Positions 1-64,000 of a DNA stretch of 64,000 bases are shown in pieces (position 1 is the first letter of the stretch; the number at the start of each line of letters is the position of its first letter). The translations under genes were made by a program, and so were the position numbers. The notes beneath the pieces are model-generated. The model was given only the letters and a program-made list of their open reading frames with translations, had not been told where the DNA came from and did no database searches. The stretch lies in the NCBI GenBank assembly GCA_965112735.1, contig OZ218950.1:1302001-1366000 (forward strand), read 5' to 3'. Origin of the DNA: Phaeosaccion multiseriatum. Lineage: Eukaryota; Protista; Ochrophyta, other classes.

Positions 1-1371
1 GAGTACCTCTTGGTGTTTCAGGATTGGTTCACGAAGTGGACAGTGGTGGTGCCTTTGAGGGCACAGGACTATACGGCGGAAGGTATTGCTCGGGCCTTCG
101 TGCGGCATGTCGTCACCACCCTGGGTGTGCCCCGAGTGCTGGTGAGTGATCAAGGCTCGCAGTTCACCAGTGCGCTCATGGGCGATGTGATGCGGGTTCT
201 ATCGGCGTCGCAAGTGTTCACGACGCCAATGCACCAACAGGCCAATGGGCAGGTGGAGCGCTTCATGGCCACGATCAAGGACATGTTGGCGACGACCGTG
301 GAGTCACAGATGCAGCAGTGGCCAGATTACGTCGCCGGGCTCACCTATGCGTACAACTGCCGCTCGCAGGAGAGCACGGGGATGGCGCCATTCTACGCCT
401 TGTTCGGTCGGCACCCCCCGGTGCCTCTACAGGCGATGCTTCCGGCGCTAGTGGAGGACGGGTCGTTTTCGTCTGCCTCGGCATGGGTCCACGAACTGCG
501 GGCACGTCTGGCTGCGGCTGCGGCGGTGGTCAATGGGAGGCGCTGCGACTACCACGGGAGATTGCAGCTGAAGAACGCCTCACGCCGTTGGCCGACGCCC
601 CTGCGACCCGGCACCAAGGTGATGTTGTATCGTCCTGGTGCCGCCGCCCAGCAAGAAGGGGAAGAACTCGAAGGGCCCCCGTCAGCGCAACTCAAGGCTC
701 TGCAGCACTCGTGGGATGGTCCTTATACAGTCTTGCCTTGGCCATCTCTGGGGGCCTACTGTGCTCAGCATGGGCGGGTGAGTGAAGAGCACTATCAGGT
801 CATGCAGCGCAGCGCAGTGTATCTGTCTATGAAACGGGTGCGCGGCAATGGTGTGGAGCAGCTGCAACGGGCGTACCACAGAGACTTGACGAAGCCGTTC
901 ATCGATGGGGTGAGCGAGCGGCCCTTCGGTCTCCCGGAAGGGTTCGCCAGGTATCATATCCGTTGGTGCTCTCCTCAGTGGGCTACCAGCGCAATGCAGG
1001 AGCAGCGTAGCTTAGAGCTGGACGAGGTGAGTGAAGGGAAAGTGCCCACGCTGGCGAGGATTGTGAAGTTCCGCTGGCGCAAAGCCACGGGGCTGCCACT
1101 GCGGCGAGAGTATAACGTGCGGTGGGCCGTGTCGGACGGCGGCACTTTCCAGACCTGGGAATGGGCTGAGTGGTTACTGGAGCGGGGACACGCCAAGGCC
1201 ATAGAGGCGTTCGAGAACGCCCTCCCGCACACTGCCCTTGATCCAGGAGTGAATGTCAAAAGAGGGCATAGGTCTAAACGGGAAAGTACGATCCGTCTGC
1301 GGCAACATGAGAAGTGGGGCAGCGGGCTGGCGCACGAGACGCAATTCTATCGCTCGCATCTCGGCTTCTGA
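1..1371 (+). CDS. pol: C-terminal part of pol: integrase catalytic core plus chromodomain (5'-partial)
   Basis: QDWFTKW...GVPRVLVSDQGSQFTS...TTPMHQQANGQVER (rve DDE core), WDGPYTV (GPY/F motif), EYNVRW...TWE (chromodomain-like). Stop TGA at 1369-1371. Confidence 0.93.
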   Translation, partial: EYLLVFQDWFTKWTVVVPLRAQDYTAEGIARAFVRHVVTTLGVPRVLVSDQGSQFTSALMGDVMRVLSASQVFTTPMHQQANGQVERFMATIKDMLATTVESQMQQWPDYVAGLTYAYNCRSQESTGMAPFYALFGRHPPVPLQAMLPALVEDGSFSSASAWVHELRARLAAAAAVVNGRRCDYHGRLQLKNASRRWPTPLRPGTKVMLYRPGAAAQQEGEELEGPPSAQLKALQHSWDGPYTVLPWPSLGAYCAQHGRVSEEHYQVMQRSAVYLSMKRVRGNGVEQLQRAYHRDLTKPFIDGVSERPFGLPEGFARYHIRWCSPQWATSAMQEQRSLELDEVSEGKVPTLARIVKFRWRKATGLPLRREYNVRWAVSDGGTFQTWEWAEWLLERGHAKAIEAFENALPHTALDPGVNVKRGHRSKRESTIRLRQHEKWGSGLAHETQFYRSHLGF

Positions 1372-1409
1372 GGGAGCTAGCGGAAGAAGCGGGGGTGTAG
1401 TGAGGGGGA

Positions 1410-1604
1410 TGTTAGAAGTGGCCTAGTTGGGGTCCCTTGGGGACCCAATCAGTAGTGTAACGGCCGGAAAACGGGCCAACTAGACGGTAAATCAGTAATA
1501 AAGAAAGGAAGCGCAGCCTGCGTGTGGGCTGGCTTCCGGGTGCTTGCTTCAGCTTCTGCTCTGCTCTAGCTTGGCTTTGAGGCTAGCTGTCGGTAGTTTC
1601 GACA
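1410..1604 (+). repeat. 3' LTR of copy 2 (195 bp, TG...CA)
   Basis: tgttagaagtgg...agtttcgaca. Differs from the copy-1 LTRs in the aataaa(g/a) tract (1 bp shorter) and at agcttctgct vs agctcctgct. Confidence 0.95.
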
Positions 1605-1615
1605 CACACACTTAC

Positions 1616-2240
1616 CAGTCAAGACTCAGGAAACCCCCTTCAGCGAGGGCCTCGAACGCCTGTGTACCCAGCAGCAAGTTGACGCCTCCCACCAAAGCGA
1701 TGTCACACTTCCCCAGCCGCAAGCTGCTGCAGGCCCCCTCCAGTGCCACCAAAGACGACGAGCACGCCGTGTCGACACTCATGCTCGGCCCTCCGAGGCC
1801 CAGCACGTACGACATCCGATTTGCCGGACTCGCATTGGACATGCCCATGACGGAGTACGCACCCTTGTTCGCATCGTCTACCACTGAGCCCCACTCGCTG
1901 CCGGACATGCCCACGAACACACCGGTGTTGCTGCCATGTAGTGTGTCCTTGCGGTATCCCGCCCTGTGCAGCGCCTCGTACCCCACCTCCAGCATGACGC
2001 GCTGATGAGGGTCCATGGCACCTGCCTCGGCCGCAGAAATGCCGAAGAAGGTGTTGTCAAAAGCCTCCACTCCATCAATGAAGCCCCCTTGCCACTGCTT
2101 CTGACCCTCATCGGCCCAGCGACCAACAGGGCTGGCTCCAATACAGTCTGTCCCTGCACAGAGCATAGCCCAGAAGTCCTCGGGGTTCTTAACCCCTCCA
2201 GGGAAGCGACAGGCGATCCCGACGACGGCCAGCGGCGCCC
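1616..2240 (-). other. N-terminal half of the module-5 KS (continues beyond the retrotransposon, outside the window)
   Basis: PLAVVGIACRFPGG...MDPHQR...VDTACSSS...GFLSLD, then donor GTAAGT starting at 1615. Confidence 0.88.
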
Positions 2241-5200
2241 TTGAGTCAGTGCGGTGCGCTTCAGCAGCGATCGCCGCAGAGCGACTGCCATAGGCTTCCT
2301 CTACCTCGCCAAGCACCTCCGCTTCGATCCACACTGCCAGCGCCGCTACCGTGGGATACGCGAAGAGCACGTCAGTGGTCACTACAGCCCCGAAGCGAGC
2401 CTGTAGACGGCCGCGCAGCTCCACTGTTGACAAAGAGTCAAGACCTGCCTCCATCAAAGGCGTGTTCGCGTCCAGCTCTTCGGCACCCTCCCCAAGTAGG
2501 TCCTTGGCGATATCAAGCACCGCCAATCGCACTGATTGCTGTCGCTCGCCAGGGGGCAGTCTCAAGAGCGCCTCGCGCACTTCATTGTTGAGTTCGGTGT
2601 TTCTCGACGCGCCCGCTGCTGCTGCGACAAGCCCTGACAGAAGGAACGAGCCGCGGGACGCACCCAAGCTGTCTGCAAACTTGGCCCAGTCCATCCCTGG
2701 CAGCACGGCCACATCGCCCAAATACGCTGACGACATCGCAGCGGCATCTAAGGCAGCCATGCCCAGCTCAGATGACACCGTGCCCACACCCGCCAGCTCC
2801 AACTGCTTTTGAACGATATCGAGCTGGGCGGCCATACCCACGTCAGCCCACGGCCCCCACTGCACTGACGTCCCTGTGAGCCCGAGGTGTCGCCTGTGCC
2901 GTATCAGCCCGTCCACTGCCGCATTCGCTGCAGCGTAGTTGGCCTGTCCAGCGTTACCCAGTACTCCCGCCATGGATGTGAAGCAAAAGAAGAAGTCAAG
3001 GCCAGGAGCGCGTCCCTCCTCCTTCGCCCAAGCCAACGAAAGCTCGTGCAAATTTATCGCCCCCTGCACCTTCGGTCGGAACACGTTCGTCATGCTCTCC
3101 GCCGTTTGCTCTCCCAGCAGCTTATCATCCAGCACCCCGGCAGCATGCACCACGCCGCGCACAGGGGGCAGCAGAGGCAGCACGACCCCCAGGCAAGTCC
3201 GAAGTGCCTCAACATCAGCAACGTCACAAGTAGGAGTATGGATCAGCTCCACCTCGTTCTGAAGCTGCTGCCATTGCTCTGTCATGCTCTCAGCGACCTT
3301 CCCACTCCTCGACAGCAGCACCAAGTGACGAGCGCCCCTCGACGCGAGGTGCTGGGCCGTTACGAGGCCGAGAGCCCCCAGACCGCCGCTGATGACGTAC
3401 GTGCCGTCGGACACCACTGGCACACCATACGAGGGGTTGGTTAGCACCACCTTGCCGATATGCTTCGCTTGGCTCATGAGTGCCATAGCCTTCTGGGTAT
3501 CCTCCCTCATGTCAAAGGGTATGGTTGGTAAGGGCTTTACATTGCCAGACATGCAGTCTTCAGCCAGATGCTGCAGCTCGTCGCTTATCCAGCCCGGCCC
3601 ACCCACCGAAAAGTCGAACTCGATAATGGCGTCCACAGCGACGAGGTTGTACCTCACATCGGGACGGGCGGTGTGCATCTGCTCGTGACTCCATACACCT
3701 ATCTTCCCAATCTCCACGAATCTGCCTCCCTCTGTCAGCATGTCCAATGAGAAGGGAATGTAGTCCTCGCTCAGAGAGTTGAGCACCACGTCCACCTTCA
3801 TCTCACCCATGGACTGCTTGAACGCCTCTGCGTCTCTTGAAGACGCAATGTGCTCCACTCCCAGGCTCCGGAGGAAGTCATGCTTCACAGCAGCACCGGC
3901 AGTAGCGTACACCTCCGCGCCCACCCGCTGAGCATACTGCACGGCGGCAAGGCCCACACCGCCCGATGCGGCATGAATCAACACCTTCTCTCCAGCCTTG
4001 AGGTCGTGGAAGGCCTTCACTACCGTCAAGAACACGGTGGGAAGTGCAGCGGCCTGCTCGAAGCTCAGCACGGCCGGCATCACGGCCAGACACACATCAC
4101 TCGTCGTCATATGACTGCGCAAACATCCCGCATCCGCAAAGCCAAACACTGCGTCGCCGACACGGAAGCGCGAGCTTCCTCCCACACTGAGCACCTCCCC
4201 GGCGAACTCTGAGCAAGGATCTCCAGGATCGCCAGGGTACATGTCCAGCACATTCAGCACGTCCCGGAAGTTAAGGCCAACGGCCCTTACGGCCACCTCC
4301 ACGGAGCTGTCATCAAGGGGCTGATGTTTGCCATTGTTCACATCATCACGAAGGGCGAAAGCGTTGGCAATGCTGCCTCTTGCCTTCAAGTCAAGCACGA
4401 AGGGAAGCTGCAGGGGCTGACGTATAAGATGAGGAGCCCAGCACTGTCCGTCGCGTACCCACACATCTTCTGTGGCAGGGAAGGCCAAACCTAAGGCAAG
4501 CTCGCTGTCTTGGACCTTCTTGTCGCTCAGGTCCACCACGCCAATCTGCAGGGAGGGGTGCTCCACCCTCGCAGTCCGCACCAGCCCAGTCACCCAGCTG
4601 TGACGCCAGTCCTCGCCACTTTGGACGCCTCTCGTCAAAACCGTCAGCGGTACCCTTGATGCAGTACACAGGCTCCTAAGTAGAGCCATGAGGGCGTAGG
4701 CCGCTCGTGCTTGCGGGCTTCCTTCTGCGTCTTCTTCGCCAGCTCCGGGTATCAGCACGTACAAGACGCGATCCCACTCGTCCTCTCCGAGAAGAAGAGC
4801 ACCATCATCCCCGGAGGCGTCCATCCGCCCATATCGAGTGTGTACGTCCACGTTCTCCGGAGCACAGCGCCGCACTGCAGCAATGATTGCAGTCTCTCCC
4901 TCCCTCTCGTCCTGCGGAATAACCACGAGCCACTTTTGGCGCGCCGCCGCCTCAGCAGGGTCAGTATCACTTCCAGGGGCCTCCTCTTGTGTGTGTGTAG
5001 ACGACTCAGTGGTCTGCCATTCCAGCGTGTACATCGCCCGACGAAGCGGATTGGGGCGCGCAAAGCCTCTCGCCCGCTGAGTGCGGAACCCACGCATCTC
5101 CACAAGAATCTGCTTGCTATCAAAGTCGGCAATCTTGATATCAAACTTGATGCTGTTGCCCCCGGGCTCCACTTCACCGAGCGTCGTGTGCACCCAAACT

Positions 5201-8200
5201 GTCTCTCCCGTTATGGGGGCAGAAACGATCACCTCGTCAAAGCCAACAGGCAGGAATGGAGCTCCATCCCTCGCTCTCAGCAACTGGCGTGGGATTGCCT
5301 GCAAAAGTGAGTGAGTCGCATTGTCGAGCACCGCAGGGTGCATAGCAAAGCCCATCACCTCCCATGGCTCGCACAGGTCCGAGTCGAGAGCACGCACGAC
5401 CGATAGCACCTCTCCGTCATTGGCGAACACCTGTAAATTCCGCTCAAAGCGAGGGCCATAGTTAAAGTTGGCATCCGCCATTGCCTTGTACAGGCCATGG
5501 GCCAAGTCCTCAGTCCCTACCCGCCCCTTGATTCCCTCTACATCGAGCATGTCACGCGGCTCGGTTCGCTCCATGACAGACACGTGGTCCATCCTCGCGG
5601 TCGCTCCCTTGTCACCCTCAACGCCTCCGAAAAACTGCATGCTTCCATCGCTCGCGTATAGAGCACTCAAGCCGTCACAGACAATAGTATTGCGGCTCTG
5701 CGCTTGGTCCGTGCCCGTGTGCTGGAAACCCTCAATCTCCAATGGAGCCACAAAGCTGGCTCCTTGCAGGACTACCTGCTGCTCCGTCCCGAGCTGTCTT
5801 CCTCCTAGAACAGTGACAACACTCACTTCAATGTACGTTACCCCTGGAATGATCACCACATTGTTGACTGCGTGGTCCTTGAGAAGGTCCTTGATGTGAG
5901 GCGAGAAGGGGCAACAGAGCCGCATTCCGTCTCCCTCTTGGACCACCTCGCCACTGGGCATGAATGCCAGTGGAGGCCTGAACCACGAAATGCTTGGCGT
6001 GTGCGGTACAATGCGCCACGCTCTGACTCGCTGTCCTTCTGAAGAGCATCGTTGAGACTGACGCCCTCTCTGTCGGCATGCGCGGCCGTCCTCCCAGCTC
6101 TGGGACCGGATAGCACGGCGTGAGCATTGGTTCCGCCCGCACCGAAAGAGCTCACGGCAGCAACGAGCGCTCCTGTCCACCCGCCTTGACCCACGGGCTC
6201 CAGGGTCACAGGTAACGTCACGGGGACGCCCGTGAGCTCCAGCTCGGGGTTGATGTCCTTCAAATGCAGGTTCGGAGGGGCGACGCGGTGCTGCAGCACC
6301 AGTACGGTCTTGATGAGGCCTGCAATACCTGCTGCACCCTCCAGATGGCCGATGTTGGCCTTCAGCGCACCTACCACCAAGGCATTTGCCTCGCTGCGGT
6401 CCGGTCCGCAGTACACTGCCTTAAGGGCGCTCATCTCGATGGGGTCTCCCAGCGCCGTGCCCGTGCCGTGCGCCTCCACGAAGCTCACCTCTGCGGGGTC
6501 CCTTCCCGCTTCTGCCAGAGCGGCAGACAGGAGTTGCTGCTGAGCAAGAGGACTGGGTGCCGTCAGACGAGCGCTGGCCCCATTGTGGTTGGCAGCACAG
6601 CCCTCGATCACCGCTAGGACAGTGTCCCCGCTGGCCACAGCATCATCAAAGCGTTTCAGTACAATGGCACCACATCCTTCGCCTCTGACATAACCATTTG
6701 CCGATGCGTCAAACGTCTTGCAGCGCCTGTCGCAAGGCAGAGCAAGGTTGGTGGGGTGTGAGTGGGGTGCAGCGGAAGGTCTTGTTTGACTGTAGAGAAG
6801 ACGCCCAAGAATGAGCTGCACGGAGCAGAAAAGGGAAAAATGCTTCAGAGCACTCAGACCAGAGCGGCCAGTGCCACTTACCAATCGGGGGAGAGGAAGG
6901 TCCCCGCAATCAAGGACTGAAAGGCGCTTTTCCCGAGCAGCAGGTTCACGCCACCGACCACCGCCGAGTCGCACTTGCCCAGGCGGAGGTTGCTGCAGGC
7001 AGCGTCCAGAGCCACCAGGGACGACGAGCATGCTGTCTGCAGCAACGCACTGGGGCCGCAGAGGCCCAGAGTGTAGGATACGCGATTAGCAATGTTCGAA
7101 GCCGTCAGGCCCATTCCGCCGTAGGCGCTCTGAGCAGCGGCATCTCCTGCCACGAAGCCCCAGTCCGTGTCCGACAAGCCCACGAACACGCCGGTGTTGC
7201 TGCCCCGCAGGCTGCTCTTGCTGTGGCCGGCGCGATGGAGGGCCTCGAAGGCCACCTCCAGCATGAGGCGCTGATTGGGGTCCATTGCCTCTGCCTCGGC
7301 AGCACTGATACCAAAGAAGGCATTGTCGAACATCTCCACGCCCTCGATGAACCCTCCCTGTAGCTGCAGCTCGCCCTTATTACTCTCCCACCTGTCGTGT
7401 GGCGCTGCCGTAATGCAATCTCTGCCCTCGCACAGCAGCGACCAGAACTGCTCCGGGCTATTGGCTCCGCCGGGGAGGCGACACGCCATACTCACTACAG
7501 CGATGGGGGATCGAGAGTCCGAGGACAAGCGCTGTCCTGTCAGCACCTCTTTACCCCCCTCTGCATCATCCAGCACCTCAAGAATCTGGGCCTCGAGCCA
7601 CGCGGCCATTGTAGACACTGATGGATACGAGAAGAAGGCACCATTCGAAACGGTGACACCACACCAGGCCTCGACTCGCTTGCGAAACTCCACGGACGCC
7701 ATCGAATCGAGTCCGGCTTCCATCAAGGGTGTCGTTGCTGCCAAGGTGAAGTCCTCGCCAACGCACTCCACCACCATGTCCGTCAGGACCTGCTCGATCC
7801 TCTCCCGCCGTGCTGACTCCGGCAAGAGCAGGAGCTCCTCCCGCACCTCGGCGTTGACGCTGGAGCCCTTTGACGCCTCACCATTTTCTCCGCGGTCGGT
7901 CAATTGCCCGAGGAAATCGCTGTGCACAGGGGCCAAGCTCGCTCGAAATCTGCCCCACCTCATGGCCGGCATGACGGCCACCTCCTGTACGTTGGCTTGC
8001 GCTTGACTTGCAAGGACGGCATCCAGAGCCTTCATGCCCAGCGCCGATGAGATCAGGCCCACTCCGGCCATCTCGAAAAGACTGTGTGACGTCGTAGACC
8101 TCGCTGCCATGCCCGCCTCACCAAAGGGCCCCCACTGAATGCTGGTGCCCGCCAGCTTGAGCTGCTGCCGGCGGTAGCGCATCAGACCATCGAGCGCGGA

Positions 8201-11200
8201 GTTGGCTGCGGCATAATTCATCTGTCCGATGTTACCAAGTATCCCAGCCATAGATGAATACGATATGAAGAAGTCCAAGTTCTCTTCCCTCTCGGCCCAC
8301 TCAAGCGACAGCTCATGCAGGTTCCAAGCCCCTTGAAGCTTTGGTGCGAACACATTCCGCATGCTCTGGTCGGTCTGCCCAGTCAACCTGCGGTCATCTA
8401 GAACCCCCGCTGCGTGAATCACACCCCGAATATGAGGCAGGCCCACCAAAGCCTTGAATACAGCGCCTCGAAGCTGATGCATGTCGGACACATCACAGGC
8501 CACGGCCACAGCGGTGACACTCTCCATGCTCTGCAGGGCCTGCCACAGCTCTGAAACTTCCTCCGCCGCCCGGCCGCTTCGGGATAGGAGAAGCAGGTGT
8601 CGAGCACCCTGGGACACCAAGTGATTCGCCGCCGCCAGACCCAGTCCCCCCAGACCACCGCTGATCAGGTAGGTCCCATCCTCCCTGCACCTGAAGCGAT
8701 CGACTCCTGCCGATGTCAGATGGAGTGCGCTGGGCACCAGCCTCGGAGCGAGGATCTCACACCCTCGAACCAGCAGGTCCACGCCTCGCGCTCCGTCGTG
8801 AGCTTCTGCAGCCAGCGTCACAGCCTGGGAGACAGTTTGGGCTTCCACCTCCTCTACTCTAGGTCGTGCATCCTCAAACTGTGGAGACATGGCACACTCA
8901 AGGTCCAAGTGGTTCACGGCGAGGTCGCCCCGCTCCAGGCGTACGCTTCTCACCAGTCCCACTGCCCAGCTGCCCTGCCAGCCCACACCGCTGTACACTC
9001 CCGTTGTGACCACGGTGATCGGCATCACTGCCTCGTCCCCGTCTAAGCTCTGTACAGTTTGCACAAAGTGGATTGCCCCGTCGGTAGGAGCGCACGTCCC
9101 TGACACCACGTAGAAGAGATGGGCCCCACGTGGCTGCGCGTCCGAGCCGACCGCCTCCACCATGTGCACCTCTACACCATTTGCTGTCGCCGTGCTTCGA
9201 ATAGCTTCCAAGGCTCTGTGGTTGTTCGATGCGTGCTGCCCTTCGGCTGCCTCGGGAATCACGACGAGCCACGGAAGGCTGTCGGGCGCAGAAGCCTGCT
9301 GCGAAGCCGAGGGTACCTCCACCGCCTCCCAATCAACAACATAGAGCGGGCCCTGCTCAACCTCACTCCGCGTCTGAGGTGCATCGGTGGCTCGCGCTGT
9401 GTACCAAGGAAAGGCTTTGCGCGTTGGGAACAGGATGTGCTGCTTGCCCTCACGCTCTTGCTGCTGCACTGTGCTCAGAGCAAATCGAAACGAATCTTCG
9501 GAGTTCTGCCCTCGCGTGAGGGAGGGGATCCACGCCAGGCCCTCGCGACGCTCGCAGTTGGCCCCCATACTGCTCAGCACCGAATTGGGCCCCACCTCAA
9601 CGATGCTCAGGTCAGCCCCCCTCCCGTCTCCCATCCAGTGCTCCACCACCGTGTGGATGCCTTCTGCGAACAGCACTGGCGACAGCATGTGTTGCACCCA
9701 ATACGTCGCCTGCGTCACCTCCTCCCCTCTCACCACCTCACCCGTCACGTTGGACACCAGGGGAATGCGTGGGGCGCTGAGTGACACCTGCCTCAGAGCC
9801 TCCTCCAGCTCACGTACAGCGGGCTCCATCAGAGGAGAGTGGAAGGCGTGCGACACCTCCAGAGCCTTGCAGCCCACCCCATCTGCCGTCAGCCTCTCCA
9901 CCACCTTGTCCACAGCACTGCGCGCTCCAGAGATCACGCTCGCGCTCGGTCCATTCGACGACGCCAGCACCGCCTCGCCTATCCCCCCCGCAGCGTCGAT
10001 CCTTGCCAAAGTCGCCTCTTTGCCTGCCCTCACTGCGAACATCACCCCCTCGCCCTCGGGGCAGGCCTGCATGGCGGCTCCTCGTTTGGCGGACAGCATC
10101 AGCCCGTCCTCCAGCGACATGACGCCGGCCACGCACGCCGCCACTACCTCGCCCAGGCTGTGGCCCATCACCATGGAAGGCTCCACACCCTCCGACTTCC
10201 ACAGCTCACACAGGGCGTACTCCAGCACAAACAGGCACGGCTGGCAGTAGCGTGTCTCCTTCAGCAGCGCTTGTGCAGTCTCCTCCTCCTCCTTCCCATC
10301 CTCAGCGACGGCAGGGTACATGAGCTCCACCACAGATTTATCCAGCCAGGCCCGCTCCATGAGCAGCCTACTGCACCGCTGTATGCACTCGCGGAATACG
10401 CCCTCCTTCTCGTACAGCTCCCTGCCCATGCACACGTACTGCGAGCCCTGTCCGGTGAACAAACACGCCACTGGAGTCTCTGCTTGCCCCGGATTAGGGC
10501 CTGGCGCACCCTCACTCTTCTCCCCATAGCTCCTCAGCAGCACGTGTGCATTAGTTCCTCCCGCCCCGAATGAGCTCACCCCCACCAACATGTCTCCCTC
10601 GTCCTCCAGCTGCACCATCACCGACGGGAGCTGCACGGGGAAGCCGTCCATGTCCAGCTCCGGGTTGACGCTCTTGAGGTGAAGGTTGGCGGGCACGGCG
10701 CGGTGCTGCAGCATCAAGACGGCCTTGATGAGCCCGGCAATGCCCGCCGCACCCTCCAGATGGCCAATGTTGGTCTTGACTGCACCCACCACAAGCCGGA
10801 AAGAGTCGTCACGGTTCTTCCCGTACGTGGCCTTCAGAGCGCTCATCTCGATGGGGTCGCCTAGCGAGGTTCCCGTGCCGTGCGCCTCCACGATGCGTAC
10901 CTCGGAGCCCTCTCGACCGGCCTCACGCAGCGTCGCCTCGATGAGTCTCTGCTGGGCGGCGGGGCTGGGGGCCGTGAGGCGGGCACTGGTTCCGTTGTGG
11001 TTCACGGCACAGCCCTCAATCACAGCGAGGACCGTGTCTCCGGCAGCGAGGGCGTCATCCAAAAGTTTCAGCACAACGGCACCGCATCCTTCACCACGCA
11101 CGTATCCGTTTGCCGACGCGTCGAACGTCTTGCAGCGCCTGAGAAGGGCATGGGAATTGTGGGATGGGGTGAGATAAGTTGACTTGGTAAGGCACTCAAG

Positions 11201-14200
11201 TCGTTCTCACTGTGCGATTTGCCAGAGAGGCGATGGCCAAAGGGAGAAGAGGGGTGAACACAAACAGGAATGGAAGCACTCCACACATAAGCGCACGTAC
11301 CCATCGGGCGATAAGAAACCACTTCCCTTCAGCCTTTCGAAGCTCTGCGTGCCCAGCAACAGATTCACGCCGCCCACTACGGCTGCGTCGCACTTGCCCA
11401 TGCGTAAGCTGCTGCAAGCGCTGTCCAGGGCCACCAGAGAGGACGAGCACGCCGTGTCAGTGGTCATGGACGGGCCCTGCAGTCCGAGCGTGTACGACAG
11501 ACGATTGGACACGCTTGCCCCGGCTGCGCCCATGGTGCTATACGCGCCTGTCGAGGATGAGCCTTCCCCGACTGCTCCCCAGTCACTGCCGCTCATGCCC
11601 ACGAACACTCCGGTCTGACTGCCACTCAGGCTTCGCTTGGTATAGCCCGCATTCACAAGCGCCTCCAGTCCCACCTCCAGCATCACCCGTTGGTGTGGGT
11701 CCATGGCAGAAGCCTCAGGACTGGATATGCCGAACACAGATGAATCGAACATTTCCACGCCGTCGATGAAGCTTCCTTGCCACTGCTGCTCATCCTCCTC
11801 TTTGCTCGCCCAGCGGTCGAGCGGAGCAGGCTGGACACAGTCCTTGCCATTGCTAAGCATGGCCCAAAACTCCTCTGGACTGTTCGAACCACCTGGCAAG
11901 CGGCAGGCCATGCCCACCACTGCCAACGGTGCCTTCGTGTCGCCCCCTTGGTATCCAACCGACTCACTCTCACCCTCATCATCCTCCTCAGATCCCATCA
12001 CCAAGGTTTCCAGCCAGGTAGACAGTGCTAGGACTGAGGGGTGACTGAAGAGCACGTCGTTGGGGACGGACACGCCGAAGCGAGCTTGGAGTCGACTCCG
12101 AAGCTCCACCGTAGACATGGAGTCCAGCCCAGCATCCATCAAAGGCATATCAGCCTCGAGCATGGTGCCCGCTTCACCAATGCATGCCGTTGCGATCTCC
12201 GTGATGACGCCTTCCAGCATGGGCTTCCGACTCGGCTCTGGCATCTCCAGCAGGTCACGCCTCATGGCAGCAGTAACGCTGTTCTCCACCCTGCTACCCA
12301 AGTCCGCACCCTCTACGAGGGCCTCAAGCATTGTCGAGCCACCAAAAGCCCCCGGCGCGGATGCTTGCCAGTCCATTCCCGGCGCCACCAGGAGCTCGCG
12401 TGATGCCGCAGATGGGGCTGACACGCTGGCATCAAGCGCGGCCATACCCAATGCCTTACTGATGAGCCCAACGCCGGCCATCTCCAGACTGGCCATGGCA
12501 ACTTCGGACCGAGCGGCCATGCCAGCTTCGCCCCACGGCCCCCACTGCAGGGCCACAGAGCTGGAGTGACCGAGACGCCGACGATGCTGCATCAGCCCGT
12601 CCACAGCAGCGTTGGCTGCAGCATAGTTGGCCTGGCCTGCATTGCCTAGCACACCTGCCATGGATGTGTAGGACACAAAGAAGTCCAAGGGCCAGGCCAT
12701 CTGCAGCGACAGCTCGTGCAGATTCCAAGCGCCCTCCACCTTCGGCTTGAAGACCTCTTCGATACTCTCGGGCGTCTGGTCCACCAGCAAGCGATCGTCG
12801 AGCACGCCAGCAGCATGGATGACACCTCGCACGGGCGGCATGCTGCTGAGCGCCGTGCCTAGGGCCTTCTCAAGCGACTGCGCGCTAGACACATCGCACG
12901 ATACAGCCCTGGTGCTCACCCCGCCGGGCACGTTGAGAAGCTCCTCCCACAGCGCCTGGGAGTCCGCCTTGACCTTTCCCCCTCGCGAGAGCAGTACAAG
13001 ATGACGAGCTCCTTTATCAGCCAAATGCTTCGCAGTCGCCAGCCCCAGTGCCCCCAGCCCACCGCTGATAACGTAAGTCCCATCTCGCACGACGGGAATG
13101 CCACACTCAGGGCTACTGAGCACAACCTTCCCTATATGCTTCGCAGTTCTGAGGAAGTTCATTGCCTCCGCAAGCTCATCCCTCAAGTCGAACGCCTTCA
13201 CTGGTAGCGCCTCAGCCCTGCCCGCCTCACTGTCCGCTGTCAGCTGCTCCAGCCCAGCGAACGCCCAGCCCTGCTTCTCGGCCTTGAAGTCGTCTGCTAT
13301 CATGGAGTCCAGCTCAATCAGCTCGTACAGCACGTCGGGCCTGGCAGCCTTCATCGCCTCCCTGGTCCACACGCCTCGCTTGCCGATCTCCATGAAGCGC
13401 CCGTTCTTCGTCAGCAGCTCCAGAGAGTAAGGGATGAAGTTGTCGGACAGGCAATTGAGCACCACATCCACCTTTGCAGCTCCCATGGAAGCCTTGAAGG
13501 CCTCCGCATCTCGCGACGACGCAATGTTCTTCACGCCCAGGCCTCGCAAGTAGGCGTGCTTCTCCTCGGATCCAGCAGTGGCGTAGATCTCCGCTCCGAT
13601 GCGCTGAGCAATCTGCACGGCGACCAGACCCACTCCACCTGACGCGGCATGGATGAGCACCTTCTCACCACGCTTCAAGCCAGCGAGTTGCTCAAAGGCG
13701 TGCACCACTGTGAGCCACGCGACAGGCAGCGCTGCCATGTCATCGAAGGTTCTGTTAGAAGGCATGTTGGCCAGACACACGTCACTTGTCGTTACGTGGG
13801 AGCAGAAGCAGCCCTTGTCCGGAAACCCGTAGACCTTGTCTCCCACTTGAAAGCGCGAGTTTCGCGATGCCCGAGTGACCACCCCCGATAGCTCGATGCC
13901 AGGCTGTCCAGGGTCGCCAGGGTACAGGTCGAGCACGTTCAGCACGTCTCTGAAGTTGAGCCCCACCGCCTTGACACAAATTTCAATCTCCCCGTCCTGC
14001 AAGGCAGTGTCTCTCTGGGAAGGGAGTACGTCTCTGCGCTTCAAGCCTCCCTCGATGCTTCCCCTCGCCATGAGATCGAAGGAGTAGGGAAGGCTGACTA
14101 CCGAGGAGCGAGTCAGCTGAGGCGTCTCGCACTCTCCTCCTTGCACACGCACGTCCTGACTCTGAAGGGGAAGACACAACACCAAGCTCATGTCCTCCAC

Positions 14201-17200
14201 ATCCGCTTCCACGACCATGATCTGCATCTCTGGCCGCTCGATACGAACGGAGCGAATCATGCCAAAGACCAGCATGTGTGCCCATCCCTCGCCCCCCCCG
14301 CTCAGCGTGTCGTGTAGTAGCACCATCAAGGGGATTAGTCTCTTGGCCAGCTGCTGCGTTACCGCCAGCAGCTTCTGTGCTTCCTGCTGAGCGGCGCTGG
14401 CTGATGACCTTGCCGTCTGTCCCTCCTCTCTCCCACCGCCGATCACGTACAGCACTCGCGACCACTCGCCCCTCTCCAAGGCCCTCACCACATCCTGGTC
14501 ATAGGCACGCTCCTGCACACGCAGCGTAACGTGCTCGGGCACTGATTGCTCAATACGCTTCACCAACGCTGTAGCTGCACTTACTCTATCTACCAAAGCC
14601 AGCCACGTCTCCTTCTCCACACCATCCTTCCCCGTGGTGGTTGCCAGAGCCAGAGCCTTGTCTGGCTGCCACTCCAGATAGTATAAGGCTCGACGAAGAG
14701 GGTTCAGGAGCGTAAAGCCCTTGGCCCTCTGCAGCTTGACGCCCTTCATGGTCACGAGCACGTACTGGCTGTCAAAGTCGGCAATGACAATGTCAAAGTT
14801 GACGCTGTCGCGCTTGTCGCTGATCTCGGTGAGCACGGTATGCACCCACACCTTGTCTCCTCTGATGGCGCCCTTCGCAACCACGTCATTGCATCCAGCT
14901 GGCAAGAACGTACCACCCTTGGTTAGATCAGAAGGTAGAAGCGCAAGCATGGTGTGTGCGGCACTGTCCAGCACGGCGGGGTGGAGGTAGAATCCACGCA
15001 CCTCCCACTCAGAGCACAGGCTGGGGTCCTGCGCTGTCGATACGGACAGAGCCTGTCCCTCGGCAGCGTACAAGCGCTCTGTCCGCCTGAAGCGGGGGCC
15101 GTAGTTGAAGCCGGCCTTGGCGAACGTGGCGTACAGCTCACCCGACACGTCTCGCTGCCCCACTGCCTCCTGGATGCTCCTCACGTCCATCATTGCAGTA
15201 GCCTCTCTTGCCTCCAGCACCACTGACGCCGCCCTGGCCACAGCCTCACCTGCCTTGCCGCGGGAGCCGCCCGTGATCCGCGTCTTACCGTGGGCAGAGA
15301 GGAACACGTTCACCTCCGAGCATGCCACCGTCGTGGACCCATCCACCATCCGCTCCACGCCAGGTACACAGACGCCTGCCACCTCCAGCGGGGCCGTGAA
15401 GACGAGGCCCTTCATGCGCACCTGGCCATCTGCGGGGAAGGCCTCGCCCCTCAGCAGCGTGGCCAGGGCCAGCTCAATGTAGCCCATGCCCGGCATGAGC
15501 ACCACCCCCCCCACTGCGTGCTCCTGCAGCAGGCCCTTGAGCCTTGGAGAGAATGGGCAGGACAGCAGCACCCCGCCCTTCTCATCTCGCACCCCTCCAC
15601 TCGGAAATAAAGCGTGATTATCGCTCTTGTACCACGGGAAGGCCACACGATTCGGGAAGAGCGCCTCCTCCTTGACGAAGGGGCCCCCATCGCTTTTCAT
15701 ACCAGCCGTCAGTACGGAGTCACTCTTCTCCCCATGGCTCCTCAGCAGCACGTGTGCATTCGTTCCTCCCGCCCCGAATGAGCTCACCCCCACCAACATA
15801 TCTCCCTCGTCCTCCAGCTGCACCATCACCGACGGGAGCTGCACGGGGAAGCCGTCCATGTCCAGCTCCGGGTTGACGCTCTTGAGGTGAAGGTTGGCGG
15901 GCACGGCGCGGTGCTGCAGCATCAAGACGGCCTTGATGAGCCCGGCAATGCCCGCCGCACCCTCCAGATGGCCAATGTTGGTCTTGACTGCACCCACCAC
16001 AAGCCGGAAAGAGTCGTCACGGTTCTTCCCGTACGTGGCCTTCAGAGCGCTCATCTCGATGGGGTCGCCTAGCGAGGTTCCCGTGCCGTGCGCCTCCACG
16101 ATGCGTACCTCGGAGCCCTCTCGACCGGCCTCACGCAGCGTCGCCTCGATGAGTCTCTGCTGGGCGGCGGGGCTGGGGGCCGTGAGGCGGGCACTGGTTC
16201 CGTTGTGGTTCACGGCACAGCCCTCAATCACAGCGAGGACCGTGTCTCCGGCAGCGAGGGCGTCATCCAAAAGTTTCAGCACAACGGCACCGCATCCTTC
16301 ACCACGCACGTATCCGTTTGCCGACGCGTCGAACGTCTTGCAGCGCCTGAGAAGGGCATGGGAATTGTGGGATGGGGTGAGATAAGTTGACTTGGTAAGG
16401 CACTCAAGTCGTTCTCACTGTGCGATTTGCCAGAGAGGCGATGGCCAAAGGGAGAAGAGGGGTGAACACAAACAGGAATGGAAGCACTCCACACATAAGC
16501 GCACGTACCCGTCGGGCGATAAGAAACCACTTCCCTTCAGCCTTTCGAAGCTCTGCGTGCCCAGCAACAGATTCACGCCGCCCACTACGGCTGCGTCGCA
16601 CTTGCCCATGCGTAAGCTGCTGCAAGCGCTGTCCAGGGCCACCAGAGAGGACGAGCACGCCGTGTCAGTGGTCATGGACGGGCCCTGCAGTCCGAGCGTG
16701 TACGACAGACGATTGGACACGCTTGCCCCGGCTGCGCCCATGGTGCTATACGCGCCTGTCGAGGATGAGCCTTCCCCGACTGCTCCCCAGTCACTGCCGC
16801 TCATGCCCACGAACACTCCGGTCTGACTGCCACTCAGGCTTCGCTTGGTATAGCCCGCATTCACAAGCGCCTCCAGTCCCACCTCCAGCATCACCCGTTG
16901 GTGTGGGTCCATGGCAGAAGCCTCAGGACTGGATATGCCGAACACAGATGAATCGAACATTTCCACGCCGTCGATGAAGCTTCCTTGCCACTGCTGCTCA
17001 TCCTCCTCCTTGCTCGCCCAGCGGTCGAGCGGAGCAGGCTGGACACAGTCCTTGCCATTGCTAAGCATGGCCCAAAACTCCTCTGGGCTGTTCGAACCAC
17101 CTGGCAAGCGGCAGGCCATGCCCACCACTGCCAACGGTGCCTTCGTGTCGCCCCCTTGGTATCCAACCGACTCACTCTCACCCTCATCATCCTCCTCAGA

Positions 17201-20200
17201 TCCCATCACCAAGGTTTCCAGCCAGGTAGACAGTGCTAGGACTGAGGGGTGACTGAAGAGCACGTCGTTGGGGACCGGCACGCCGAAGCGAGCTTGGAGT
17301 CGACTCCGAAGCTCCACCGTAGACATAGAGTCCAGCCCAGCCTCCATCAAAGGCCTCAAAGCGTCGAGCTCGATGCCTGCTTCCCCAATGCATGCTTTTG
17401 CCATCTCCATGATTAAAGCCTGCAGCATGGGCTTTCGCTCTCCCTCCGACAGCTCCAGTAGGTCGCGCTTAACCTCGGTAGTTACGCTGTTGCTAGCCTT
17501 GTTCTGCGGTCCAACCATCGAAGCCTCTCTAACGAGAGCATCAAGCATCCCCGGGTTGCCAGCAGCCTGAGAAAAGGCGGGCCAGTCCATGCCAGGCAGG
17601 ACCAAGAGCTCGCGCGATACCGCAGATGGGGCCGACACGCCGGCATCAAGCGCCGCCATACCCAATGCCTTACTGATGAGCCCAACGCCGGCCATCTCCA
17701 GACTGGCCATGGCAACTTCGGACCGAGCGGCCATGCCAGCTTCGCCCCACGGCCCCCACTGCAGGGCCACAGAGCTGGAGTGACCGAGACGCCGACGATG
17801 CTGCATCAGCCCGTCCACAGCAGCGTTGGCTGCAGCATAGTTGGCCTGGCCTGCATTGCCTAGCACACCTGCCATGGATGTGTAGGACACAAAGAAATCC
17901 AAGGGCCAGGCCATCTGCACCGACAGCTCGTGCAGATTCCAAGCGCCCTCCACCTTCGGCTTGAAGACCTCTTCGATACTCTCGGGCGTCTGGTCCACCA
18001 ACAAGCGATCGTCGAGCACGCCAGCAGCGTGGATGACACCTCGCACGGGCGGCATGCTGCTGAGCGCCGTGCCTAGGGCCTTCTCAAGCGACTGCGCGCT
18101 AGACACGTCGCACGACACAGCCCTGGTGCTCACACCGCCGGGCACGGTGAGAAGCTCCTCCCACAGCGCCTGGGAGTCCGCCTTGACCTTTCCCCCTCGC
18201 GAGAGCAGTACAAGATGACGAGCTCCTTTATCAGCCAAATGCTTCGCAGTCGCCAGCCCCAGTGCCCCCAGCCCACCGCTGATAACGTAAGTCCCATCTC
18301 GCATGACGGGAATGCCACACTCAGGGCTTTTGAGCACAACCTTCCCAATGTGCTTCGCAGTTCTGAGGAAGTTCATTGCCTCCGCAAGCTCATCCCTCAA
18401 GTCGAACGCCTTCACTGGTAGCGCCTCAGCCCTGCCCGCCTCACTGTCCGCTGTCAGCTGCTCCAGCCCAGCGAACGCCCAGCCCTGCTTCTCGGCCTTG
18501 AAGTCGTCTGCTATCATGGAGTCCAGCTCAATCAGCTCGTACAGCACGTCGGGCCTGGCAGCCTTCATCGCCTCCCTGGTCCACACGCCTCGCTTGCCGA
18601 TCTCCATGAAGCGCCCGTTCTTCGTCAGCAGCTCCAGAGAGTAAGGGATGAAGTTGTCGGACAGGCAATTGAGCACCACATCCACCTTTGCAGCTCCCAT
18701 GGAAGCCTTGAAGGCCTCCGCATCTCGCGACGACGCAATGTTCTTCACGCCCAGGCCTCGCAAGTAGGCGTGCTTCTCCTCGGATCCAGCAGTGGCGTAG
18801 ATCTCCGCTCCGATGCGCTGAGCAATCTGCACGGCCACCAGACCCACTCCACCTGACGCGGCATGGATGAGCACCTTCTCACCACGCTTCAAGCCAGCGA
18901 GTTGCTCAAAGGCGTGCACCACTGTGAGCCACGCGATAGGCAGCGCTGCCATGTCATCGAAGGACCTGTTAGAAGGCATGTTGGCCAGACACACGTCACT
19001 TGTCGTTACGTGGGAGCAGAAGCAGCCCTTATCCGGAAACCCGTAGACCTTGTCTCCCACTTGAAAGCGCGAGTTTCGCGATGCTCGAGTGACCACTCCC
19101 GATAACTCGATGCCAGGCTGCCCAGGGTCGCCAGGGTACAGGTCGAGCACGTTCAGCACGTCTCTGAAGTTGAGCCCCACCGCCTTGACACAAATTTCAA
19201 TCTCCCCGTCCTGCAAGGCAGCGTGTCTCTCGGAAGGGAGTACGTCTCTGCGCTTCAAGCCTCCCTCGATGCTTCCCCTCGCCATGAGATCGAAGGAGAA
19301 GGGAAGACTGACTACCGAGGAGCGAGTCAGCTGAGGCGTGAGATATCGTCCGTCTCGCACCCAAACGTCCTGCCCCAGTGATGCAATGGCCCAGCACTTG
19401 GGCAGGTCCTCGCTGCCCACGTCCACCACCGTCATGGCCAGCGAAGGGTGCTCGACACGAGCGGTTCGAATCATGCCGTACACCCAGTGATGCCTCCACC
19501 CCTCGCCGCCACTCAGCGTGTCCTGCACCAGCACCATCAAGGGAGCTGGCCTTCGTAAGAGCTGCTGTAGCAACAAAAGGAGTGTCTGTGCCTCTTGGCT
19601 GGGGCTCTGCTGCTTGCCGCCGAACAAGGTGCACACCACACGGCCCCATCCTGCTGGCGCTTCTGAAGCGAGGGTGGAGTCGTCGATGATCTTGACCTCC
19701 CTCTCCGTCAGTGTCACAGAGATGGGCAAGCTCTCTTTCGCTGCCTTGTCCAAGCTGCCACGAGCGCCGCTGGTGAGGAGCAGCCAAGCTTCCTCTCGCT
19801 CTTCCACGTCACCTCTGCTGCGGGAGATGGAATCGTTGGGCAGCCACTCTAGAGAATACAGCGCTCGGCTGACGGGGTTGGTGCGGGAGAAGCCTCGGGC
19901 GAGCTGCATCCGGAAGCGGTTAAGCTGCACGAGCACTTGCTTCGTCTCGAAGTGTGCTATCACGATGTCGCACTCGATCGCAAGAGCTTGAGAGTCCACC
20001 TCCTTCACCACCGCATGAACCCACACCTTCTCGCTCGTGATGGCCCCTCGCACAAGCACCTCTTCGCAGCCGGTGGGCAAGAAGACGGCGGCAAAGGCCT
20101 TGCTCGTCAGCTCCTCCGGCAAGAGCGCCAACATCGTGTGCGCGGCATTATCCAACACTGCAGGGTGGAGGTAGAAGCCGTTGATCTCCCACTCCGCCGA

Positions 20201-23200
20201 TAGGCTGCCATCCATTGCCGCCGCAACCGACAAGGCCTGTCCACTGGCTGCGAACAGGTGCTGCGTTCGGACAAAGCTGGCACCGTAGTCATAACCAGCA
20301 CTGGCAAGCTTGAGGTAGAGCCCCTCGGCGATGTCTTCGTCCCCAACCGTGGCTCTCACCCGCGCCACGTCCAATGTCTCTGCCTCCGTCCTTGCGCGCA
20401 ATTGGAGGGAAGTCGCCTTCGCCACCGTCTCCCCAGCCTTGCCGCGAGGACCTCCGATAAACTGCACGCTGCCGCGGGCAGTGACGAAGGCACTGACTTC
20501 AGAAGCGACCACAGTGGTGGAGCCCTCCACCGTACGGTCCACATCGGGGGCACGAGCGCCTGCAATTTCCAGTGGAGACATGAAGACCAGGCCCTTCAGG
20601 ACCACTTGCCTCTCGCCAGGGAAAGGCTTGCCCTTCAGCAAGGCGGCAAGGCCAATCTCGACGTACCCCATGCCCGGCATGAGCACCACTCCTCCCACCG
20701 CGTGATCTTGCAGCAAGCCCTTGAGCTGAGGGGTGAAGCGGCATGAGAGGAGTGTTCCTCCCTTCTTCTCGACGACGCCGCCGCTTGGTACCATCGCATG
20801 CGCGTGCTGCTCGAACCAAGGGAGCGCACGACGGGTGGGGAACAGAGGTGTGGGCTTGCCCAGTACTGCCGCCACTGCTCTGTCGAACGAGGCGGTGTCG
20901 CTCCCCTCCCGCCGCATGGACGGCTGCCACATCACGTCCGACCTCTCTCCCTCGCATTGCCGCGCCATGTTGATCAGCACAGAGCTGGGCCCAATCTCTA
21001 CCACTCGTACACCCTCAGGCCTCTCCCGGAGCAGCGTGGTGATACTCTCCGCGAACAGCACCGGCGATAGCATGTGTTGCACCCAGTACGCTACCTGCGT
21101 CACCTCCTCAGCCTTCACCACCTCGCCTGTCACGTTGGACACCAGGGGGATGCGTGGGGCGCTGAGTGACACCTGCCTCAGAGCCTCCTCCAGCGCACGC
21201 ACAGCGGGCTCCATCAGAGGAGAGTGGAAGGCGTGCGACACCTCCAGAGCCTTGCAGCCCACCCCATCTGCCGTCAGCCTCTCCACCACCTTGTCCACAG
21301 CGGTGCGAGCGCCAGAAATCACGCAGGCCTGAGGGCCGTTGGAGGACGCCAGCACCACCTCGCCTGCCACCCCCGCAGCGATGATGCTCGCCAAAGTCGC
21401 CTCCTTGCCTGCCCGCACTGCAAACATCACTCCCTTGCCCTCGGGGCAGGCCTGCATGGCGGTTCCTCTCTTGGCGGACAGCATTAGCCCGTCCTCCAGC
21501 GACATGACGCCGGCCACGCACGCCGCCACTACCTCGCCCAGGCTGTGGCCCATCACCATCGACGGCTCCACTCCCTCCGACTTCCACAGCTCACACAGGG
21601 CGTACTCCAGCACAAACAGGCACGGCTGGCAGTAGCGTGTCTCCCTCAGCAGCGCCTGTGCAGTCTCCCCCTCCTCCTCCTCCCCGTCCTCAGCGACCGC
21701 CGGGTACATGAGCTCCACCACAGACTTGTCCAGCCAGGCCCGCTCCATGAGCAGCCTGCTGCACCGCTGCACGCACTCGCGAAAGACCGCACGCTGTTGA
21801 GGCACCAAAAGAGAGACACAGAGAGCGGAGGGAACAAGAGAGAGAGACGAATATGAGAACGAGGGCAGGTGGGCCGAGGTGATGGAGCACAACAGAGGCA
21901 ATGACAAGAGAGGACTGAGACGGAGATGGTGCGCGCAACGAATCAACTAACCTCGTCGTAGAGCTCCTTGCCCATTCCGGGGTACTGCGAGCCTTGCCCC
22001 GTGAAGACAAAGACGTGCGCAGGTGAGGCGACCTCCGTATCCTCACTCTCCTTCGGCGCTTTCGAGACCCCTCCCTCCACTCTCGGCGCAGCGCTGCTCA
22101 GCACCACATGAGCGTTGGTGCCTCCTGCTCCGAACGAGCTTACTCCTGCGTACAGCACCTCCTCGCTGTCATTGGGGTGTCCCTCCTCGCTACCCAATGG
22201 AGATAGTCTCGACGAAGGGAATGCCACCGCAAATCCATCAACACCAATCTCAGGATTGAGCTTGCCGAGGTGCAGATTGCGTGGAACAGCTCGGTGCTGA
22301 AGCGCGAGGATGGTCTTGATGAGTCCCGCGATGCCTGCGGCGCCCTCCAAGTGACCAATGTTGGTCTTGACAGCTCCCACCATGAGTGGGAAAGAGCTCT
22401 CCCGCCCTTCTCCGTACGCGGCTTTGAGAGCGCTCATCTCGATGGGGTCGCCAAGAGCCGTGCCCGTGCCGTGCGCCTCCACGAAGTGAACCTCGCTGCC
22501 CGCTACATCCGCCTCCTCCAAGGCTGCCTCAATCAGTGTCCGCTGTGCGTCTGGACTGGGTGCTGTGAGCCGCATAGAGCGCCCATTGTGGTTCACGGAG
22601 CTTCCCCGCACGACGGCCAGGATGTTGTCTCCGCTGCGCTCCGCGTCGTCAAGCCGCTTCACCACCAAGGCGCCGCAGCCCTCTCCTCGGACGTAGCCCT
22701 CAGCCGCTGCGTCGAAGGTCTTGCAGCGCCTTCGGTAGCAGCACGAGGCAGATGGGGGCAGAGAAGGAAGGACAAGCCGATGAGAGGGATGATGCTTGTG
22801 TTTACCTGTCAGCAAGCCCTCTATGACTCTACTCGAGTTACAGGAGCTCGATGCTCCCCAAGGCCAGCCCCCCCATTCTCCGTTCTCCGTACGTACCAGT
22901 CCTTGGACAAGAAACCTCCCTTGTCGAGCTGCTCGAAGGAACGGGAGCCGAGCAGCAGGTTCACTCCTCCCACAACCGCAGCATCGCACGTGCCGAAGCG
23001 AAGGTAGCGACAAGCCGTGTCCAAGGCAACGAGCGAGGAAGAGCAAAGCGTATCAACCGATATGCTTGGGCCTCGCAAGCCCAGTGCGTAGGACAGGCGA
23101 TTTGCAGGGCAGCCCGCTGACTCGCCCATCATGGAGTGAGCTTTGGTGTCACCATCCTTGTTCAGCGCGGCCCAGTCGCCGTGCTGCATGGAGCCCACGA

Positions 23201-26200
23201 ACACTCCGGTGCTGCTGTTGCGCAGCGTGGCCATAGAGAAGCCTGCCTCGTGCAGCGCCTCGTAGCCGACCTCGAGCATGATGCGCTGAGTGGGGTCCAT
23301 GGCCTCGGCCTCGGCTACGGAGATGCCAAACGTGGCGTTGTCAAACATCTCCACGCCGTCGATGAAGCCTCCGTGCCACTCCTTCGCCGCACCAGTGAGT
23401 CTGCCCGAGGGCATGGCGGTGATGCAGTCCTTTCCCTCCAGCAGCATGGACCAGAAAGCGTCGGGACTGTCTGCGCCTCCGGGGAAGCGGCACGCCATGC
23501 TCACTATTGCCAGCGGGGCAGAAGCGTCGCCCCCCCCTTCAGCCGATGGCATCCTCCTGGACAGGCGTAGGCTGCTCGCACTTCCCTCCATGAGCGCTGA
23601 GCCCAACCACTCCGCCAAGGCCGCCACGGTGGGGTGGGCGAAGAGGGCGGCACTACTAACGGGAATGTCCGTGAGCAGGTGCAGACGCTGCCTCAGCTCC
23701 ATGAGCGCCAACGAATCCATGCCAGCCTCCATGAGAGGTTTGTCCATGTCGATGCCGACAGAGCCTGCCGTGCTGGAGAGCGCGATATCGGAGATGACGG
23801 ATCGAAGCCTCTCTTGGCGTTCAGCTGGACTGACACCGCGGAGCTTTACTGCCAAGGAGTTTTTTCCGGCCGCCGATGTCGGTGGGGCGGGCAGCAGCTT
23901 GAAGACCTTTCTGCTCGTGAGCGGGGAGGCTCTGACGTTGGTCTTCTCTGCGTGTGAGATGGCCGTCCCCTCCAGGATGACGTGGGCATTGACACCGCCA
24001 AACCCAAAGGAGTTGACAGCTGCAAAAGGAGCAGAAGTAACCACAGCGAGCAGAAGTGCATGGTGAGAACGGGTTCAGCCATTATCCATCATACGATAGC
24101 TCATACCCTCTAAAGTCCTCCTTAACTTGTCTCAAGAAGACGCAAGTGAGTGAGTGGGAGTGGGTGAGTGAGTGATTGGGTGGGTGGGTGGGTGAGTGAG
24201 TGAGTGAGTGAATGAGTGAGTGAGTGAGTGCGGGAGTGAGTGAGTGAGTGAGTAAGTGAGTGAGTGAGTGAGTGAGTGAGTGAGTGAGTGAGTGAGTGAG
24301 TGAGTGAGTGAGTGAGTGAGTGAGTGAGTGAGTGGGTGAGTGGGTGAGTGAGTGAGTGAGTGAGTGAGTGAGTGAGTGAGTGAGTGAGTGAGTGAGTGAG
24401 TGAGTGAGTGAGTGAGTGAGTGAGTGAGAGAGTGGCTGAGTGACTGAGTGAGTGATCACAGGAAACGTTTTTGAATAAGGGCCCCAACGCACCTCCGATT
24501 CGGGTGGAGATGGGGGTCATGCGTCCGGGGATGGGCAGCAGAGCGCTGTTGCCCTCCGTCTTCAGTGCAGGGCTCAGCGTGGACAGGTTGAGGTTGGGAG
24601 GCGCTTGGACATGCCTGAGCACCAGCACCGTCTTGATGAGCCCCGCAATGCCTGCCGCAGCCTCCGCGTGACCAAGGTTGGTCTTGATCGCTCCAACGAC
24701 GAGACGGCGGGCTGTTGCCAGGTCGTGGTCTCCGTAGGTGCCGGCGATGGAAGCCCACTCCGTGCGGTCCCCGAGGGGCGTGCCCGTGCCGTGCGCCTCG
24801 ATGAAGCTCACGTCGGACAGAGCGATGCCCGCCTCTGCTACGGAGTCCAAGACCGCGGCCTTCTGTGCCGCTTCGTTGGGAGCGGTGAGGGTCGTGCCGT
24901 GGCCGGTGTGATTGATGCAGGAGCCTCGAATCACCGCCAATATGTTGTCTTGGGCCTCTATGGCGTCTTCGTGGCGCTTTAGCACGACAGCGCCGCAGCC
25001 CTCTGCTCGCAGCCGCAGCCAGGGCACAAACAGCAAATGGAGGTGACTGGAGGGTGAGCTAGGGGGTGGTCGAGCCGTGCTCATCAGGTTTATAGAACAA
25101 GGACAATCTCAGACCCAAAGAAACACTCTCCGCTCATCCTGCACTTCTCTCCTTCCCTTTCCTCCCCCCTTCCTCTCCTTCCTCTCCCTTTCCCTTTCTC
25201 CTTATCTGTGCCCCTGCCCCTCTCCGTATCTCCGTCCCGCCCTCTCCCTCTCTGTCCCGCTACCTCTCTCGCTCTCCCGATCTTTCTCTCCATCTCCCCT
25301 TCTCTCCCCCCCTATCTCATTTCCTCTCCCTCTCCCTCTCCCGCTCCTGCTCCCTCTTCCCCTCTCTCCCTCTCCCCGCCTCTCCCTCTCCCTCTCTCCG
25401 CCCTCCTTGCGGAGCTGGAAAGGGCGGGCCGTCATCATAATTAGAAGCACTGCGGTAAGCTCCTCCCTTTCTCGTCCTTTTAGTCTTCTCTACAGTCTCG
25501 CAGGCGCCGCTTGTGCTCACCTGCCCGCACGTAGCCGTTGGCAGCGGCATCAAAGACCATGCACTTGTCTGACAGCAAGTGCAGCGATGACATGGCGGAG
25601 AAGGGCTCGGGGTTGGTCATGATGGACACTCCTCCCGCCAGGGCCATGTCGCAGTCGCGGCTTTGGAGGCCTCGGCAGGCCTGGTGCACTGCCACGAGAG
25701 AGGAGGAAGAGGCCGTGTTGATGGTCTGCGAGGGTCCAGTCAGACCGAGGGCGAAGGAGACCCGATTGGCCACGAGAGCCTCTGAAGCGCCCGTAGCAAC
25801 GTACGGTCCAGGAGCGTGAGACTGCATTTTGGACATCCAGTCTCCGTTGCCGCACCCGATGAACACTCCTGGACGTTCGAGAAGAGGACTTTGTGGTGAG
25901 GTATACGGTGTGGTCAGTCACCATGCATCAGAGCATCAGAGCAGTTTCTCCCGCTTCGTCTGATTGTTAGAAGTGGCCTAGTTGGGGTCCCTTGGGGACC
26001 CAATCAGTAGTGTAACGGCCGGAAAACGGGCCAACTAGACGGTAAATCAGTAATAAAAGGAAGGAAGCGCAGCCTGCGTGTGGGCTGGCTTCCGGGTGCT
26101 TGCTTCAGCTCCTGCTCTGCTCTAGCTTGGCTTTGAGGCTAGCTGTCGGTAGTTTCGACAACCCGGAAGACCCGAAAGACACAGGTCTGAGATCCAGCTT

Positions 26201-28191
26201 TGAGGCTGATTTATTGTGTTGGCTTGAGCTTTGCTTCCAGCTGCCCAGCTTTAGGCCGTAGACAGCTTTGGGCTTGCTAGGGTGGCACTGGCTGAGGCGG
26301 GGATGGACTTCCTGCGGTTCCACGCTGCTAGGGTGGCCAGGGCTGAGGAGGGGGACTTCCTGAGTCTTTCATCGGCGGAGGGCGCTACGAGTGACGCTGA
26401 GGGCGGTGGAGCTGATGGTGGTGCTGCGGACGTGGGGTCTGTGGTATCGGAAGCTGCTGCTCCTCCTGCGGAGGTCACTGCCAGCCCTGGGGCTGTGGAC
26501 CGTGTGCGGGCGGCGTTGCGTCGGGGGGAGGAGTCCCTGGAGTCGCCCTCTTTTTTTGAGGGGTCTGCGATTACGGCTGCTGCCGCTTCCCCTCCTGCTG
26601 CTGGGGTGAGGCCGCTGACGGTGGCGGCGTCGGAGGTTTCCTTCCACTCGGGGGATGCAGAGTCGGTGGGCCAGGAGGACTCGGGGGATGCAGAGTCGGT
26701 GGGCCAGGAGGAGAGCACGGTGTGGGATGTGGTTGGCACGCCCTTGGTCCCTCTTGTTGGTGCGTCTGGCGGGGCTCGGGTGGTGGATCAGCCAGCGGAG
26801 GGAGAGAAGACACCGGAGCAGGAGGACACGCGGGTTCTCCAGGAGGGGCTTGAGATGCTGACGCAGCACCAAGCTGCGCAGCTCATGGCGGCCCAACTGC
26901 GGGAGAGCAAGGCGGAGACGGCGGCCCTCCAGCGGGAACTGGAGGTGCTGCGGCTCTCGCGGGGGGCGGAGCAGCAGCGGAAGTTTGCGGTGGAGCTGCA
27001 GCAGCAGGTGGCGGCGGAGCTGCAGCGACAGATGGCGGCGCAGCCGCCGCCGAAGCGGCCGCCTGAGGGTGCTGCCCAGTTGGAGGTGGAGACGTTGCAG
27101 CGGGAGCTGTTAGCGGCGCAGCTCCAGCAGGTTAAGGATGCCGCACCGGGGGGGGTAGAGGTGCTGCAGCAGCAGGTTAAGGATATGCTACAGCGGGACA
27201 TGGAACGGGAGCGGGAGCGGGCACGGCAGCAGGCCCTGGATGTGCTGCAGGCGCCCGCCCGTCATACGGTGCAGACGATCACGCTGCCCGTGGGTGCTAT
27301 CCGTGTGCTCCAGGAGCAGAAACTTCCCTCTCTATTCGATGCGGCTGGACAGCCTCATCCTCGTGCTGTGGTGCTCGCACGCATGTACAACTGGGTGAGC
27401 ATTCTGCAAGGACAGGAGATCTTGACTTCTACTGGGTCCGTGCTTCCGGGCCAAGGGCGGGTGATGGAGCAGCGAGTGCTGGCCGACTTGGGTGCAGTGG
27501 ATCGGGCCACTGTCCTGGCGGAGGCTCAGAAGGGTGCGTCGTGGATGGAGGGCGACCAGCACGTCACATTGGAGTGGGAGACGGAGAGTGCACAGTTCCA
27601 ATTGCTCGCGAGGTGTCTGTTGCGTCTCTTCGGCGTTCCTGTTGCGCGAGACGGCCTCCAGCAGCTTGTCCAGACGTTGGTGCGGGAGGCCAAGCCTCTG
27701 GAAGCGTCCACCGTTTCCTGCCGAGGTGAACCAGGCGCTCGCCAGGGCTGCTCACCAAGCTGGCGGAACTCTCTCTGTGTCTGGCGCAGGTGACGGGGCA
27801 GGCCACGGATGAGCAAGCCTTGGTTACGGGCCTGCTGGCGGTGCTGCGGCCAGAGGTCGAGATTCGGCTTCGTCACGGCTCGTTGCCATTAACTGACGGC
27901 ATGACCAACTTCTGGCTGCGCTGGGAGTCGGCGACTCCCTCGTGGAGTGATTTCTACGCCGCCTTCCAGAAGGCATTTCCTTCCGCGACTCGGGTGCTCC
28001 AGGCTGGTAGCCCACTTACGCTCTCTTCTACTGGTGGGGCTACGCGGGCCCGTGGTGGTGGTGGTGGTGGTCTGCGCACTCCGCGCGGGGGAGTGGCCGT
28101 GAATGCGGTGGAGCAGCATCTGGAAGTGGCCGTGAATTCGGTGGAGCAGCATCTGGACCATCAGCCGTCACAGGAGGTGGGGGTGAATGCA

Positions 28192-28226
<35 letters not shown>

Positions 28227-29168
28227 GGCGCAGCAGCCGCGGCTCACGCCCACCCAGCAGCGGCCCTTGCTGTTCCACGGCTCGGTGAAGCAGCGTGGCA
28301 ACGGCAATGCCCCATTTAACTGCATGACTTGTCGCCGCGCCGGCCATGGATGGATAGAATGCAACGCCATCCCCGCTACGCGTGAGGAGCTGCTCGGCAT
28401 TGTGAGTCGCGTGCAGCGGCGGCAGGCGGTCAGAGCGCAGCACCAGGAGTCCGACATGTCTGAAGCCGTAGCAGCAATGGTGGCGGGCACTCTGGCGGCG
28501 CAGGACGGGTTCAAGTTCGAAGGCTGACGGTGCCCCGGGGCTGCTTGGCCAGCAGCCCTGGGGACCACGACCGCCGCGCGTGAGGATAGCGTCGGCGTGG
28601 GGGAACAGGGGGGGAGGGCGGGCAAGAGCAGTGTAGAAGATAATGAATGTACTTCGCACCTATCTTGTTTGTCAGACCCACCTTTGCCCCATGCCGACGC
28701 TCAGCGTAGGAGCGGTCAGGCTAGTCGTGTAGAGCAGGAGTCACCTGCCATCAGAGTTTATCGGAGTGACATGTGGTGTGGCGACAGACTCAAACGTGCT
28801 CGGCTACAACGGCAACAGCAACAGCAGCAGCAGCTGCAGCAGCAGCAGCAGCAGCAGCAGCGCCGTGTCGTAGAGGCAGTCGTGGAGGGTGCGCACAGAG
28901 AGGCTGTGCCTGCGCCGTCCGCGGTCGAGCAGCTGCCAGCGTCGGAGCGGCAGCTGCCGCAGCCGCAGCGCCAGCAGCCGGGTCCTGTGGTACGCTCTGT
29001 GGTCGAGCAGTCGCGGGGCACTGACGGCCCGGATGCAGTCGTTGCTGGTGAGCACACGACGATGACGGCGGTACAGCAGCAGGCGCAGCGTGCAGTAGAG
29101 GTAGTCGTGGAGGGCGCGCACCAGGAGGCTGCGCCAGCGGCTTCCGCAGTCGAGCAGCTGCCGCCGCC

Positions 29169-29201
<33 letters not shown>

Positions 29202-32200
29202 GTGTCCAGTGGTACGCTCCGTGTGCTTAGTCGAAGCACCGCAGCCCGGCTCTGCCGTCGAGCCGTCGAGCGGACCTGACGTCGCGCTGCCGCTGCCTCT
29301 GCGCCAGGAGGATGCAGTCGTTGCGGGTGAGTGTCCGGAGCAGCAGGTGCCACCGTCGGCAGTGGGGGAGGTTGAGTGCGAGGCGGCAACCGTTGCGCAA
29401 CACGAGTCTGTCTGGATGGATGCAAGGGGTTTGGAGCGGGTGCGTGCGTGTGCCTTCCCGGAACAGCGCGCACTGCGTGCGGCGAAGGAGCGGCAACAGC
29501 GGCTGGGACAGCAGCAGCAGCTGCTGCAGCAGCAGCCGCAGGTGGCGGGGGGGCAGCAGGAGCAATTGGAGCAGCAGCAGGGTCATGCTGTCGAGGCTGC
29601 CGTCCAGGTTGCAAAAGCCAGCCCACCGTCAAGCGATGAGCTTCAGCCTCAGCAGCTGTGCTCCCTGGTGACGCCTCGCCAGGCCAAGGCCATGGGCCTC
29701 GTGCGGGCCTTACCGCTCGGGGCAGCATCTCTTCCGCCATTCACTCCCACGGGGGAACATGAACAGTGGGCGTGGCAGGTTCAGCTTCAGCAGCAGGAGG
29801 AGGTTCAGCTTCAGCAGCAGGAGCAGAGCCTTCGGACCCTGCCGCTGACGTCTCCAGCGGTGCCTCCGGCGGAGGGGCGGAGCAGGACTGAGCAGAGGGT
29901 GGCAGCAAAGTGGTTGAGACGGCGTGCCCAGCAGGCGAAGGCAGCGCTGCGCAAGGGTGACGAGCAGGCGGCACAGGAGCAGCAGGATGCAGCGAGGCGC
30001 GCAGTAGCTCTTCGACGGCGGGTACGGAGGAAGCAGCGGAGGCAGCGTGCTCGTGCGACAGCAGCAGCACAGCAGCATCAGCAGGAGGCTGCTTTCACGG
30101 CGGTGTTGACGGAGGAGGCGGGGCTGCACACGCTTGCCCTTGATCCGTTTGTGCGTGCTTGTCATGCAGTAGCCTTGGAGCCTGGCGCGGGAGTCGCTCT
30201 GCTCAAGGAGCCCCCCAGTCCGGGAGCTTGTGCCTGTGCGTCGGCTGTTGACAGTGAGTGTGATATGTGTGAGGGGTGTGTGCAACGCGCTGCCTTGGCT
30301 CTCTACCGTGTGCGGATGGAGGACGCTCCGGGGGGGGTGGCCGCCTTGCAGACAGCAGTGCGGAGAGCTGAGATTGCCGAAGCGGTGGCTGCCACGGGTC
30401 GTACGGCAGTCCCAGCAGGGCGGGGCCACACGATCGAGGTTACGGTGCGCTCGCCAGTGAAGGTCAGTGACGCTCGGCATTGCTTGGCTGCTACCGCTCC
30501 ACGGGATGCCAGTGCCGCCGACGCCGTGGAGAAGAGCGCCTTTACAGCCTTGATGGACAGTGGGTGCACAGGAGCGGGCTGCATCTCGACAGCCTGCTTC
30601 AATCAACTGGTGGCGGATGGCACGGTGGAGCGGTCAGAGCTCGCCACGCAGAAGGGGGTGCAGGTGTCTTACGCTGACAATCGTGCCAAGACCATGTCCA
30701 GAGGGCTTGTTTGGCTTCAGGTGGGACTCACGCCGACGTGCCAGCCGGTGCTACCCTTTCATGTGGTGGACCACTTGGCGCGGCCCATCTTCTTGGGGCA
30801 GGATTTCTTCACCCAAGTAGGGGCAGTCGTCGATCATCGTGCGAAGCAGCTCTACGTACTTCCGACTCCTTCGGAGGAGGCCACGTCGGATGCTCGTCCG
30901 TCCGATGCCTTGGCTGTGCAAGTGCTGGCAGTGGTGGACGGCAACGCTGCTGTTGGGGGGGTACGTGCGGTGGAGGCTTTGAGCTTGGGACCTGGACAGA
31001 CGGGGTCCCTTCTCCTCGAGCTTACGGGTATCGTTGAGGGTGTCCAGGCGGTGGTGGAGCTGGGCGCTCACGGACACTTGGCGGCAGAGGCGGACGTTCT
31101 ATGGTGGCTGGAGCACGAGCAGGTTCTAGTGGCGCACAAAGATGGTGTGTATGCTGGGGGGCAGAGTTACCGAATCACAGTGCAGAATCACCACAATCAG
31201 GTCATTGTGGTCGTTCCTGGGCAGGTCATCGGCACCGCTTCTTGCTTGCTCGACTCGGAGGCGAGCGCTGAGGTGGCCGCGCTCATGCTCGCTGAGCCGG
31301 CTTCTTCAGATACCATGCCGGAGACTGCAGCGGCCCCTTCCTCCTGGCTTGGTGCTCTTGGCGGGATGGTGAGGCGTGTGGTGAAGCGCAGGCTGCCATG
31401 GTCCAAGGCGCGGGAGGCGGTTGAGTCTGTGGTGGAGGAGGAGGCGTCGCAGCAGCCGGCTGAAGCTGAAGCAGGAGCTGAGCCGGTCTGGTGCCCACCG
31501 CAGGGGCCTGTAGTTCGCTGCTCGGTGGTACCAGAGGAGGCTGAGCTGGGGGCTACGGCGCTTCCGCTGCAAGCTGTGCAGGTGCAGGCCCTGACGCACC
31601 CACGGACTGAGGTGGGGGTGCCATCGACTCTGGTGCCTCAGCCGGCAGTGAAGGCCCGGTTTCAGCATTTGCAGCGCAGCGGCAAGAAGGGGAGTCAGTG
31701 TCGTCAGAGTCGAGTGGGTGCTGGGCGGTTGCAGCGGCAACGTCGGAGAGTGGCATCAATGCTTGTGGAGTCTCCTGTGCTGTGGGACCAGGTTCATCGG
31801 CAAGCAGTGTTGGAGCGCCATGAGCAAGTGCGACGACAAGTTTTGCCGCTGCGACGGGAGCTGTGCGCTGACGGCTCCTGCGCCTGGCATCACCGAGGGC
31901 TTCGTCTCGCTTGGGGGAGCGACTTGGGGCAACGACAGGTGCCGCGGGAGCGTCGCGTGCCCTTGGCGCCCTCCTGGGGGGGATAGTGCGAGTGCCGGCC
32001 AGACGAGCTGACACACCACGAGTGGACTCGAAGGAGGAGACAGCAGCATGGTTGGCAACGCAGCAGGCCAAGCGGTTACAAGCGGCACAGCAGCAGGCAC
32101 GGCAGCAACGCCAGTGGGCATTGCAGCGACGGCACAAGGCCCAGCGGGAAGAGCTCTTTAAGCGAGCGGATTCGTCGGCAGCTCAGCAGGTTCAGCGGTC

Positions 32201-35200
32201 CAATGCGGTACAGCAGCAGGTGGCTCCGGCGGCGGTAGCGCGACGCCGTCAGACACAGTTGCAGGAGCCCCGACCGCCTCGTACAGGCCAGCTGCAGGTC
32301 CACCACGTGGCGGGGGCTGATGATTCCACCAGCAGGCCTGCGCCAGGGGCGGCATCGTCAGTGGCGTCGGAGGAACCGCCACTACGGTCCGAGGCAGGTT
32401 CATCGTCGGCGGCGGTGGGCACATCATTGACTGACCTACGCGGTGATGGGTGGGTACTGGATGCGGATGGTGCCTTGCGACTCGGTAGCCAGAGTGACAC
32501 GTCCGGTGGGACTCTGATGGCAGGAGTGCAGTTGATCAAGGAGTGGTACCCTCACCTGTCAGAGCGAGTGTATGGACGTCTGCGCGAGTGCTTGGTTGCG
32601 GCAGAGGAAGGGGCTGTGACCGCGCTACTGCTCCTGCGCCCCCATGTACACCAAGCCGCTGGCACGGGTCTGAGCGGCGTTGGGGACGTTGCTGTGGCCG
32701 CATGGGCCCAACAGCTCTTGTCGTTGTGGTCTAGTCGCCCATTACAGCAGCAGGAGAAGGTGGAGCAGGATATGACCAATGCGCTGCTGCTCCTTATCCA
32801 ATTGCGAACGGTGCTGCAGGAGAGTCGCTGTCTTGGTGGTGGAGTGGAGTCGTGGGATGCAGGAGAGCTTGTGGTGGAGCAGCGGCGCCGTGCCAAGCTC
32901 ACTACGGAGCGGGCTCAGTTCTGGCTCAGGGAGCTACCGTCGCCCCTGCACGCTATCACGATTGGCGACGGTGCCTGGACGGAGGTGCAACGCTGGGGAC
33001 TGGTGGCGATCCTTCGCGCTCGGTCGCAAGCATTCTGTCAGAGGCCTGGTGACTACGGTCGGACGGATACTCTCTTCTTTGAGTGGGGACTGAAGGATGC
33101 GAATCAGCAGCCCATTCGGAGCTCCGCTCGACGGTATCCTCCACATTTGCGGCGGGGGATTGAGATTGAGATTGACAAGCTTCTCGCGGCTGCCATCATT
33201 CGCCCCAGCACTTCCAGCTGGGCTACTCCGCTGATGGCGGTCTTGAAGACGGACGCAGCTGGCAAAACCAAGTGTCATGAGGATGGGACGCCTGTGGTAC
33301 GTATGACGTGTGACTTGTCTCAGCTGAATGATGCGTGTCGCACGGAGGCCCCTGCGATGCCGGTGATTGATGATCTGCTGGCAGAGATGCATGGCTCCAA
33401 GGTGTTCTCGGTGATGGACATCATGTCGGGCTACTTCAATGTGCCGATGGCATCAGCAGCGGAAGAGGACATATCCACCTTTGTGTGCCACAGTGGAACT
33501 TACGCTTGGCGAGTGATGCCGCAGGGCGCGAAGAATGCGCCTGCAGTCTTTGTGCGGCTTATGAACAAGGTGCTCAAGGGGCTTCAGGAGCATGTGGCAT
33601 GCTTTGTGGACGATATTGCTGTGTTTTCGGCTACGGTTGAGCAGCATCTGGAGCATTTGGATGCTGTGCTTGCGCGGTTGGTGGAGCACAAGCTCAAGTT
33701 GGAGCCGAGTAAGGCTGTATTGGGTGCACCGGAGGTGCGGTTCTGCGGGCATTTGCTGGATCAGAATGGGGTGCGCACAGACCCGGCCAAGCATGCGGCG
33801 GTGCAAGAGCTGGTCAAGCCGTTGAGGTTGCTTGCGAAGGATGGCGGCGTCAATCGAGTTAAGCAGGTGCGGCGTTTCATTGGCATGCTCAGCTACTTTC
33901 GCCGTTTCATTCCGGAGTTTGCGCGCAAAGTGCGGCCCCTCAATGGGCTGCTGCGTAAGGGCGTCGACGTGAGCACCGCCTGGAATGCCTCGCACGATGC
34001 AGCTTGGGATGGACTCGTTGCCGACTTGTTGTCTTCCCCTGCACTGGCTTTTCCGGAGTACGGGCCAGCGACGACTTTCACCCTGAGTACCGATGCCTCG
34101 ACGGAAGGGTTAGCAGGAGTGCTCTCTCAGAAAGATGCGACCGGGGAGGAGCGTGTGGTGACGTTCATCAGTCGGGCTACCACGGAGACGGAGGCGCGAC
34201 TGAGCAGCACGGAGCTGGAGCTGCTGGCAGTGGTGTGGTGTGTGCGCAAACTGGCCATGTACATCTGCCACTACCCCACCACAGTGGTGACGGACCATCA
34301 GCCCTTGTTGTGGTTGGCTGGGCACAAGGATACCAATTCCAAGCTGTTCAGATGGTACGAGCGGCTCTCTACGCACCACTTGCAGTTTGTGCATCGTCCC
34401 GGGAAGCAAATGGTGGTGCCTGACTGCCTCTCTCGCAACGCGCTTCCGGTGCAGGAGTGGGAGACGCATGCGGGGGTAGACTTGGCCATGGTTGCGTGCG
34501 AGTGGCCGTCGCCCTTGCACACCTGGTGTGCTTCGATGGGGGTGCAGTTGAACCTGGTGGAGATGGTAGGGGACGAGTGCAGCCTTCATTGGGAGGAGCC
34601 CACGGAGGGCGCACTGCTTCGCTTTCTCGCAGTGGCGCAACAGCTGCAGGGCGAAGCCGACACACGCCTTCCTATTCCTGTGCCTGCCGTGACGGCCCAG
34701 CAACAGCAGCAACGGTGCCACCACCAGCAGCAGAGCGGAGCGGAGGCCCTACAAGCCTGGCAGACTGCAGAGGTGGACTTGGCGGCGACGCAGTCACGCA
34801 GGGGTACTGCTCGGCGTGCTTGGACACAGCGTCTTCAGCAATGTGGATGGCAGCCTACGCGAGCACCTCAGCTGGGTGTGAAGAAGGCTGTGATAGAGGC
34901 CTGGCAGCCGGGTCAGATGCCGCCATTTGTGAGTCACATTTCCGCAGCGAGGTGCACGTACGTGTCTACGCCGAGGCACGTGCAGGCTCTATCGACTCAG
35001 TTGCGCTCAGCCAAAGTGGTCGCTATGGATTCGGAGTGGGCGCGTCACCGACGGCGCGCGTCGCTGCTGCAATTGGCCGTGCAGGTTGGGCCGCTGCCGG
35101 ATGTGGCGCGTGACTATGGGCTCTTGATTGATCTAGACGCGCTTCAGAAGGCGGGGGGTATGATGGTACTGGCGCAAGTGTTGCGGGACCTGTGGGCCGA

Positions 35201-38200
35201 ACCCTCGATTGTGAAGCTGGCTCACCACTGGAGTCACGACCAACGTGCCCTGGGCCGATGGCCGGAGCTCGCGGAGCATGTCCAGCACATCGTCAACTTG
35301 GTGGACACCAGTGACCTCTTTAAGCGCGTGTGCCCCGAACATACTCAGTTCATCGGACTCCAGGACCTTGTCAGCATGTTTTTGGAGCAACACCTTAGCA
35401 AGGAGGAGCGGGCCACCGATTGGACGAAGCGGCCGCTGTCCGCCGCTCAACGGGAGTACGCGTTTGCTGACGCTGCGGCGCTCCTCCGCCTCTGGCCTCG
35501 CATGGCGGAGTGTGTGCCGTTCGTCCATGGTGGCCCGGGGGTGGAGCTTAGCGCGATGAGCCCTGCTCACACCCCTGCGGAGCAGGAGGAGATGCAAGTC
35601 GGCAGGTTCATGCAGGCCGCGGTTGGTTATTGGGGCGATCGCGACCACGTGTCACCGCTCTACATCTTTGGTGTCCACTCCAAGACGTTGGAGGTATTCG
35701 ACCTGGCCAAACTGCAATTCAAACTGCAGTGCTCGTGGGAGACAATGATGCAGATGGTGGAGCGGTTCACGCGGACATATAAGCGCCAGCGGAAGGTGGT
35801 GGGCGCGTTGGCCAGTCATCTAGATACCATGATCGAGTTGCCATGGAAGCAAGTCCGTCAGGTGTCGCGTGACTACTTCTCGATGTGCACACCAGCGGAG
35901 GCTCAGCAAACGGGTGCCGCGGCCGCTCATGCGTGGGCTGCATGGGAGGCCGAGCTTGAGGAGGATGCGTCTCGTCTGCCCTCGGAGGTGTGTCCAGCTG
36001 CTGTTGCTGGTGCCACCGAGGGTGAGGAGCTTGTTACGGAGGAGGGCCGCATCACCCACCCTGGGGAGCCGCCTGCTGCGGAGTCGCCGTCGGAGCCTGG
36101 TACGGCAGATCTACTGGTCACGGAAGAAGCGGGGGATGCAGGTGATGAAGCTGCGGATGCAGTGGATAATGAAGCTGAGGAGGCAGTGGATTCAGTTTCC
36201 AAGGAGCCGGTGGAGCAGGAGTCCACCTTGCAGCGCGAGCTTGATGGGCATCGACGAGAGGCAGAGCGACAGTTTGGGTGGTCTCTACCAGGCACGGTGC
36301 CTGCTGCCGCGGCGCACAGACGAGCGGCTGGAGCTTTGGGTGGCAGTCTGCATGTCGAGGCCGCGTGGTGGGTGCGTGCGCAGCGGGCTGATGCGGAGCT
36401 GGAAGCACTCCGTCGCCGTGTTCAGGCTGGGCCCACCGGCGGCGTGGTGGATGCAGGTGGGGGTGAGTTCTTTGTGGATGAGGACGGGCTCTTGATGCGT
36501 AAGTGGGCTCCTGGGGGCTTTCGGTGGCGGGTGCGGCACACTCGGCTACAAGTATGTGTGCCCAAGGAGATGCGGCCAGCCTTGCTGCATGCCGCCCACA
36601 CCGATGCCATCGCAGGTGGGCACCAAGGCCCGGGACGTATGCTAGACGCGCTGCAAGAGCGCGTATGGTGGGAGAAGATGAATGCACATGCGCTGTATTG
36701 GGCCCGCTCCTGTCTGGCGTGCCAGACACGCAAGACTCCTCGCCGGCAGCCAAAGCCTGTGCCGCTGTCGTCCATTTCCAAGGTGGATGGACCTTGGGCG
36801 GTCATGGGCGCTGATGTGGCTGGCCCCTTTCCTATGGGCATGGGCGGTGAGGAGTACCTCTTGGTGTTTCAGGATTGGTTCACGAAGTGGACAGTGGTGG
36901 TGCCTTTGAGGGCACAGGACTATACGGCGGAAGGTATTGCTCGGGCCTTCGTGCGGCATGTCGTCACCACCCTGGGTGTGCCCCGAGTGCTGGTGAGTGA
37001 TCAAGGCTCGCAGTTCACCAGTGCGCTCATGGGCGATGTGATGCGAGTTCTATCGGCGTCGCAAGTGTTCACGACGCCGATGCACCAACAGGCCAATGGG
37101 CAGGTGGAGCGCTTCATGGCCACGATCAAGGACATGTTGGCGACGACCGTGGAGTCACAGATGCAGCAGTGGCCAGATTACGTCGCCGGGCTCACCTATG
37201 CGTACAACTGCCGCTCGCAGGAGAGCACGGGGATGGCGCCATTCTACGCCTTGTTCGGTCGGCACCCCCCGGTGCCTCTACAGGCGATGCTTCCGGCGCT
37301 AGTGGAGGACGGGTCGTTTTCGTCTGCCTCGGCATGGGTCCACGAACTGCGGGCACGTCTGGCTGCGGCTGCGGCGGTGGTCAATGGGAGGCGCTGCGAC
37401 TACCACGGGAGATTGCAGCTGAAGAACGCCTCACGCCGTTGGCCGACGCCCCTGCGACCCGGAACCAAGGTGATGTTGTATCGTCCTGGTGCCGCCGCCC
37501 AGCAAGAAGGGGAAGAACTCGAAGGGCCCCCGTCAGCGCAACTCAAGGCTCTGCAGCACTCGTGGGATGGTCCTTATACAGTCTTGCCTTGGCCAGCTCT
37601 GGGGGCCTACTGTGCTCAGCATGGGCGGGTGAGTGAAGAGCACTATCAGGTCATGCAGCGCAGCGCAGTGTATCTGTCTATGAAACGGGTGCGCGGCAAT
37701 GGTGTGGAGCAGCTGCAACGGGCGTACCACAGAGACTTGACGAAGCCGTTCATCGATGGGGTGAGCGAGCGGCCCTTCGGTCTCCCGGAAGGGTTCGCCA
37801 GGTATCATATCCGTTGGTGCTCTCCTCAGTGGGCTACCAGCGCAATGCAGGAGCAGCGTAGCTTAGAGCTGGACGAGGTGAGTGAAGGGAAAGTGCCCAC
37901 GCTGGCGAGGATTGTGAAGTTCCGCTGGCGCAAAGCCACGGGGCTGCCACTGCGGCGAGAGTATAACGTGCGGTGGGCGGTGTCGGACGGCGGCACTTTC
38001 CAGACCTGGGAATGGGCTGAGTGGTTACTGGAGCGGGGACACGCCAAGGCCATAGAGGCGTTCGAGAACGCCCTCCCGCACACTGCCCTTGATCCAGGAG
38101 TGAATGTCAAAAGAGGGCATAGGTCTAAACGGGAAAGCACGATCCGTCTGCGGCAACATGAGAAGTGGGGCAGCGGGCTGGCGCACGAGACGCAATTCTA

Positions 38201-39708
38201 TCGCTCGCATCTCGGCTTCTGAGGGAGCTGGCGGAAGAGGCGGGGGTGTAGTGAGGGGGATGTTAGAAGTGGCCTAGTTGGGGTCCCTTGGGGACCCAAT
38301 CAGTAGTGTAACGGCCGGAAAACGGGCCAACTAGACGGTAAATCAGTAATAAAAGGAAGGAAGCGCAGCCTGCGTGTGGGCTGGCTTCCGGGTGCTTGCT
38401 TCAGCTCCTGCTCTGCTCTAGCTTGGCTTTGAGGCTAGCTGTCGGTAGTTTCGACATGATTCTCTCTCTCTGCTTGCTTCAGTCATCACTACTGAAAGGG
38501 GTACATCGACCCACCTGTTTTGCTCTCAAGCAGAGCTTCCTTGTCAAGCCCTGCGTCGCGAAAGGTCTCGTAGGCCACCTCCAACATGACTGAGTGTGTT
38601 GAGGAGAACAGCAAAGCAGGCGAGACCCTTGTTGGTTATACTGAAGACGAAACAAGTCCGAGCGAGTCACCATTGTGACGCTTTGCGTACCTCGCTGCTG
38701 AGGGTCCATTGCGGACGCTTCCGGGTCAGAGATGTTGAAGAAGGCGTTATCGAACAGCTCTACGTCGGGGAGGAAGCCCCCCCGCGTGGGGTAGCCGCTG
38801 TCCAAGGCCGCAGGCTCCCATCTGTGAGAGAGACGTGCGCGAACGCGGGAGGAGTGTTTTGGGAGGCGCCAGGCAGCAAGCAAGGGCAGTGAAGCAGGGA
38901 GGGGGCGTGGTGAAGGAGAGAAAGATAAGTGTGAGAGCAATCAGCTCTCCTCGACCGTGTGTACAGTGATTCTTCAGCCCTCATCCCGTCCACTACCATC
39001 CCAACCACTCCAGCAAGATCTGCTGCGGTGGCAGGAGGGGCGCGGGGCGGGCGGGGGCAAAATGCTAAGCAAGAAGCGCCGTGATGCACGCTGCCCAGCC
39101 ACCATCTCCAAGGTTCCGTCGCCCAGACCCAACCACCGCCCACTCACGCACCTATCTGTGGGCATGTCTGTGATGCCGCTGCCCTCCCTGCAGAGCAGGT
39201 CCCACAGCTCAGGAACGGAGTTGGCACCTCCTGGGAAGCGGCAGGCCATTCCAACAATGGCAATGTCGCCACGACGATGGCCGCCTTTCTGGCTTCTCGT
39301 TGGTCCGCTGCCCATGTTTGGGTGCGTGGGGGAGAGAGGCGCCCTTCCAACCTCCTCCTCTTTGCCCTTGCCATCGTACCAAAAGTCAAAGGGCTTCTTG
39401 TCGCCGAGGTCAGCAACAACCTCCTCGTGAGCCCTCCTCGTTTGAGAGGCCGAGGAGACTCCTTCGTCGATTCCGCCTCGTTGTTCCTCCTTTTCGTCGC
39501 CTGCTGGAGAGTCTCGCTCCCACAAGACTTGCGTCACCCCCCCCATTGGAACGTTACGACGGCCTTCCTCGCCCCTGGAACCTTCATTTCCATTCTTGGC
39601 GTGGCGGGAGAGGAGGAAGGGCTTCTTCTGGTCATCCCCTCTGCCTGCTGTCTCGCCGGACGTCACTCCTCCCAGGGCATCGTCCCCTCCTCGTCCACCA
39701 TGATCCAT
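1616..39708 (-). CDS. Spliced multimodular type I polyketide synthase (3'-partial): KS(S)-ACP-KS-AT-DH-ER-KR-ACP-KS-DH-ER-KR-ACP-KS-AT-KR-ACP-KS-DH-ER-KR-ACP-KS...
   Basis: Exons deduced from GT-AG junctions that restore KS/AT consensus: 39708-39152, 38821-38691, 38589-38515, 25868-25521, 25002-24493, 24019-22897, 22729-21952, 21793-16509, 16346-11301, 11138-6882, 6726-1616 (apparent 1-bp deletion at ~5987). Motifs: KS xTACSSS/EAHGTGT/NIGHLE; AT GHSLGE and HAFH; DH HxxxxxxxxP and HPAVLD; ER HAASGGVG; KR GGLGxLG, LDD, NYAAAN; ACP G(L/M)DS. The start ATG is tentative. Confidence 0.92.
2320..7510 (-). other. PKS extension module 4: KS-DH-ER-KR-ACP (no AT), with apparent frameshift in the KS-DH linker
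   Basis: LQTACSSS, EAHGTGT, NIGHLE; DH KDHAVNNVVIIPG, HPAVLD; ER HAASGGVG; KR LDD, NYAAAN; ACP AGLDSLS. Confidence 0.85.
7580..11930 (-). other. PKS extension module 3: KS-AT(malonyl)-KR-ACP (no DH or ER)
   Basis: LFTGQGSQ, GHSLGE, HAFH; KR GGLGGLG, HAAGVLDD, GQMNYAAAN; ACP AGLDSMAS. Confidence 0.88.
10512..19340. repeat. Near-identical intragenic duplication: ~10512-12130 = ~15720-17340 (offset 5208, includes a 162-bp intron) and ~12410-14130 = ~17625-19340
   Basis: Long stretches are identical by eye. The ORF track gives identical or near-identical translations for paired spurious ORFs (e.g. 10686/15894, 11184/16392, 11703/16911). Confidence 0.93.
12010..17140 (-). other. PKS extension module 2: KS-DH-ER-KR-ACP (no AT)
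   Basis: KS end (FGAGGTNAHVLL) is followed after ~60 aa by DH (QEHAVGGVVLMPG). No GQGSQ/GHSxG/HAFH motifs are present. Confidence 0.88.
17210..23520 (-). other. PKS extension module 1: KS-AT(malonyl)-DH-ER-KR-ACP
   Basis: DTLCSSS; FTGQGSQ, GHSLGE, VSHAFHS; QDHAVGGVVLMPG; HAASGGVG; HAAGVLDD, GQANYAAAN; AGLDSMS. Domain boundaries approximate. Confidence 0.88.
24146..24455. repeat. (GAGT)n microsatellite inside a PKS intron
   Basis: Tandem gagt units, directly visible. Confidence 0.97.
25965..26160 (+). repeat. 5' LTR (196 bp)
   Basis: tgttagaag...tttcgaca; same as 38261-38456. TATA/polyA-like taataaaa at 26051-26058. Confidence 0.97.
26161..26169 (+). promoter_or_regulatory. Putative self-priming primer-binding site
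   Basis: ACCCGGAAG immediately after the LTR is the exact reverse complement of CTTCCGGGT at 26089-26097 in the LTR. No TGG-starting tRNA PBS is present. Confidence 0.72.
26303..28527 (+). CDS. gag: Gag-like protein with C-terminal CCHC zinc knuckle (frame disrupted at ~27710-27750 in this copy or assembly)
   Basis: First ATG at 26303, coiled-coil-like region, then ORF 27790-28527 with CMTCRRAGHGWIEC (C-x2-C-x4-H-x4-C) at 28321-28362. Confidence 0.78.
28525..28566 (+). promoter_or_regulatory. Putative stop-codon readthrough signal (UGA-CGG plus 3' stem-loop)
   Basis: Single in-frame TGA between gag and the protease ORF, followed by CGG and the stem ccccggggctgct/agcagccctgggg (13 bp with one G-U, 5-nt loop). 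Confidence 0.75.
28528..31986 (+). CDS. pol: pol part 1: long Gln-rich spacer plus retroviral-type aspartic protease
   Basis: Open in the gag frame from 28528. ALMDSGCTG (Asp codon 30556-30558) and PIFLGQDFF motifs. Confidence 0.85.
31911..38222 (+). CDS. pol: pol part 2: reverse transcriptase, RNase H, DEDDy 3'-5' exonuclease, integrase, chromodomain
   Basis: RT: IRPSTSSWATP, MPQGAKNAP, FVDD (33603-33614). RH: TDAS, ELELLAVV, TDHQPL. Exo: AMDSEW...HDQ...DWTKRPLSAAQREYAFADA. IN: HHCC zinc finger, DDE core, GPY. Chromo: YNVRW...TWE. Confidence 0.95.
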   Translation: MGERLGATTGAAGASRALGALLGGIVRVPARRADTPRVDSKEETAAWLATQQAKRLQAAQQQARQQRQWALQRRHKAQREELFKRADSSAAQQVQRSNAVQQQVAPAAVARRRQTQLQEPRPPRTGQLQVHHVAGADDSTSRPAPGAASSVASEEPPLRSEAGSSSAAVGTSLTDLRGDGWVLDADGALRLGSQSDTSGGTLMAGVQLIKEWYPHLSERVYGRLRECLVAAEEGAVTALLLLRPHVHQAAGTGLSGVGDVAVAAWAQQLLSLWSSRPLQQQEKVEQDMTNALLLLIQLRTVLQESRCLGGGVESWDAGELVVEQRRRAKLTTERAQFWLRELPSPLHAITIGDGAWTEVQRWGLVAILRARSQAFCQRPGDYGRTDTLFFEWGLKDANQQPIRSSARRYPPHLRRGIEIEIDKLLAAAIIRPSTSSWATPLMAVLKTDAAGKTKCHEDGTPVVRMTCDLSQLNDACRTEAPAMPVIDDLLAEMHGSKVFSVMDIMSGYFNVPMASAAEEDISTFVCHSGTYAWRVMPQGAKNAPAVFVRLMNKVLKGLQEHVACFVDDIAVFSATVEQHLEHLDAVLARLVEHKLKLEPSKAVLGAPEVRFCGHLLDQNGVRTDPAKHAAVQELVKPLRLLAKDGGVNRVKQVRRFIGMLSYFRRFIPEFARKVRPLNGLLRKGVDVSTAWNASHDAAWDGLVADLLSSPALAFPEYGPATTFTLSTDASTEGLAGVLSQKDATGEERVVTFISRATTETEARLSSTELELLAVVWCVRKLAMYICHYPTTVVTDHQPLLWLAGHKDTNSKLFRWYERLSTHHLQFVHRPGKQMVVPDCLSRNALPVQEWETHAGVDLAMVACEWPSPLHTWCASMGVQLNLVEMVGDECSLHWEEPTEGALLRFLAVAQQLQGEADTRLPIPVPAVTAQQQQQRCHHQQQSGAEALQAWQTAEVDLAATQSRRGTARRAWTQRLQQCGWQPTRAPQLGVKKAVIEAWQPGQMPPFVSHISAARCTYVSTPRHVQALSTQLRSAKVVAMDSEWARHRRRASLLQLAVQVGPLPDVARDYGLLIDLDALQKAGGMMVLAQVLRDLWAEPSIVKLAHHWSHDQRALGRWPELAEHVQHIVNLVDTSDLFKRVCPEHTQFIGLQDLVSMFLEQHLSKEERATDWTKRPLSAAQREYAFADAAALLRLWPRMAECVPFVHGGPGVELSAMSPAHTPAEQEEMQVGRFMQAAVGYWGDRDHVSPLYIFGVHSKTLEVFDLAKLQFKLQCSWETMMQMVERFTRTYKRQRKVVGALASHLDTMIELPWKQVRQVSRDYFSMCTPAEAQQTGAAAAHAWAAWEAELEEDASRLPSEVCPAAVAGATEGEELVTEEGRITHPGEPPAAESPSEPGTADLLVTEEAGDAGDEAADAVDNEAEEAVDSVSKEPVEQESTLQRELDGHRREAERQFGWSLPGTVPAAAAHRRAAGALGGSLHVEAAWWVRAQRADAELEALRRRVQAGPTGGVVDAGGGEFFVDEDGLLMRKWAPGGFRWRVRHTRLQVCVPKEMRPALLHAAHTDAIAGGHQGPGRMLDALQERVWWEKMNAHALYWARSCLACQTRKTPRRQPKPVPLSSISKVDGPWAVMGADVAGPFPMGMGGEEYLLVFQDWFTKWTVVVPLRAQDYTAEGIARAFVRHVVTTLGVPRVLVSDQGSQFTSALMGDVMRVLSASQVFTTPMHQQANGQVERFMATIKDMLATTVESQMQQWPDYVAGLTYAYNCRSQESTGMAPFYALFGRHPPVPLQAMLPALVEDGSFSSASAWVHELRARLAAAAAVVNGRRCDYHGRLQLKNASRRWPTPLRPGTKVMLYRPGAAAQQEGEELEGPPSAQLKALQHSWDGPYTVLPWPALGAYCAQHGRVSEEHYQVMQRSAVYLSMKRVRGNGVEQLQRAYHRDLTKPFIDGVSERPFGLPEGFARYHIRWCSPQWATSAMQEQRSLELDEVSEGKVPTLARIVKFRWRKATGLPLRREYNVRWAVSDGGTFQTWEWAEWLLERGHAKAIEAFENALPHTALDPGVNVKRGHRSKRESTIRLRQHEKWGSGLAHETQFYRSHLGF
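38261..38456 (+). repeat. 3' LTR (196 bp)
   Basis: Identical by eye to the 5' LTR; preceded by the PPT and followed by TSD TGAT. Confidence 0.97.
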
Positions 39709-42700
39709 CCTCACTTTTCGTTCCCTTCAGCACCACTAGAGGGCAAGAAACACGGGGAGAGTTGAGTGCGGATTTCTACCCAAAAAAAAAGAAAAAATCT
39801 TGAAATTTCACCGCATCAAGAAGGCGGCCGGCCCGGAAGGCGAGGAACTTTAAAAAGGGGTAGATGATACTCTACTCCCAAAATGATGAGAAAGTCACTA
39901 AGACAATGGTATATCGATGCAGGAGGAGGAGGGAACAGGCGTACCGGTGGACGAAGGAGAGGCCAAACAATCAGACGAAGGAGATACAGGGCAAGAGGAG
40001 AACGACGACGTGGCACTAGTCTCGGGTGCCAAGTCTCGAGCGGGCAGAGCGCTGAAGCGCCCAAGGATCAATTGGACATAAACCCCCCCTGCCACGCTAC
40101 GTGCCTAGCTACGTGCTCTACGAAGCGTGCGCACGAGTCGGCCCTGGACATGATTATCTGATTATTGATTGTGGCCGGCGCCAGCCAGCCTGATTATTGA
40201 TTATGGCCGGCGCCAGCGGACCTGATAATTGTTTTGGGGCTCACTTTTTTCCCCTTCAGCTTTGGATCATTCAGCTCTGCAGAGAAGATGGTAAGTCGGA
40301 CGTTGCCGTACAGCACATTCTCGAACTCGAGGGACTTGAACACCTTGAAAGAGTCATCCAGCTGAACATCGGCAAAGCACACGGCAATGGAGGGCGGGGA
40401 AGAGTGGAAAATGGGGTGAGGGCATGCAAGAGTGAAGGCCTCAGGAAAGGGACACACCAGCAGGCAGCATCCTCTGACTCTGGCTACGAGAATGATGAGC
40501 CCTCCTTGTTCCTCACCTGCAGCATGCGCCCCCAGATCATCTGTAGCCTGTAGAGCAGCTGCCGCTCCTTTCCGCGCACACACTTTAGAAGTAAAAAACC
40601 TGCACAATGCTCCAAAGCCTGGGACATAGATGCCCAGACTATCAGCAGTTATCGACTGTTGCTGCGGTTGCTGCGGTTGCTGCTACTGCTGCTACTGCTG
40701 CTGCTGCTGCTCCTGCTGCTGTGCTGCTGCCCCGTACTGCTGCTGCTCCTGCTGCTGTTGCTGCTGCCGACGCCTGCTGCTGCTGCCCCCCGCTGGTGCT
40801 GCCCCTGCCCCGTGCTGCTGCTGCGGCGTACCCAACCATCGAGTGTGCTCGACGCTGCCCCGCTTCCCTGCGACACGCCCTTGCTTTTGTTTCTGCTTCG
40901 GCCCCTTAGCCTCACCACGCCGCTTGAGTCGACCCCCTGTAGGCCCTAGAACTGTAGCTGGCTGTTTTTGGCTCAGGGAATGCGACTTCATTTCCTTCAT
41001 CATTTTCTCCGCGTCACCGATGCTGCCAGTTGATGCACCGTTCCGCACGAGAAGCAGGGCCGCTGAGGTTACAAGGGCCGTATTGCCTGGTCCTACCTCA
41101 ACGGGCAGCTCTGCAGTCACCCACTGGAAGCACACGTTCTCCTTGTACACTGTGGTCACGCGCGGGTCGTAGGAGTAGAAGGAGCTCGAGTACTCGTTTA
41201 CGGCTTTCTTCTGAGCGGCAAGATGGACGGGGATGGGGACAAGGAAGGAGGGCGAAGTGAGGAAGGAGAAGGGAAGAAAAGAGGCGAGGCGTGTTCATCC
41301 AGAACCCTAGAGAGTAGCGCAAATGAGACACAACCGAAGCACACGAACCTGCTCTTGTGATGTTTCCTTCTTTCTCTCCGCCTCGTTGTACTCCGCTTTC
41401 ATCCGTTTCTTCTCGTCCAATCGCTCTGTACACCGATGCCTTGCCCCCACCATAAAAAAGTCGTCCTCGAGGCTGTGGTATACACAGCCCGCTGCGGTGA
41501 CGTCCACCCATAAGCTTGCACACACTCTGACGATGCATGCGCAAAGAGGCCCCAGACAAACACGTCACGTTGGGCGTGCCCTCCCACTTCAGACTGGCGG
41601 CTTGGCGTCGAGGCCCTGTAGTAGGGAGTTTGCCAAGTAGGCAACCCTTCCTTTGGAACCTTTGCCGCCTCGAGTGCTACTTTGATGAACCATCTGCGCC
41701 GGTGGTCTATTGTTCCTCCAAAACCCTCCCCCACCACCACCCCCCCCCTCCTCGCCCGTGTTTCCATCCTCCTCGTCCTCATCCTCGTCCCTTCACCCCT
41801 GTCAGCACCAAAAAGACGTCCCATGGGAGCGAGAACAACAGGGAGAAGAAGTGTGATCAGGTAAGTACAGAAAGGGCGGCCCGAGAGTGGGCGGGATGGG
41901 GGTGGGGGGGGTGCGGGGGGTGGGCAAGAGCAGGCATCAAGAAGGAAGAGACGATACTCGAGAACGTACCGCTTAGACGTGCGACCAAGGGGCAGCGAGT
42001 AAAACCCTACGAAGTGGTCACCACTTGCACCATCTACCCTGTCTGCGCTCGAAGACATGTCACCACCCCCTTCTTTCTCTCCTCCATCTCCTTCTTTCGC
42101 TTCTCTTCCTGCTCCGCTGGGAGCAGCAAACCCTCATCAATTCCTTTCATTGCTGCACCAATCAACCGCAGCTTCTCAATTTCTTCCTGCGTGTGCCGGC
42201 CTCGTCCTCCTCAATCCTTGTAACCAGCTTCTATACCCGCCTTCTGGTTGCTCAAGTCCTGCTTAGCTGCCTGCAATTGTTTCCACTTCTCCTCCTGTGC
42301 CCTGGCGATCGTCACAAGCTCAGTCTCCAATGCTTCTTGAGTGCCAGGTTTCGAAGCGGCTGCTGGTTGTACCGCCGCAGCGGCTTCATCTGCCAGAGCA
42401 TATCCGTTGGCTCAAATCATGTCATCGGGCTCCTGCGGCCTTTCCACTAATTCTCTCAGAGCCCTGCGCGCCAGAAATATCTTCAGGACTGTCACACAGG
42501 TGATGCTGTTCCATCCTTATGTACTGCCCCGCCACAGCTTCTTCATCCTTCTCCATTTTTTGAGATGCGCCTCTGATGGCCAGATAGATGGTCAGCAATC
42601 AAAATCAAGAAATCAAGACACAGGAGGTTTCCGCGCCAAGAGGGCTCATCAAGATACTCAAATCCTCCCCCGTTCCTGTCTCCCGTTCTCCTCCCTCTGC

Positions 42701-42771
42701 TGCTTGCTGCTGTTGGTGCTGCTGCTAACAGAAAGGGCCTTCAGCTTGCTCTACCGATCGATATTGTTACC

Positions 42772-44079
42772 ATGCAGCGAGGAGTCAGTATCGAGGTAGG
42801 AGAGGGAAAAAAAGGGAAGGAAAGGAAGACACCTCCGAGGGGGGTGAGCGGACTCTATCTTTCCCTCTCCTCTCCTCTCAACCTCTTTTACCTCCTTCCC
42901 CCCTTTTTCTCTCTGCACTACCATCTTTCCCCGCTTGCCTTTGCCTCACAGGCTAATCGCCTGTATGAAGCCATTATCGGGGGGGACAGCGTCCAAAGGG
43001 TGCGAGCGGCCGCGAGGGCCCTCGTCGCCAAAAACGGAGGGAGGAAGGCATGCTTGGATGGGCCCCTCGATAACGAGCTGCGTCCTGCCCTGTACACAGC
43101 TGTATATGTGGGGAATGGGGACATAATTGCTCTTTTGCTGCAAGAGGGGGCGTCGCCGAATGTTGCAAGGCCTTCAAATGGCTGCACTGCACTGCTGCTC
43201 GCAGCTGAGCATGGGGATCCTGCTGCGGCACAGCAGCTGCTTTCAGCGGGTGCTAATCCCAACCACGTGGATGACAGAAATGTTTCCGGCTTCACCCCCT
43301 TGTTGATGGCCGCACAGCATGGGCACGACAGCGTGACGCAGCTGCTGCTCAACTCCGGGGCAGATGCGGATATGGTACACCGCGGCGGATGTTCTCCGCT
43401 TGCTATTGCGAGCCAGGAAGGGCATGGTATTGTGGTGGAGCAACTCATCAGAGCTGGTGCTGACGTCAACAAACGTAACCATGAAAAGAGGAGAACGGTG
43501 TTGATGCCAGCGTGCACCTACGGCCACCGAAGTATTGTACGAAAACTGCTCAGGGCTGGTGCCGAGGTGAATGCACTGAGTGGCGACGGGTTCGGAGCGA
43601 TACACTTGGCGTCTACAAATGGCCATGCTCGTGTCGTGGAGGAACTCGTCTCAGGAGGGGCCGATGTGGAGATGCCCAACAGTGAGGGCCTCACAGCTCT
43701 GTACATGGCTACTTATCTTGGCCACAGGGCAGTGATCCGTGAACTCTTGTCTGCGGGGGCTGATCCGGACAGGGGGGGCAATGTCAATGGGATGATGTCC
43801 TTGTTTGTTGCGGCAATGAAGGGTCACACTGGGGCGGTGATGGAGCTTCTCTCAGGAGGGGCCTCCCTGGCAAAGGCTCTGACTCAGGCACGAGGGAGTC
43901 ACGCTGTAACCTCAATCGAGCGCCTTCTGGCCGCGGACAGACAGCACTTTGCGTCACAAAGCGCTTTGGACCTGATGCGAGGCACTGACCCTCTCTTTCG
44001 CAAGGAAGGGAGGCTGAAGGTGTCCCAGAGAGAGCTTAGCCCTGAGGTGCTGCAGGAGGTGGCGGAGGAGATGGCATGA
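42772..44079 (+). CDS. Ankyrin-repeat protein (about 8 repeats); probable intron 42796-42951
   Basis: Repeated TPLxxAAxxGHxxVVxxLLxxGADVN-type units. GT...pyrimidine tract...CAG flank the non-ankyrin insert. Confidence 0.88.
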   Translation: MQRGVSIEVGEGKKGKERKTPPRGVSGLYLSLSSPLNLFYLLPPFFSLHYHLSPLAFASQANRLYEAIIGGDSVQRVRAAARALVAKNGGRKACLDGPLDNELRPALYTAVYVGNGDIIALLLQEGASPNVARPSNGCTALLLAAEHGDPAAAQQLLSAGANPNHVDDRNVSGFTPLLMAAQHGHDSVTQLLLNSGADADMVHRGGCSPLAIASQEGHGIVVEQLIRAGADVNKRNHEKRRTVLMPACTYGHRSIVRKLLRAGAEVNALSGDGFGAIHLASTNGHARVVEELVSGGADVEMPNSEGLTALYMATYLGHRAVIRELLSAGADPDRGGNVNGMMSLFVAAMKGHTGAVMELLSGGASLAKALTQARGSHAVTSIERLLAADRQHFASQSALDLMRGTDPLFRKEGRLKVSQRELSPEVLQEVAEEMA

Positions 44080-45103
44080 ACAGAGGAGTGCCTCTCACCG
44101 GCGGTGTGGAGTCGGCTTGGGAAAGGAGGACTGGTGCTGATCTGAGGGAGAGGACGAGGATGAGAAGGAAGGGGTGCGTGGGCGTAGGAGGTCAGCGTGA
44201 GGGGCTGGGGGGTAGGCTGTTCGCTACCACTCTCCAGGACGCAGTGTCTTTGTAACAAACAGGACCTAAGTTACGAAAAGAAGGAGAGACGGGAAAGAGC
44301 GCAGATTGGGAACCGTGATCGTGACTGACGTTTAACAAGGCAAAAAGTAGACAAAATATTCACAACGCTGGAACAAAACGAATCAATGCTTGGACTTGAC
44401 TGTCCTTGATTGGCGCCTCCCCGCCTCTCATCATCTCTCCCTCCATCTCTCTCTATCCACATCCCTCTTATCTCTCTTCTCTCTCTCTCTCTCTCTGCTG
44501 CTCCATAGAGAAGAACGCAACTTCCGGTGTGTCTCCCTCTCTCTCTCTCTCTCTCTCGCTCCATAAGAAGACAAGTTGACCATCGATCAGTGGAAGGCCG
44601 GCAAGTCTGTACGGCCTACTTTGGATGAGACAGGCGCCTACCACTTCCCCACCTGAGGTGACCAAGAGAGTGAACAATCACAAAGCAAGGCCATCACCAT
44701 GGCATGGAAGGGAAGAGAGGCGGCGAAAGAGAGGGGGGAGGGGGGAAGGGAGGGGGAGGAGAGAGAGAGGTGTGGGGAGAGGTAGCGCGAAGGAAAATCG
44801 AGCAGAACGGCAACGGCATTGGTGGGTGAGGGATCCGCGGCAGGATCGATTCAGCTCAACGCGCACAAGCAATCGCATCATGCAAACAATAACAAAACAC
44901 ACACACACACACACACACACATATCCACACACATATCCACATGCCCATGGGGCAAGAAGACGGCAGGGGTACTCGGTAAAGAGCAACGCAACACCACAGA
45001 ACAAACACATGGGCCCTCAGTACAACGCATCTGGATCATGCTTGCTCGTAACGTCGTGCTTCCCTTCCGTTTCCCTTCCTTTCCCTCCTCTCCCCTTCCT
45101 TGC

Positions 45104-45655
45104 TTACATTTGCGAAAGCAGCAGGCCTTTACGGTCATCGATTCGGCCCCGTCCTTCTCCTGCCGCTGCCCCTGCTGCCCCCGTCCCTGCCTTTGCCCCT
45201 GCCCATACTCCTCCTGCTGCTGCCGCTCCTGCCCCTCCGCCTGCCCCTCCTCCTGCCTCTTCTCCTGCCCTTGCTCCTGCCCTCCGATCTGATGTTCTTC
45301 TTGAGGTTGACGATGATAATGATAATGATGACGATGATGATGATGATGGTGGTGATGATGACAGCAGCGTGGGAAGGCTCTCCTCCAAGAAGTCCGTGGC
45401 TCGCATGTCTGAGTACTGTGCTCCCATCACCTCCGCTGCTGCCTCCGCCTCCACCTCCGCCTGCCCTGCACAAGCAGTGGCAGCGGCAGCGGCAGCGACA
45501 TTGGCGGCTTCTGTCTCTGCCTGTGTTGGTTCTTCGTCGTCATCCAAGTCGCTGCAATTTGTTGGAATCGTCTGAAGGAGGTCAGACAGATCCGTCCGGG
45601 CGACGCCGCGCTTCTCAAGAGGTGAGAAACACGCACACACACACAGAGAGAGAAG

Positions 45656-45695
<40 letters not shown>

Positions 45696-45994
45696 AGAGA
45701 GAGACAAGAGGGGGAGAGAGAGAGATAGACCGAGGACGAGAGGGAGGGAGAGGAGAGAGAGAGAGAGAGACAGAAAGATAGACAGGGAACAAGACAGAGG
45801 ACAGAGGGCAGAGAAAAGGAGGCGGAAGGGGGGGGGTGGGGTTGGTTCAGAGTGAAAGAGGCAAAGAGGGGCTTGGGGTGCAGGAGTCGAGAGGTGCGAC
45901 ACGAGGGGAAAGGAAAGGGCGAGAGCGACACCACCATACAAGAGACGTGGATGAGCATACGGGCATTGACTTGAGTGAGCCGGAGGGGAGGAAA

Positions 45995-46038
<44 letters not shown>

Positions 46039-46147
46039 ACATACAGGGGTCGTCTGCGTCTGTCTGTCTGCCTGTCTGTGTGTCTGTCTGTGTGTTTGTC
46101 GGTCTATATGTATGTATAGTTGCGTGTGTGTATGTCTGCCTTGGAAA

Positions 46148-46202
<55 letters not shown>

Positions 46203-49200
46203 CAGGGGTCGTCTGCGTCTGTCTGTCTGCCTGTCTGTGTGTTTGTCGGTCTGTATGTATGTATAGTTGCGTGTGTGTATGTCTGCCCTTCCTTGCGTAC
46301 CTGCTTCTTCTGCTCCTCTTCTTCCTGCCGTTGCCCTGCTAGCAGCTTCGACTCCATGCCGTCACGGTCCTGCATGAGAGAGAGAAGCGCGAAGAGAGAG
46401 AGAGACAGAGAGGGGGAGAGAGAGTGAGAGTGAGAGGCGGTGACAGAGAAGAGAGGCACGGGCAGAGAGAGAGGAAGAGAGTGGGAGGGAGACGGAGGGA
46501 GAGATGTGTGTGCCAGAGCGCCTGCCTGGACATGCCTCAGCAACACTACACACAATCACTACACTCAAGCACCTCCACACTCACGTATGCGTTGACAAGG
46601 CGGAAGGCTTCAAAGAACATGTTGATATCAATGCCCGTCTCCAAATCAAAGGGCTGAGAGGCGGCCTGCTGCTTGCCCTTCTTCTTGCCCCTCTGCCTGC
46701 CCGCCGACACGTTCATGAGCTCCAGAACGCGATGGAACTTGGTGAGCTTCTCGCTGGGGGGCAGCATGGTGTTGATCTGAGTGCAGGCTACTCGTTCCGT
46801 GTGTATTGCGTTTGTGTTTTTTGTGTGTAGTGTTGGGGAGGAGCAGCAGCAGCAGCAGCAGCAGCAGGAGGAGGAGGAGGAGAAAGGGTGAGGGAGGTGA
46901 GGGAGGTGATCTCCTTCGCCCTGCTTTGCTCTGCTCTGCTCCTTGCCTGTATGCCTCTACTCTACCCATATGCCTGCGCTCTGCCCCTGTACCTTGTCGG
47001 AAGTCGTTGTGACTGATGAGCCCATCTCCGTCCATGTCGAAGAAAAGGAACAGGGCGTTCAGCCTGACGCATTCCATGTAGAGGCATATCGGCAGAGGCA
47101 GGGGTGAGCGTACAGGTATATGGGCAGGCCGGTAGTAGACAGGCACGAGGAATGGTAGAGGCATAATAGACAGACAAGCACGGAGTGAGTTACAGCACGA
47201 CCCAGACAAGACGGACTGGGGAGGGGAGGGGAGGAGAGGAGAGAGGAGGGGAAGAGGCGGGATGGGGGCATTGAGACGAGGAGGAAGGTCCACTCTTGCC
47301 AAGCTTGGCAAGGGCAACCCGCAAAGATAACCATACACACACAAACATACGCAAACACACATACACATATACACATGCACACCCCTCCTTATCTTGTCTT
47401 TGCTTGTCCATATACTTCTGCAAACACACACGCACGCCCACCCCACACATGTGTACACAAACACAGACACACAGTTACACACGCACACACACACATATAC
47501 ATACACATCTGCATCACCAACATACACATATACACACACCTTTGCTTGTCGAGATAGAGTGCATCGAAGAAGGTGGCGGTGCCCTTTCCGTGCTCTGCGA
47601 GGGTCTTAAAGGTGCTTTGACAGTCATGCAGAAAGGCCTCGAAGTCAATCAACTCGTGGTTGGGGCCTAGGGAGGAGGGGGAGGGAGGAGGGAGGAGGCA
47701 GGAGGCAGGAGGGAGGAGGGGGAGGAGGGAGGGGGGAGGGAGAGGAGGAGGGAGGGGAAGGGAAGGAGGAGGGGAGGGGGGAGGAGGGAGGGGAAACGAA
47801 AGAGGGAGAGGGGTGGTGAGGGTGAGGGTGAAGGTGAGGGCGAAAGCTTTCGTTGCAGATGGCAACTACTCAATCATCCATCACTCAATGAATATTATGA
47901 ATCACCCACACACGCACACACCACGAGTTCAGTCCATTCTTCGCACGCACCGCGAATGTGCTCCTCTCGAGCGACAAGAGGGAGGAGAAGGAGCCATTGA
48001 GCACGGATACCGACCTTCGTCCATCACAGCACAGAAAAACAACGATGAGATGTAAGAGGGGGGGGGGGAAAGGGGAGGGGAGGGGAGGGAGCGAAAGGTG
48101 GTCAGGAAGTGGTGGAAAGTGGAAGCGACTTAAGGCAGGGGCTCGCCAATGGAGTCCTTGCCCTTTTCCTTGAAGTGGAGGCCACCCCCCGCACTCACTC
48201 ATTCAAATCAAGTCACTCACTCACTCACTCACTCACTCACTCATTCACTCACTCCTTCTTTTACTCATTCACTCAATCACTCAATAACTCACTCACTCAC
48301 CCACTCACTCACTCACTCACTCACTCACCACTTCATTCATGACTTCAGCCCACTTGATTTTGCTGATACATCCCTTGAGGGGTGGTGTACCGCCCCCACT
48401 GCCCCCACCGCCGCCGCCCTCGCTCTCGCTACTAACGACCGCGCTTCCCTTCACTAAGCCGCCGCCGCCGCCGCCGCTGCTGCTGCTGCTGCTTCTGCTG
48501 CTGTTCTTCGCTTCGCCGATGGCAGCGGATGTCTCTTGGTCTTGCGGCTGGACGGCAGTGGATGCCTCTTGCTCCTGCTGCTCGACGTCCATGAAGGCCT
48601 TGCGAAGGGCCATCTTCTTTCGCAGAATGAGACCGGCCAGAGTGAGTTCGTTCTTCGCCACCAAGTCTCCCTACCGTATGATACCATCCATTGCCATCCA
48701 CGGTAAGTAGACCATCCATTGCCATCCATTGCCATCCATTGCCATCCATGGGAGGGTGTGTGTACCGTCCATTGCCATCCATGGTCGGAAATCGCCACCG
48801 AGCGTGAGGAGGAACATCACAACACAAACAAATGTACATACATGCACACATACGTGAGAAAACAAACGCCACAAGAGAAGATGCAGTCCTACAGGAGAAA
48901 TATATGTGTGTTCCCCTCTCCCCCTCCCCCCCCTTCCTTCCATCCCTCCATGCATCCGTCCATCCACTTTGGTGTTTGCTCCCCTCTCCCCACCCCCCTT
49001 CGTCCATCCATCCATCCGATCTGTTTGCTTGTCCACCTGTCTGCCTGCCTGGCACCAACACCAACACGCACACACGCACACAAACACACACAAACACACA
49101 CGCACACACACACACAAACACACACACCACACACACAACGCACACAACACACACGCACGCACACACACGCACCCGCACGCCAAAAGTGGTCGTAAACTGC

Positions 49201-50499
49201 TGCACATCGTAATACATCACTCTCGAGGCTTTGGGATTCACCGTCTAGGGAGGAAGGGAGGGAGAGGAGGGAGGGAGGGAGGGAGGAAGGGAGCGGAGGG
49301 AGGAAGGGAGCGGAGGGAGGGAGTGGGTGAGTGGGGGAAGGTAAGAATGCAAGCGGGAGTGGGCACAAGAAGTGGGAGAGGGAAGGAGGGTATATGGAAA
49401 AGAACGAGGCATCCCGTCATCCACTGCCATCCCCCTCCCCACCCCCACCCAGGCAATCCTACCTACTCCCTACCTGACTCTCTGGGCCCTTGGTCCAGGT
49501 GAGAGAGACGGTGGCTGCCTCATTGCCACTCATGCAGTAGTTACTCGCGCTAAACACCGTGCACAGCAGCCCGCCAAAGTGCTTGAGAAAGCCCTGGGGC
49601 ACGCACTCGTGACTTCGAAATACAATGTCGAGCTTGTTCGTCTTGAGAAAGTCGCGACAGTGCTCCTTGCCGAAGAGAACTCCGGCGCCTCTGCTGTTGG
49701 AGGTGAGCTCTGATCGGTCCCATGGGTCACTCCACAGGCATCCCTGGGGTGGGGTGGGGTGGGGTGGGGAGGGGGGGAGGAAGAGGGGGTGGGGGAGAGG
49801 GGGGGCGAGGGAGGGGTGGGAGAGAGAGAGGAGAGAATGAGAAAGAGAGAGAGAGGGAGAGACAAGAGGCAAAAGGTGAATAAAGGAGAGACAGAGAGGG
49901 TTACACAGAGCGATGGAAGGGGGGGAGGGAGAGAGCGAGAGCTAGAGAGGCCTAAAGAGAGAGAGAGATATATAGAGAGAGAGGGGGGGGGGGGGGGAGA
50001 GACGGAGAGAGAGAGAGAGAGAGAGAGAGCGAGACACACAGAGAGAGCGAGAGGAGATAGAGAGGGCTAAAGAGAGAGAGACAGAGAGACACACACACAC
50101 AGAGAGAGCGACAGGCATCAAGATAGAGGAGGAGAGAAAGAGCATGAGAGAGCGAGAGAGGAGGAGGAGGAGGAGGAGAGAAACAGACACACAGACAGAT
50201 AGACAATGAGACAACGACAGAGAGGGAAGCCGCTCACCCGCATGAGCTCTAGCGCTTCCTCCTTGCTCCTCCCCGGGGCGGAGGCAAGGTTGGAGATGTC
50301 CTTCTGAGGGGCGAAGGCTTGGCGGGGGATGTTCGAGAGCTTGGCCAGGGTCACGCCCCTCTGATGGAACATGCGTGAGGAGCCACACACGCACGGACGG
50401 ACGGATGTATGGACGGATGGACAGACACACGGAGAGACGGAGACGCATGTACGTACACAGCACATCGATGAACATACACACACAGAGAGAGCGAGAAAG

Positions 50500-50550
<51 letters not shown>

Positions 50551-52173
50551 GAGAGAGAGGGAGAGAGAGAGGAGGGGGAGAAAAGAGAAGCAGGAGGTCA
50601 GAAACTACAGGGCTCATGGGAGAGAGTGGAGGGAAGGGGAAGGGAAAGGGGGTGACTTTGGCACTCACATTGACACTCACAATGACACAATGACACTGAA
50701 ACTCACATTCACACCAACGCTGACACCTGACACTCACACTGACGAATGACAGGTGAAACTGACACTGACACACTGACGGCTGAAACTGACACTGACACAC
50801 TGGACACCTGAAACTGACACTGACATACTGACAGCTGAAATCTCAAACTAAATGAAAACTGACCTGCGCGCAGAGCCCTCCATGCACGACGAAGGCCTTG
50901 CCCTGCACCACCGTAGCGATGGGCAAGTGTTTGAAGCACTCCACGAACATGCTGAATGTCACGTCATCGTACTTGCGACGCACCTCGGCTTGGAAACCCT
51001 GGTGGGGTGAGAGAAGGGAGGGAGGGAGGGAGGGAGGGAGGGAGGGAGGGAGGGAGGGAGGGAGGGAGGGAGGGAGGGAGGTGAGGGAGGTGAGGGAGGG
51101 AAGAGAGGAAACGACAGGACAGGAGGGCAAGCCAGGAGGCACACGCTTTAGGCACTCACGCACATACACACGCACGCAGCGACGCACTCCCTATCTCACT
51201 CATCCCTCATTAACTCCCTCTCACTCACTCACTCCCTCACTCACTCCCGATCTCACTCACTCCTTCACTCACTCCCTCCCTCCCTCACTCACTCACTCAC
51301 TCACTTCCTCACTCACTCACTTCCTCACTCACTCACTCCCTCGCTCACTCCCTCGCTCATTCCCTCACTCACATATGCGCAGCACACGTAGAAGTCCTCG
51401 TGGTTTCCGCGGTTGAGGAAGACATCATTTGGGTAGGCGACGGCAAAGGCGAAGAGAATGAGAATCACCTCCACCCCCTGAGGCCCTCGGTCCACAAAGT
51501 CTCCGTTGAAGATGAAGCGGTTAGTGGAGGAGGGGTAGCCCTGACCATGACGTGGTGGATGGTGGTGGTGTGTGGATGATGAAGCAGTTGGAGATACACG
51601 GCAGGCAGGTGGTTCGGTGATGGTACGGTTGGTGGAGGGCGAGGGAAGGGAGAGGGGGAGAGAAGAGAGACAAGGGAAGAGAAGGCGTGATGTGTAATGG
51701 GAATCAGGGGTACGAGCCTAAGGGGTTGCGGGGGGAAGGGATGAAGACTCCTCCCTCCCTCCCCCGTCTCCCTATCTCTCTCTGTCTGTCTCCCTCTCTC
51801 TCTCCCTCGCTCCCTCCCTCCCTCCCTCCCTGTCTCTCGCCCTCCCTCCCTCCTTCCCTCCCTCTCTCTCCCTCCCCTCCCCCCACGCCCAACACCCTAA
51901 CACACTCAAACTCAAACTCACGAGATTTCTGAGCAGGGCATACAGATCCGCCAGCTGCCCGTGCAGATCACCAACAATATGCACCTTGCCCCCCTCGGGT
52001 ATGTCCACGTGCCGAATGTTGGGCAGGGCCTTGGCGTGCTTGAACAAGTCCCTGAGTACCCGGTGGCAGGACTTGGAACTCAAACTGCCGCCCTGGCGAA
52101 GGGCCTGTTCGTTTTGTTTTGTGTTGTTGTTTGTACATAGTGTTTTGTTTGTCGTGAGCGTGGGTCGTGGTGG

Positions 52174-52212
<39 letters not shown>

Positions 52213-54155
52213 TGAAGAGAAGGAGAGAGGCAAGAAACAGAAACGCTCTCCTCCTCCTCCTCCTCCTTCCCTCTTCCCCTCCTCCTCCTCCTCCTCCTCC
52301 TCCTCCTACTCCTACTCCTACTTCCCCTCCTCCTCCCCCTCCTCCTCCCCCTCCTCCCTCCCCCTCCTCCCTCCTCCTCCTCTCTCTCACCTCAAGAATA
52401 CTGAGGGCAGACTCCTCTCCGATGGGGCCCCTGGGCAGTTTGTACTCCATCCCTGATGCCCCCTGCTCATCCTGAATAGTAATGTCCCGCACCTGATGCG
52501 CCAAATCGTGTAACGGATCGTCGCCATCTGTGTCGTCCATCCCCCCCGAGGGACTCATCAGGCCCCCTCTTCCTCCCCCTGGTGCTGTTGCTCCTCCTCC
52601 TCCTCCTCCTGCTGCTGCTGCTATCCCTCCTCCTCCTCCTCCTCCTCCTCCTCCTTCTCCTCCTCCTTCCTTCCCGTCCTTTCTATTGAGCTCGGTTTGA
52701 GCGCGCAGTCCCGCCGCGTCCACGGAGATGATTTTCTGTGTTATATACGTATGTGTGTGTGCACGGGATAAGTGAGGGGGACGCGCACACACACGCACGT
52801 ACACGCACACACACACACACACGCGCGCGCACGCACCTGCAGGAATTTGGCCACGTCCATCATCTCCTTATCCTCCTCCGTGTCCAACTGAGCGAAGATC
52901 TGCGGCATGCACAAACACACACACGCACGCACGCGCGCACACACACATGTACACGAACACACAGACACACACACACACACACACACACATACACACACAC
53001 GCACACACAAGAGAGAGAAAGAGAGAGAGAGGCAGGTAAGGGCATGATGCGGACAGATGTGATGTACGCCACGCCTCTTCGGAACAGCGGAACATCACAA
53101 CCACGGAGTCCCTCTGTGGACAGCATCACATCACAACTACAGAGTCCCCAAAAGTATGCTGTCCCAGCTGGGCCCCGCCGAGCTATTGCAGGTAGGCAGC
53201 TCCCCCTCCCCCGTCCCCCATCCCCCATCCCCCACCCACTGACTTAGTACACACCTGCCATTGATGCTGGCGCCGGGTCATCAGGGCGGCCGTTCGGGCC
53301 CTCATATGCTTCTGAATGGTAACCACGGCCTCCTCATGGCCTGCCTCGTAGGCGAAGCGAGGCCTCTTCAGGAATTCCATACGCGTTACAGAAAGCGTCC
53401 CTGGGCCTTCACCAATGCCTCCTGTGGTGCCTGAGCCTATACCTCCTCCTCCTCCTCCTCCTCCTCCTCCTCCCATTTCTATCAGGTTTCCAACGCCGCC
53501 GCCGCCATTTTTCCGCTTATTCCGCCTCCCACCCGCTCCGAACCCAGCTACATCTCCTCCTCCAAAGGGCCGGCCCCCTCCCTCACTCCCCAAGTGAGCA
53601 TCATCATCATCATCATCCAAGTCTCGGTAGTCGTCATCTGTTGCTATGTGTGTGGGTGTGCGTGCGCCTGCCGCAACCGGAATACTCGTCCCTACAACGA
53701 CTTCGCTTCTCGCCTTGCCCAATGCATCTTTGTTAAGCCGCCATTGCTGAGGACTGCTCTCACCCACATTAAAGTGGTAGATGCGAGAGCTCCCGAAGCG
53801 CGAATTGGACCGTTTCACGGCGGCTTTGCTGCTGCTGCTGCTGTTCTCTTTCCCGTCCCTGACCCCCTCTTCACCCCCTCTGCCTCCGTCTCCACCTCCC
53901 TCTCCCCCTTCCTGTCCCGTGTCTAAATCATCTCTGTGCTGCCGAAAGGACGACCGATGCGGGGGGGGCACCGTCTCTCCACGGGCGGCACCAGCACCAT
54001 CACTATCCCCTGCGCCATAACTTTGGTCAATGGTCGCACTCGGGCGAAGCGCCGCCGCCACCGCCGATGCCGCAGCTGCTGTTGTCTGCGGCTTGCTGTT
54101 GCCTGACGAAAAGAGCCTTCGCACCTTCGACGTACTCCCTTCTCCTCCACTCCTC

Positions 54156-54192
<37 letters not shown>

Positions 54193-54908
54193 GGTGTTGT
54201 TGTTGCTCCACTTCGATAGGATCATCAACCCCCCCCTCGACCCTCCCACCGCTCTGGACGCTGCCGCCGCTAGTGATGCTGGCGTGCCTGGGCGTGTTGG
54301 TGCCGGCGCTTGTGACATCTGTGAGGAGGGAGGTTTTGGAGGACTCCGACCTGAGGTGGCGCTGCCCCAGCCCGGCCATCTCGCACATGTCGCCGGCATC
54401 AGAGTCTAAGCACATGAGAGAGGGGGACAGAGCGGGGAAGAGACGGGGGGTGAGAGAGAAAGAGAGACGGCGACAGAAACAGAGAGGGAGGGGGGGAGAG
54501 AGAGGGAGAGAAGGAGAGAGAGGGGCGGAGAGAGAGGAGGGGAGAGAGAAAGAGAGAAAGAGAGAAAGAGAAGAGGCGAAGCAACAACACGCAACACGCA
54601 GGGTGAGCAGGAGGGAGCACGAGTACTCGTATGTAGAACGCACATCCATCACGCCGCCCCTCCCCCGTGTATCCCCACACCTTGGTCCCTACTCCTCATC
54701 CTCCTCACCGTGCGGCGACCCTGTCAGCTCTGCCTCCGTCCGTAAGGGCGGTGGCATCACTGACACTGGCACTGAAACTGATGAAACTGATGAAAGGTCT
54801 CCTTCTTCCTTCTGCTGCTCGCCGGAGAGGGCTGCTGTGCAGAGGTCACGATCCGAGAGAGGTGAAGGAAAGACACGACAATAGGCAACCATAAACAACC
54901 ACAACAAC

Positions 54909-54941
<33 letters not shown>

Positions 54942-55867
54942 GCCTGCCCCCCATCCAGCCCTTACTCCGCCTTCTCCTCAGCAAGACACTCCGAGCGCTG
55001 TAGTCAGCCAAGGCAGGCAGCAGCGCCCGCGACATGCACCCAAGCGACTGCATCTGCCCCTCTCCCTCCCCCCCCCCTTGTCGCCCTGTCCTCCCACCAC
55101 CCCCCCTTGCCGGCAGAAGGGCTGCAGTGCGAAGAGACTGCCTGCCTGAGGCCTTACTTACCTGAGCCATTGCGTGGGCCTTCATCATCATCATCCATCG
55201 TCGTCGTGGTCTGTGAGGCGGGTCCTGGGGCTCCTTGTCGCTCTGCTGCTGTTGCTGCTGCCAGAGGGCCTGCGCTTCTTTTCCGATCCCCAAAGCTAAT
55301 GAGCGAAGAGGACGACAAGGGGTGAGGGATCGTAGCCCCAATTGGAGCAGAGAGGCGAAGGGAAGGGGAGGGGAGAGACCGGCCCAGAGAGGAGAGCATG
55401 TGGAGGTAGAAGGCAATGACGAATGATGAGAGAAAGAGGCGTCTAAGGAGGGGCCTTCTGTGGTGAGGGGAGAGAGAAAGACCAGAAAGCAAATGCCCTT
55501 GAAAATGGACTGCCCCCCGAAAAGGCACGACGTGCAGGACGTGAATGCGCAGTACCGAGCCGCGCTTACAAGTCACCAACCATTTGCCACGCCATTTCCC
55601 ACTCAGACTCACGCACCTCATCAATTTCCGGAAGCTGCTCTTCGTTTTCGGCTTTATGGACGGCCCCGTCTCTTGTTGCTCCGACGGCCCGCCCGAGGCC
55701 CAGGGCACAGATGAGGACACGCCAGGAGCCGACACGGCCAACTCTTGCGGTACTTCGTCCCTGCTACCTCCCCCTCCTGCTCCGGGGGCACTCTGAGCCA
55801 GGGGGCCAGCTGCATCCGCATCGTCGGGAGCAGCGGCGGCCTTGCTCTTTCGAAAGACCTGCCACAT
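45104..55867 (-). CDS. PPEF: Multi-exon PPEF/rdgC-type Ser/Thr protein phosphatase (IQ motif, PPP catalytic domain, EF-hands) with low-complexity N- and C-terminal extensions
   Basis: IQ motif VTIQKHMRAR...QWQ|IFAQLD; VGDLHGQ (~51965); FNGDFVDRG and LNRGNHED (51395-51515); VVHGGL; LWSDP...RGAG...RSHEC...TVFSASNY (49500-49740); EF-hand DMDGDGLISHNDF (~47020). The start and some exon limits are uncertain. Confidence 0.88.
46038..46288. repeat. Tandem duplication of a ~90-105 bp unit separated by (CA)n/(TA)n, in a PPEF intron
   Basis: acatacaggggtcgtctgcgtc...tgtatgtctgcc occurs at ~46039 and ~46198. Confidence 0.85.
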
Positions 55868-56327
55868 GTGCTGCTGGGCCTCCTCGAGCCGACCACTAGA
55901 ACAAGAACAACAACAAGACAACAAGCGTTCAATGTTGAAGGGCACAAGATGGTGAGGCTCTGGGAAAGCTGGGACCTTATGAGAGAGTGGGAGGAAGCGC
56001 ACAGGAGGTGATAACTACCCTGGGAGGCGGCGCTCTGACCTTCAAACGGAAATCCGCGTACCTCTCACAAGGTTTTTGGAACTAGCTACTCTGGGCCATT
56101 ACAGCTGAGACAAAGCACGCTAGATAGCTGCGCCGTGTTCCCCTCCTTCTCTGTGGCTGAAGTCAGAATTGATTTGACCCAGTCAGCTCTGTTTGTTTGT
56201 TTAACATACGACTTACGAGCGTGGAGTGGATTTTACGATGATGGCGCTTCCGCGGAAGAACCTGAAACTCAAACTCGGGTCACCGCTCCCGAAATCCGCT
56301 CCCACCTGAAATCAATGAAGAAGTGAA

Positions 56328-57523
56328 ATGAGGGCCTTCCACCCTGCCCTGAGGGACTGGACACGCCGCACAGGGGTGAGCGCGAGAAGAACGAGCCAGG
56401 TGTTGACGCAGTGTACCTTAGGGGGGCAGAGCTCGATGACTGTTTGGTGCTGCCAGGGTATAAGCCAGGGTCTGCAGCAACGAGAGGGCAACTTTCCAGG
56501 AGGGCGATATCGCCCCTTCTCCGGCACTTCCGCACTCTGCCGCGCTGGTGAGGGAAGCAGAGAGGTGACAATAGACGGAGAGGGGGGCACCAAAGGCGTC
56601 CGGCACTTAGTGCTCAATAGGCCCAAGGCCAATGCATTGAGTCGTGGCATGGTAGAGAGCTTTGTCGCGGCCCTGGAGAGGATAGGAGACGACGACCAGG
56701 CCCGCGTGCTTGTCATCAGTAGCGCGGTGAACGGCGTCTTCTGCGCAGGTGCGTGAAGAATTGGGCAGGTGTGTCGTGGGCAGTCTGTGCCTTGGGGAAG
56801 GCACATCCTTGGTAAGGAAGAAGAAATTTTCGCGGCATGAAATGATCTACCTTACCACTAGCCTCCGCCGCCTCCTCCTCCCTCCTCCTCCTCCCTCCTC
56901 GTCCTCCCTCCTCGTCCTCCTCCTCGTCCTCCTCGTCCTCCCCCTCTTCCTCCTCGATCTTCTCTCTTCTATCTCCCCGCGGAGGACAGGTGCCGACTTG
57001 AAAGAGAGAGCCTTAATGAAGGAGGAGGAAGTAGCGGCCTTTGTGACCAGCTTGCGAGGCCTCATGAGCCGCATTGAGCAGCTGCCTCTGCCCACCGTCG
57101 CTGCTGTAGAGGGGGCGGCACTGGGGGGGGGTCTGGAGCTCATGCTCTCCTGTGACATACGTGTCATCGGTGCGTACGTGTGTGCGTGATGATTGTCGCC
57201 GAGAGAGATGGGGGGGGGGAGAGCAAGGAAGAGAGAGAGAAGAAGGAGAGAGAGAGCATGCGAGCGAAGCTATTGCATGTCTTTGTGCGGACAGAGGTTA
57301 CGTTGTGGACGGCGGGAGAAGCGTTTTTGTGCAGCAAGTGCGGCGCTTGGATGCAGGAGTGGAATGGAAGTAAAGTGCCCCTGCCAGGCAGGGTAGGGCT
57401 ACCCATACCAGACAGACCTGAAGCCCGCTCTCTCACACGACGTTTGTTCCATCCTCGACTCGCTGTTGTTTGCGTTTTCTGCGGTTCCTCCTGCTCTTCC
57501 TCATTCTACTCCTTCTCCTACTC

Positions 57524-57599
<76 letters not shown>

Positions 57600-57666
57600 A
57601 ACTACTACTACTACTATTACTACTACTCCTACTACTATTCCTCCTCCTTCTACTACTCCTACTACG

Positions 57667-57705
<39 letters not shown>

Positions 57706-59095
57706 GCTACTATTTTTCCTCCTGCTGCTGCGGGTCTTCGTCCCCCATCGCCCCCCTCGACAGGCCGTGGAGCTGTGATGGGCCTACCAGAGACAAGTTT
57801 GGCCATCATTCCTGGGGTAAGCCTGGCAGAGAGAGAGGGAGACAGAGGGAGGGAGAAAGACATAGAGAGAGAGGGAGAGCGCGAAAGAGAGAGGGAGGGA
57901 GGGAGAAAGATAGAGAGAGAGGCAGAGAGTGAGAGAGAGTGAGAGGGAGAAAGAAAAGAGAGAGAGAGAGGGAGAGACAGAGAGAGAGTCGCGGATGACA
58001 GGACCTCATTCCTCTGACGTGGCTCTATCCTTCCTTCCTTCCCTGTCTGCCCTGCCTGCTCTGTATTACCAACTTCCCTACCCTACCTTGCCTTGTATCA
58101 CCAACTGCTATATGACCAACTACCCTGCCCTGCCCTGCCCTCTTCTGGTCAGGCGGGCGGCACACAGCGTTTGCCTCGCCTCGTGGGCCCCTCTGCTGCC
58201 AAGGAGCTCATCTTCACAGCAGAGAGGCTCGGGGCGGAGAGGGCACTGCAGCTGGGGCTCGTCAGTCATGTGACACCAGGTAGGGAGGGAAGGGAGGGAA
58301 GGAGGGAAGGAGGGGGGGAGGGGGGGGAGTAAATGAGGGGAGCGAGGGAGGGAGGGAGGGGAGGGAGCAGGAGAGAGAGGATGGGAAATAGGCAGAGAGG
58401 GAGGTGGGTACATGGGCAGGTACAGAGGAAGGTGGGTGCGTTTACTCTTTTTTTCGTTCTTTCCTCGTTTCTCTTCCGTTCTCCGGACTTGTGATGGGAC
58501 GATCTGAAACCCTCTCCCCCCCCCCCCCCATGCCCACATGCCCTGCCTGCGCTTGTGTATCTGCTGCCGTCTGCTGCCATCTGCCTGGCCACAGAGGGGG
58601 CTGCGGTCGACAAGGCGCTGGAGGTGGCGTGTAAGATAGCCGCCAACGGCCCCATCGCCGTACGGGCAGCCAAGAGGTGCGAGCTTGCTTACCATCTAGC
58701 TACGTGGGGTGCGTTTTTTGTGTGTGTGCGTGTCTGTGTGGGTGGGTGGGTGTGTATGTGTGTGTGGCGTGTGCGTGTGCGTGTGGGTGTGGGTGTGCAT
58801 GTATGTGTGTTTCCTCGTCTCTCTCTGTGTGTGTGTGCATACGGAGCCCTGTTTTCGATATATAAATGTACCCTCCAGTCCGACACCTTCCACATTCCTT
58901 CGATGTATTGAGCTCCGCTCCCGTCCCCCCATCCCATCCTTCAGAGCAATCAACTCAGGCATGCAAGCGGCAAGCTTGGAAGAGGGCCTGGCCCTCGAGG
59001 GACAATGCTACGCTGACGTGATCCACACAGAGGACAGACGGGAGGGGCTCTCAGCCTTCCGGGACAAGAGGCCGCCGGAGTACACCGGCACCTAG
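56328..59095 (+). CDS. AUH: Methylglutaconyl-CoA hydratase (AUH; crotonase family), about 6 exons, likely mitochondrial
   Basis: [13 protein letters not shown]|[27 protein letters not shown]|[43 protein letters not shown]; N-terminal targeting-like extension. Confidence 0.9.
57525..57711. repeat. (TAC)n trinucleotide microsatellite in an AUH intron
   Basis: Directly visible tandem tac units. Confidence 0.95.
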
Positions 59096-59759
59096 GCTAG
59101 ATTGGGGGGGGGGGGAGACCCTATCAGGCTAGATTGGGCTTGTTGCAAGGTGTATAGTGTATAGGCTTGATGGGGGGGGGGCTTGCAAGGGTCGAGGGAC
59201 GAGGGGCTGATGCTGCCGGCTCTTTTCGCGCGGAGAGACTGCCCGGTCCCGCCCCCAGTGTTCAGTTTCAGTTTCAGTCGGAGGGCGCTTGTGAATATGT
59301 GTATTTAAAATTGATTTTATATGATGAAAATGTGTGTGTGTTTTTTGTAATACTCACTGAAACTCTCATGTTTAAGAGACACCTCCTTTAACCCCCGTCT
59401 TAGGCCAGTGGTTGAATTACGGCGTTCACCCGTATACATTATGTACATTAAAACACAAAAGGACAGGAGAGGTATATATATTATTATGTACATTATAATT
59501 GATTATTTAATTTTAATTAAAATAAAAAAGGACAGGAGAGGGGAGCGTATCTCCTCCTGCAATTGTGACTTGTGAGTGGGTACGCAAACATCTGAGCTAC
59601 AGCATAGGCAACAGCAACAAAACCTTTGACTGTACATTATTTATAAGGTAAAGCTCTCTTCACTCTCCTCCTGCAGCTTAGACTCGTGCGCAAGCACCCG
59701 ACTGTCCGACTTGATTATTTTATACATCATACAGATCTTGTCTGCGAGTAGTGAGGAAG

Positions 59760-59925
59760 TGGGTGAGTGAGTGAGTGAGTGAGGAAGTGAGCGAATGAGT
59801 GAGTGAGTGAGTGAGTGAGTGAGTGAGTGAGTGAGTGAGTGAGTGAGTGAGTGAGTGAGTGAGTGAGTGAGTGAGTGAGTGGGTGAGTGGGTCAGTGAGG
59901 GAGTGAGTGGGTGAGTGGGTGAGTG
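59760..59925. repeat. (GAGT)n microsatellite
   Basis: Directly visible. Confidence 0.95.
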
Positions 59926-60414
59926 ATGAGACCACATACAAGAAGGAAGCTGTCTGTGTGTCCTTTTCACGGCTTGGCTTGTTCTCACTCGCTAAACATT
60001 AAACTCAAACTCGAACTCAAACGACCCCTGCCGAGCTCACCACCCCCCCCCCCGGCTTGACGTCCCAATACGATCCACTGATGCCAACTCCACCCTCCAC
60101 TGGTGTAGGCTATCGATCGACTCATTGCTGCCATAGGCCCTCCTGCCACAGCATCAGTCAGCCGGCGTGCGGTCGAATGCTCCAAACGTCCGCCCCTGGA
60201 GAGTAGGCAGCTGCTTGCTTCTCTCCCTCTCGGCCTCGAGCAGGAGGCGACGAGTAATCGAGTTTTGTAACTTAAGCATCGTAGCGCCACGACAAAAAAT
60301 TGAACCCCCTTGTTTCAAGAATTGTTGCGGCTCTCATTTCGAGCGCAATTGTTCGCCACTTTCGAAGGGGGGCACCAGAAGCACTCCTCGCCAGCTTCTG
60401 CTGCTGCATCGCCA

Positions 60415-60449
<35 letters not shown>

Positions 60450-60465
60450 ATCGCCTACTGCTGCG

Positions 60466-60497
<32 letters not shown>

Positions 60498-61207
60498 TGC
60501 TGCTCCTGCTGCTGCTGTATCGCCAACTGCTGCTGCTGCTGCTGCTGCTGTTGCTGCTTGTGAATTAGTGGTCTAGTGGTAGCTCCTCCCTCTGCAGCGG
60601 GCGACTCGGCACCCCCCCCCGAGCGACGGGGCACACAAGCAGCTGGCTTCTCCTCCTGAGGCGTCCAAGGGAAGGCAGCAACCCCACACACTCATCCCAC
60701 CCACCGTACCTCACTCACTCACTCACTCACTCACTATGCCAGTGATGATGAGGATGCAGAACTCCTAAAACCGATGCAGCCTCCTCAAACCCAAACTTTT
60801 TATGGTACACCCCAGGAGAGGGGAGAGCACGCGCTGCCTGTGACCCCCCGGGGGGAGTCAAGCCCCGCCAGTCACACGCGCACGCACACGCGCACACGCG
60901 CACGCGCACACACACACGCACACGCACACGCACACGCACACCCACGCGCGCCCGCGTGGGCTTTTCGTAGCGTTGTCGTTCATATCACTTCCTTCCCCAA
61001 ACGCGCCGGCACCATACCCTCGGTGAGGTGACGGACAGTGTGTGAGGATGTGCATAAGTTCGTACATAAAGGTCGTAGGTAAGGGTGTACACAAGGGTGT
61101 ACGGCGCCCCTCATCGGGCCCCATTCCTTTCGACTTGTTCCAATTGACTTACGCTGGTCCGTTTCTTGTCGTCGTCTTCTCGTTCCATTCGCTCTCATGT
61201 GCGTCAT

Positions 61208-62736
61208 TCATTCACACTTGGGCTTTTTGTCGTCCGAGAGAGCCCCTCCATCCCTAGCCTGCCCCCCCTTGGTCTCCCCCCCCTTGCTCCGCCCCTCCTT
61301 GCCCTTGGCCGGCCGGTCTAAGATAGCCCCACCGCCCCTGGCGTGCTGTATGCTTGAGTGGTCTTCTCGCGTCTCTTGTAAGACTTGCTCCTGCAGGCGG
61401 AAGAGGCTGTACAGCTCGTCTTGCCTCTTGTCGCCGCTGAGGTACGAGGTGAAGGCTTGCTCCAGCCTGCCGAGGAGCTGTGTGAGGAATTGGGTATACA
61501 GGCAAGGGTACATTCACACATACGCACACAGGCACACATATACACACATGCACGTGTATAGACAGAGAGAGATAAAGAGAAGGGAGGGACAAAGGGGGAG
61601 GATAGAAGCAGCAACGTAAGGAAGAGGGCAAATGCGTCTTTCCTCAACACACGTCATCAAAACACCAACCAAACAAAACCAACCACGTGCATATTCGCTT
61701 CGCAGTAAGATCGATCCACCTGTTCACTAGTGGGAAACTCTTCCTCCTCCTCCTCTTCCTCCTCCTCCCCCTCCTTCTCCTCCCTCTCACCTGAACAGAC
61801 TCCGGCAGCTCAGGGCCGGCATTCAGCAGCGCCACCATGGCGTCATCCACCATCTCTGCTACCCCCTCCTCCCACTCCGGCTTTGCCCTCATCCGATGCC
61901 TCCATTGCCCCTCCTCCTCCCCCTCCTCCCCCTCCTCCTTCTCGTGCCAAATCGCGTCCAGTGCCAACCCATGCAGCATCATATGCATCGTTCCAGCCAC
62001 AGAGTAGAGGTCCACTTCAGCCTTCCAAGGGTCGCTTCCCATTCTCATCTCCGGTCGAACGAAGAGGGTGGAGGGGCCCTGCCCTCTCTCCGGGTACTTG
62101 CGGAGGTCAATGCAATGACCAAAGTCGATGGGGGCCATGCCGTACATGATCCCTCTCTTCTTCATCTTTTCAATCTCCTCCTTCTTCTTCTCCTCCTCTT
62201 CCTCCTTCCTCCTCCTCCTCTCCTCCTCCTCCAACTTCATTTTCTCCTCCTGCTTCTTCTCATCCCCTCCCTCTCCCTCCCCTTTCTTCTTTCGGCGCAG
62301 TCTCTCTGCCGTTGCCTTGCTCCGCCCCGCCCCCCCCACCCTTTCCGCCTCCTCCTGCTGCTCCTTGCGCTTTCTCTTGGCCTCCATTCTCTCCTCCTCC
62401 TCCCCTACATTCCTCTCCACCAAAAGGAAGTTTGCCGGCTTGAGATCTGTGTGTAACACATCGCAAGCATGGACTGCCCGCACTATTTTGAACATTTCAC
62501 AACTATAGTGTATCGCCAACAGCACCGGCAAGGGCTGTAATCGTGTCTTGATGAAGGCCGCGATGACGTCGTGGACAGAGCCCGAGGCGCGCTTGGGGAG
62601 AGGCATGGCGGAGCAATCTGCGTACTGGAAAAGGGCCATAGGCTTGAGAATCTGAGGGAGGGAGGGAGGGAGGGAGTGTGAGGGAGAGAAAGGAAGGAAC
62701 GATACATGCAAACACTCCGTGCAAAACGGAACCACC

Positions 62737-62768
<32 letters not shown>

Positions 62769-63768
62769 CAACAACAACAAACAACGTTAGCCTTAAAAGA
62801 CCACCTCATCCACGTGCCCACCCACCCACCCACCCACCCACACACACACACCTGTATCCTCCGCACGTGCTCTCTCGGCAGCCTCTTTAGCCTGTGCCGC
62901 AGCTGCACAAGCATGTAACACTCCCAAGGCACGCGGCCCTCCTCAGGGCTGTTGGCCACCTTCGCACCCTTCATCTCGAGCTTGACGGCAAACTCCGGCG
63001 CTACAACCCCGCCCCCCCTCCCCCTTTGGGACCTTGATCCGGACCCCACACTGCTGCTGCGTTGTGGCTGTGGGCCCCTAGTGTCGGGGGGCGGGGTGGG
63101 AGCGAGGTCTCTGCAGAGATATACCATGGAGAAGGCTCCCTCGCCGAGCACGGAAACCACCTGAGAGATGGCAGTGGATGGATGGTAATGGATGGATGGC
63201 AGCGGATGGAACGGGGCGTATGGATGGAGGAGGGAAGGCAAGCAATGTTTGTAAAAGACGTCCGTAAGGAGCCCCTCGCCCTTCATTCATCCTCTGTTGC
63301 CACTTGAGAACGAAGACGCATGTTGCTTGACCCAGTCACCAAAGTCAACTCACTCACTCACTCTACTCACCTCTACCCTTCGTTTCCCCAAGGTAAGCAT
63401 CGGCGTCTTTGGAGGAGGCTTGACCTTCTCCTCATCACTACCACGACCATCACCACCAACGGAAGAAGACACAGAGCCAGATCCAGAGCCAGTGCCAGAG
63501 GCCTCCGCCTCCGCCTCCTGAGCTGCCGCAAGTTGGGCAGCCTCCGCGGCCTTCTTCCGGGCAAAGGCCTTGCGCAGAGCGTCGCGCGGGTCGACTGACC
63601 TGGACATCTCCTCCGGTATGTCGGTGAGGTCCACCCTTGACGTTTCGAAGTCGTGCACCAAAGGGGAGTCTCGTAGCCACGCTCGGAAACCGGCAGAGTG
63701 TGTGGTGAAGGGGCGGCACATGCGGGGGTCCCAGGGATCCTGGTGAGCGACAGGTGTTTGGGGACAGG

Positions 63769-63825
<57 letters not shown>

Positions 63826-64000
63826 AGCGATATCGATATAGATATCGGAGGTTGTGGGTGGCCCCACCCCCGAACCTGTGAGTGGGAACGGACAACCAAC
63901 ACGAGAACACTTACGATCCTTTTTTGGAGGTTAAGATCGGCAGGTGGTTATGTGTCATGTATCATGTGTGCGTGCGTGCGCGTGTGGGGAAGGGGAAGGG
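61208..64000 (-). CDS. BUB1: Bub1/BubR1-family mitotic checkpoint kinase, C-terminal kinase exons (5'-partial)
   Basis: LGEGAFSMVY, FAVKLE, PWECYMLVQLRHRL, LHTDLKPANFLL, IDFGHCIDLRKYP, PWKAEVDLYSVAGTMHMMLHG match Bub1-type kinase signatures (WExY..QL..RL; IDFG..IDL..[FY]P; PW...D....A.T.H.ML.G). The 3' end is uncertain. Confidence 0.8.
63767..63827. repeat. (GGGTGA)n hexamer tandem repeat, intronic
   Basis: About 10 perfect units, directly visible. Confidence 0.93.

Follow-up and report, generated by a model that had tools for sequence, protein, structure and literature searches.

Multimodular eukaryotic lines in which modules with and without an AT are combined have already been described, and the layout reported here is of this known sort. 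In LasC/LasD of Lasiodiplodia theobromae, reported in 2026 for strasseriolide C, ATs are present only in modules 2, 4 and 7, the two proteins alone give the full product with no trans-AT, and in vitro the loader ACP takes over malonyl from the ACPs of module 2 (PMC13749307). This is the sole characterised case bearing on extender-unit supply to AT-less modules in eukaryotic lines, and it points to embedded ATs. Mixed cis-AT/AT-less transcripts are also found in dinoflagellates, namely contig 28414 of Karenia brevis and a 7-module PKS of Gambierdiscus polynesiensis (PMC5725682). In algae, AT-less multimodular PKSs were surveyed by Shelest et al. (2015), who put forward an AT-displacement model, in which evolution proceeds mainly by duplicating modules and losing integrated ATs, at a time when mainly iterative cis-AT PKSs were known in photosynthetic heterokonts (PMC4661987). 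Finally, Toxoplasma TgPKS2 has a KS-AT linker much shorter than bacterial ones (PMC9301873).

Here we describe a PKS gene in a 64,000-nucleotide stretch of DNA (the window) from the alga Phaeosaccion multiseriatum. A first-pass annotation of the window had started from the view that bacterial assembly lines usually keep to one system, cis-AT or trans-AT, from end to end; such a division does not hold for eukaryotes, as the dinoflagellate PKSs (PMC5725682), LasC/LasD (PMC13749307) and a Chrysoparadoxa protein discussed below illustrate.

Gene layout

The gene lies on the minus strand, and its PKS layout was established by Pfam scans of exon-sized ORFs together with a tblastn domain map, the searches being run exon by exon. 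Window positions 1-39315 (minus strand) are the 5' half of a gene of about 81 kb (C1:1260514-1341315), whose product is a hybrid PKS-NRPS line, the front half of which is covered by the window. The PKS part consists of a loader followed by seven modules, M1-M7, alternately with and without AT; downstream of M7 come C-A-PCP, KS-ACP, KS-AT-KR-ACP, C-A-PCP and a hexapeptide-repeat tail. The features within the window are the following.

38692-39315, minus strand: gene start at a conserved Met (39315), followed by KS_L exons 1 and 2 (tblastn KS_N pieces 39264-39142 and 38784-38692)
39264-38692, 25875-25525 and 24940-24584, minus strand: KS_L exons (Pfam and tblastn)
24584-25875, minus strand: remaining KS_L exons, with Cys replaced by Ser, NTASSSS (Pfam, tblastn and motif check)
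23604-23765, minus strand: loader ACP, GMDSL (Pfam and tblastn)
17219-23516, minus strand: whole M1, KS-AT-DH-ER-KR-ACP (Pfam and tblastn)
23516-22887 and 22620-22267, minus strand: M1 KS, intron 22896-22730
22014-21934 and 21793-20876, minus strand: M1 AT (GHSLG/HAFH)
20764-19904, 19210-18332, 18295-17744 and 17407-17219, minus strand: M1 DH, ER, KR and ACP
12011-17137, minus strand: whole M2, AT-less, KS-DH-ER-KR-ACP (Pfam and tblastn)
17137-16499 and 16237-15884, minus strand: M2 KS, Cys-His-His intact, intron 16508-16347
15751-15662, minus strand: M2 linker of 30 residues, followed by LFPNRVAFPW at 15661-15632
15580-14729, 13996-13118, 13081-12530 and 12199-12011, minus strand: M2 DH, ER, KR and ACP
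7595-11929, minus strand: whole M3, KS-AT-KR-ACP (Pfam and tblastn)
11929-11291 and 11029-10676, minus strand: M3 KS, intron 11300-11139
10402-9488, minus strand: M3 AT (GQGSQ start at 10453), with LFPTRKAFPW at 9433-9404
8677-8120 and 7780-7595, minus strand: M3 KR and ACP
2326-7507, minus strand: whole M4, AT-less, KS-DH-ER-KR-ACP (Pfam and tblastn)
7507-6884 and 6617-6261, minus strand: M4 KS, intron 6881-6727, linker from 6134
5928-5077, 4311-3442, 3405-2848 and 2514-2326, minus strand: M4 DH, ER, KR and ACP
1616-2235, minus strand: N-terminal half of M5 KS, exon end at 1616 (SLDW followed by gtaagt)

Four paralogs likewise have the conserved start MGSGPTRSQKGGHRRGDIAIVGMACRFPGG. At the N-terminal position, the loader is made up of KS_L and an ACP with no AT between them, and in KS_L the active-site Cys is changed to Ser (NTASSSS) while both His are retained. 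Much of the first-pass annotation is upheld by these data: both methods gave the AT-less loader and the domain order it had proposed for M1-M4, GHSLG and HAFH are present in the M1 and M3 ATs, which it had taken as malonyl-type, and the introns, with GT-AG borders, 155-167 nt long and all located at one conserved KS codon, agree with its assignment to a eukaryote. It had also raised the question of whether the alternation goes on to the left of the window. It does so in the sequence fetched there, where M5 has an AT, M6 has none and M7 has one; that stretch is, however, the 3' part of a gene that runs from right to left. ATs matched by PF00698 and bearing GHSLG/HAFH were thus present in M1, M3, M5 and M7, which sets the line apart from the bacterial trans-AT type (zero integrated ATs in extension modules), and they are missing from M2, M4 and M6, which sets it apart from the canonical cis-AT type (KS-AT-ACP in each extension module). 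AT-bearing and AT-less extension modules share one polypeptide, as in the LasC/LasD type.

Junctions of the AT-less modules

The KS of M2 ends with GTNAH (15766), from which the motif LFPNRVAFPW is separated by only 30 residues, while the same KS-end and post-AT landmarks are 370 residues apart in M3, with the AT between them. The motif L[FY]PxRxxFxW follows the AT in AT-bearing modules and comes straight after the KS in AT-less ones, at 30-35 residues from the KS end. With this post-AT linker motif, which packs back onto the KS, the line shares a trait of canonical cis-AT PKSs. AT-bearing modules have a KS-AT linker of about 22 residues, from GTNAHVLLRS to the AT start (LFTGQGSQ). The PF16197 match is limited to its KS-proximal part, and the remnant of about 100 residues of an AT-docking linker domain that characterizes bacterial trans-AT modules is missing, just 30-35 residues separating the KS end from the post-AT motif. 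A hidden or divergent AT in M2 or M4 was ruled out, given that the KS-to-DH region is wholly coding with 30-35 linker residues; M2 and M6 each read through it in a single open frame, and in M4 it is broken only by a 1-nt frameshift. The earlier description of a KS joined to LFPxRxAFPW is correct for M2; in M4 a 1-nt deletion interrupts the motif. Its proposal of a clean AT excision agrees with what is left at the junction, which reads as the footprint of such an event, with remnants of the KS-AT and post-AT linkers.

Origin of the alternation

The first-pass annotation had described a strict alternation and suggested that each AT may serve two modules. The repeats in the gene and the arrangement of its paralogs argue against taking either as a principle. 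Within the window one such repeat was delimited:

10512-14125 and 15720-19339 (within 10512-19339), minus strand: internal direct repeat of 3.6 kb, 96.5% identical, covering ER-KR-ACP-KS

This repeat stops exactly at the KS end, where M3 has an AT and M2 has none, and the KS domains of M2 and M3 are identical. On a larger scale, a bimodule formed by an AT-less and an AT-bearing module is duplicated over 9.6 kb with 94-98% identity, and the gene shows alternation because this bimodule was duplicated in tandem. As judged from these repeats, the alternation is a by-product of bimodule duplication and not a functional rule. The gene belongs to a family of around 20 giant hybrid PKS-NRPS loci, split by introns, that show many AT patterns in the 67-Mb genome; stretches of two or three successive AT-less modules occur among the paralogs, as does a run of five AT modules. 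Across the genome, an AT comes next in 64 of the 113 KS (about 57%), at least one AT is present at every locus containing AT-less modules, and all AT-less internal modules show DH-ER-KR spacing. A single origin of AT loss was considered and rejected, as the DH tree requires two changes of AT state, with the proviso that recombination may underlie its topology.

Activity and malonyl supply of the AT-less modules

The explanation we consider best, and rather probable taken as a whole, is that the AT-less modules are real, that their ATs were excised and that they are fed by embedded ATs, the alternation being a by-product of duplication and the window copy probably a pseudogene. The AT-less modules would elongate and fully reduce the chain, and their ACPs, as well as that of the loader, would receive malonyl from embedded ATs that belong to other parts of the same synthase, a supply suggested by analogy. 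Transfer would take place by direct loading or by ACP-to-ACP relay, as proposed for LasC/LasD; loading by embedded ATs is plausible since ACPs are identical between AT-less and AT-bearing modules. The KS_L with its Cys-to-Ser change would decarboxylate malonyl-ACP, which is an assumed step, and if all seven modules elongate, a 3,7,11-trihydroxy-C16 acyl chain would be handed to the NRPS part. That embedded ATs are shared in this manner throughout the family, directly or by relay, and that clean AT excision took place repeatedly, with two or more state changes in the DH tree and a further case in Chrysoparadoxa, is a more tentative proposal that falls somewhat short of probable. If so, nature would have provided in this family a series of AT-bearing and AT-less sister modules with identical ACPs, capturing the transition from cis-AT to AT-less that Shelest et al. 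had to infer, and AT sharing would be directly testable.

A true trans-AT supply, with embedded ATs serving only their own modules and the AT-less ACPs being malonylated by a free-standing FabD/MCAT or by a multi-exon AT that was missed, seems unlikely to us, although it is the strongest of the alternatives. For algal PKSs without ATs, the usual assumption is a supply by trans ATs (PMC4661987), and the bacterial haliamide PKS, with two modules lacking AT, has a stand-alone AT (PMC6274090). A whole-genome six-frame HMM search with PF00698 and TIGR00128 gave no dedicated stand-alone AT, only the module ATs, a KS-AT gene on C11 and a FabD-like multi-exon gene at C5:58-61 kb, multi-exon ATs being weakly detected in such a search; the FabD exons scored E ~0.006, so that an intron-rich, short-exon trans-AT could escape it. 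The genome-wide check for stand-alone ATs, advised in the first-pass annotation, yielded only the gene on C5, which is a candidate for this alternative. FabD normally resides in organelles, where it acts on type II ACP. Among the 72-78 scored matches there was no second free-standing AT. (The C11 match to PF00698 had been considered as a discrete trans-AT and was rejected, as it belongs to a multi-exon gene that also has KS exons upstream of it.) A trans supply is also at odds with the missing AT-docking remnant behind the KS, where the linker has just 30 residues, with the identity of ACPs in both kinds of module and with the fact that LasC/LasD function without a trans-AT.

The sequence data make it most likely that the AT-less modules elongate. 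AT-less modules retain the Cys-His-His of the KS, the DH His, the NADPH-binding motifs of ER and KR, the KR Tyr and the ACP Ser. Comparison of AT-less exons between paralogs, over about 1,720 codons, gave dN/dS values of 0.26-0.49; these values indicate purifying selection on the AT-less modules of intact paralogs. Because the paralogs diverged recently (dS 0.06-0.14) and sequence is exchanged between them, the power of this estimate is limited and the DH tree may reflect recombination. In the neighbouring gene, one AT-bearing module has an ACP identical to those of the AT-less modules M4 and M6, and no ACP specialisation in AT-less modules was found in the ACP comparison. A KS0 or otherwise non-elongating KS was ruled out on motifs, given the conserved Cys-His-His and the identity of the M2 and M3 KS. 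It is improbable that AT-less modules are skipped or act as pass-through or split modules finishing the reduction for a preceding KS-AT-KR module. The trans-AT bimodules offer a model for this, a KR-only AT module does precede an AT-less DH-ER-KR module in M3/M4, M5/M6 and equivalent pairs, and the KS following the KR-only module is of a distinct type (QTACSSS). Nonetheless, all AT-less KS keep their catalytic residues, that of M2 being the same as in the elongating M3, and the KR of AT-less modules, intact and constrained, would lack a substrate if no elongation took place; M2 comes after the fully reducing M1, and the two or three successive AT-less modules of some paralogs would have no task. 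An artefact of assembly, by which this highly repetitive region would have lost ATs or had its modules joined wrongly, is hardly credible even though kilobase-long internal repeats with 96-100% identity are difficult to assemble, because the AT-less junction is unique sequence, exists in two diverged forms, is repeated at matching module positions in four genes from two contigs (dS 0.06-0.14) and is of the same type in the Chrysoparadoxa protein.

Damage in the window copy and its intact twin

Three features point to decay of the gene in the window:

5985-5986, minus strand: 1-nt deletion (frameshift) in the M4 post-KS motif, from blastn against the 98% identical M6
25965-38456, plus strand (antisense to the gene): LTR retrotransposon copy 1, 12.5 kb, within a KS_L intron
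1-1604, plus strand: 3' end of LTR retrotransposon copy 2, integrase ORF 10-1371, in the M5 KS intron

The M4 motif reads LYRTRQAFR before the frameshift, the loss of one nucleotide being evident against M6 and three paralogs, and the frame is unbroken at this site in the C2 and C1(+) paralogs. The M6 KS has a 10-nt deletion (C1:1286712). Both deletions could be assembly errors, which is unlikely for the 10-nt one. The two retrotransposons are identical, 12.5 kb each, and both sit in KS introns. Copy 1 has 196-nt LTRs that are 100% identical and an ORF (31911-38222) with RT, RNaseH, 3'-5' exonuclease and integrase according to Pfam, and its insertion point, as seen by comparison with an uninterrupted paralog, precedes the following KS_L exon by some 65 nt. 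Copy 2 interrupts the M5 KS intron after its first 11 nt, with a target-site duplication around GTGTG relative to the uninterrupted M7 intron, and reaches left to about C1:1290811, with identical RT, exonuclease and integrase at C1:1298461-1302219. An in-frame stop in a KS at C1:1270647 was rejected as a lesion, being an intron donor read through. The first-pass annotation had noticed neither the frame-breaking deletions nor the retrotransposons. The window copy is probably a young pseudogene and of lower value; its twin at C2:494-543 kb, with the same layout, open frames and no retrotransposons, is the one to study.

Comparison with known systems

The algal genes resemble LasC/LasD in being eukaryotic and multimodular, with ATs embedded in part of the modules and an AT-less loading module. 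LasC/LasD have no trans-AT, and in the alga the six-frame search, weak for multi-exon ATs, gave no dedicated one. LasC/LasD are fungal and rich in methyltransferases, with an ACP at the start, tandem ACPs and a terminal thioesterase, whereas the algal line has a loader formed by a Cys-to-Ser KS and an ACP, no MT, NRPS modules and a hexapeptide-repeat tail. The algal AT-less modules, unlike those of LasC/LasD, are always DH-ER-KR, and the algal line is known from sequence while LasC/LasD are known from biochemistry. The mixed PKSs of dinoflagellates are likewise protist type I enzymes with both kinds of module on one polypeptide and integrated ER; their patterns are non-periodic, with one AT and one AT-less module or six AT-less modules and one AT, and they are known as transcripts only, from gene families without genomic mapping (PMC5725682).

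The proteins of the window are themselves absent from the database searched; the best match there is the partial protein P0001 of Chrysoparadoxa australica (37% identity), and the full junction was matched only by this protein and a few others. P0001, with the order ACP-KS-DH-KR-ACP-KS-AT-DH, has the short KS-AT linker and the direct passage from KS to post-AT motif seen here, and its KS with and without AT are nearly identical to each other; it differs in being a fragment and in its 37% identity. Bacterial cis-AT lines with individual AT-less modules, or hybrid cis/trans-AT lines, such as that for haliamide (PMC6274090), also combine single AT-less modules with an otherwise cis-AT layout, but an AT is encoded by a gene of its own and the KS-AT linker domains are long. 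The linker of about 22 residues in the algal AT-bearing modules is short, as in TgPKS2.

With around 20 loci containing sister modules that differ solely by clean AT excision and have identical ACPs, this alga lends itself as a natural system in which to test AT sharing and to trace the sequence of steps by which AT-less algal PKSs evolved. The PKSs surveyed by Shelest et al. are nearly all AT-less, while about 57% of the KS keep their AT here and no displaced free-standing AT was found. In the scheme of those authors, the locus is a mixed stage in which module duplication precedes AT loss.

Domain order and exon structure

All long open frames between window positions 1612 and 24044 lie on the minus strand, so that transcription runs from right to left, and each opens with the C-terminal half of one ketosynthase (KS) and closes with the N-terminal half of the following one (Pfam). 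They are separated by spliceosomal introns of 155-167 nt with GT-AG ends, which makes the gene eukaryotic; these introns fall at the same codon every time (GFLSPDG/RCKTFD), one per extension KS, and each exon therefore codes for the C-half of a KS, a reductive loop, an ACP and the N-half of the following KS, a unit similar to those discussed as recombination units in PKS evolution.

Features of the hybrid PKS-NRPS gene (minus strand), in order of transcription. Domain order is from Pfam and a tblastn map using the window's own domains; M1-M7 are PKS extension modules.
Window 39315: start Met, conserved
Window 38692-39315 and 24584-25875: loader KS exons, then ACP, with no AT in between
Window 22730-22896, 16347-16508, 11139-11300, 6727-6881 and 1615 onward: extension KS introns, phase 2
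M1: KS-AT-DH-ER-KR-ACP
M2: KS-DH-ER-KR-ACP
M3: KS-AT-KR-ACP
M4: KS-DH-ER-KR-ACP
M5: KS N-terminal half within the window, ending at 1616; AT-KR-ACP left of the window
M6, left of the window: KS-DH-ER-KR-ACP
M7, left of the window: KS-AT-KR-ACP
Downstream of M7: C-A-PCP, then a multi-intron KS and ACP, then KS-AT-KR-ACP
Gene end, C1:1260514 (C1, the contig of the window, which spans C1:1302001-1366000): second C-A-PCP and hexapeptide-repeat tail

Followed left of the window, the alternation of AT-bearing and AT-less modules noticed in the first-pass annotation spans all seven PKS modules before the first NRPS module. The post-M7 part (C1:1260514-1277446, minus strand) contains the C-A-PCP modules, and its tail is an 883-aa hexapeptide repeat (left-handed β-helix). 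In the loader KS, Ser replaces the active-site Cys (NTASSSS) and both His are kept; the replacement is found in all paralogs with this exon aligned (the gene itself, P1 and P2). This domain is possibly KSQ-like, a decarboxylating starter whose ACP would have to be loaded in trans. The remainder of the window (39316-64000) has lower GC and mixed skew, and ORFs at 40194-43517 (minus strand) gave no Pfam match.

AT excision and probable activity of AT-less modules

In M2, 30 residues separate the KS end (…GTNAHVLLRS) from LFPNRVAFPW, versus 370 between the same landmarks in M3, where the AT is enclosed and starts about 22 residues past the KS. M4 and M6 have another linker, of 35 residues, ahead of LYPTRQAFRW, and align with AT-bearing sister modules from this motif on. 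The earlier description of the AT as cleanly excised is thus accurate, and that of the ATs as malonyl-type holds throughout, with GHSLG and HAFH in all of them.

Cys-His-His is retained in all extension KS, and AT-less M2 and AT-bearing M3 have identical KS. The DH His, ER and KR nucleotide-binding motifs, KR Tyr and ACP Ser were all found in AT-less modules, whose exons gave dN/dS values of 0.26-0.49 over ~1,720 codons in paralog comparison. The ACP of M4 and M6 recurs unchanged in an AT-bearing module of the neighbouring gene, and ACPs of the M2 type match those of the M1 type; judged by sequence, the ACPs of AT-less modules are not specialised. Since constraint on the KR is sensible only where a β-keto group arises, and motifs, dN/dS and ACPs point the same way, we infer that AT-less modules elongate and fully reduce.

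Distribution of ATs and source of malonyl

All searches, including those of the genome (67 Mb, 22 contigs), were made exon by exon, by reference. An AT follows 64 of the genome's 113 full KS. The gene under study and a locus at C2:495875 share the pattern LAoAoAoA (L, loader; A, AT-bearing; o, AT-less), and a C13 locus has the shorter LAoAoA. Others among ~20 loci read LAooAAoA or LAoAAoA, and there are runs of three AT-less modules (ooo) and of five AT-bearing ones (AAAAA). Neither strict alternation nor one AT per two modules, both proposed previously, is supported by these runs. Here, M4+M5 and M6+M7 form a 9.6-kb tandem duplicate with 94-98% identity, and a 3.6-kb repeat with its boundary exactly at the KS end connects M1/M2 with M2/M3; duplication history has thus produced the alternation. 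AT-less internal modules are without exception spaced like DH-ER-KR modules, and all 11 of those mapped in detail are of this type. In the DH tree, AT-less and AT-bearing modules are sisters in two separate clades, so that AT state must have changed twice unless recombination took place.

A whole-genome search with PF00698 and TIGR00128 matched the module ATs, one AT on C11 and one FabD-like gene on C5. The C11 AT is part of a multi-exon KS-AT gene (C11:2361001-2369000), which carries a CAFH motif and represents a different type I PKS/FAS lineage. Of the stand-alone ATs suggested earlier, the multi-exon FabD-like/MCAT gene (C5:55001-64000; GLSLGEYS) was found and no dedicated trans-AT was seen with these two models, in a search that intron-rich ATs can escape, as the weak FabD signal illustrates. 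AT-less modules would most likely be supplied by AT sharing.

Damage to this copy and state of paralogs

Lesions and insertions in the gene under study.
Window, between 5986 and 5985, minus strand: 1-nt deletion, M4 post-KS motif
C1:1286712: 10-nt deletion in M6, just past the active-site Cys
Window 25965-38456, plus strand (antisense to the gene): LTR retrotransposon copy 1, in the loader KS intron
C1:1290811 to window 1604, plus strand (antisense to the gene): LTR retrotransposon copy 2, in the M5 KS intron, with target-site duplication

This gene is probably a pseudogene. The ~12.5-kb retrotransposon is young; the LTRs of copy 1 are 100% identical, as are the RT, exonuclease and integrase proteins of the two copies. 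Within its pol, a DNA_pol_A_exo1 3'-5' exonuclease domain lies between RNaseH and integrase; the element also has a 1129-aa ORF (window 28597-31986) that gave no Pfam match. The C2 paralog (C2:494-543 kb) shares the layout of this gene, is free of retrotransposons and keeps every exon in a single open frame; a plus-strand C1 paralog is also open. A neighbouring near-twin (C1:1177648-1235912, minus strand), with two AT-less modules in succession, is a second decaying copy: its M2 contains a frameshift, and there is an in-frame stop near 1229057.

Comparison with known systems

Most algal multimodular PKSs are AT-less, and it has been proposed that ATs were lost after modules had duplicated (PMC4661987); mixed AT-bearing/AT-less polypeptides have been reported in Karenia and Gambierdiscus (PMC5725682). 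The fungal LasC/LasD system has ATs in modules 2, 4 and 7 only, an AT-less loader and no trans-AT; its two genes alone suffice for strasseriolide C, and ACP-to-ACP malonyl transfer was observed in vitro (PMC13749307). The bacterial-type KS-AT linker domain of ~100 residues is missing even from AT-bearing modules of the algal gene, as it is from Toxoplasma TgPKS2 (PMC9301873). The best database match, a Chrysoparadoxa protein (37% identity), and an apicomplexan-like protein both share the mixed layout and junctions of the gene. The partial-AT layout is real, and belongs to a kind already known.

What the first reader, a model, noticed from the sequence alone, without database searches (positions are those of the whole stretch)
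34950..35510. LTR retrotransposon with an intact DEDDy 3'-5' exonuclease fused inside pol, between RNase H and integrase
Seen: in the open pol frame after RNase H lies VVAMDSEW (ExoI, Asp 35028-30, Glu 35034-36)...LLQLA...IVKLAHHWSHDQRAL (ExoII)...NLVDT...GLQDLVSMFLEQHLSK...TDWTKRPLSAAQREYAFADA (ExoIII YxxxD, 35457-35471). Known: this is the RNase D/WRN/mut-7(EXD3)/Rrp6 class, and standard Ty3/gypsy pol is PR-RT-RH-IN with no such domain. From memory, DEDDy nucleases were described as separate accessory ORFs in bdelloid rotifer retroelements; I do not recall one as an in-frame pol domain (needs checking). Inference: it would be packaged with RT and could (a) proofread cDNA for this 12.5-kb element, (b) trim the 3' end of a self-primer or of cDNA before integration, or (c) degrade host small RNAs as a counter-silencing factor, since mut-7 relatives act in small-RNA pathways.
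Basis: partly seen in the sequence, partly recalled or inferred. Interest (0 to 1): 0.92.

Follow-up and report, generated by a model that had tools for sequence, protein, structure and literature searches.

The report
Retrotransposon Pol with built-in 3'-5' exonuclease
A young, multi-copy jumping gene of the Ty3/gypsy type in this alga carries an extra, apparently working 3'-to-5' nuclease inside its replication protein, between RNase H and integrase. I found this layout in no paper or protein database searched, and it gives a natural system for asking what an exonuclease does for a reverse-transcribing element.

Summary
Window 34950-35510 encodes a Pfam DNA_pol_A_exo1 (DEDDy) domain (E 1e-22). 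It lies in frame in the 2103-aa pol ORF, after RT and RNase H and before integrase. The host element is a 12,492-bp LTR retrotransposon (25965-38456) with identical 196-nt LTRs and a 4-bp target duplication.

About 20 sibling copies and a second family about 60% identical keep the same domain order. All five catalytic residues are kept in every ungapped copy checked. Amino-acid constraint is clear (omega about 0.2-0.26, against 0.7 in the neighbouring acidic linker). The modelled fold matches Nibbler, WRN exonuclease and RNase D (Z 21-23).

The domain is not a recent host capture and is not nested within Mut7-C proteins. Outside this genome I found only one 917-nt metagenome contig with a close relative. 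No RT-linked relative turned up in the protein, Atlas or viral searches.

Published precedents differ: a separate ORF3 in bdelloid retroelements, and an in-frame DEDDy inside Dada DDE transposases.

Function is untested. My best guess (about 40%) is 3'-end trimming of the element's own primer or cDNA ends. Proofreading is possible but unlikely.

This scan had already flagged the same architecture on other pieces of this genome.

The parts
25961..25964 (+). Target-site duplication TGAT (5' side). The matching TGAT is at 38457-38460.
25965..26160 (+). 5' LTR, 196 nt, TG...CA, 100% identical to the 3' LTR. It has an AATAAAA (TATA-like) box at 26051-26057.
26089..26097 (+). LTR-internal CTTCCGGGT, complementary to the sequence just after the LTR. 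This is the candidate 5' end of the transcript and candidate self-primer.
26161..26169 (+). Primer-binding-site position: ACCCGGAAG, the reverse complement of 26089-26097. I ran no tRNA search. Family 2 has a different but again complementary pair.
26255..28527 (+). Gag-position region with no Pfam hit. In this copy it has a frame change near 27730-27790. It ends in TGA at 28525-28527, and pol follows in the same frame.
28528..31983 (+). N-terminal pol part with the aspartic-protease motif LMDSGCTG at 30550-30573. The family-2 homologue gives a weak gag-asp_proteas hit.
31969..31975 (+). G-run where this copy's protease and RT frames part. Contigs of four public runs differ in length here by one base, and sibling copies are open across it.
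33312..33752 (+). Reverse transcriptase (RVT_1, pol aa 468-614; FVDD at 33603).
33981..34370 (+). RNase H (RT_RNaseH_2 / RT_RNaseH, pol aa 691-820).
34371..34949 (+). RH-Exo linker, partly Q-rich. It is 48% identical between the two families and has no Pfam hit.
34950..35510 (+). DEDDy 3'-5' exonuclease domain (PF01612). Catalytic residues: D 35028-30, E 35034-36, D 35238-40, Y 35457-59, D 35469-71.
35511..35900 (+). Post-Exo region, conserved between the families (38% identity). It has no Pfam or Atlas match and low model confidence. Its nature is unknown and no HRDC domain was detected.
35901..36500 (+). Acidic low-complexity linker (27% identity between families; within-family omega about 0.7).
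36558..37070 (+). Integrase: H2C2 zinc domain (36558-36737) and rve catalytic core (36810-37070).
37071..38222 (+). C-terminal part of pol, conserved between families (67% identity), with no Pfam hit. By eye its end resembles a chromodomain. This was not confirmed.
38250..38260 (+). Purine-rich tract (AGTGAGGGGGA) abutting the 3' LTR, a candidate polypurine tract. Family 2 also ends in GGGGA.
38261..38456 (+). 3' LTR.
1..1604 (+). Tail (integrase C-terminus and 3' LTR) of a sibling copy whose Exo domain lies 1.3 kb before the window start. That copy has the open 3274-aa pol.

Best explanation
Shown. The window holds one copy of a recently active, roughly 20-copy Ty3/gypsy-type LTR retrotransposon family. 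Its Gag-Pol polyprotein runs PR - RT - RNase H - DEDDy exonuclease - integrase. The exonuclease is a separately folding module set between poorly conserved, low-complexity linkers. It keeps all five catalytic residues and is under amino-acid-level purifying selection, both within the family and between this family and a second one about 60% identical. Inferred, about 40% likely. The exonuclease is made and packaged with RT and integrase and works as a 3'-end trimmer on the element's own replication intermediates. It would nibble single-stranded 3' tails back to a duplex. The substrate could be the fold-back RNA self-primer that these elements appear to use in place of a tRNA, or the 3' ends of the finished cDNA so that integrase receives clean CA ends. 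I put the anatomical part at about 95% and the mechanism at about 40%. The confidence given here is that of the mechanism.
For: Domain identity: Pfam E 1e-22. The AlphaFold model has pLDDT above 90 over the Exo part. Structural matches are Nibbler EXO (Z 22.8), WRN exonuclease (Z 21.3) and RNase D (Z 21.0). From general knowledge, these enzymes trim 3' ends rather than degrade in bulk. In-frame fusion: the reading frame is open from protease to integrase in siblings, at 3274 and 3303 aa, and at 3199 and 3128 aa in family 2. Selection: D-E-D-Y-D is kept in 18 of 18 ungapped family-1 copies. In all 9 family-2 copies the ExoI and ExoIII motifs are kept, and 2 of the 9 differ from the WSHD string around the ExoII Asp, which I did not inspect. 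Between the families, Exo dN/dS is about 0.22 against 0.30-0.48 in the three adjoining non-catalytic stretches. Within family 1, omega is 0.26 (binomial p 2e-7) against 0.70 in the acidic linker. Position: the domain sits between RNase H, which makes 3' ends, and integrase, which uses them. Self-priming context: the 9 nt at the primer-binding position are complementary to an LTR-internal segment in both families, with different sequences that compensate each other, and a TATA-like box lies about 30-37 nt upstream. Precedents for a nuclease joined to an integrating enzyme: Dada DDE transposases of Ectocarpus and Laccaria carry an in-frame DEDDy that the authors suggest processes 3' ends (PMC3706591). 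Authors of the bdelloid work propose 3'-end processing of RNA or ssDNA for the retroelement DEDDy ORFs (PMC5408684 and PMC6431247).
Against: There is no biochemical or RNA evidence. None of the public runs that hold the sequence is on record as RNA, and only contigs could be laid on it. From general knowledge, self-priming elements such as Tf1 manage with RNase H alone, and retroviral-type integrases do their own 3' processing, so an extra trimmer is not obviously needed. Where the protease cuts is unknown, so it is not known whether the Exo travels with RT-RH, with IN, or alone. About 350 residues, including an acidic disordered stretch, separate the Exo from the integrase zinc domain. The fold does not say whether the substrate is RNA or DNA.
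Confidence: 0.4

Rival explanations
1. Proofreading. The exonuclease removes misincorporated 3' nucleotides from the growing cDNA and hands the primer end back to RT. This would raise the copying fidelity of an unusually long element (12.5-13.3 kb, with a Pol of about 3250 aa).
For: PF01612 is the family of the proofreading domain of A-family DNA polymerases. Klenow, Aquifex Pol I and apicoplast polymerase are among the structural matches (Z 17-21). The domain is translated in the same polyprotein as RT. The elements are large.
Against: The Exo lies C-terminal to RNase H, behind a poorly conserved, partly Q-rich linker of about 150 aa. In A-family polymerases, by contrast, the exonuclease is packed directly against the polymerase (general knowledge). 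The best structural matches are stand-alone trimmers rather than polymerase-attached domains. Much of the element's length is low-complexity sequence. From general knowledge, LTR elements well over 12.5 kb exist without any exonuclease. No proofreading reverse transcriptase is known.
Confidence: 0.13
2. Counter-defence. The exonuclease degrades or trims host nucleic acids that restrict the element, for example small silencing RNAs, and so protects element RNA or cDNA.
For: The two best cellular sequence hits carry Mut7-C, and the top structural match is Nibbler, the fly mut-7 homologue. From general knowledge, Nibbler trims small RNAs, and arenavirus and nidovirus exonucleases include immune-evasion roles.
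Against: The domain has no Mut7-C module. On the tree it forms its own clade (SH-aLRT 99) outside the Mut7-C clade. Z-scores for WRN and RNase D are within 2 units of Nibbler. Nothing is known here about RNAi in this host. A Pol-embedded enzyme is made in small amounts and is mostly enclosed in particles (general knowledge).
Confidence: 0.12
3. The domain has a non-catalytic or other role. It could serve as an RNA- or DNA-binding or scaffolding module, as EXD1 and Maelstrom do, or it could degrade the RNA template or aberrant cDNA. It could also be a near-neutral passenger inherited from the common ancestor of the two families.
For: No activity data exist. Inactive DEDD derivatives that only bind RNA are known (cited in PMC5408684). 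EXD1 and Egalitarian are among the fold matches (Z about 18-19).
Against: All five catalytic residues are kept across two families whose synonymous sites are saturated. A pure binding role would not be expected to require this. Omega of 0.2-0.26 argues against a neutral passenger.
Confidence: 0.3

Closest known systems
DEDDy ORF3 of bdelloid rotifer LTR retrotransposons (Juno, Vesta) and of Athena/Terminon retroelements (Rodriguez et al. 2017, PMC5408684; Arkhipova and Yushenova 2019, PMC6431247)
   Same: An RNase D-like DEDDy exonuclease carried by reverse-transcribing elements, including Ty3/gypsy-like ones. Its function is unknown, and 3'-end processing has been proposed.
   Different: In bdelloids it is a separate ORF downstream of pol, and the motif is reported as changed to DEED. 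Here it is an in-frame Pol domain between RNase H and integrase, with a full DEDD-Y set, in an alga. I could not test sequence relatedness to the bdelloid ORFs because no sequences were at hand.
Dada DNA transposons of Ectocarpus siliculosus and Laccaria bicolor (Kojima and Jurka 2013, PMC3706591)
   Same: A DEDDy exonuclease fused in frame into the protein of a mobile element that carries a DDE-type integrating enzyme. The authors suggest it processes exposed 3' ends.
   Different: Dada is a cut-and-paste DNA transposon, and its exonuclease is inserted inside the transposase catalytic domain. Here the element is a retrotransposon, and the exonuclease is a separate module about 350 aa upstream of the integrase.
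Nibbler / mut-7 (EXD3), WRN exonuclease and RNase D (cellular DEDDy trimmers; PDB 7jw2, 7jw6, 2e6l, 1yt3)
   Same: The same fold (Z 21-23, rmsd 2.1-2.7 A over 175-195 residues) and the same catalytic motifs.
   Different: Only 21-25% identical. There is no Mut7-C, HRDC or helicase partner domain. On the tree it lies outside the Mut7-C clade. It is embedded in a retroelement polyprotein.
Tf1/sushi-type self-priming Ty3/gypsy elements
   Same: A short sequence at the primer-binding position is complementary to a segment inside the LTR, apparently taking the place of a tRNA primer site (no tRNA search was run). Domain order is PR-RT-RH-IN.
   Different: Those elements have no exonuclease (general knowledge). 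The RT here is at most 38% identical to any database protein found.
Nidovirus nsp14 ExoN and the CRISPR Cas2-DEDDh trimmer-integrase (PMC7968707; PMC10284694, title and abstract only)
   Same: A DEDD-superfamily exonuclease recruited by a replicating or integrating genetic system.
   Different: Those are DEDDh enzymes, in RNA viruses or prokaryotic CRISPR adaptation modules. They are analogies only.

Membership tests
DEDDy (DnaQ-like) 3'-5' exonuclease, Pfam PF01612 DNA_pol_A_exo1 | Profile match above the curated cut-off | tested here: met
   81.2 bits against a cut-off of 23.6, E 1e-22, profile positions 2-168 of 173. Family 2 scores 54.7 bits.
DEDDy (DnaQ-like) 3'-5' exonuclease, Pfam PF01612 DNA_pol_A_exo1 | ExoI DxE, ExoII D and ExoIII YxxxD catalytic residues | tested here: met
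   D27, E29, D97, Y170 and D174 of the 187-aa piece. They are kept in 18 of 18 ungapped family-1 copies. In family 2 the ExoI and ExoIII motifs are kept in 9 of 9 copies. They are also invariant or nearly so in the 30-sequence alignment.
DEDDy (DnaQ-like) 3'-5' exonuclease, Pfam PF01612 DNA_pol_A_exo1 | RNase H-like exonuclease fold | tested here: met
   Model pLDDT is above 90 over residues 1-205. Foldseek E about 1e-10 and VIA Z 21-23 to Nibbler, WRN exonuclease and RNase D.
DEDDy (DnaQ-like) 3'-5' exonuclease, Pfam PF01612 DNA_pol_A_exo1 | Metal-dependent 3'-5' exonuclease activity | not testable with these tools
   Needs recombinant protein.
Ty3/gypsy (Metaviridae-type) LTR retrotransposon | Direct LTRs with TG...CA ends and a short target duplication | tested here: met
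   196-nt LTRs, 100% identical, with TGAT on both flanks. Family 2 has 200-nt LTRs with ACGC flanks.
Ty3/gypsy (Metaviridae-type) LTR retrotransposon | Pol order PR-RT-RH-IN, with integrase after RT | tested here: met
   Pfam order, and the protease motif. The Exo is the only inserted extra domain recognised.
Ty3/gypsy (Metaviridae-type) LTR retrotransposon | RT groups with Ty3/gypsy RTs | tested here: inconclusive
   All 120 listed RT-RH relatives carry the Ty3/gypsy-type Pfam set (RVT_1, RT_RNaseH_2, Integrase_H2C2), but at 38% identity or less. I built no RT tree with reference clades.
mut-7 / EXD3 / Nibbler family | Mut7-C partner domain, or placement inside the Mut7-C clade | tested here: not met
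   No Mut7-C hit in pol. The TE clade and the Mut7-C clade are separate, each with SH-aLRT 99.
RNase D / Rrp6 / WRN family | HRDC domain after the exonuclease | tested here: not met
   No Pfam hit at E up to 1 in the 330 aa after the Exo. The model of that part has low confidence.
Bdelloid-type retroelement DEDDy accessory gene | Separate ORF3 downstream of pol | tested here: not met
   Here the domain lies inside pol, upstream of integrase.
Tf1-type self-priming elements | The sequence at the primer-binding site is complementary to the start of the transcript within the LTR | tested here: inconclusive
   A 9-nt complementarity is present in both families, with compensatory differences, and a TATA-like box lies about 30-37 nt upstream. 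The transcript start was not observed because no RNA data were available.

The most novel reading that the evidence does not exclude
The exonuclease edits the 3' end of nascent cDNA. The element would then be a reverse-transcribing system with built-in proofreading or mismatch excision, something not known for any retrovirus or retrotransposon.
Probability: 0.12. Interest if true: 0.95.

Novelty: new variant of a known kind. Interest (0 to 1): 0.62.

Why it matters
Reverse transcriptases are the textbook case of polymerases without an editing nuclease. The accessory domains of LTR-retrotransposon Pol proteins named in the papers I read are few: the chromodomain, an extra RNase H and dUTPase.

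Here a complete DEDDy exonuclease is translated in the same polyprotein as RT, RNase H and integrase. It has been kept by selection through the divergence of two element families, and it sits in copies young enough to be cloned and tested, since the LTRs are identical.

Whatever it does, it would show a new way for a retroelement to handle its nucleic-acid ends. The candidates are primer or cDNA end trimming, proofreading, or interference with host RNAs.

Together with the Dada transposase fusions and the bdelloid ORF3s, it suggests that mobile elements have recruited DEDDy nucleases several times.

Tried and rejected
**Polyproteins with the Exo domain.** The search for homologous proteins with the Exo region of the full pol returned nothing. 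Its length window is 1157-3680 aa.

**All-protein HMMER search (1.84 billion representatives).**
- Only one protein scored below 1e-30, a 186-aa product of a 917-nt metagenome contig.
- None of the 99 next-best hits has an RT or integrase domain.

**RT-RH relatives.** None of the 120 listed relatives has PF01612.

**ESM Atlas.**
- The feature search with RH+Exo gave no usable hit.
- The fold search found no cluster combining RT and PF01612.
- The post-Exo region gave only sub-threshold scores.

**Contig collections.**
- IMG/VR viral contigs held no relative.
- Metagenome contigs yielded only bacterial RNase D-like and Pol A-type exonucleases.

**Recent capture from the host, rejected.** The roughly eight cellular PF01612 loci of this genome share only a short ExoIII-motif similarity with the element's domain.

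**mut-7 membership, rejected.** See the tree.

**HRDC or other known domains.** Pfam found nothing at E up to 1 in the post-Exo stretch, the RH-Exo linker, a 368-aa stretch around the protease motif (30097-31200) or the pol C-terminus. The chromodomain-like look of the C-terminus therefore stays unconfirmed.

**Expression.** No holder run is on record as RNA and only contigs could be laid, so transcription, splicing and the transcript start remain unknown.

**Host taxon.** An HSP90-family ORF gave no informative named hit. I did not verify the earlier notes that call the host a brown-alga-related microalga.

**Literature.** None found a paper describing RT-RH-Exo-IN.

Full report
**1.

The stretch lies inside the 2103-aa open frame 31911-38222.

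Pfam places five domains along that frame, in this order:
- RVT_1, aa 468-614
- RT_RNaseH, aa 720-820
- DNA_pol_A_exo1, aa 1017-1199 (74.9 bits against a curated cut-off of 23.6)
- Integrase_H2C2, aa 1550-1609
- rve, aa 1634-1720

The excised piece alone scores 81.2 bits, E 1e-22.

**2. The element**

- Two 196-nt direct repeats, 100% identical, lie 12,296 nt apart at 25965-26160 and 38261-38456.
- They start TG and end CA and are flanked by TGAT on both sides. The element is therefore 12,492 bp with a 4-bp target duplication.
- A purine run abuts the 3' LTR.
- Upstream of pol lies a gag-position region with no Pfam match. It ends in a TGA, and pol follows in the same frame.
- The first part of pol carries an LMDSGCTG aspartic-protease motif.

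As assembled, this copy has a frame change in gag and another between protease and RT. The second sits in a G-run at 31969-31975, where the contigs of all four public runs laid on it differ in length by one base. The break may therefore be a homopolymer assembly error or a real lesion of this copy. Contigs collapse the copies, so I cannot tell which.

A sibling copy ends inside the window (1-1604), and its Exo lies 1.3 kb before the window start. It has one open frame of 3274 aa from protease to the end of integrase.

**3. Copies and selection**

A six-frame search of the 67-Mb genome with the 187 aa gave 43 matches:
- about 20 at 89-100% identity (family 1);
- about 10 at 56-61% identity (family 2);
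- some fragments.

A full family-2 element has 200-nt identical LTRs, ACGC flanks and a 3199-aa frame. It shows the same Pfam order, with the Exo at 54.7 bits. The two Pols align over RT, RH, Exo and IN.

All 18 ungapped family-1 copies keep D-E-D-Y-D with no stop codon. All 9 family-2 copies keep the ExoI and ExoIII motifs. Two of the nine differ from the WSHD string around the ExoII Asp, and I did not inspect them further.

Between the families, synonymous sites are saturated (dS above 1.2), so the ratios below are rough.

| Segment | dN/dS between families |
|---|---|
| RNase H | 0.05 |
| RT | 0.07 |
| Integrase | 0.12 |
| Exo | 0.22 |
| Acidic linker (Exo to IN) | 0.30 |
| RH-Exo linker | 0.36 |
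| Post-Exo region | 0.48 |

Within family 1 I counted each distinct change once, against the window copy. The Exo has 34 synonymous and 28 non-synonymous changes (omega about 0.26, binomial p 2e-7). The acidic linker downstream has 33 and 66 (omega about 0.70). A first count on the 561-nt block alone gave 0.25 for family 1 and 0.11 for family 2.

The domain is therefore constrained at the amino-acid level in the lineages that kept transposing. It is less constrained than RT, RNase H and integrase, and more than the adjoining stretches.

**4. What kind of exonuclease**

Against PDB sequences the domain is distant. The best E is 1e-5, to NrnC-like and Rrp6 or RNase D chains.

An AlphaFold model of pol aa 1000-1330, built on a 30-sequence alignment, has pLDDT above 90 through the Exo part. 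Confidence is low afterwards.
- Foldseek ranks Nibbler EXO, Rrp6, RNase D and WRN exonuclease at E about 1e-10.
- VIA-align gives Z 22.8 and 22.6 for Nibbler, 21.3 for WRN exonuclease, 21.0 for RNase D and about 20 for A-family polymerase exonuclease domains.

In the exhaustive protein search the second and third hits carry Mut7-C. Of the 99 best cellular hits, 8 have Mut7-C, 7 have HRDC, 6 have tRNA_bind, and most have nothing else.

On a quick maximum-likelihood tree of 133 domains, the three element sequences form one clade (SH-aLRT 99). These are family 1, family 2 and the metagenome contig. That clade lies outside the Mut7-C clade, which also has support 99. Its nearest rows are short eukaryotic Exo-only proteins, for example from Gefionella and Lagenidium.

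The domain has no Mut7-C or HRDC partner. I therefore file it as a DEDDy/PF01612 exonuclease of unresolved origin, and not as a mut-7 relative.

The host genome has about eight cellular PF01612 loci. The ones I fetched share only the ExoIII motif with the element's domain. A recent capture from the host is excluded.

**5. How rare it is**

Among 1.84 billion representative proteins, only one scores below 1e-30. It is a 186-aa product of a 917-nt JGI metagenome contig, 47% identical, and its frame is open to the contig edge upstream.

Further searches found nothing like the layout:
- No listed Exo relative carries RT or integrase.
- None of the 120 listed RT-RH relatives, all at 38% identity or less, lists PF01612. 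They do list PHD, chromo, methylase and macro domains.
- The Atlas feature and fold searches, IMG/VR and the metagenome scan added nothing.

These databases under-represent transposon proteins of eukaryotes, and Repbase and Dfam could not be searched. Absence is therefore suggestive and not proof.

**6. Literature**

- Rodriguez et al. 2017 (PMC5408684) describe DEDDy exonucleases as a separate ORF3 in the bdelloid Juno and Vesta LTR retrotransposons and in Athena elements. The motif there is changed to DEED. They state that DEDDy exonucleases had not been reported in retrotransposons before.
- Kojima and Jurka 2013 (PMC3706591) report an in-frame DEDDy domain inside the DDE transposase of Dada DNA transposons from Ectocarpus and Laccaria. 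[quoted passage not shown]
- A review lists the DnaQ-like exonuclease among the accessory domains of LTR-element polyproteins and cites the bdelloid work (PMC6338049).
- The Ectocarpus TE survey and the oomycete paper do not mention an exonuclease.

I found no paper with an RT-RH-Exo-IN Pol.

**7. Mechanism**

The Exo plus a conserved post-Exo stretch of unknown nature is bounded by a Q-rich linker on one side and an acidic linker on the other, both poorly conserved. It looks like a self-contained module that the protease could release or leave tethered.

Its nearest structural relatives trim 3' ends. It sits between the enzyme that creates 3' ends and the enzyme that uses them.

Both families show a short complementarity between an LTR-internal segment and the sequence at the primer-binding position. 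I ran no tRNA search against that site.
- In family 1 the LTR has CTTCCGGGT (26089-26097) and the site has ACCCGGAAG (26161-26169).
- In family 2 the LTR has AAACGGGTT and the LTR/PBS junction has AACCCGTTT.
- The differences compensate each other.
- A TATA-like box lies about 30-37 nt upstream of the LTR segment in both families.

This supports Tf1-type self-priming, which was the lead from note s1-352762. I tested it only by this comparison.

I therefore favour, at about 40%, a 3'-end trimming role on the self-primer or on cDNA ends before integration. The Dada and bdelloid cases are analogies for this. Nothing here shows the Exo takes part in either step.

The rivals are:
- proofreading, about 13%;
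- counter-defence against host small RNAs or other host nucleic acids, about 12%;
- other or non-catalytic roles, the remainder.

**8. Verdict**

The feature is real, multi-copy and under selection. It is a new variant of a known kind, namely mobile elements that recruit DEDDy nucleases. Function is untested.

This scan had already noted the same architecture on other pieces of this genome, with follow-ups s1-343230 and s1-336280, and on the sibling copy just upstream (s1-350158). My tests agree with those notes.

Noticed in passing
window 1612-25084 (minus strand) and 38482-39714 (minus strand): A giant modular type I polyketide synthase runs on the minus strand, with at least five KS-AT/DH-ER-KR-ACP modules in ORFs of 1400-1850 aa. 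KS N-terminal pieces lie beyond the element at 38482-39714, and the matching KS C-terminal domain lies at 24125-25084. The sibling copy's LTR ends 8 nt from an ORF that stops inside a KS domain. Both retrotransposon copies therefore appear to sit inside this PKS gene, antisense to it, possibly in introns.
   Followed up: partly
window 26089-26097 and 26161-26169; L023:620-628 and L023:688-696: Complementarity between an LTR-internal segment and the primer-binding position is present in both element families, with compensatory sequence differences. A TATA-like box lies about 30-37 nt upstream of the LTR segment.
   Followed up: partly
window 28525-28527: The gag-position region ends in a single TGA, and pol continues in the same frame. 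The intact sibling shows the same arrangement (a 619-aa ORF, a stop, then a 3274-aa ORF in one frame).
   Followed up: partly
window 35511-35900: A stretch of about 130 aa directly after the exonuclease is conserved between the two families (38% identity). It has no Pfam, Atlas or confident structural assignment. It may be a partner domain of the exonuclease.
   Followed up: partly
G000 contig C14:2.32-2.74 Mb; contig ends C5:8-30 kb and C11:11 kb: Copies of both exonuclease-bearing families are concentrated in one 0.4-Mb stretch of contig 14 and near contig ends. One family-2 copy is nested inside a family-1 copy (C5:19-35 kb). This suggests targeted or tolerated insertion into repeat-rich regions.
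   Followed up: no
window 24110-24500: A tandem array with an 8-nt period and about 45 units lies inside the PKS region, just downstream (in + coordinates) of the ORF holding a KS C-terminal domain.
   Followed up: no
window 34950-35510, ExoII motif: The ExoII region reads HHW-x-HD, rich in histidine. It is invariant in both families and in the metagenome relative but atypical for PF01612 proteins. It might alter metal or substrate handling.
   Followed up: no
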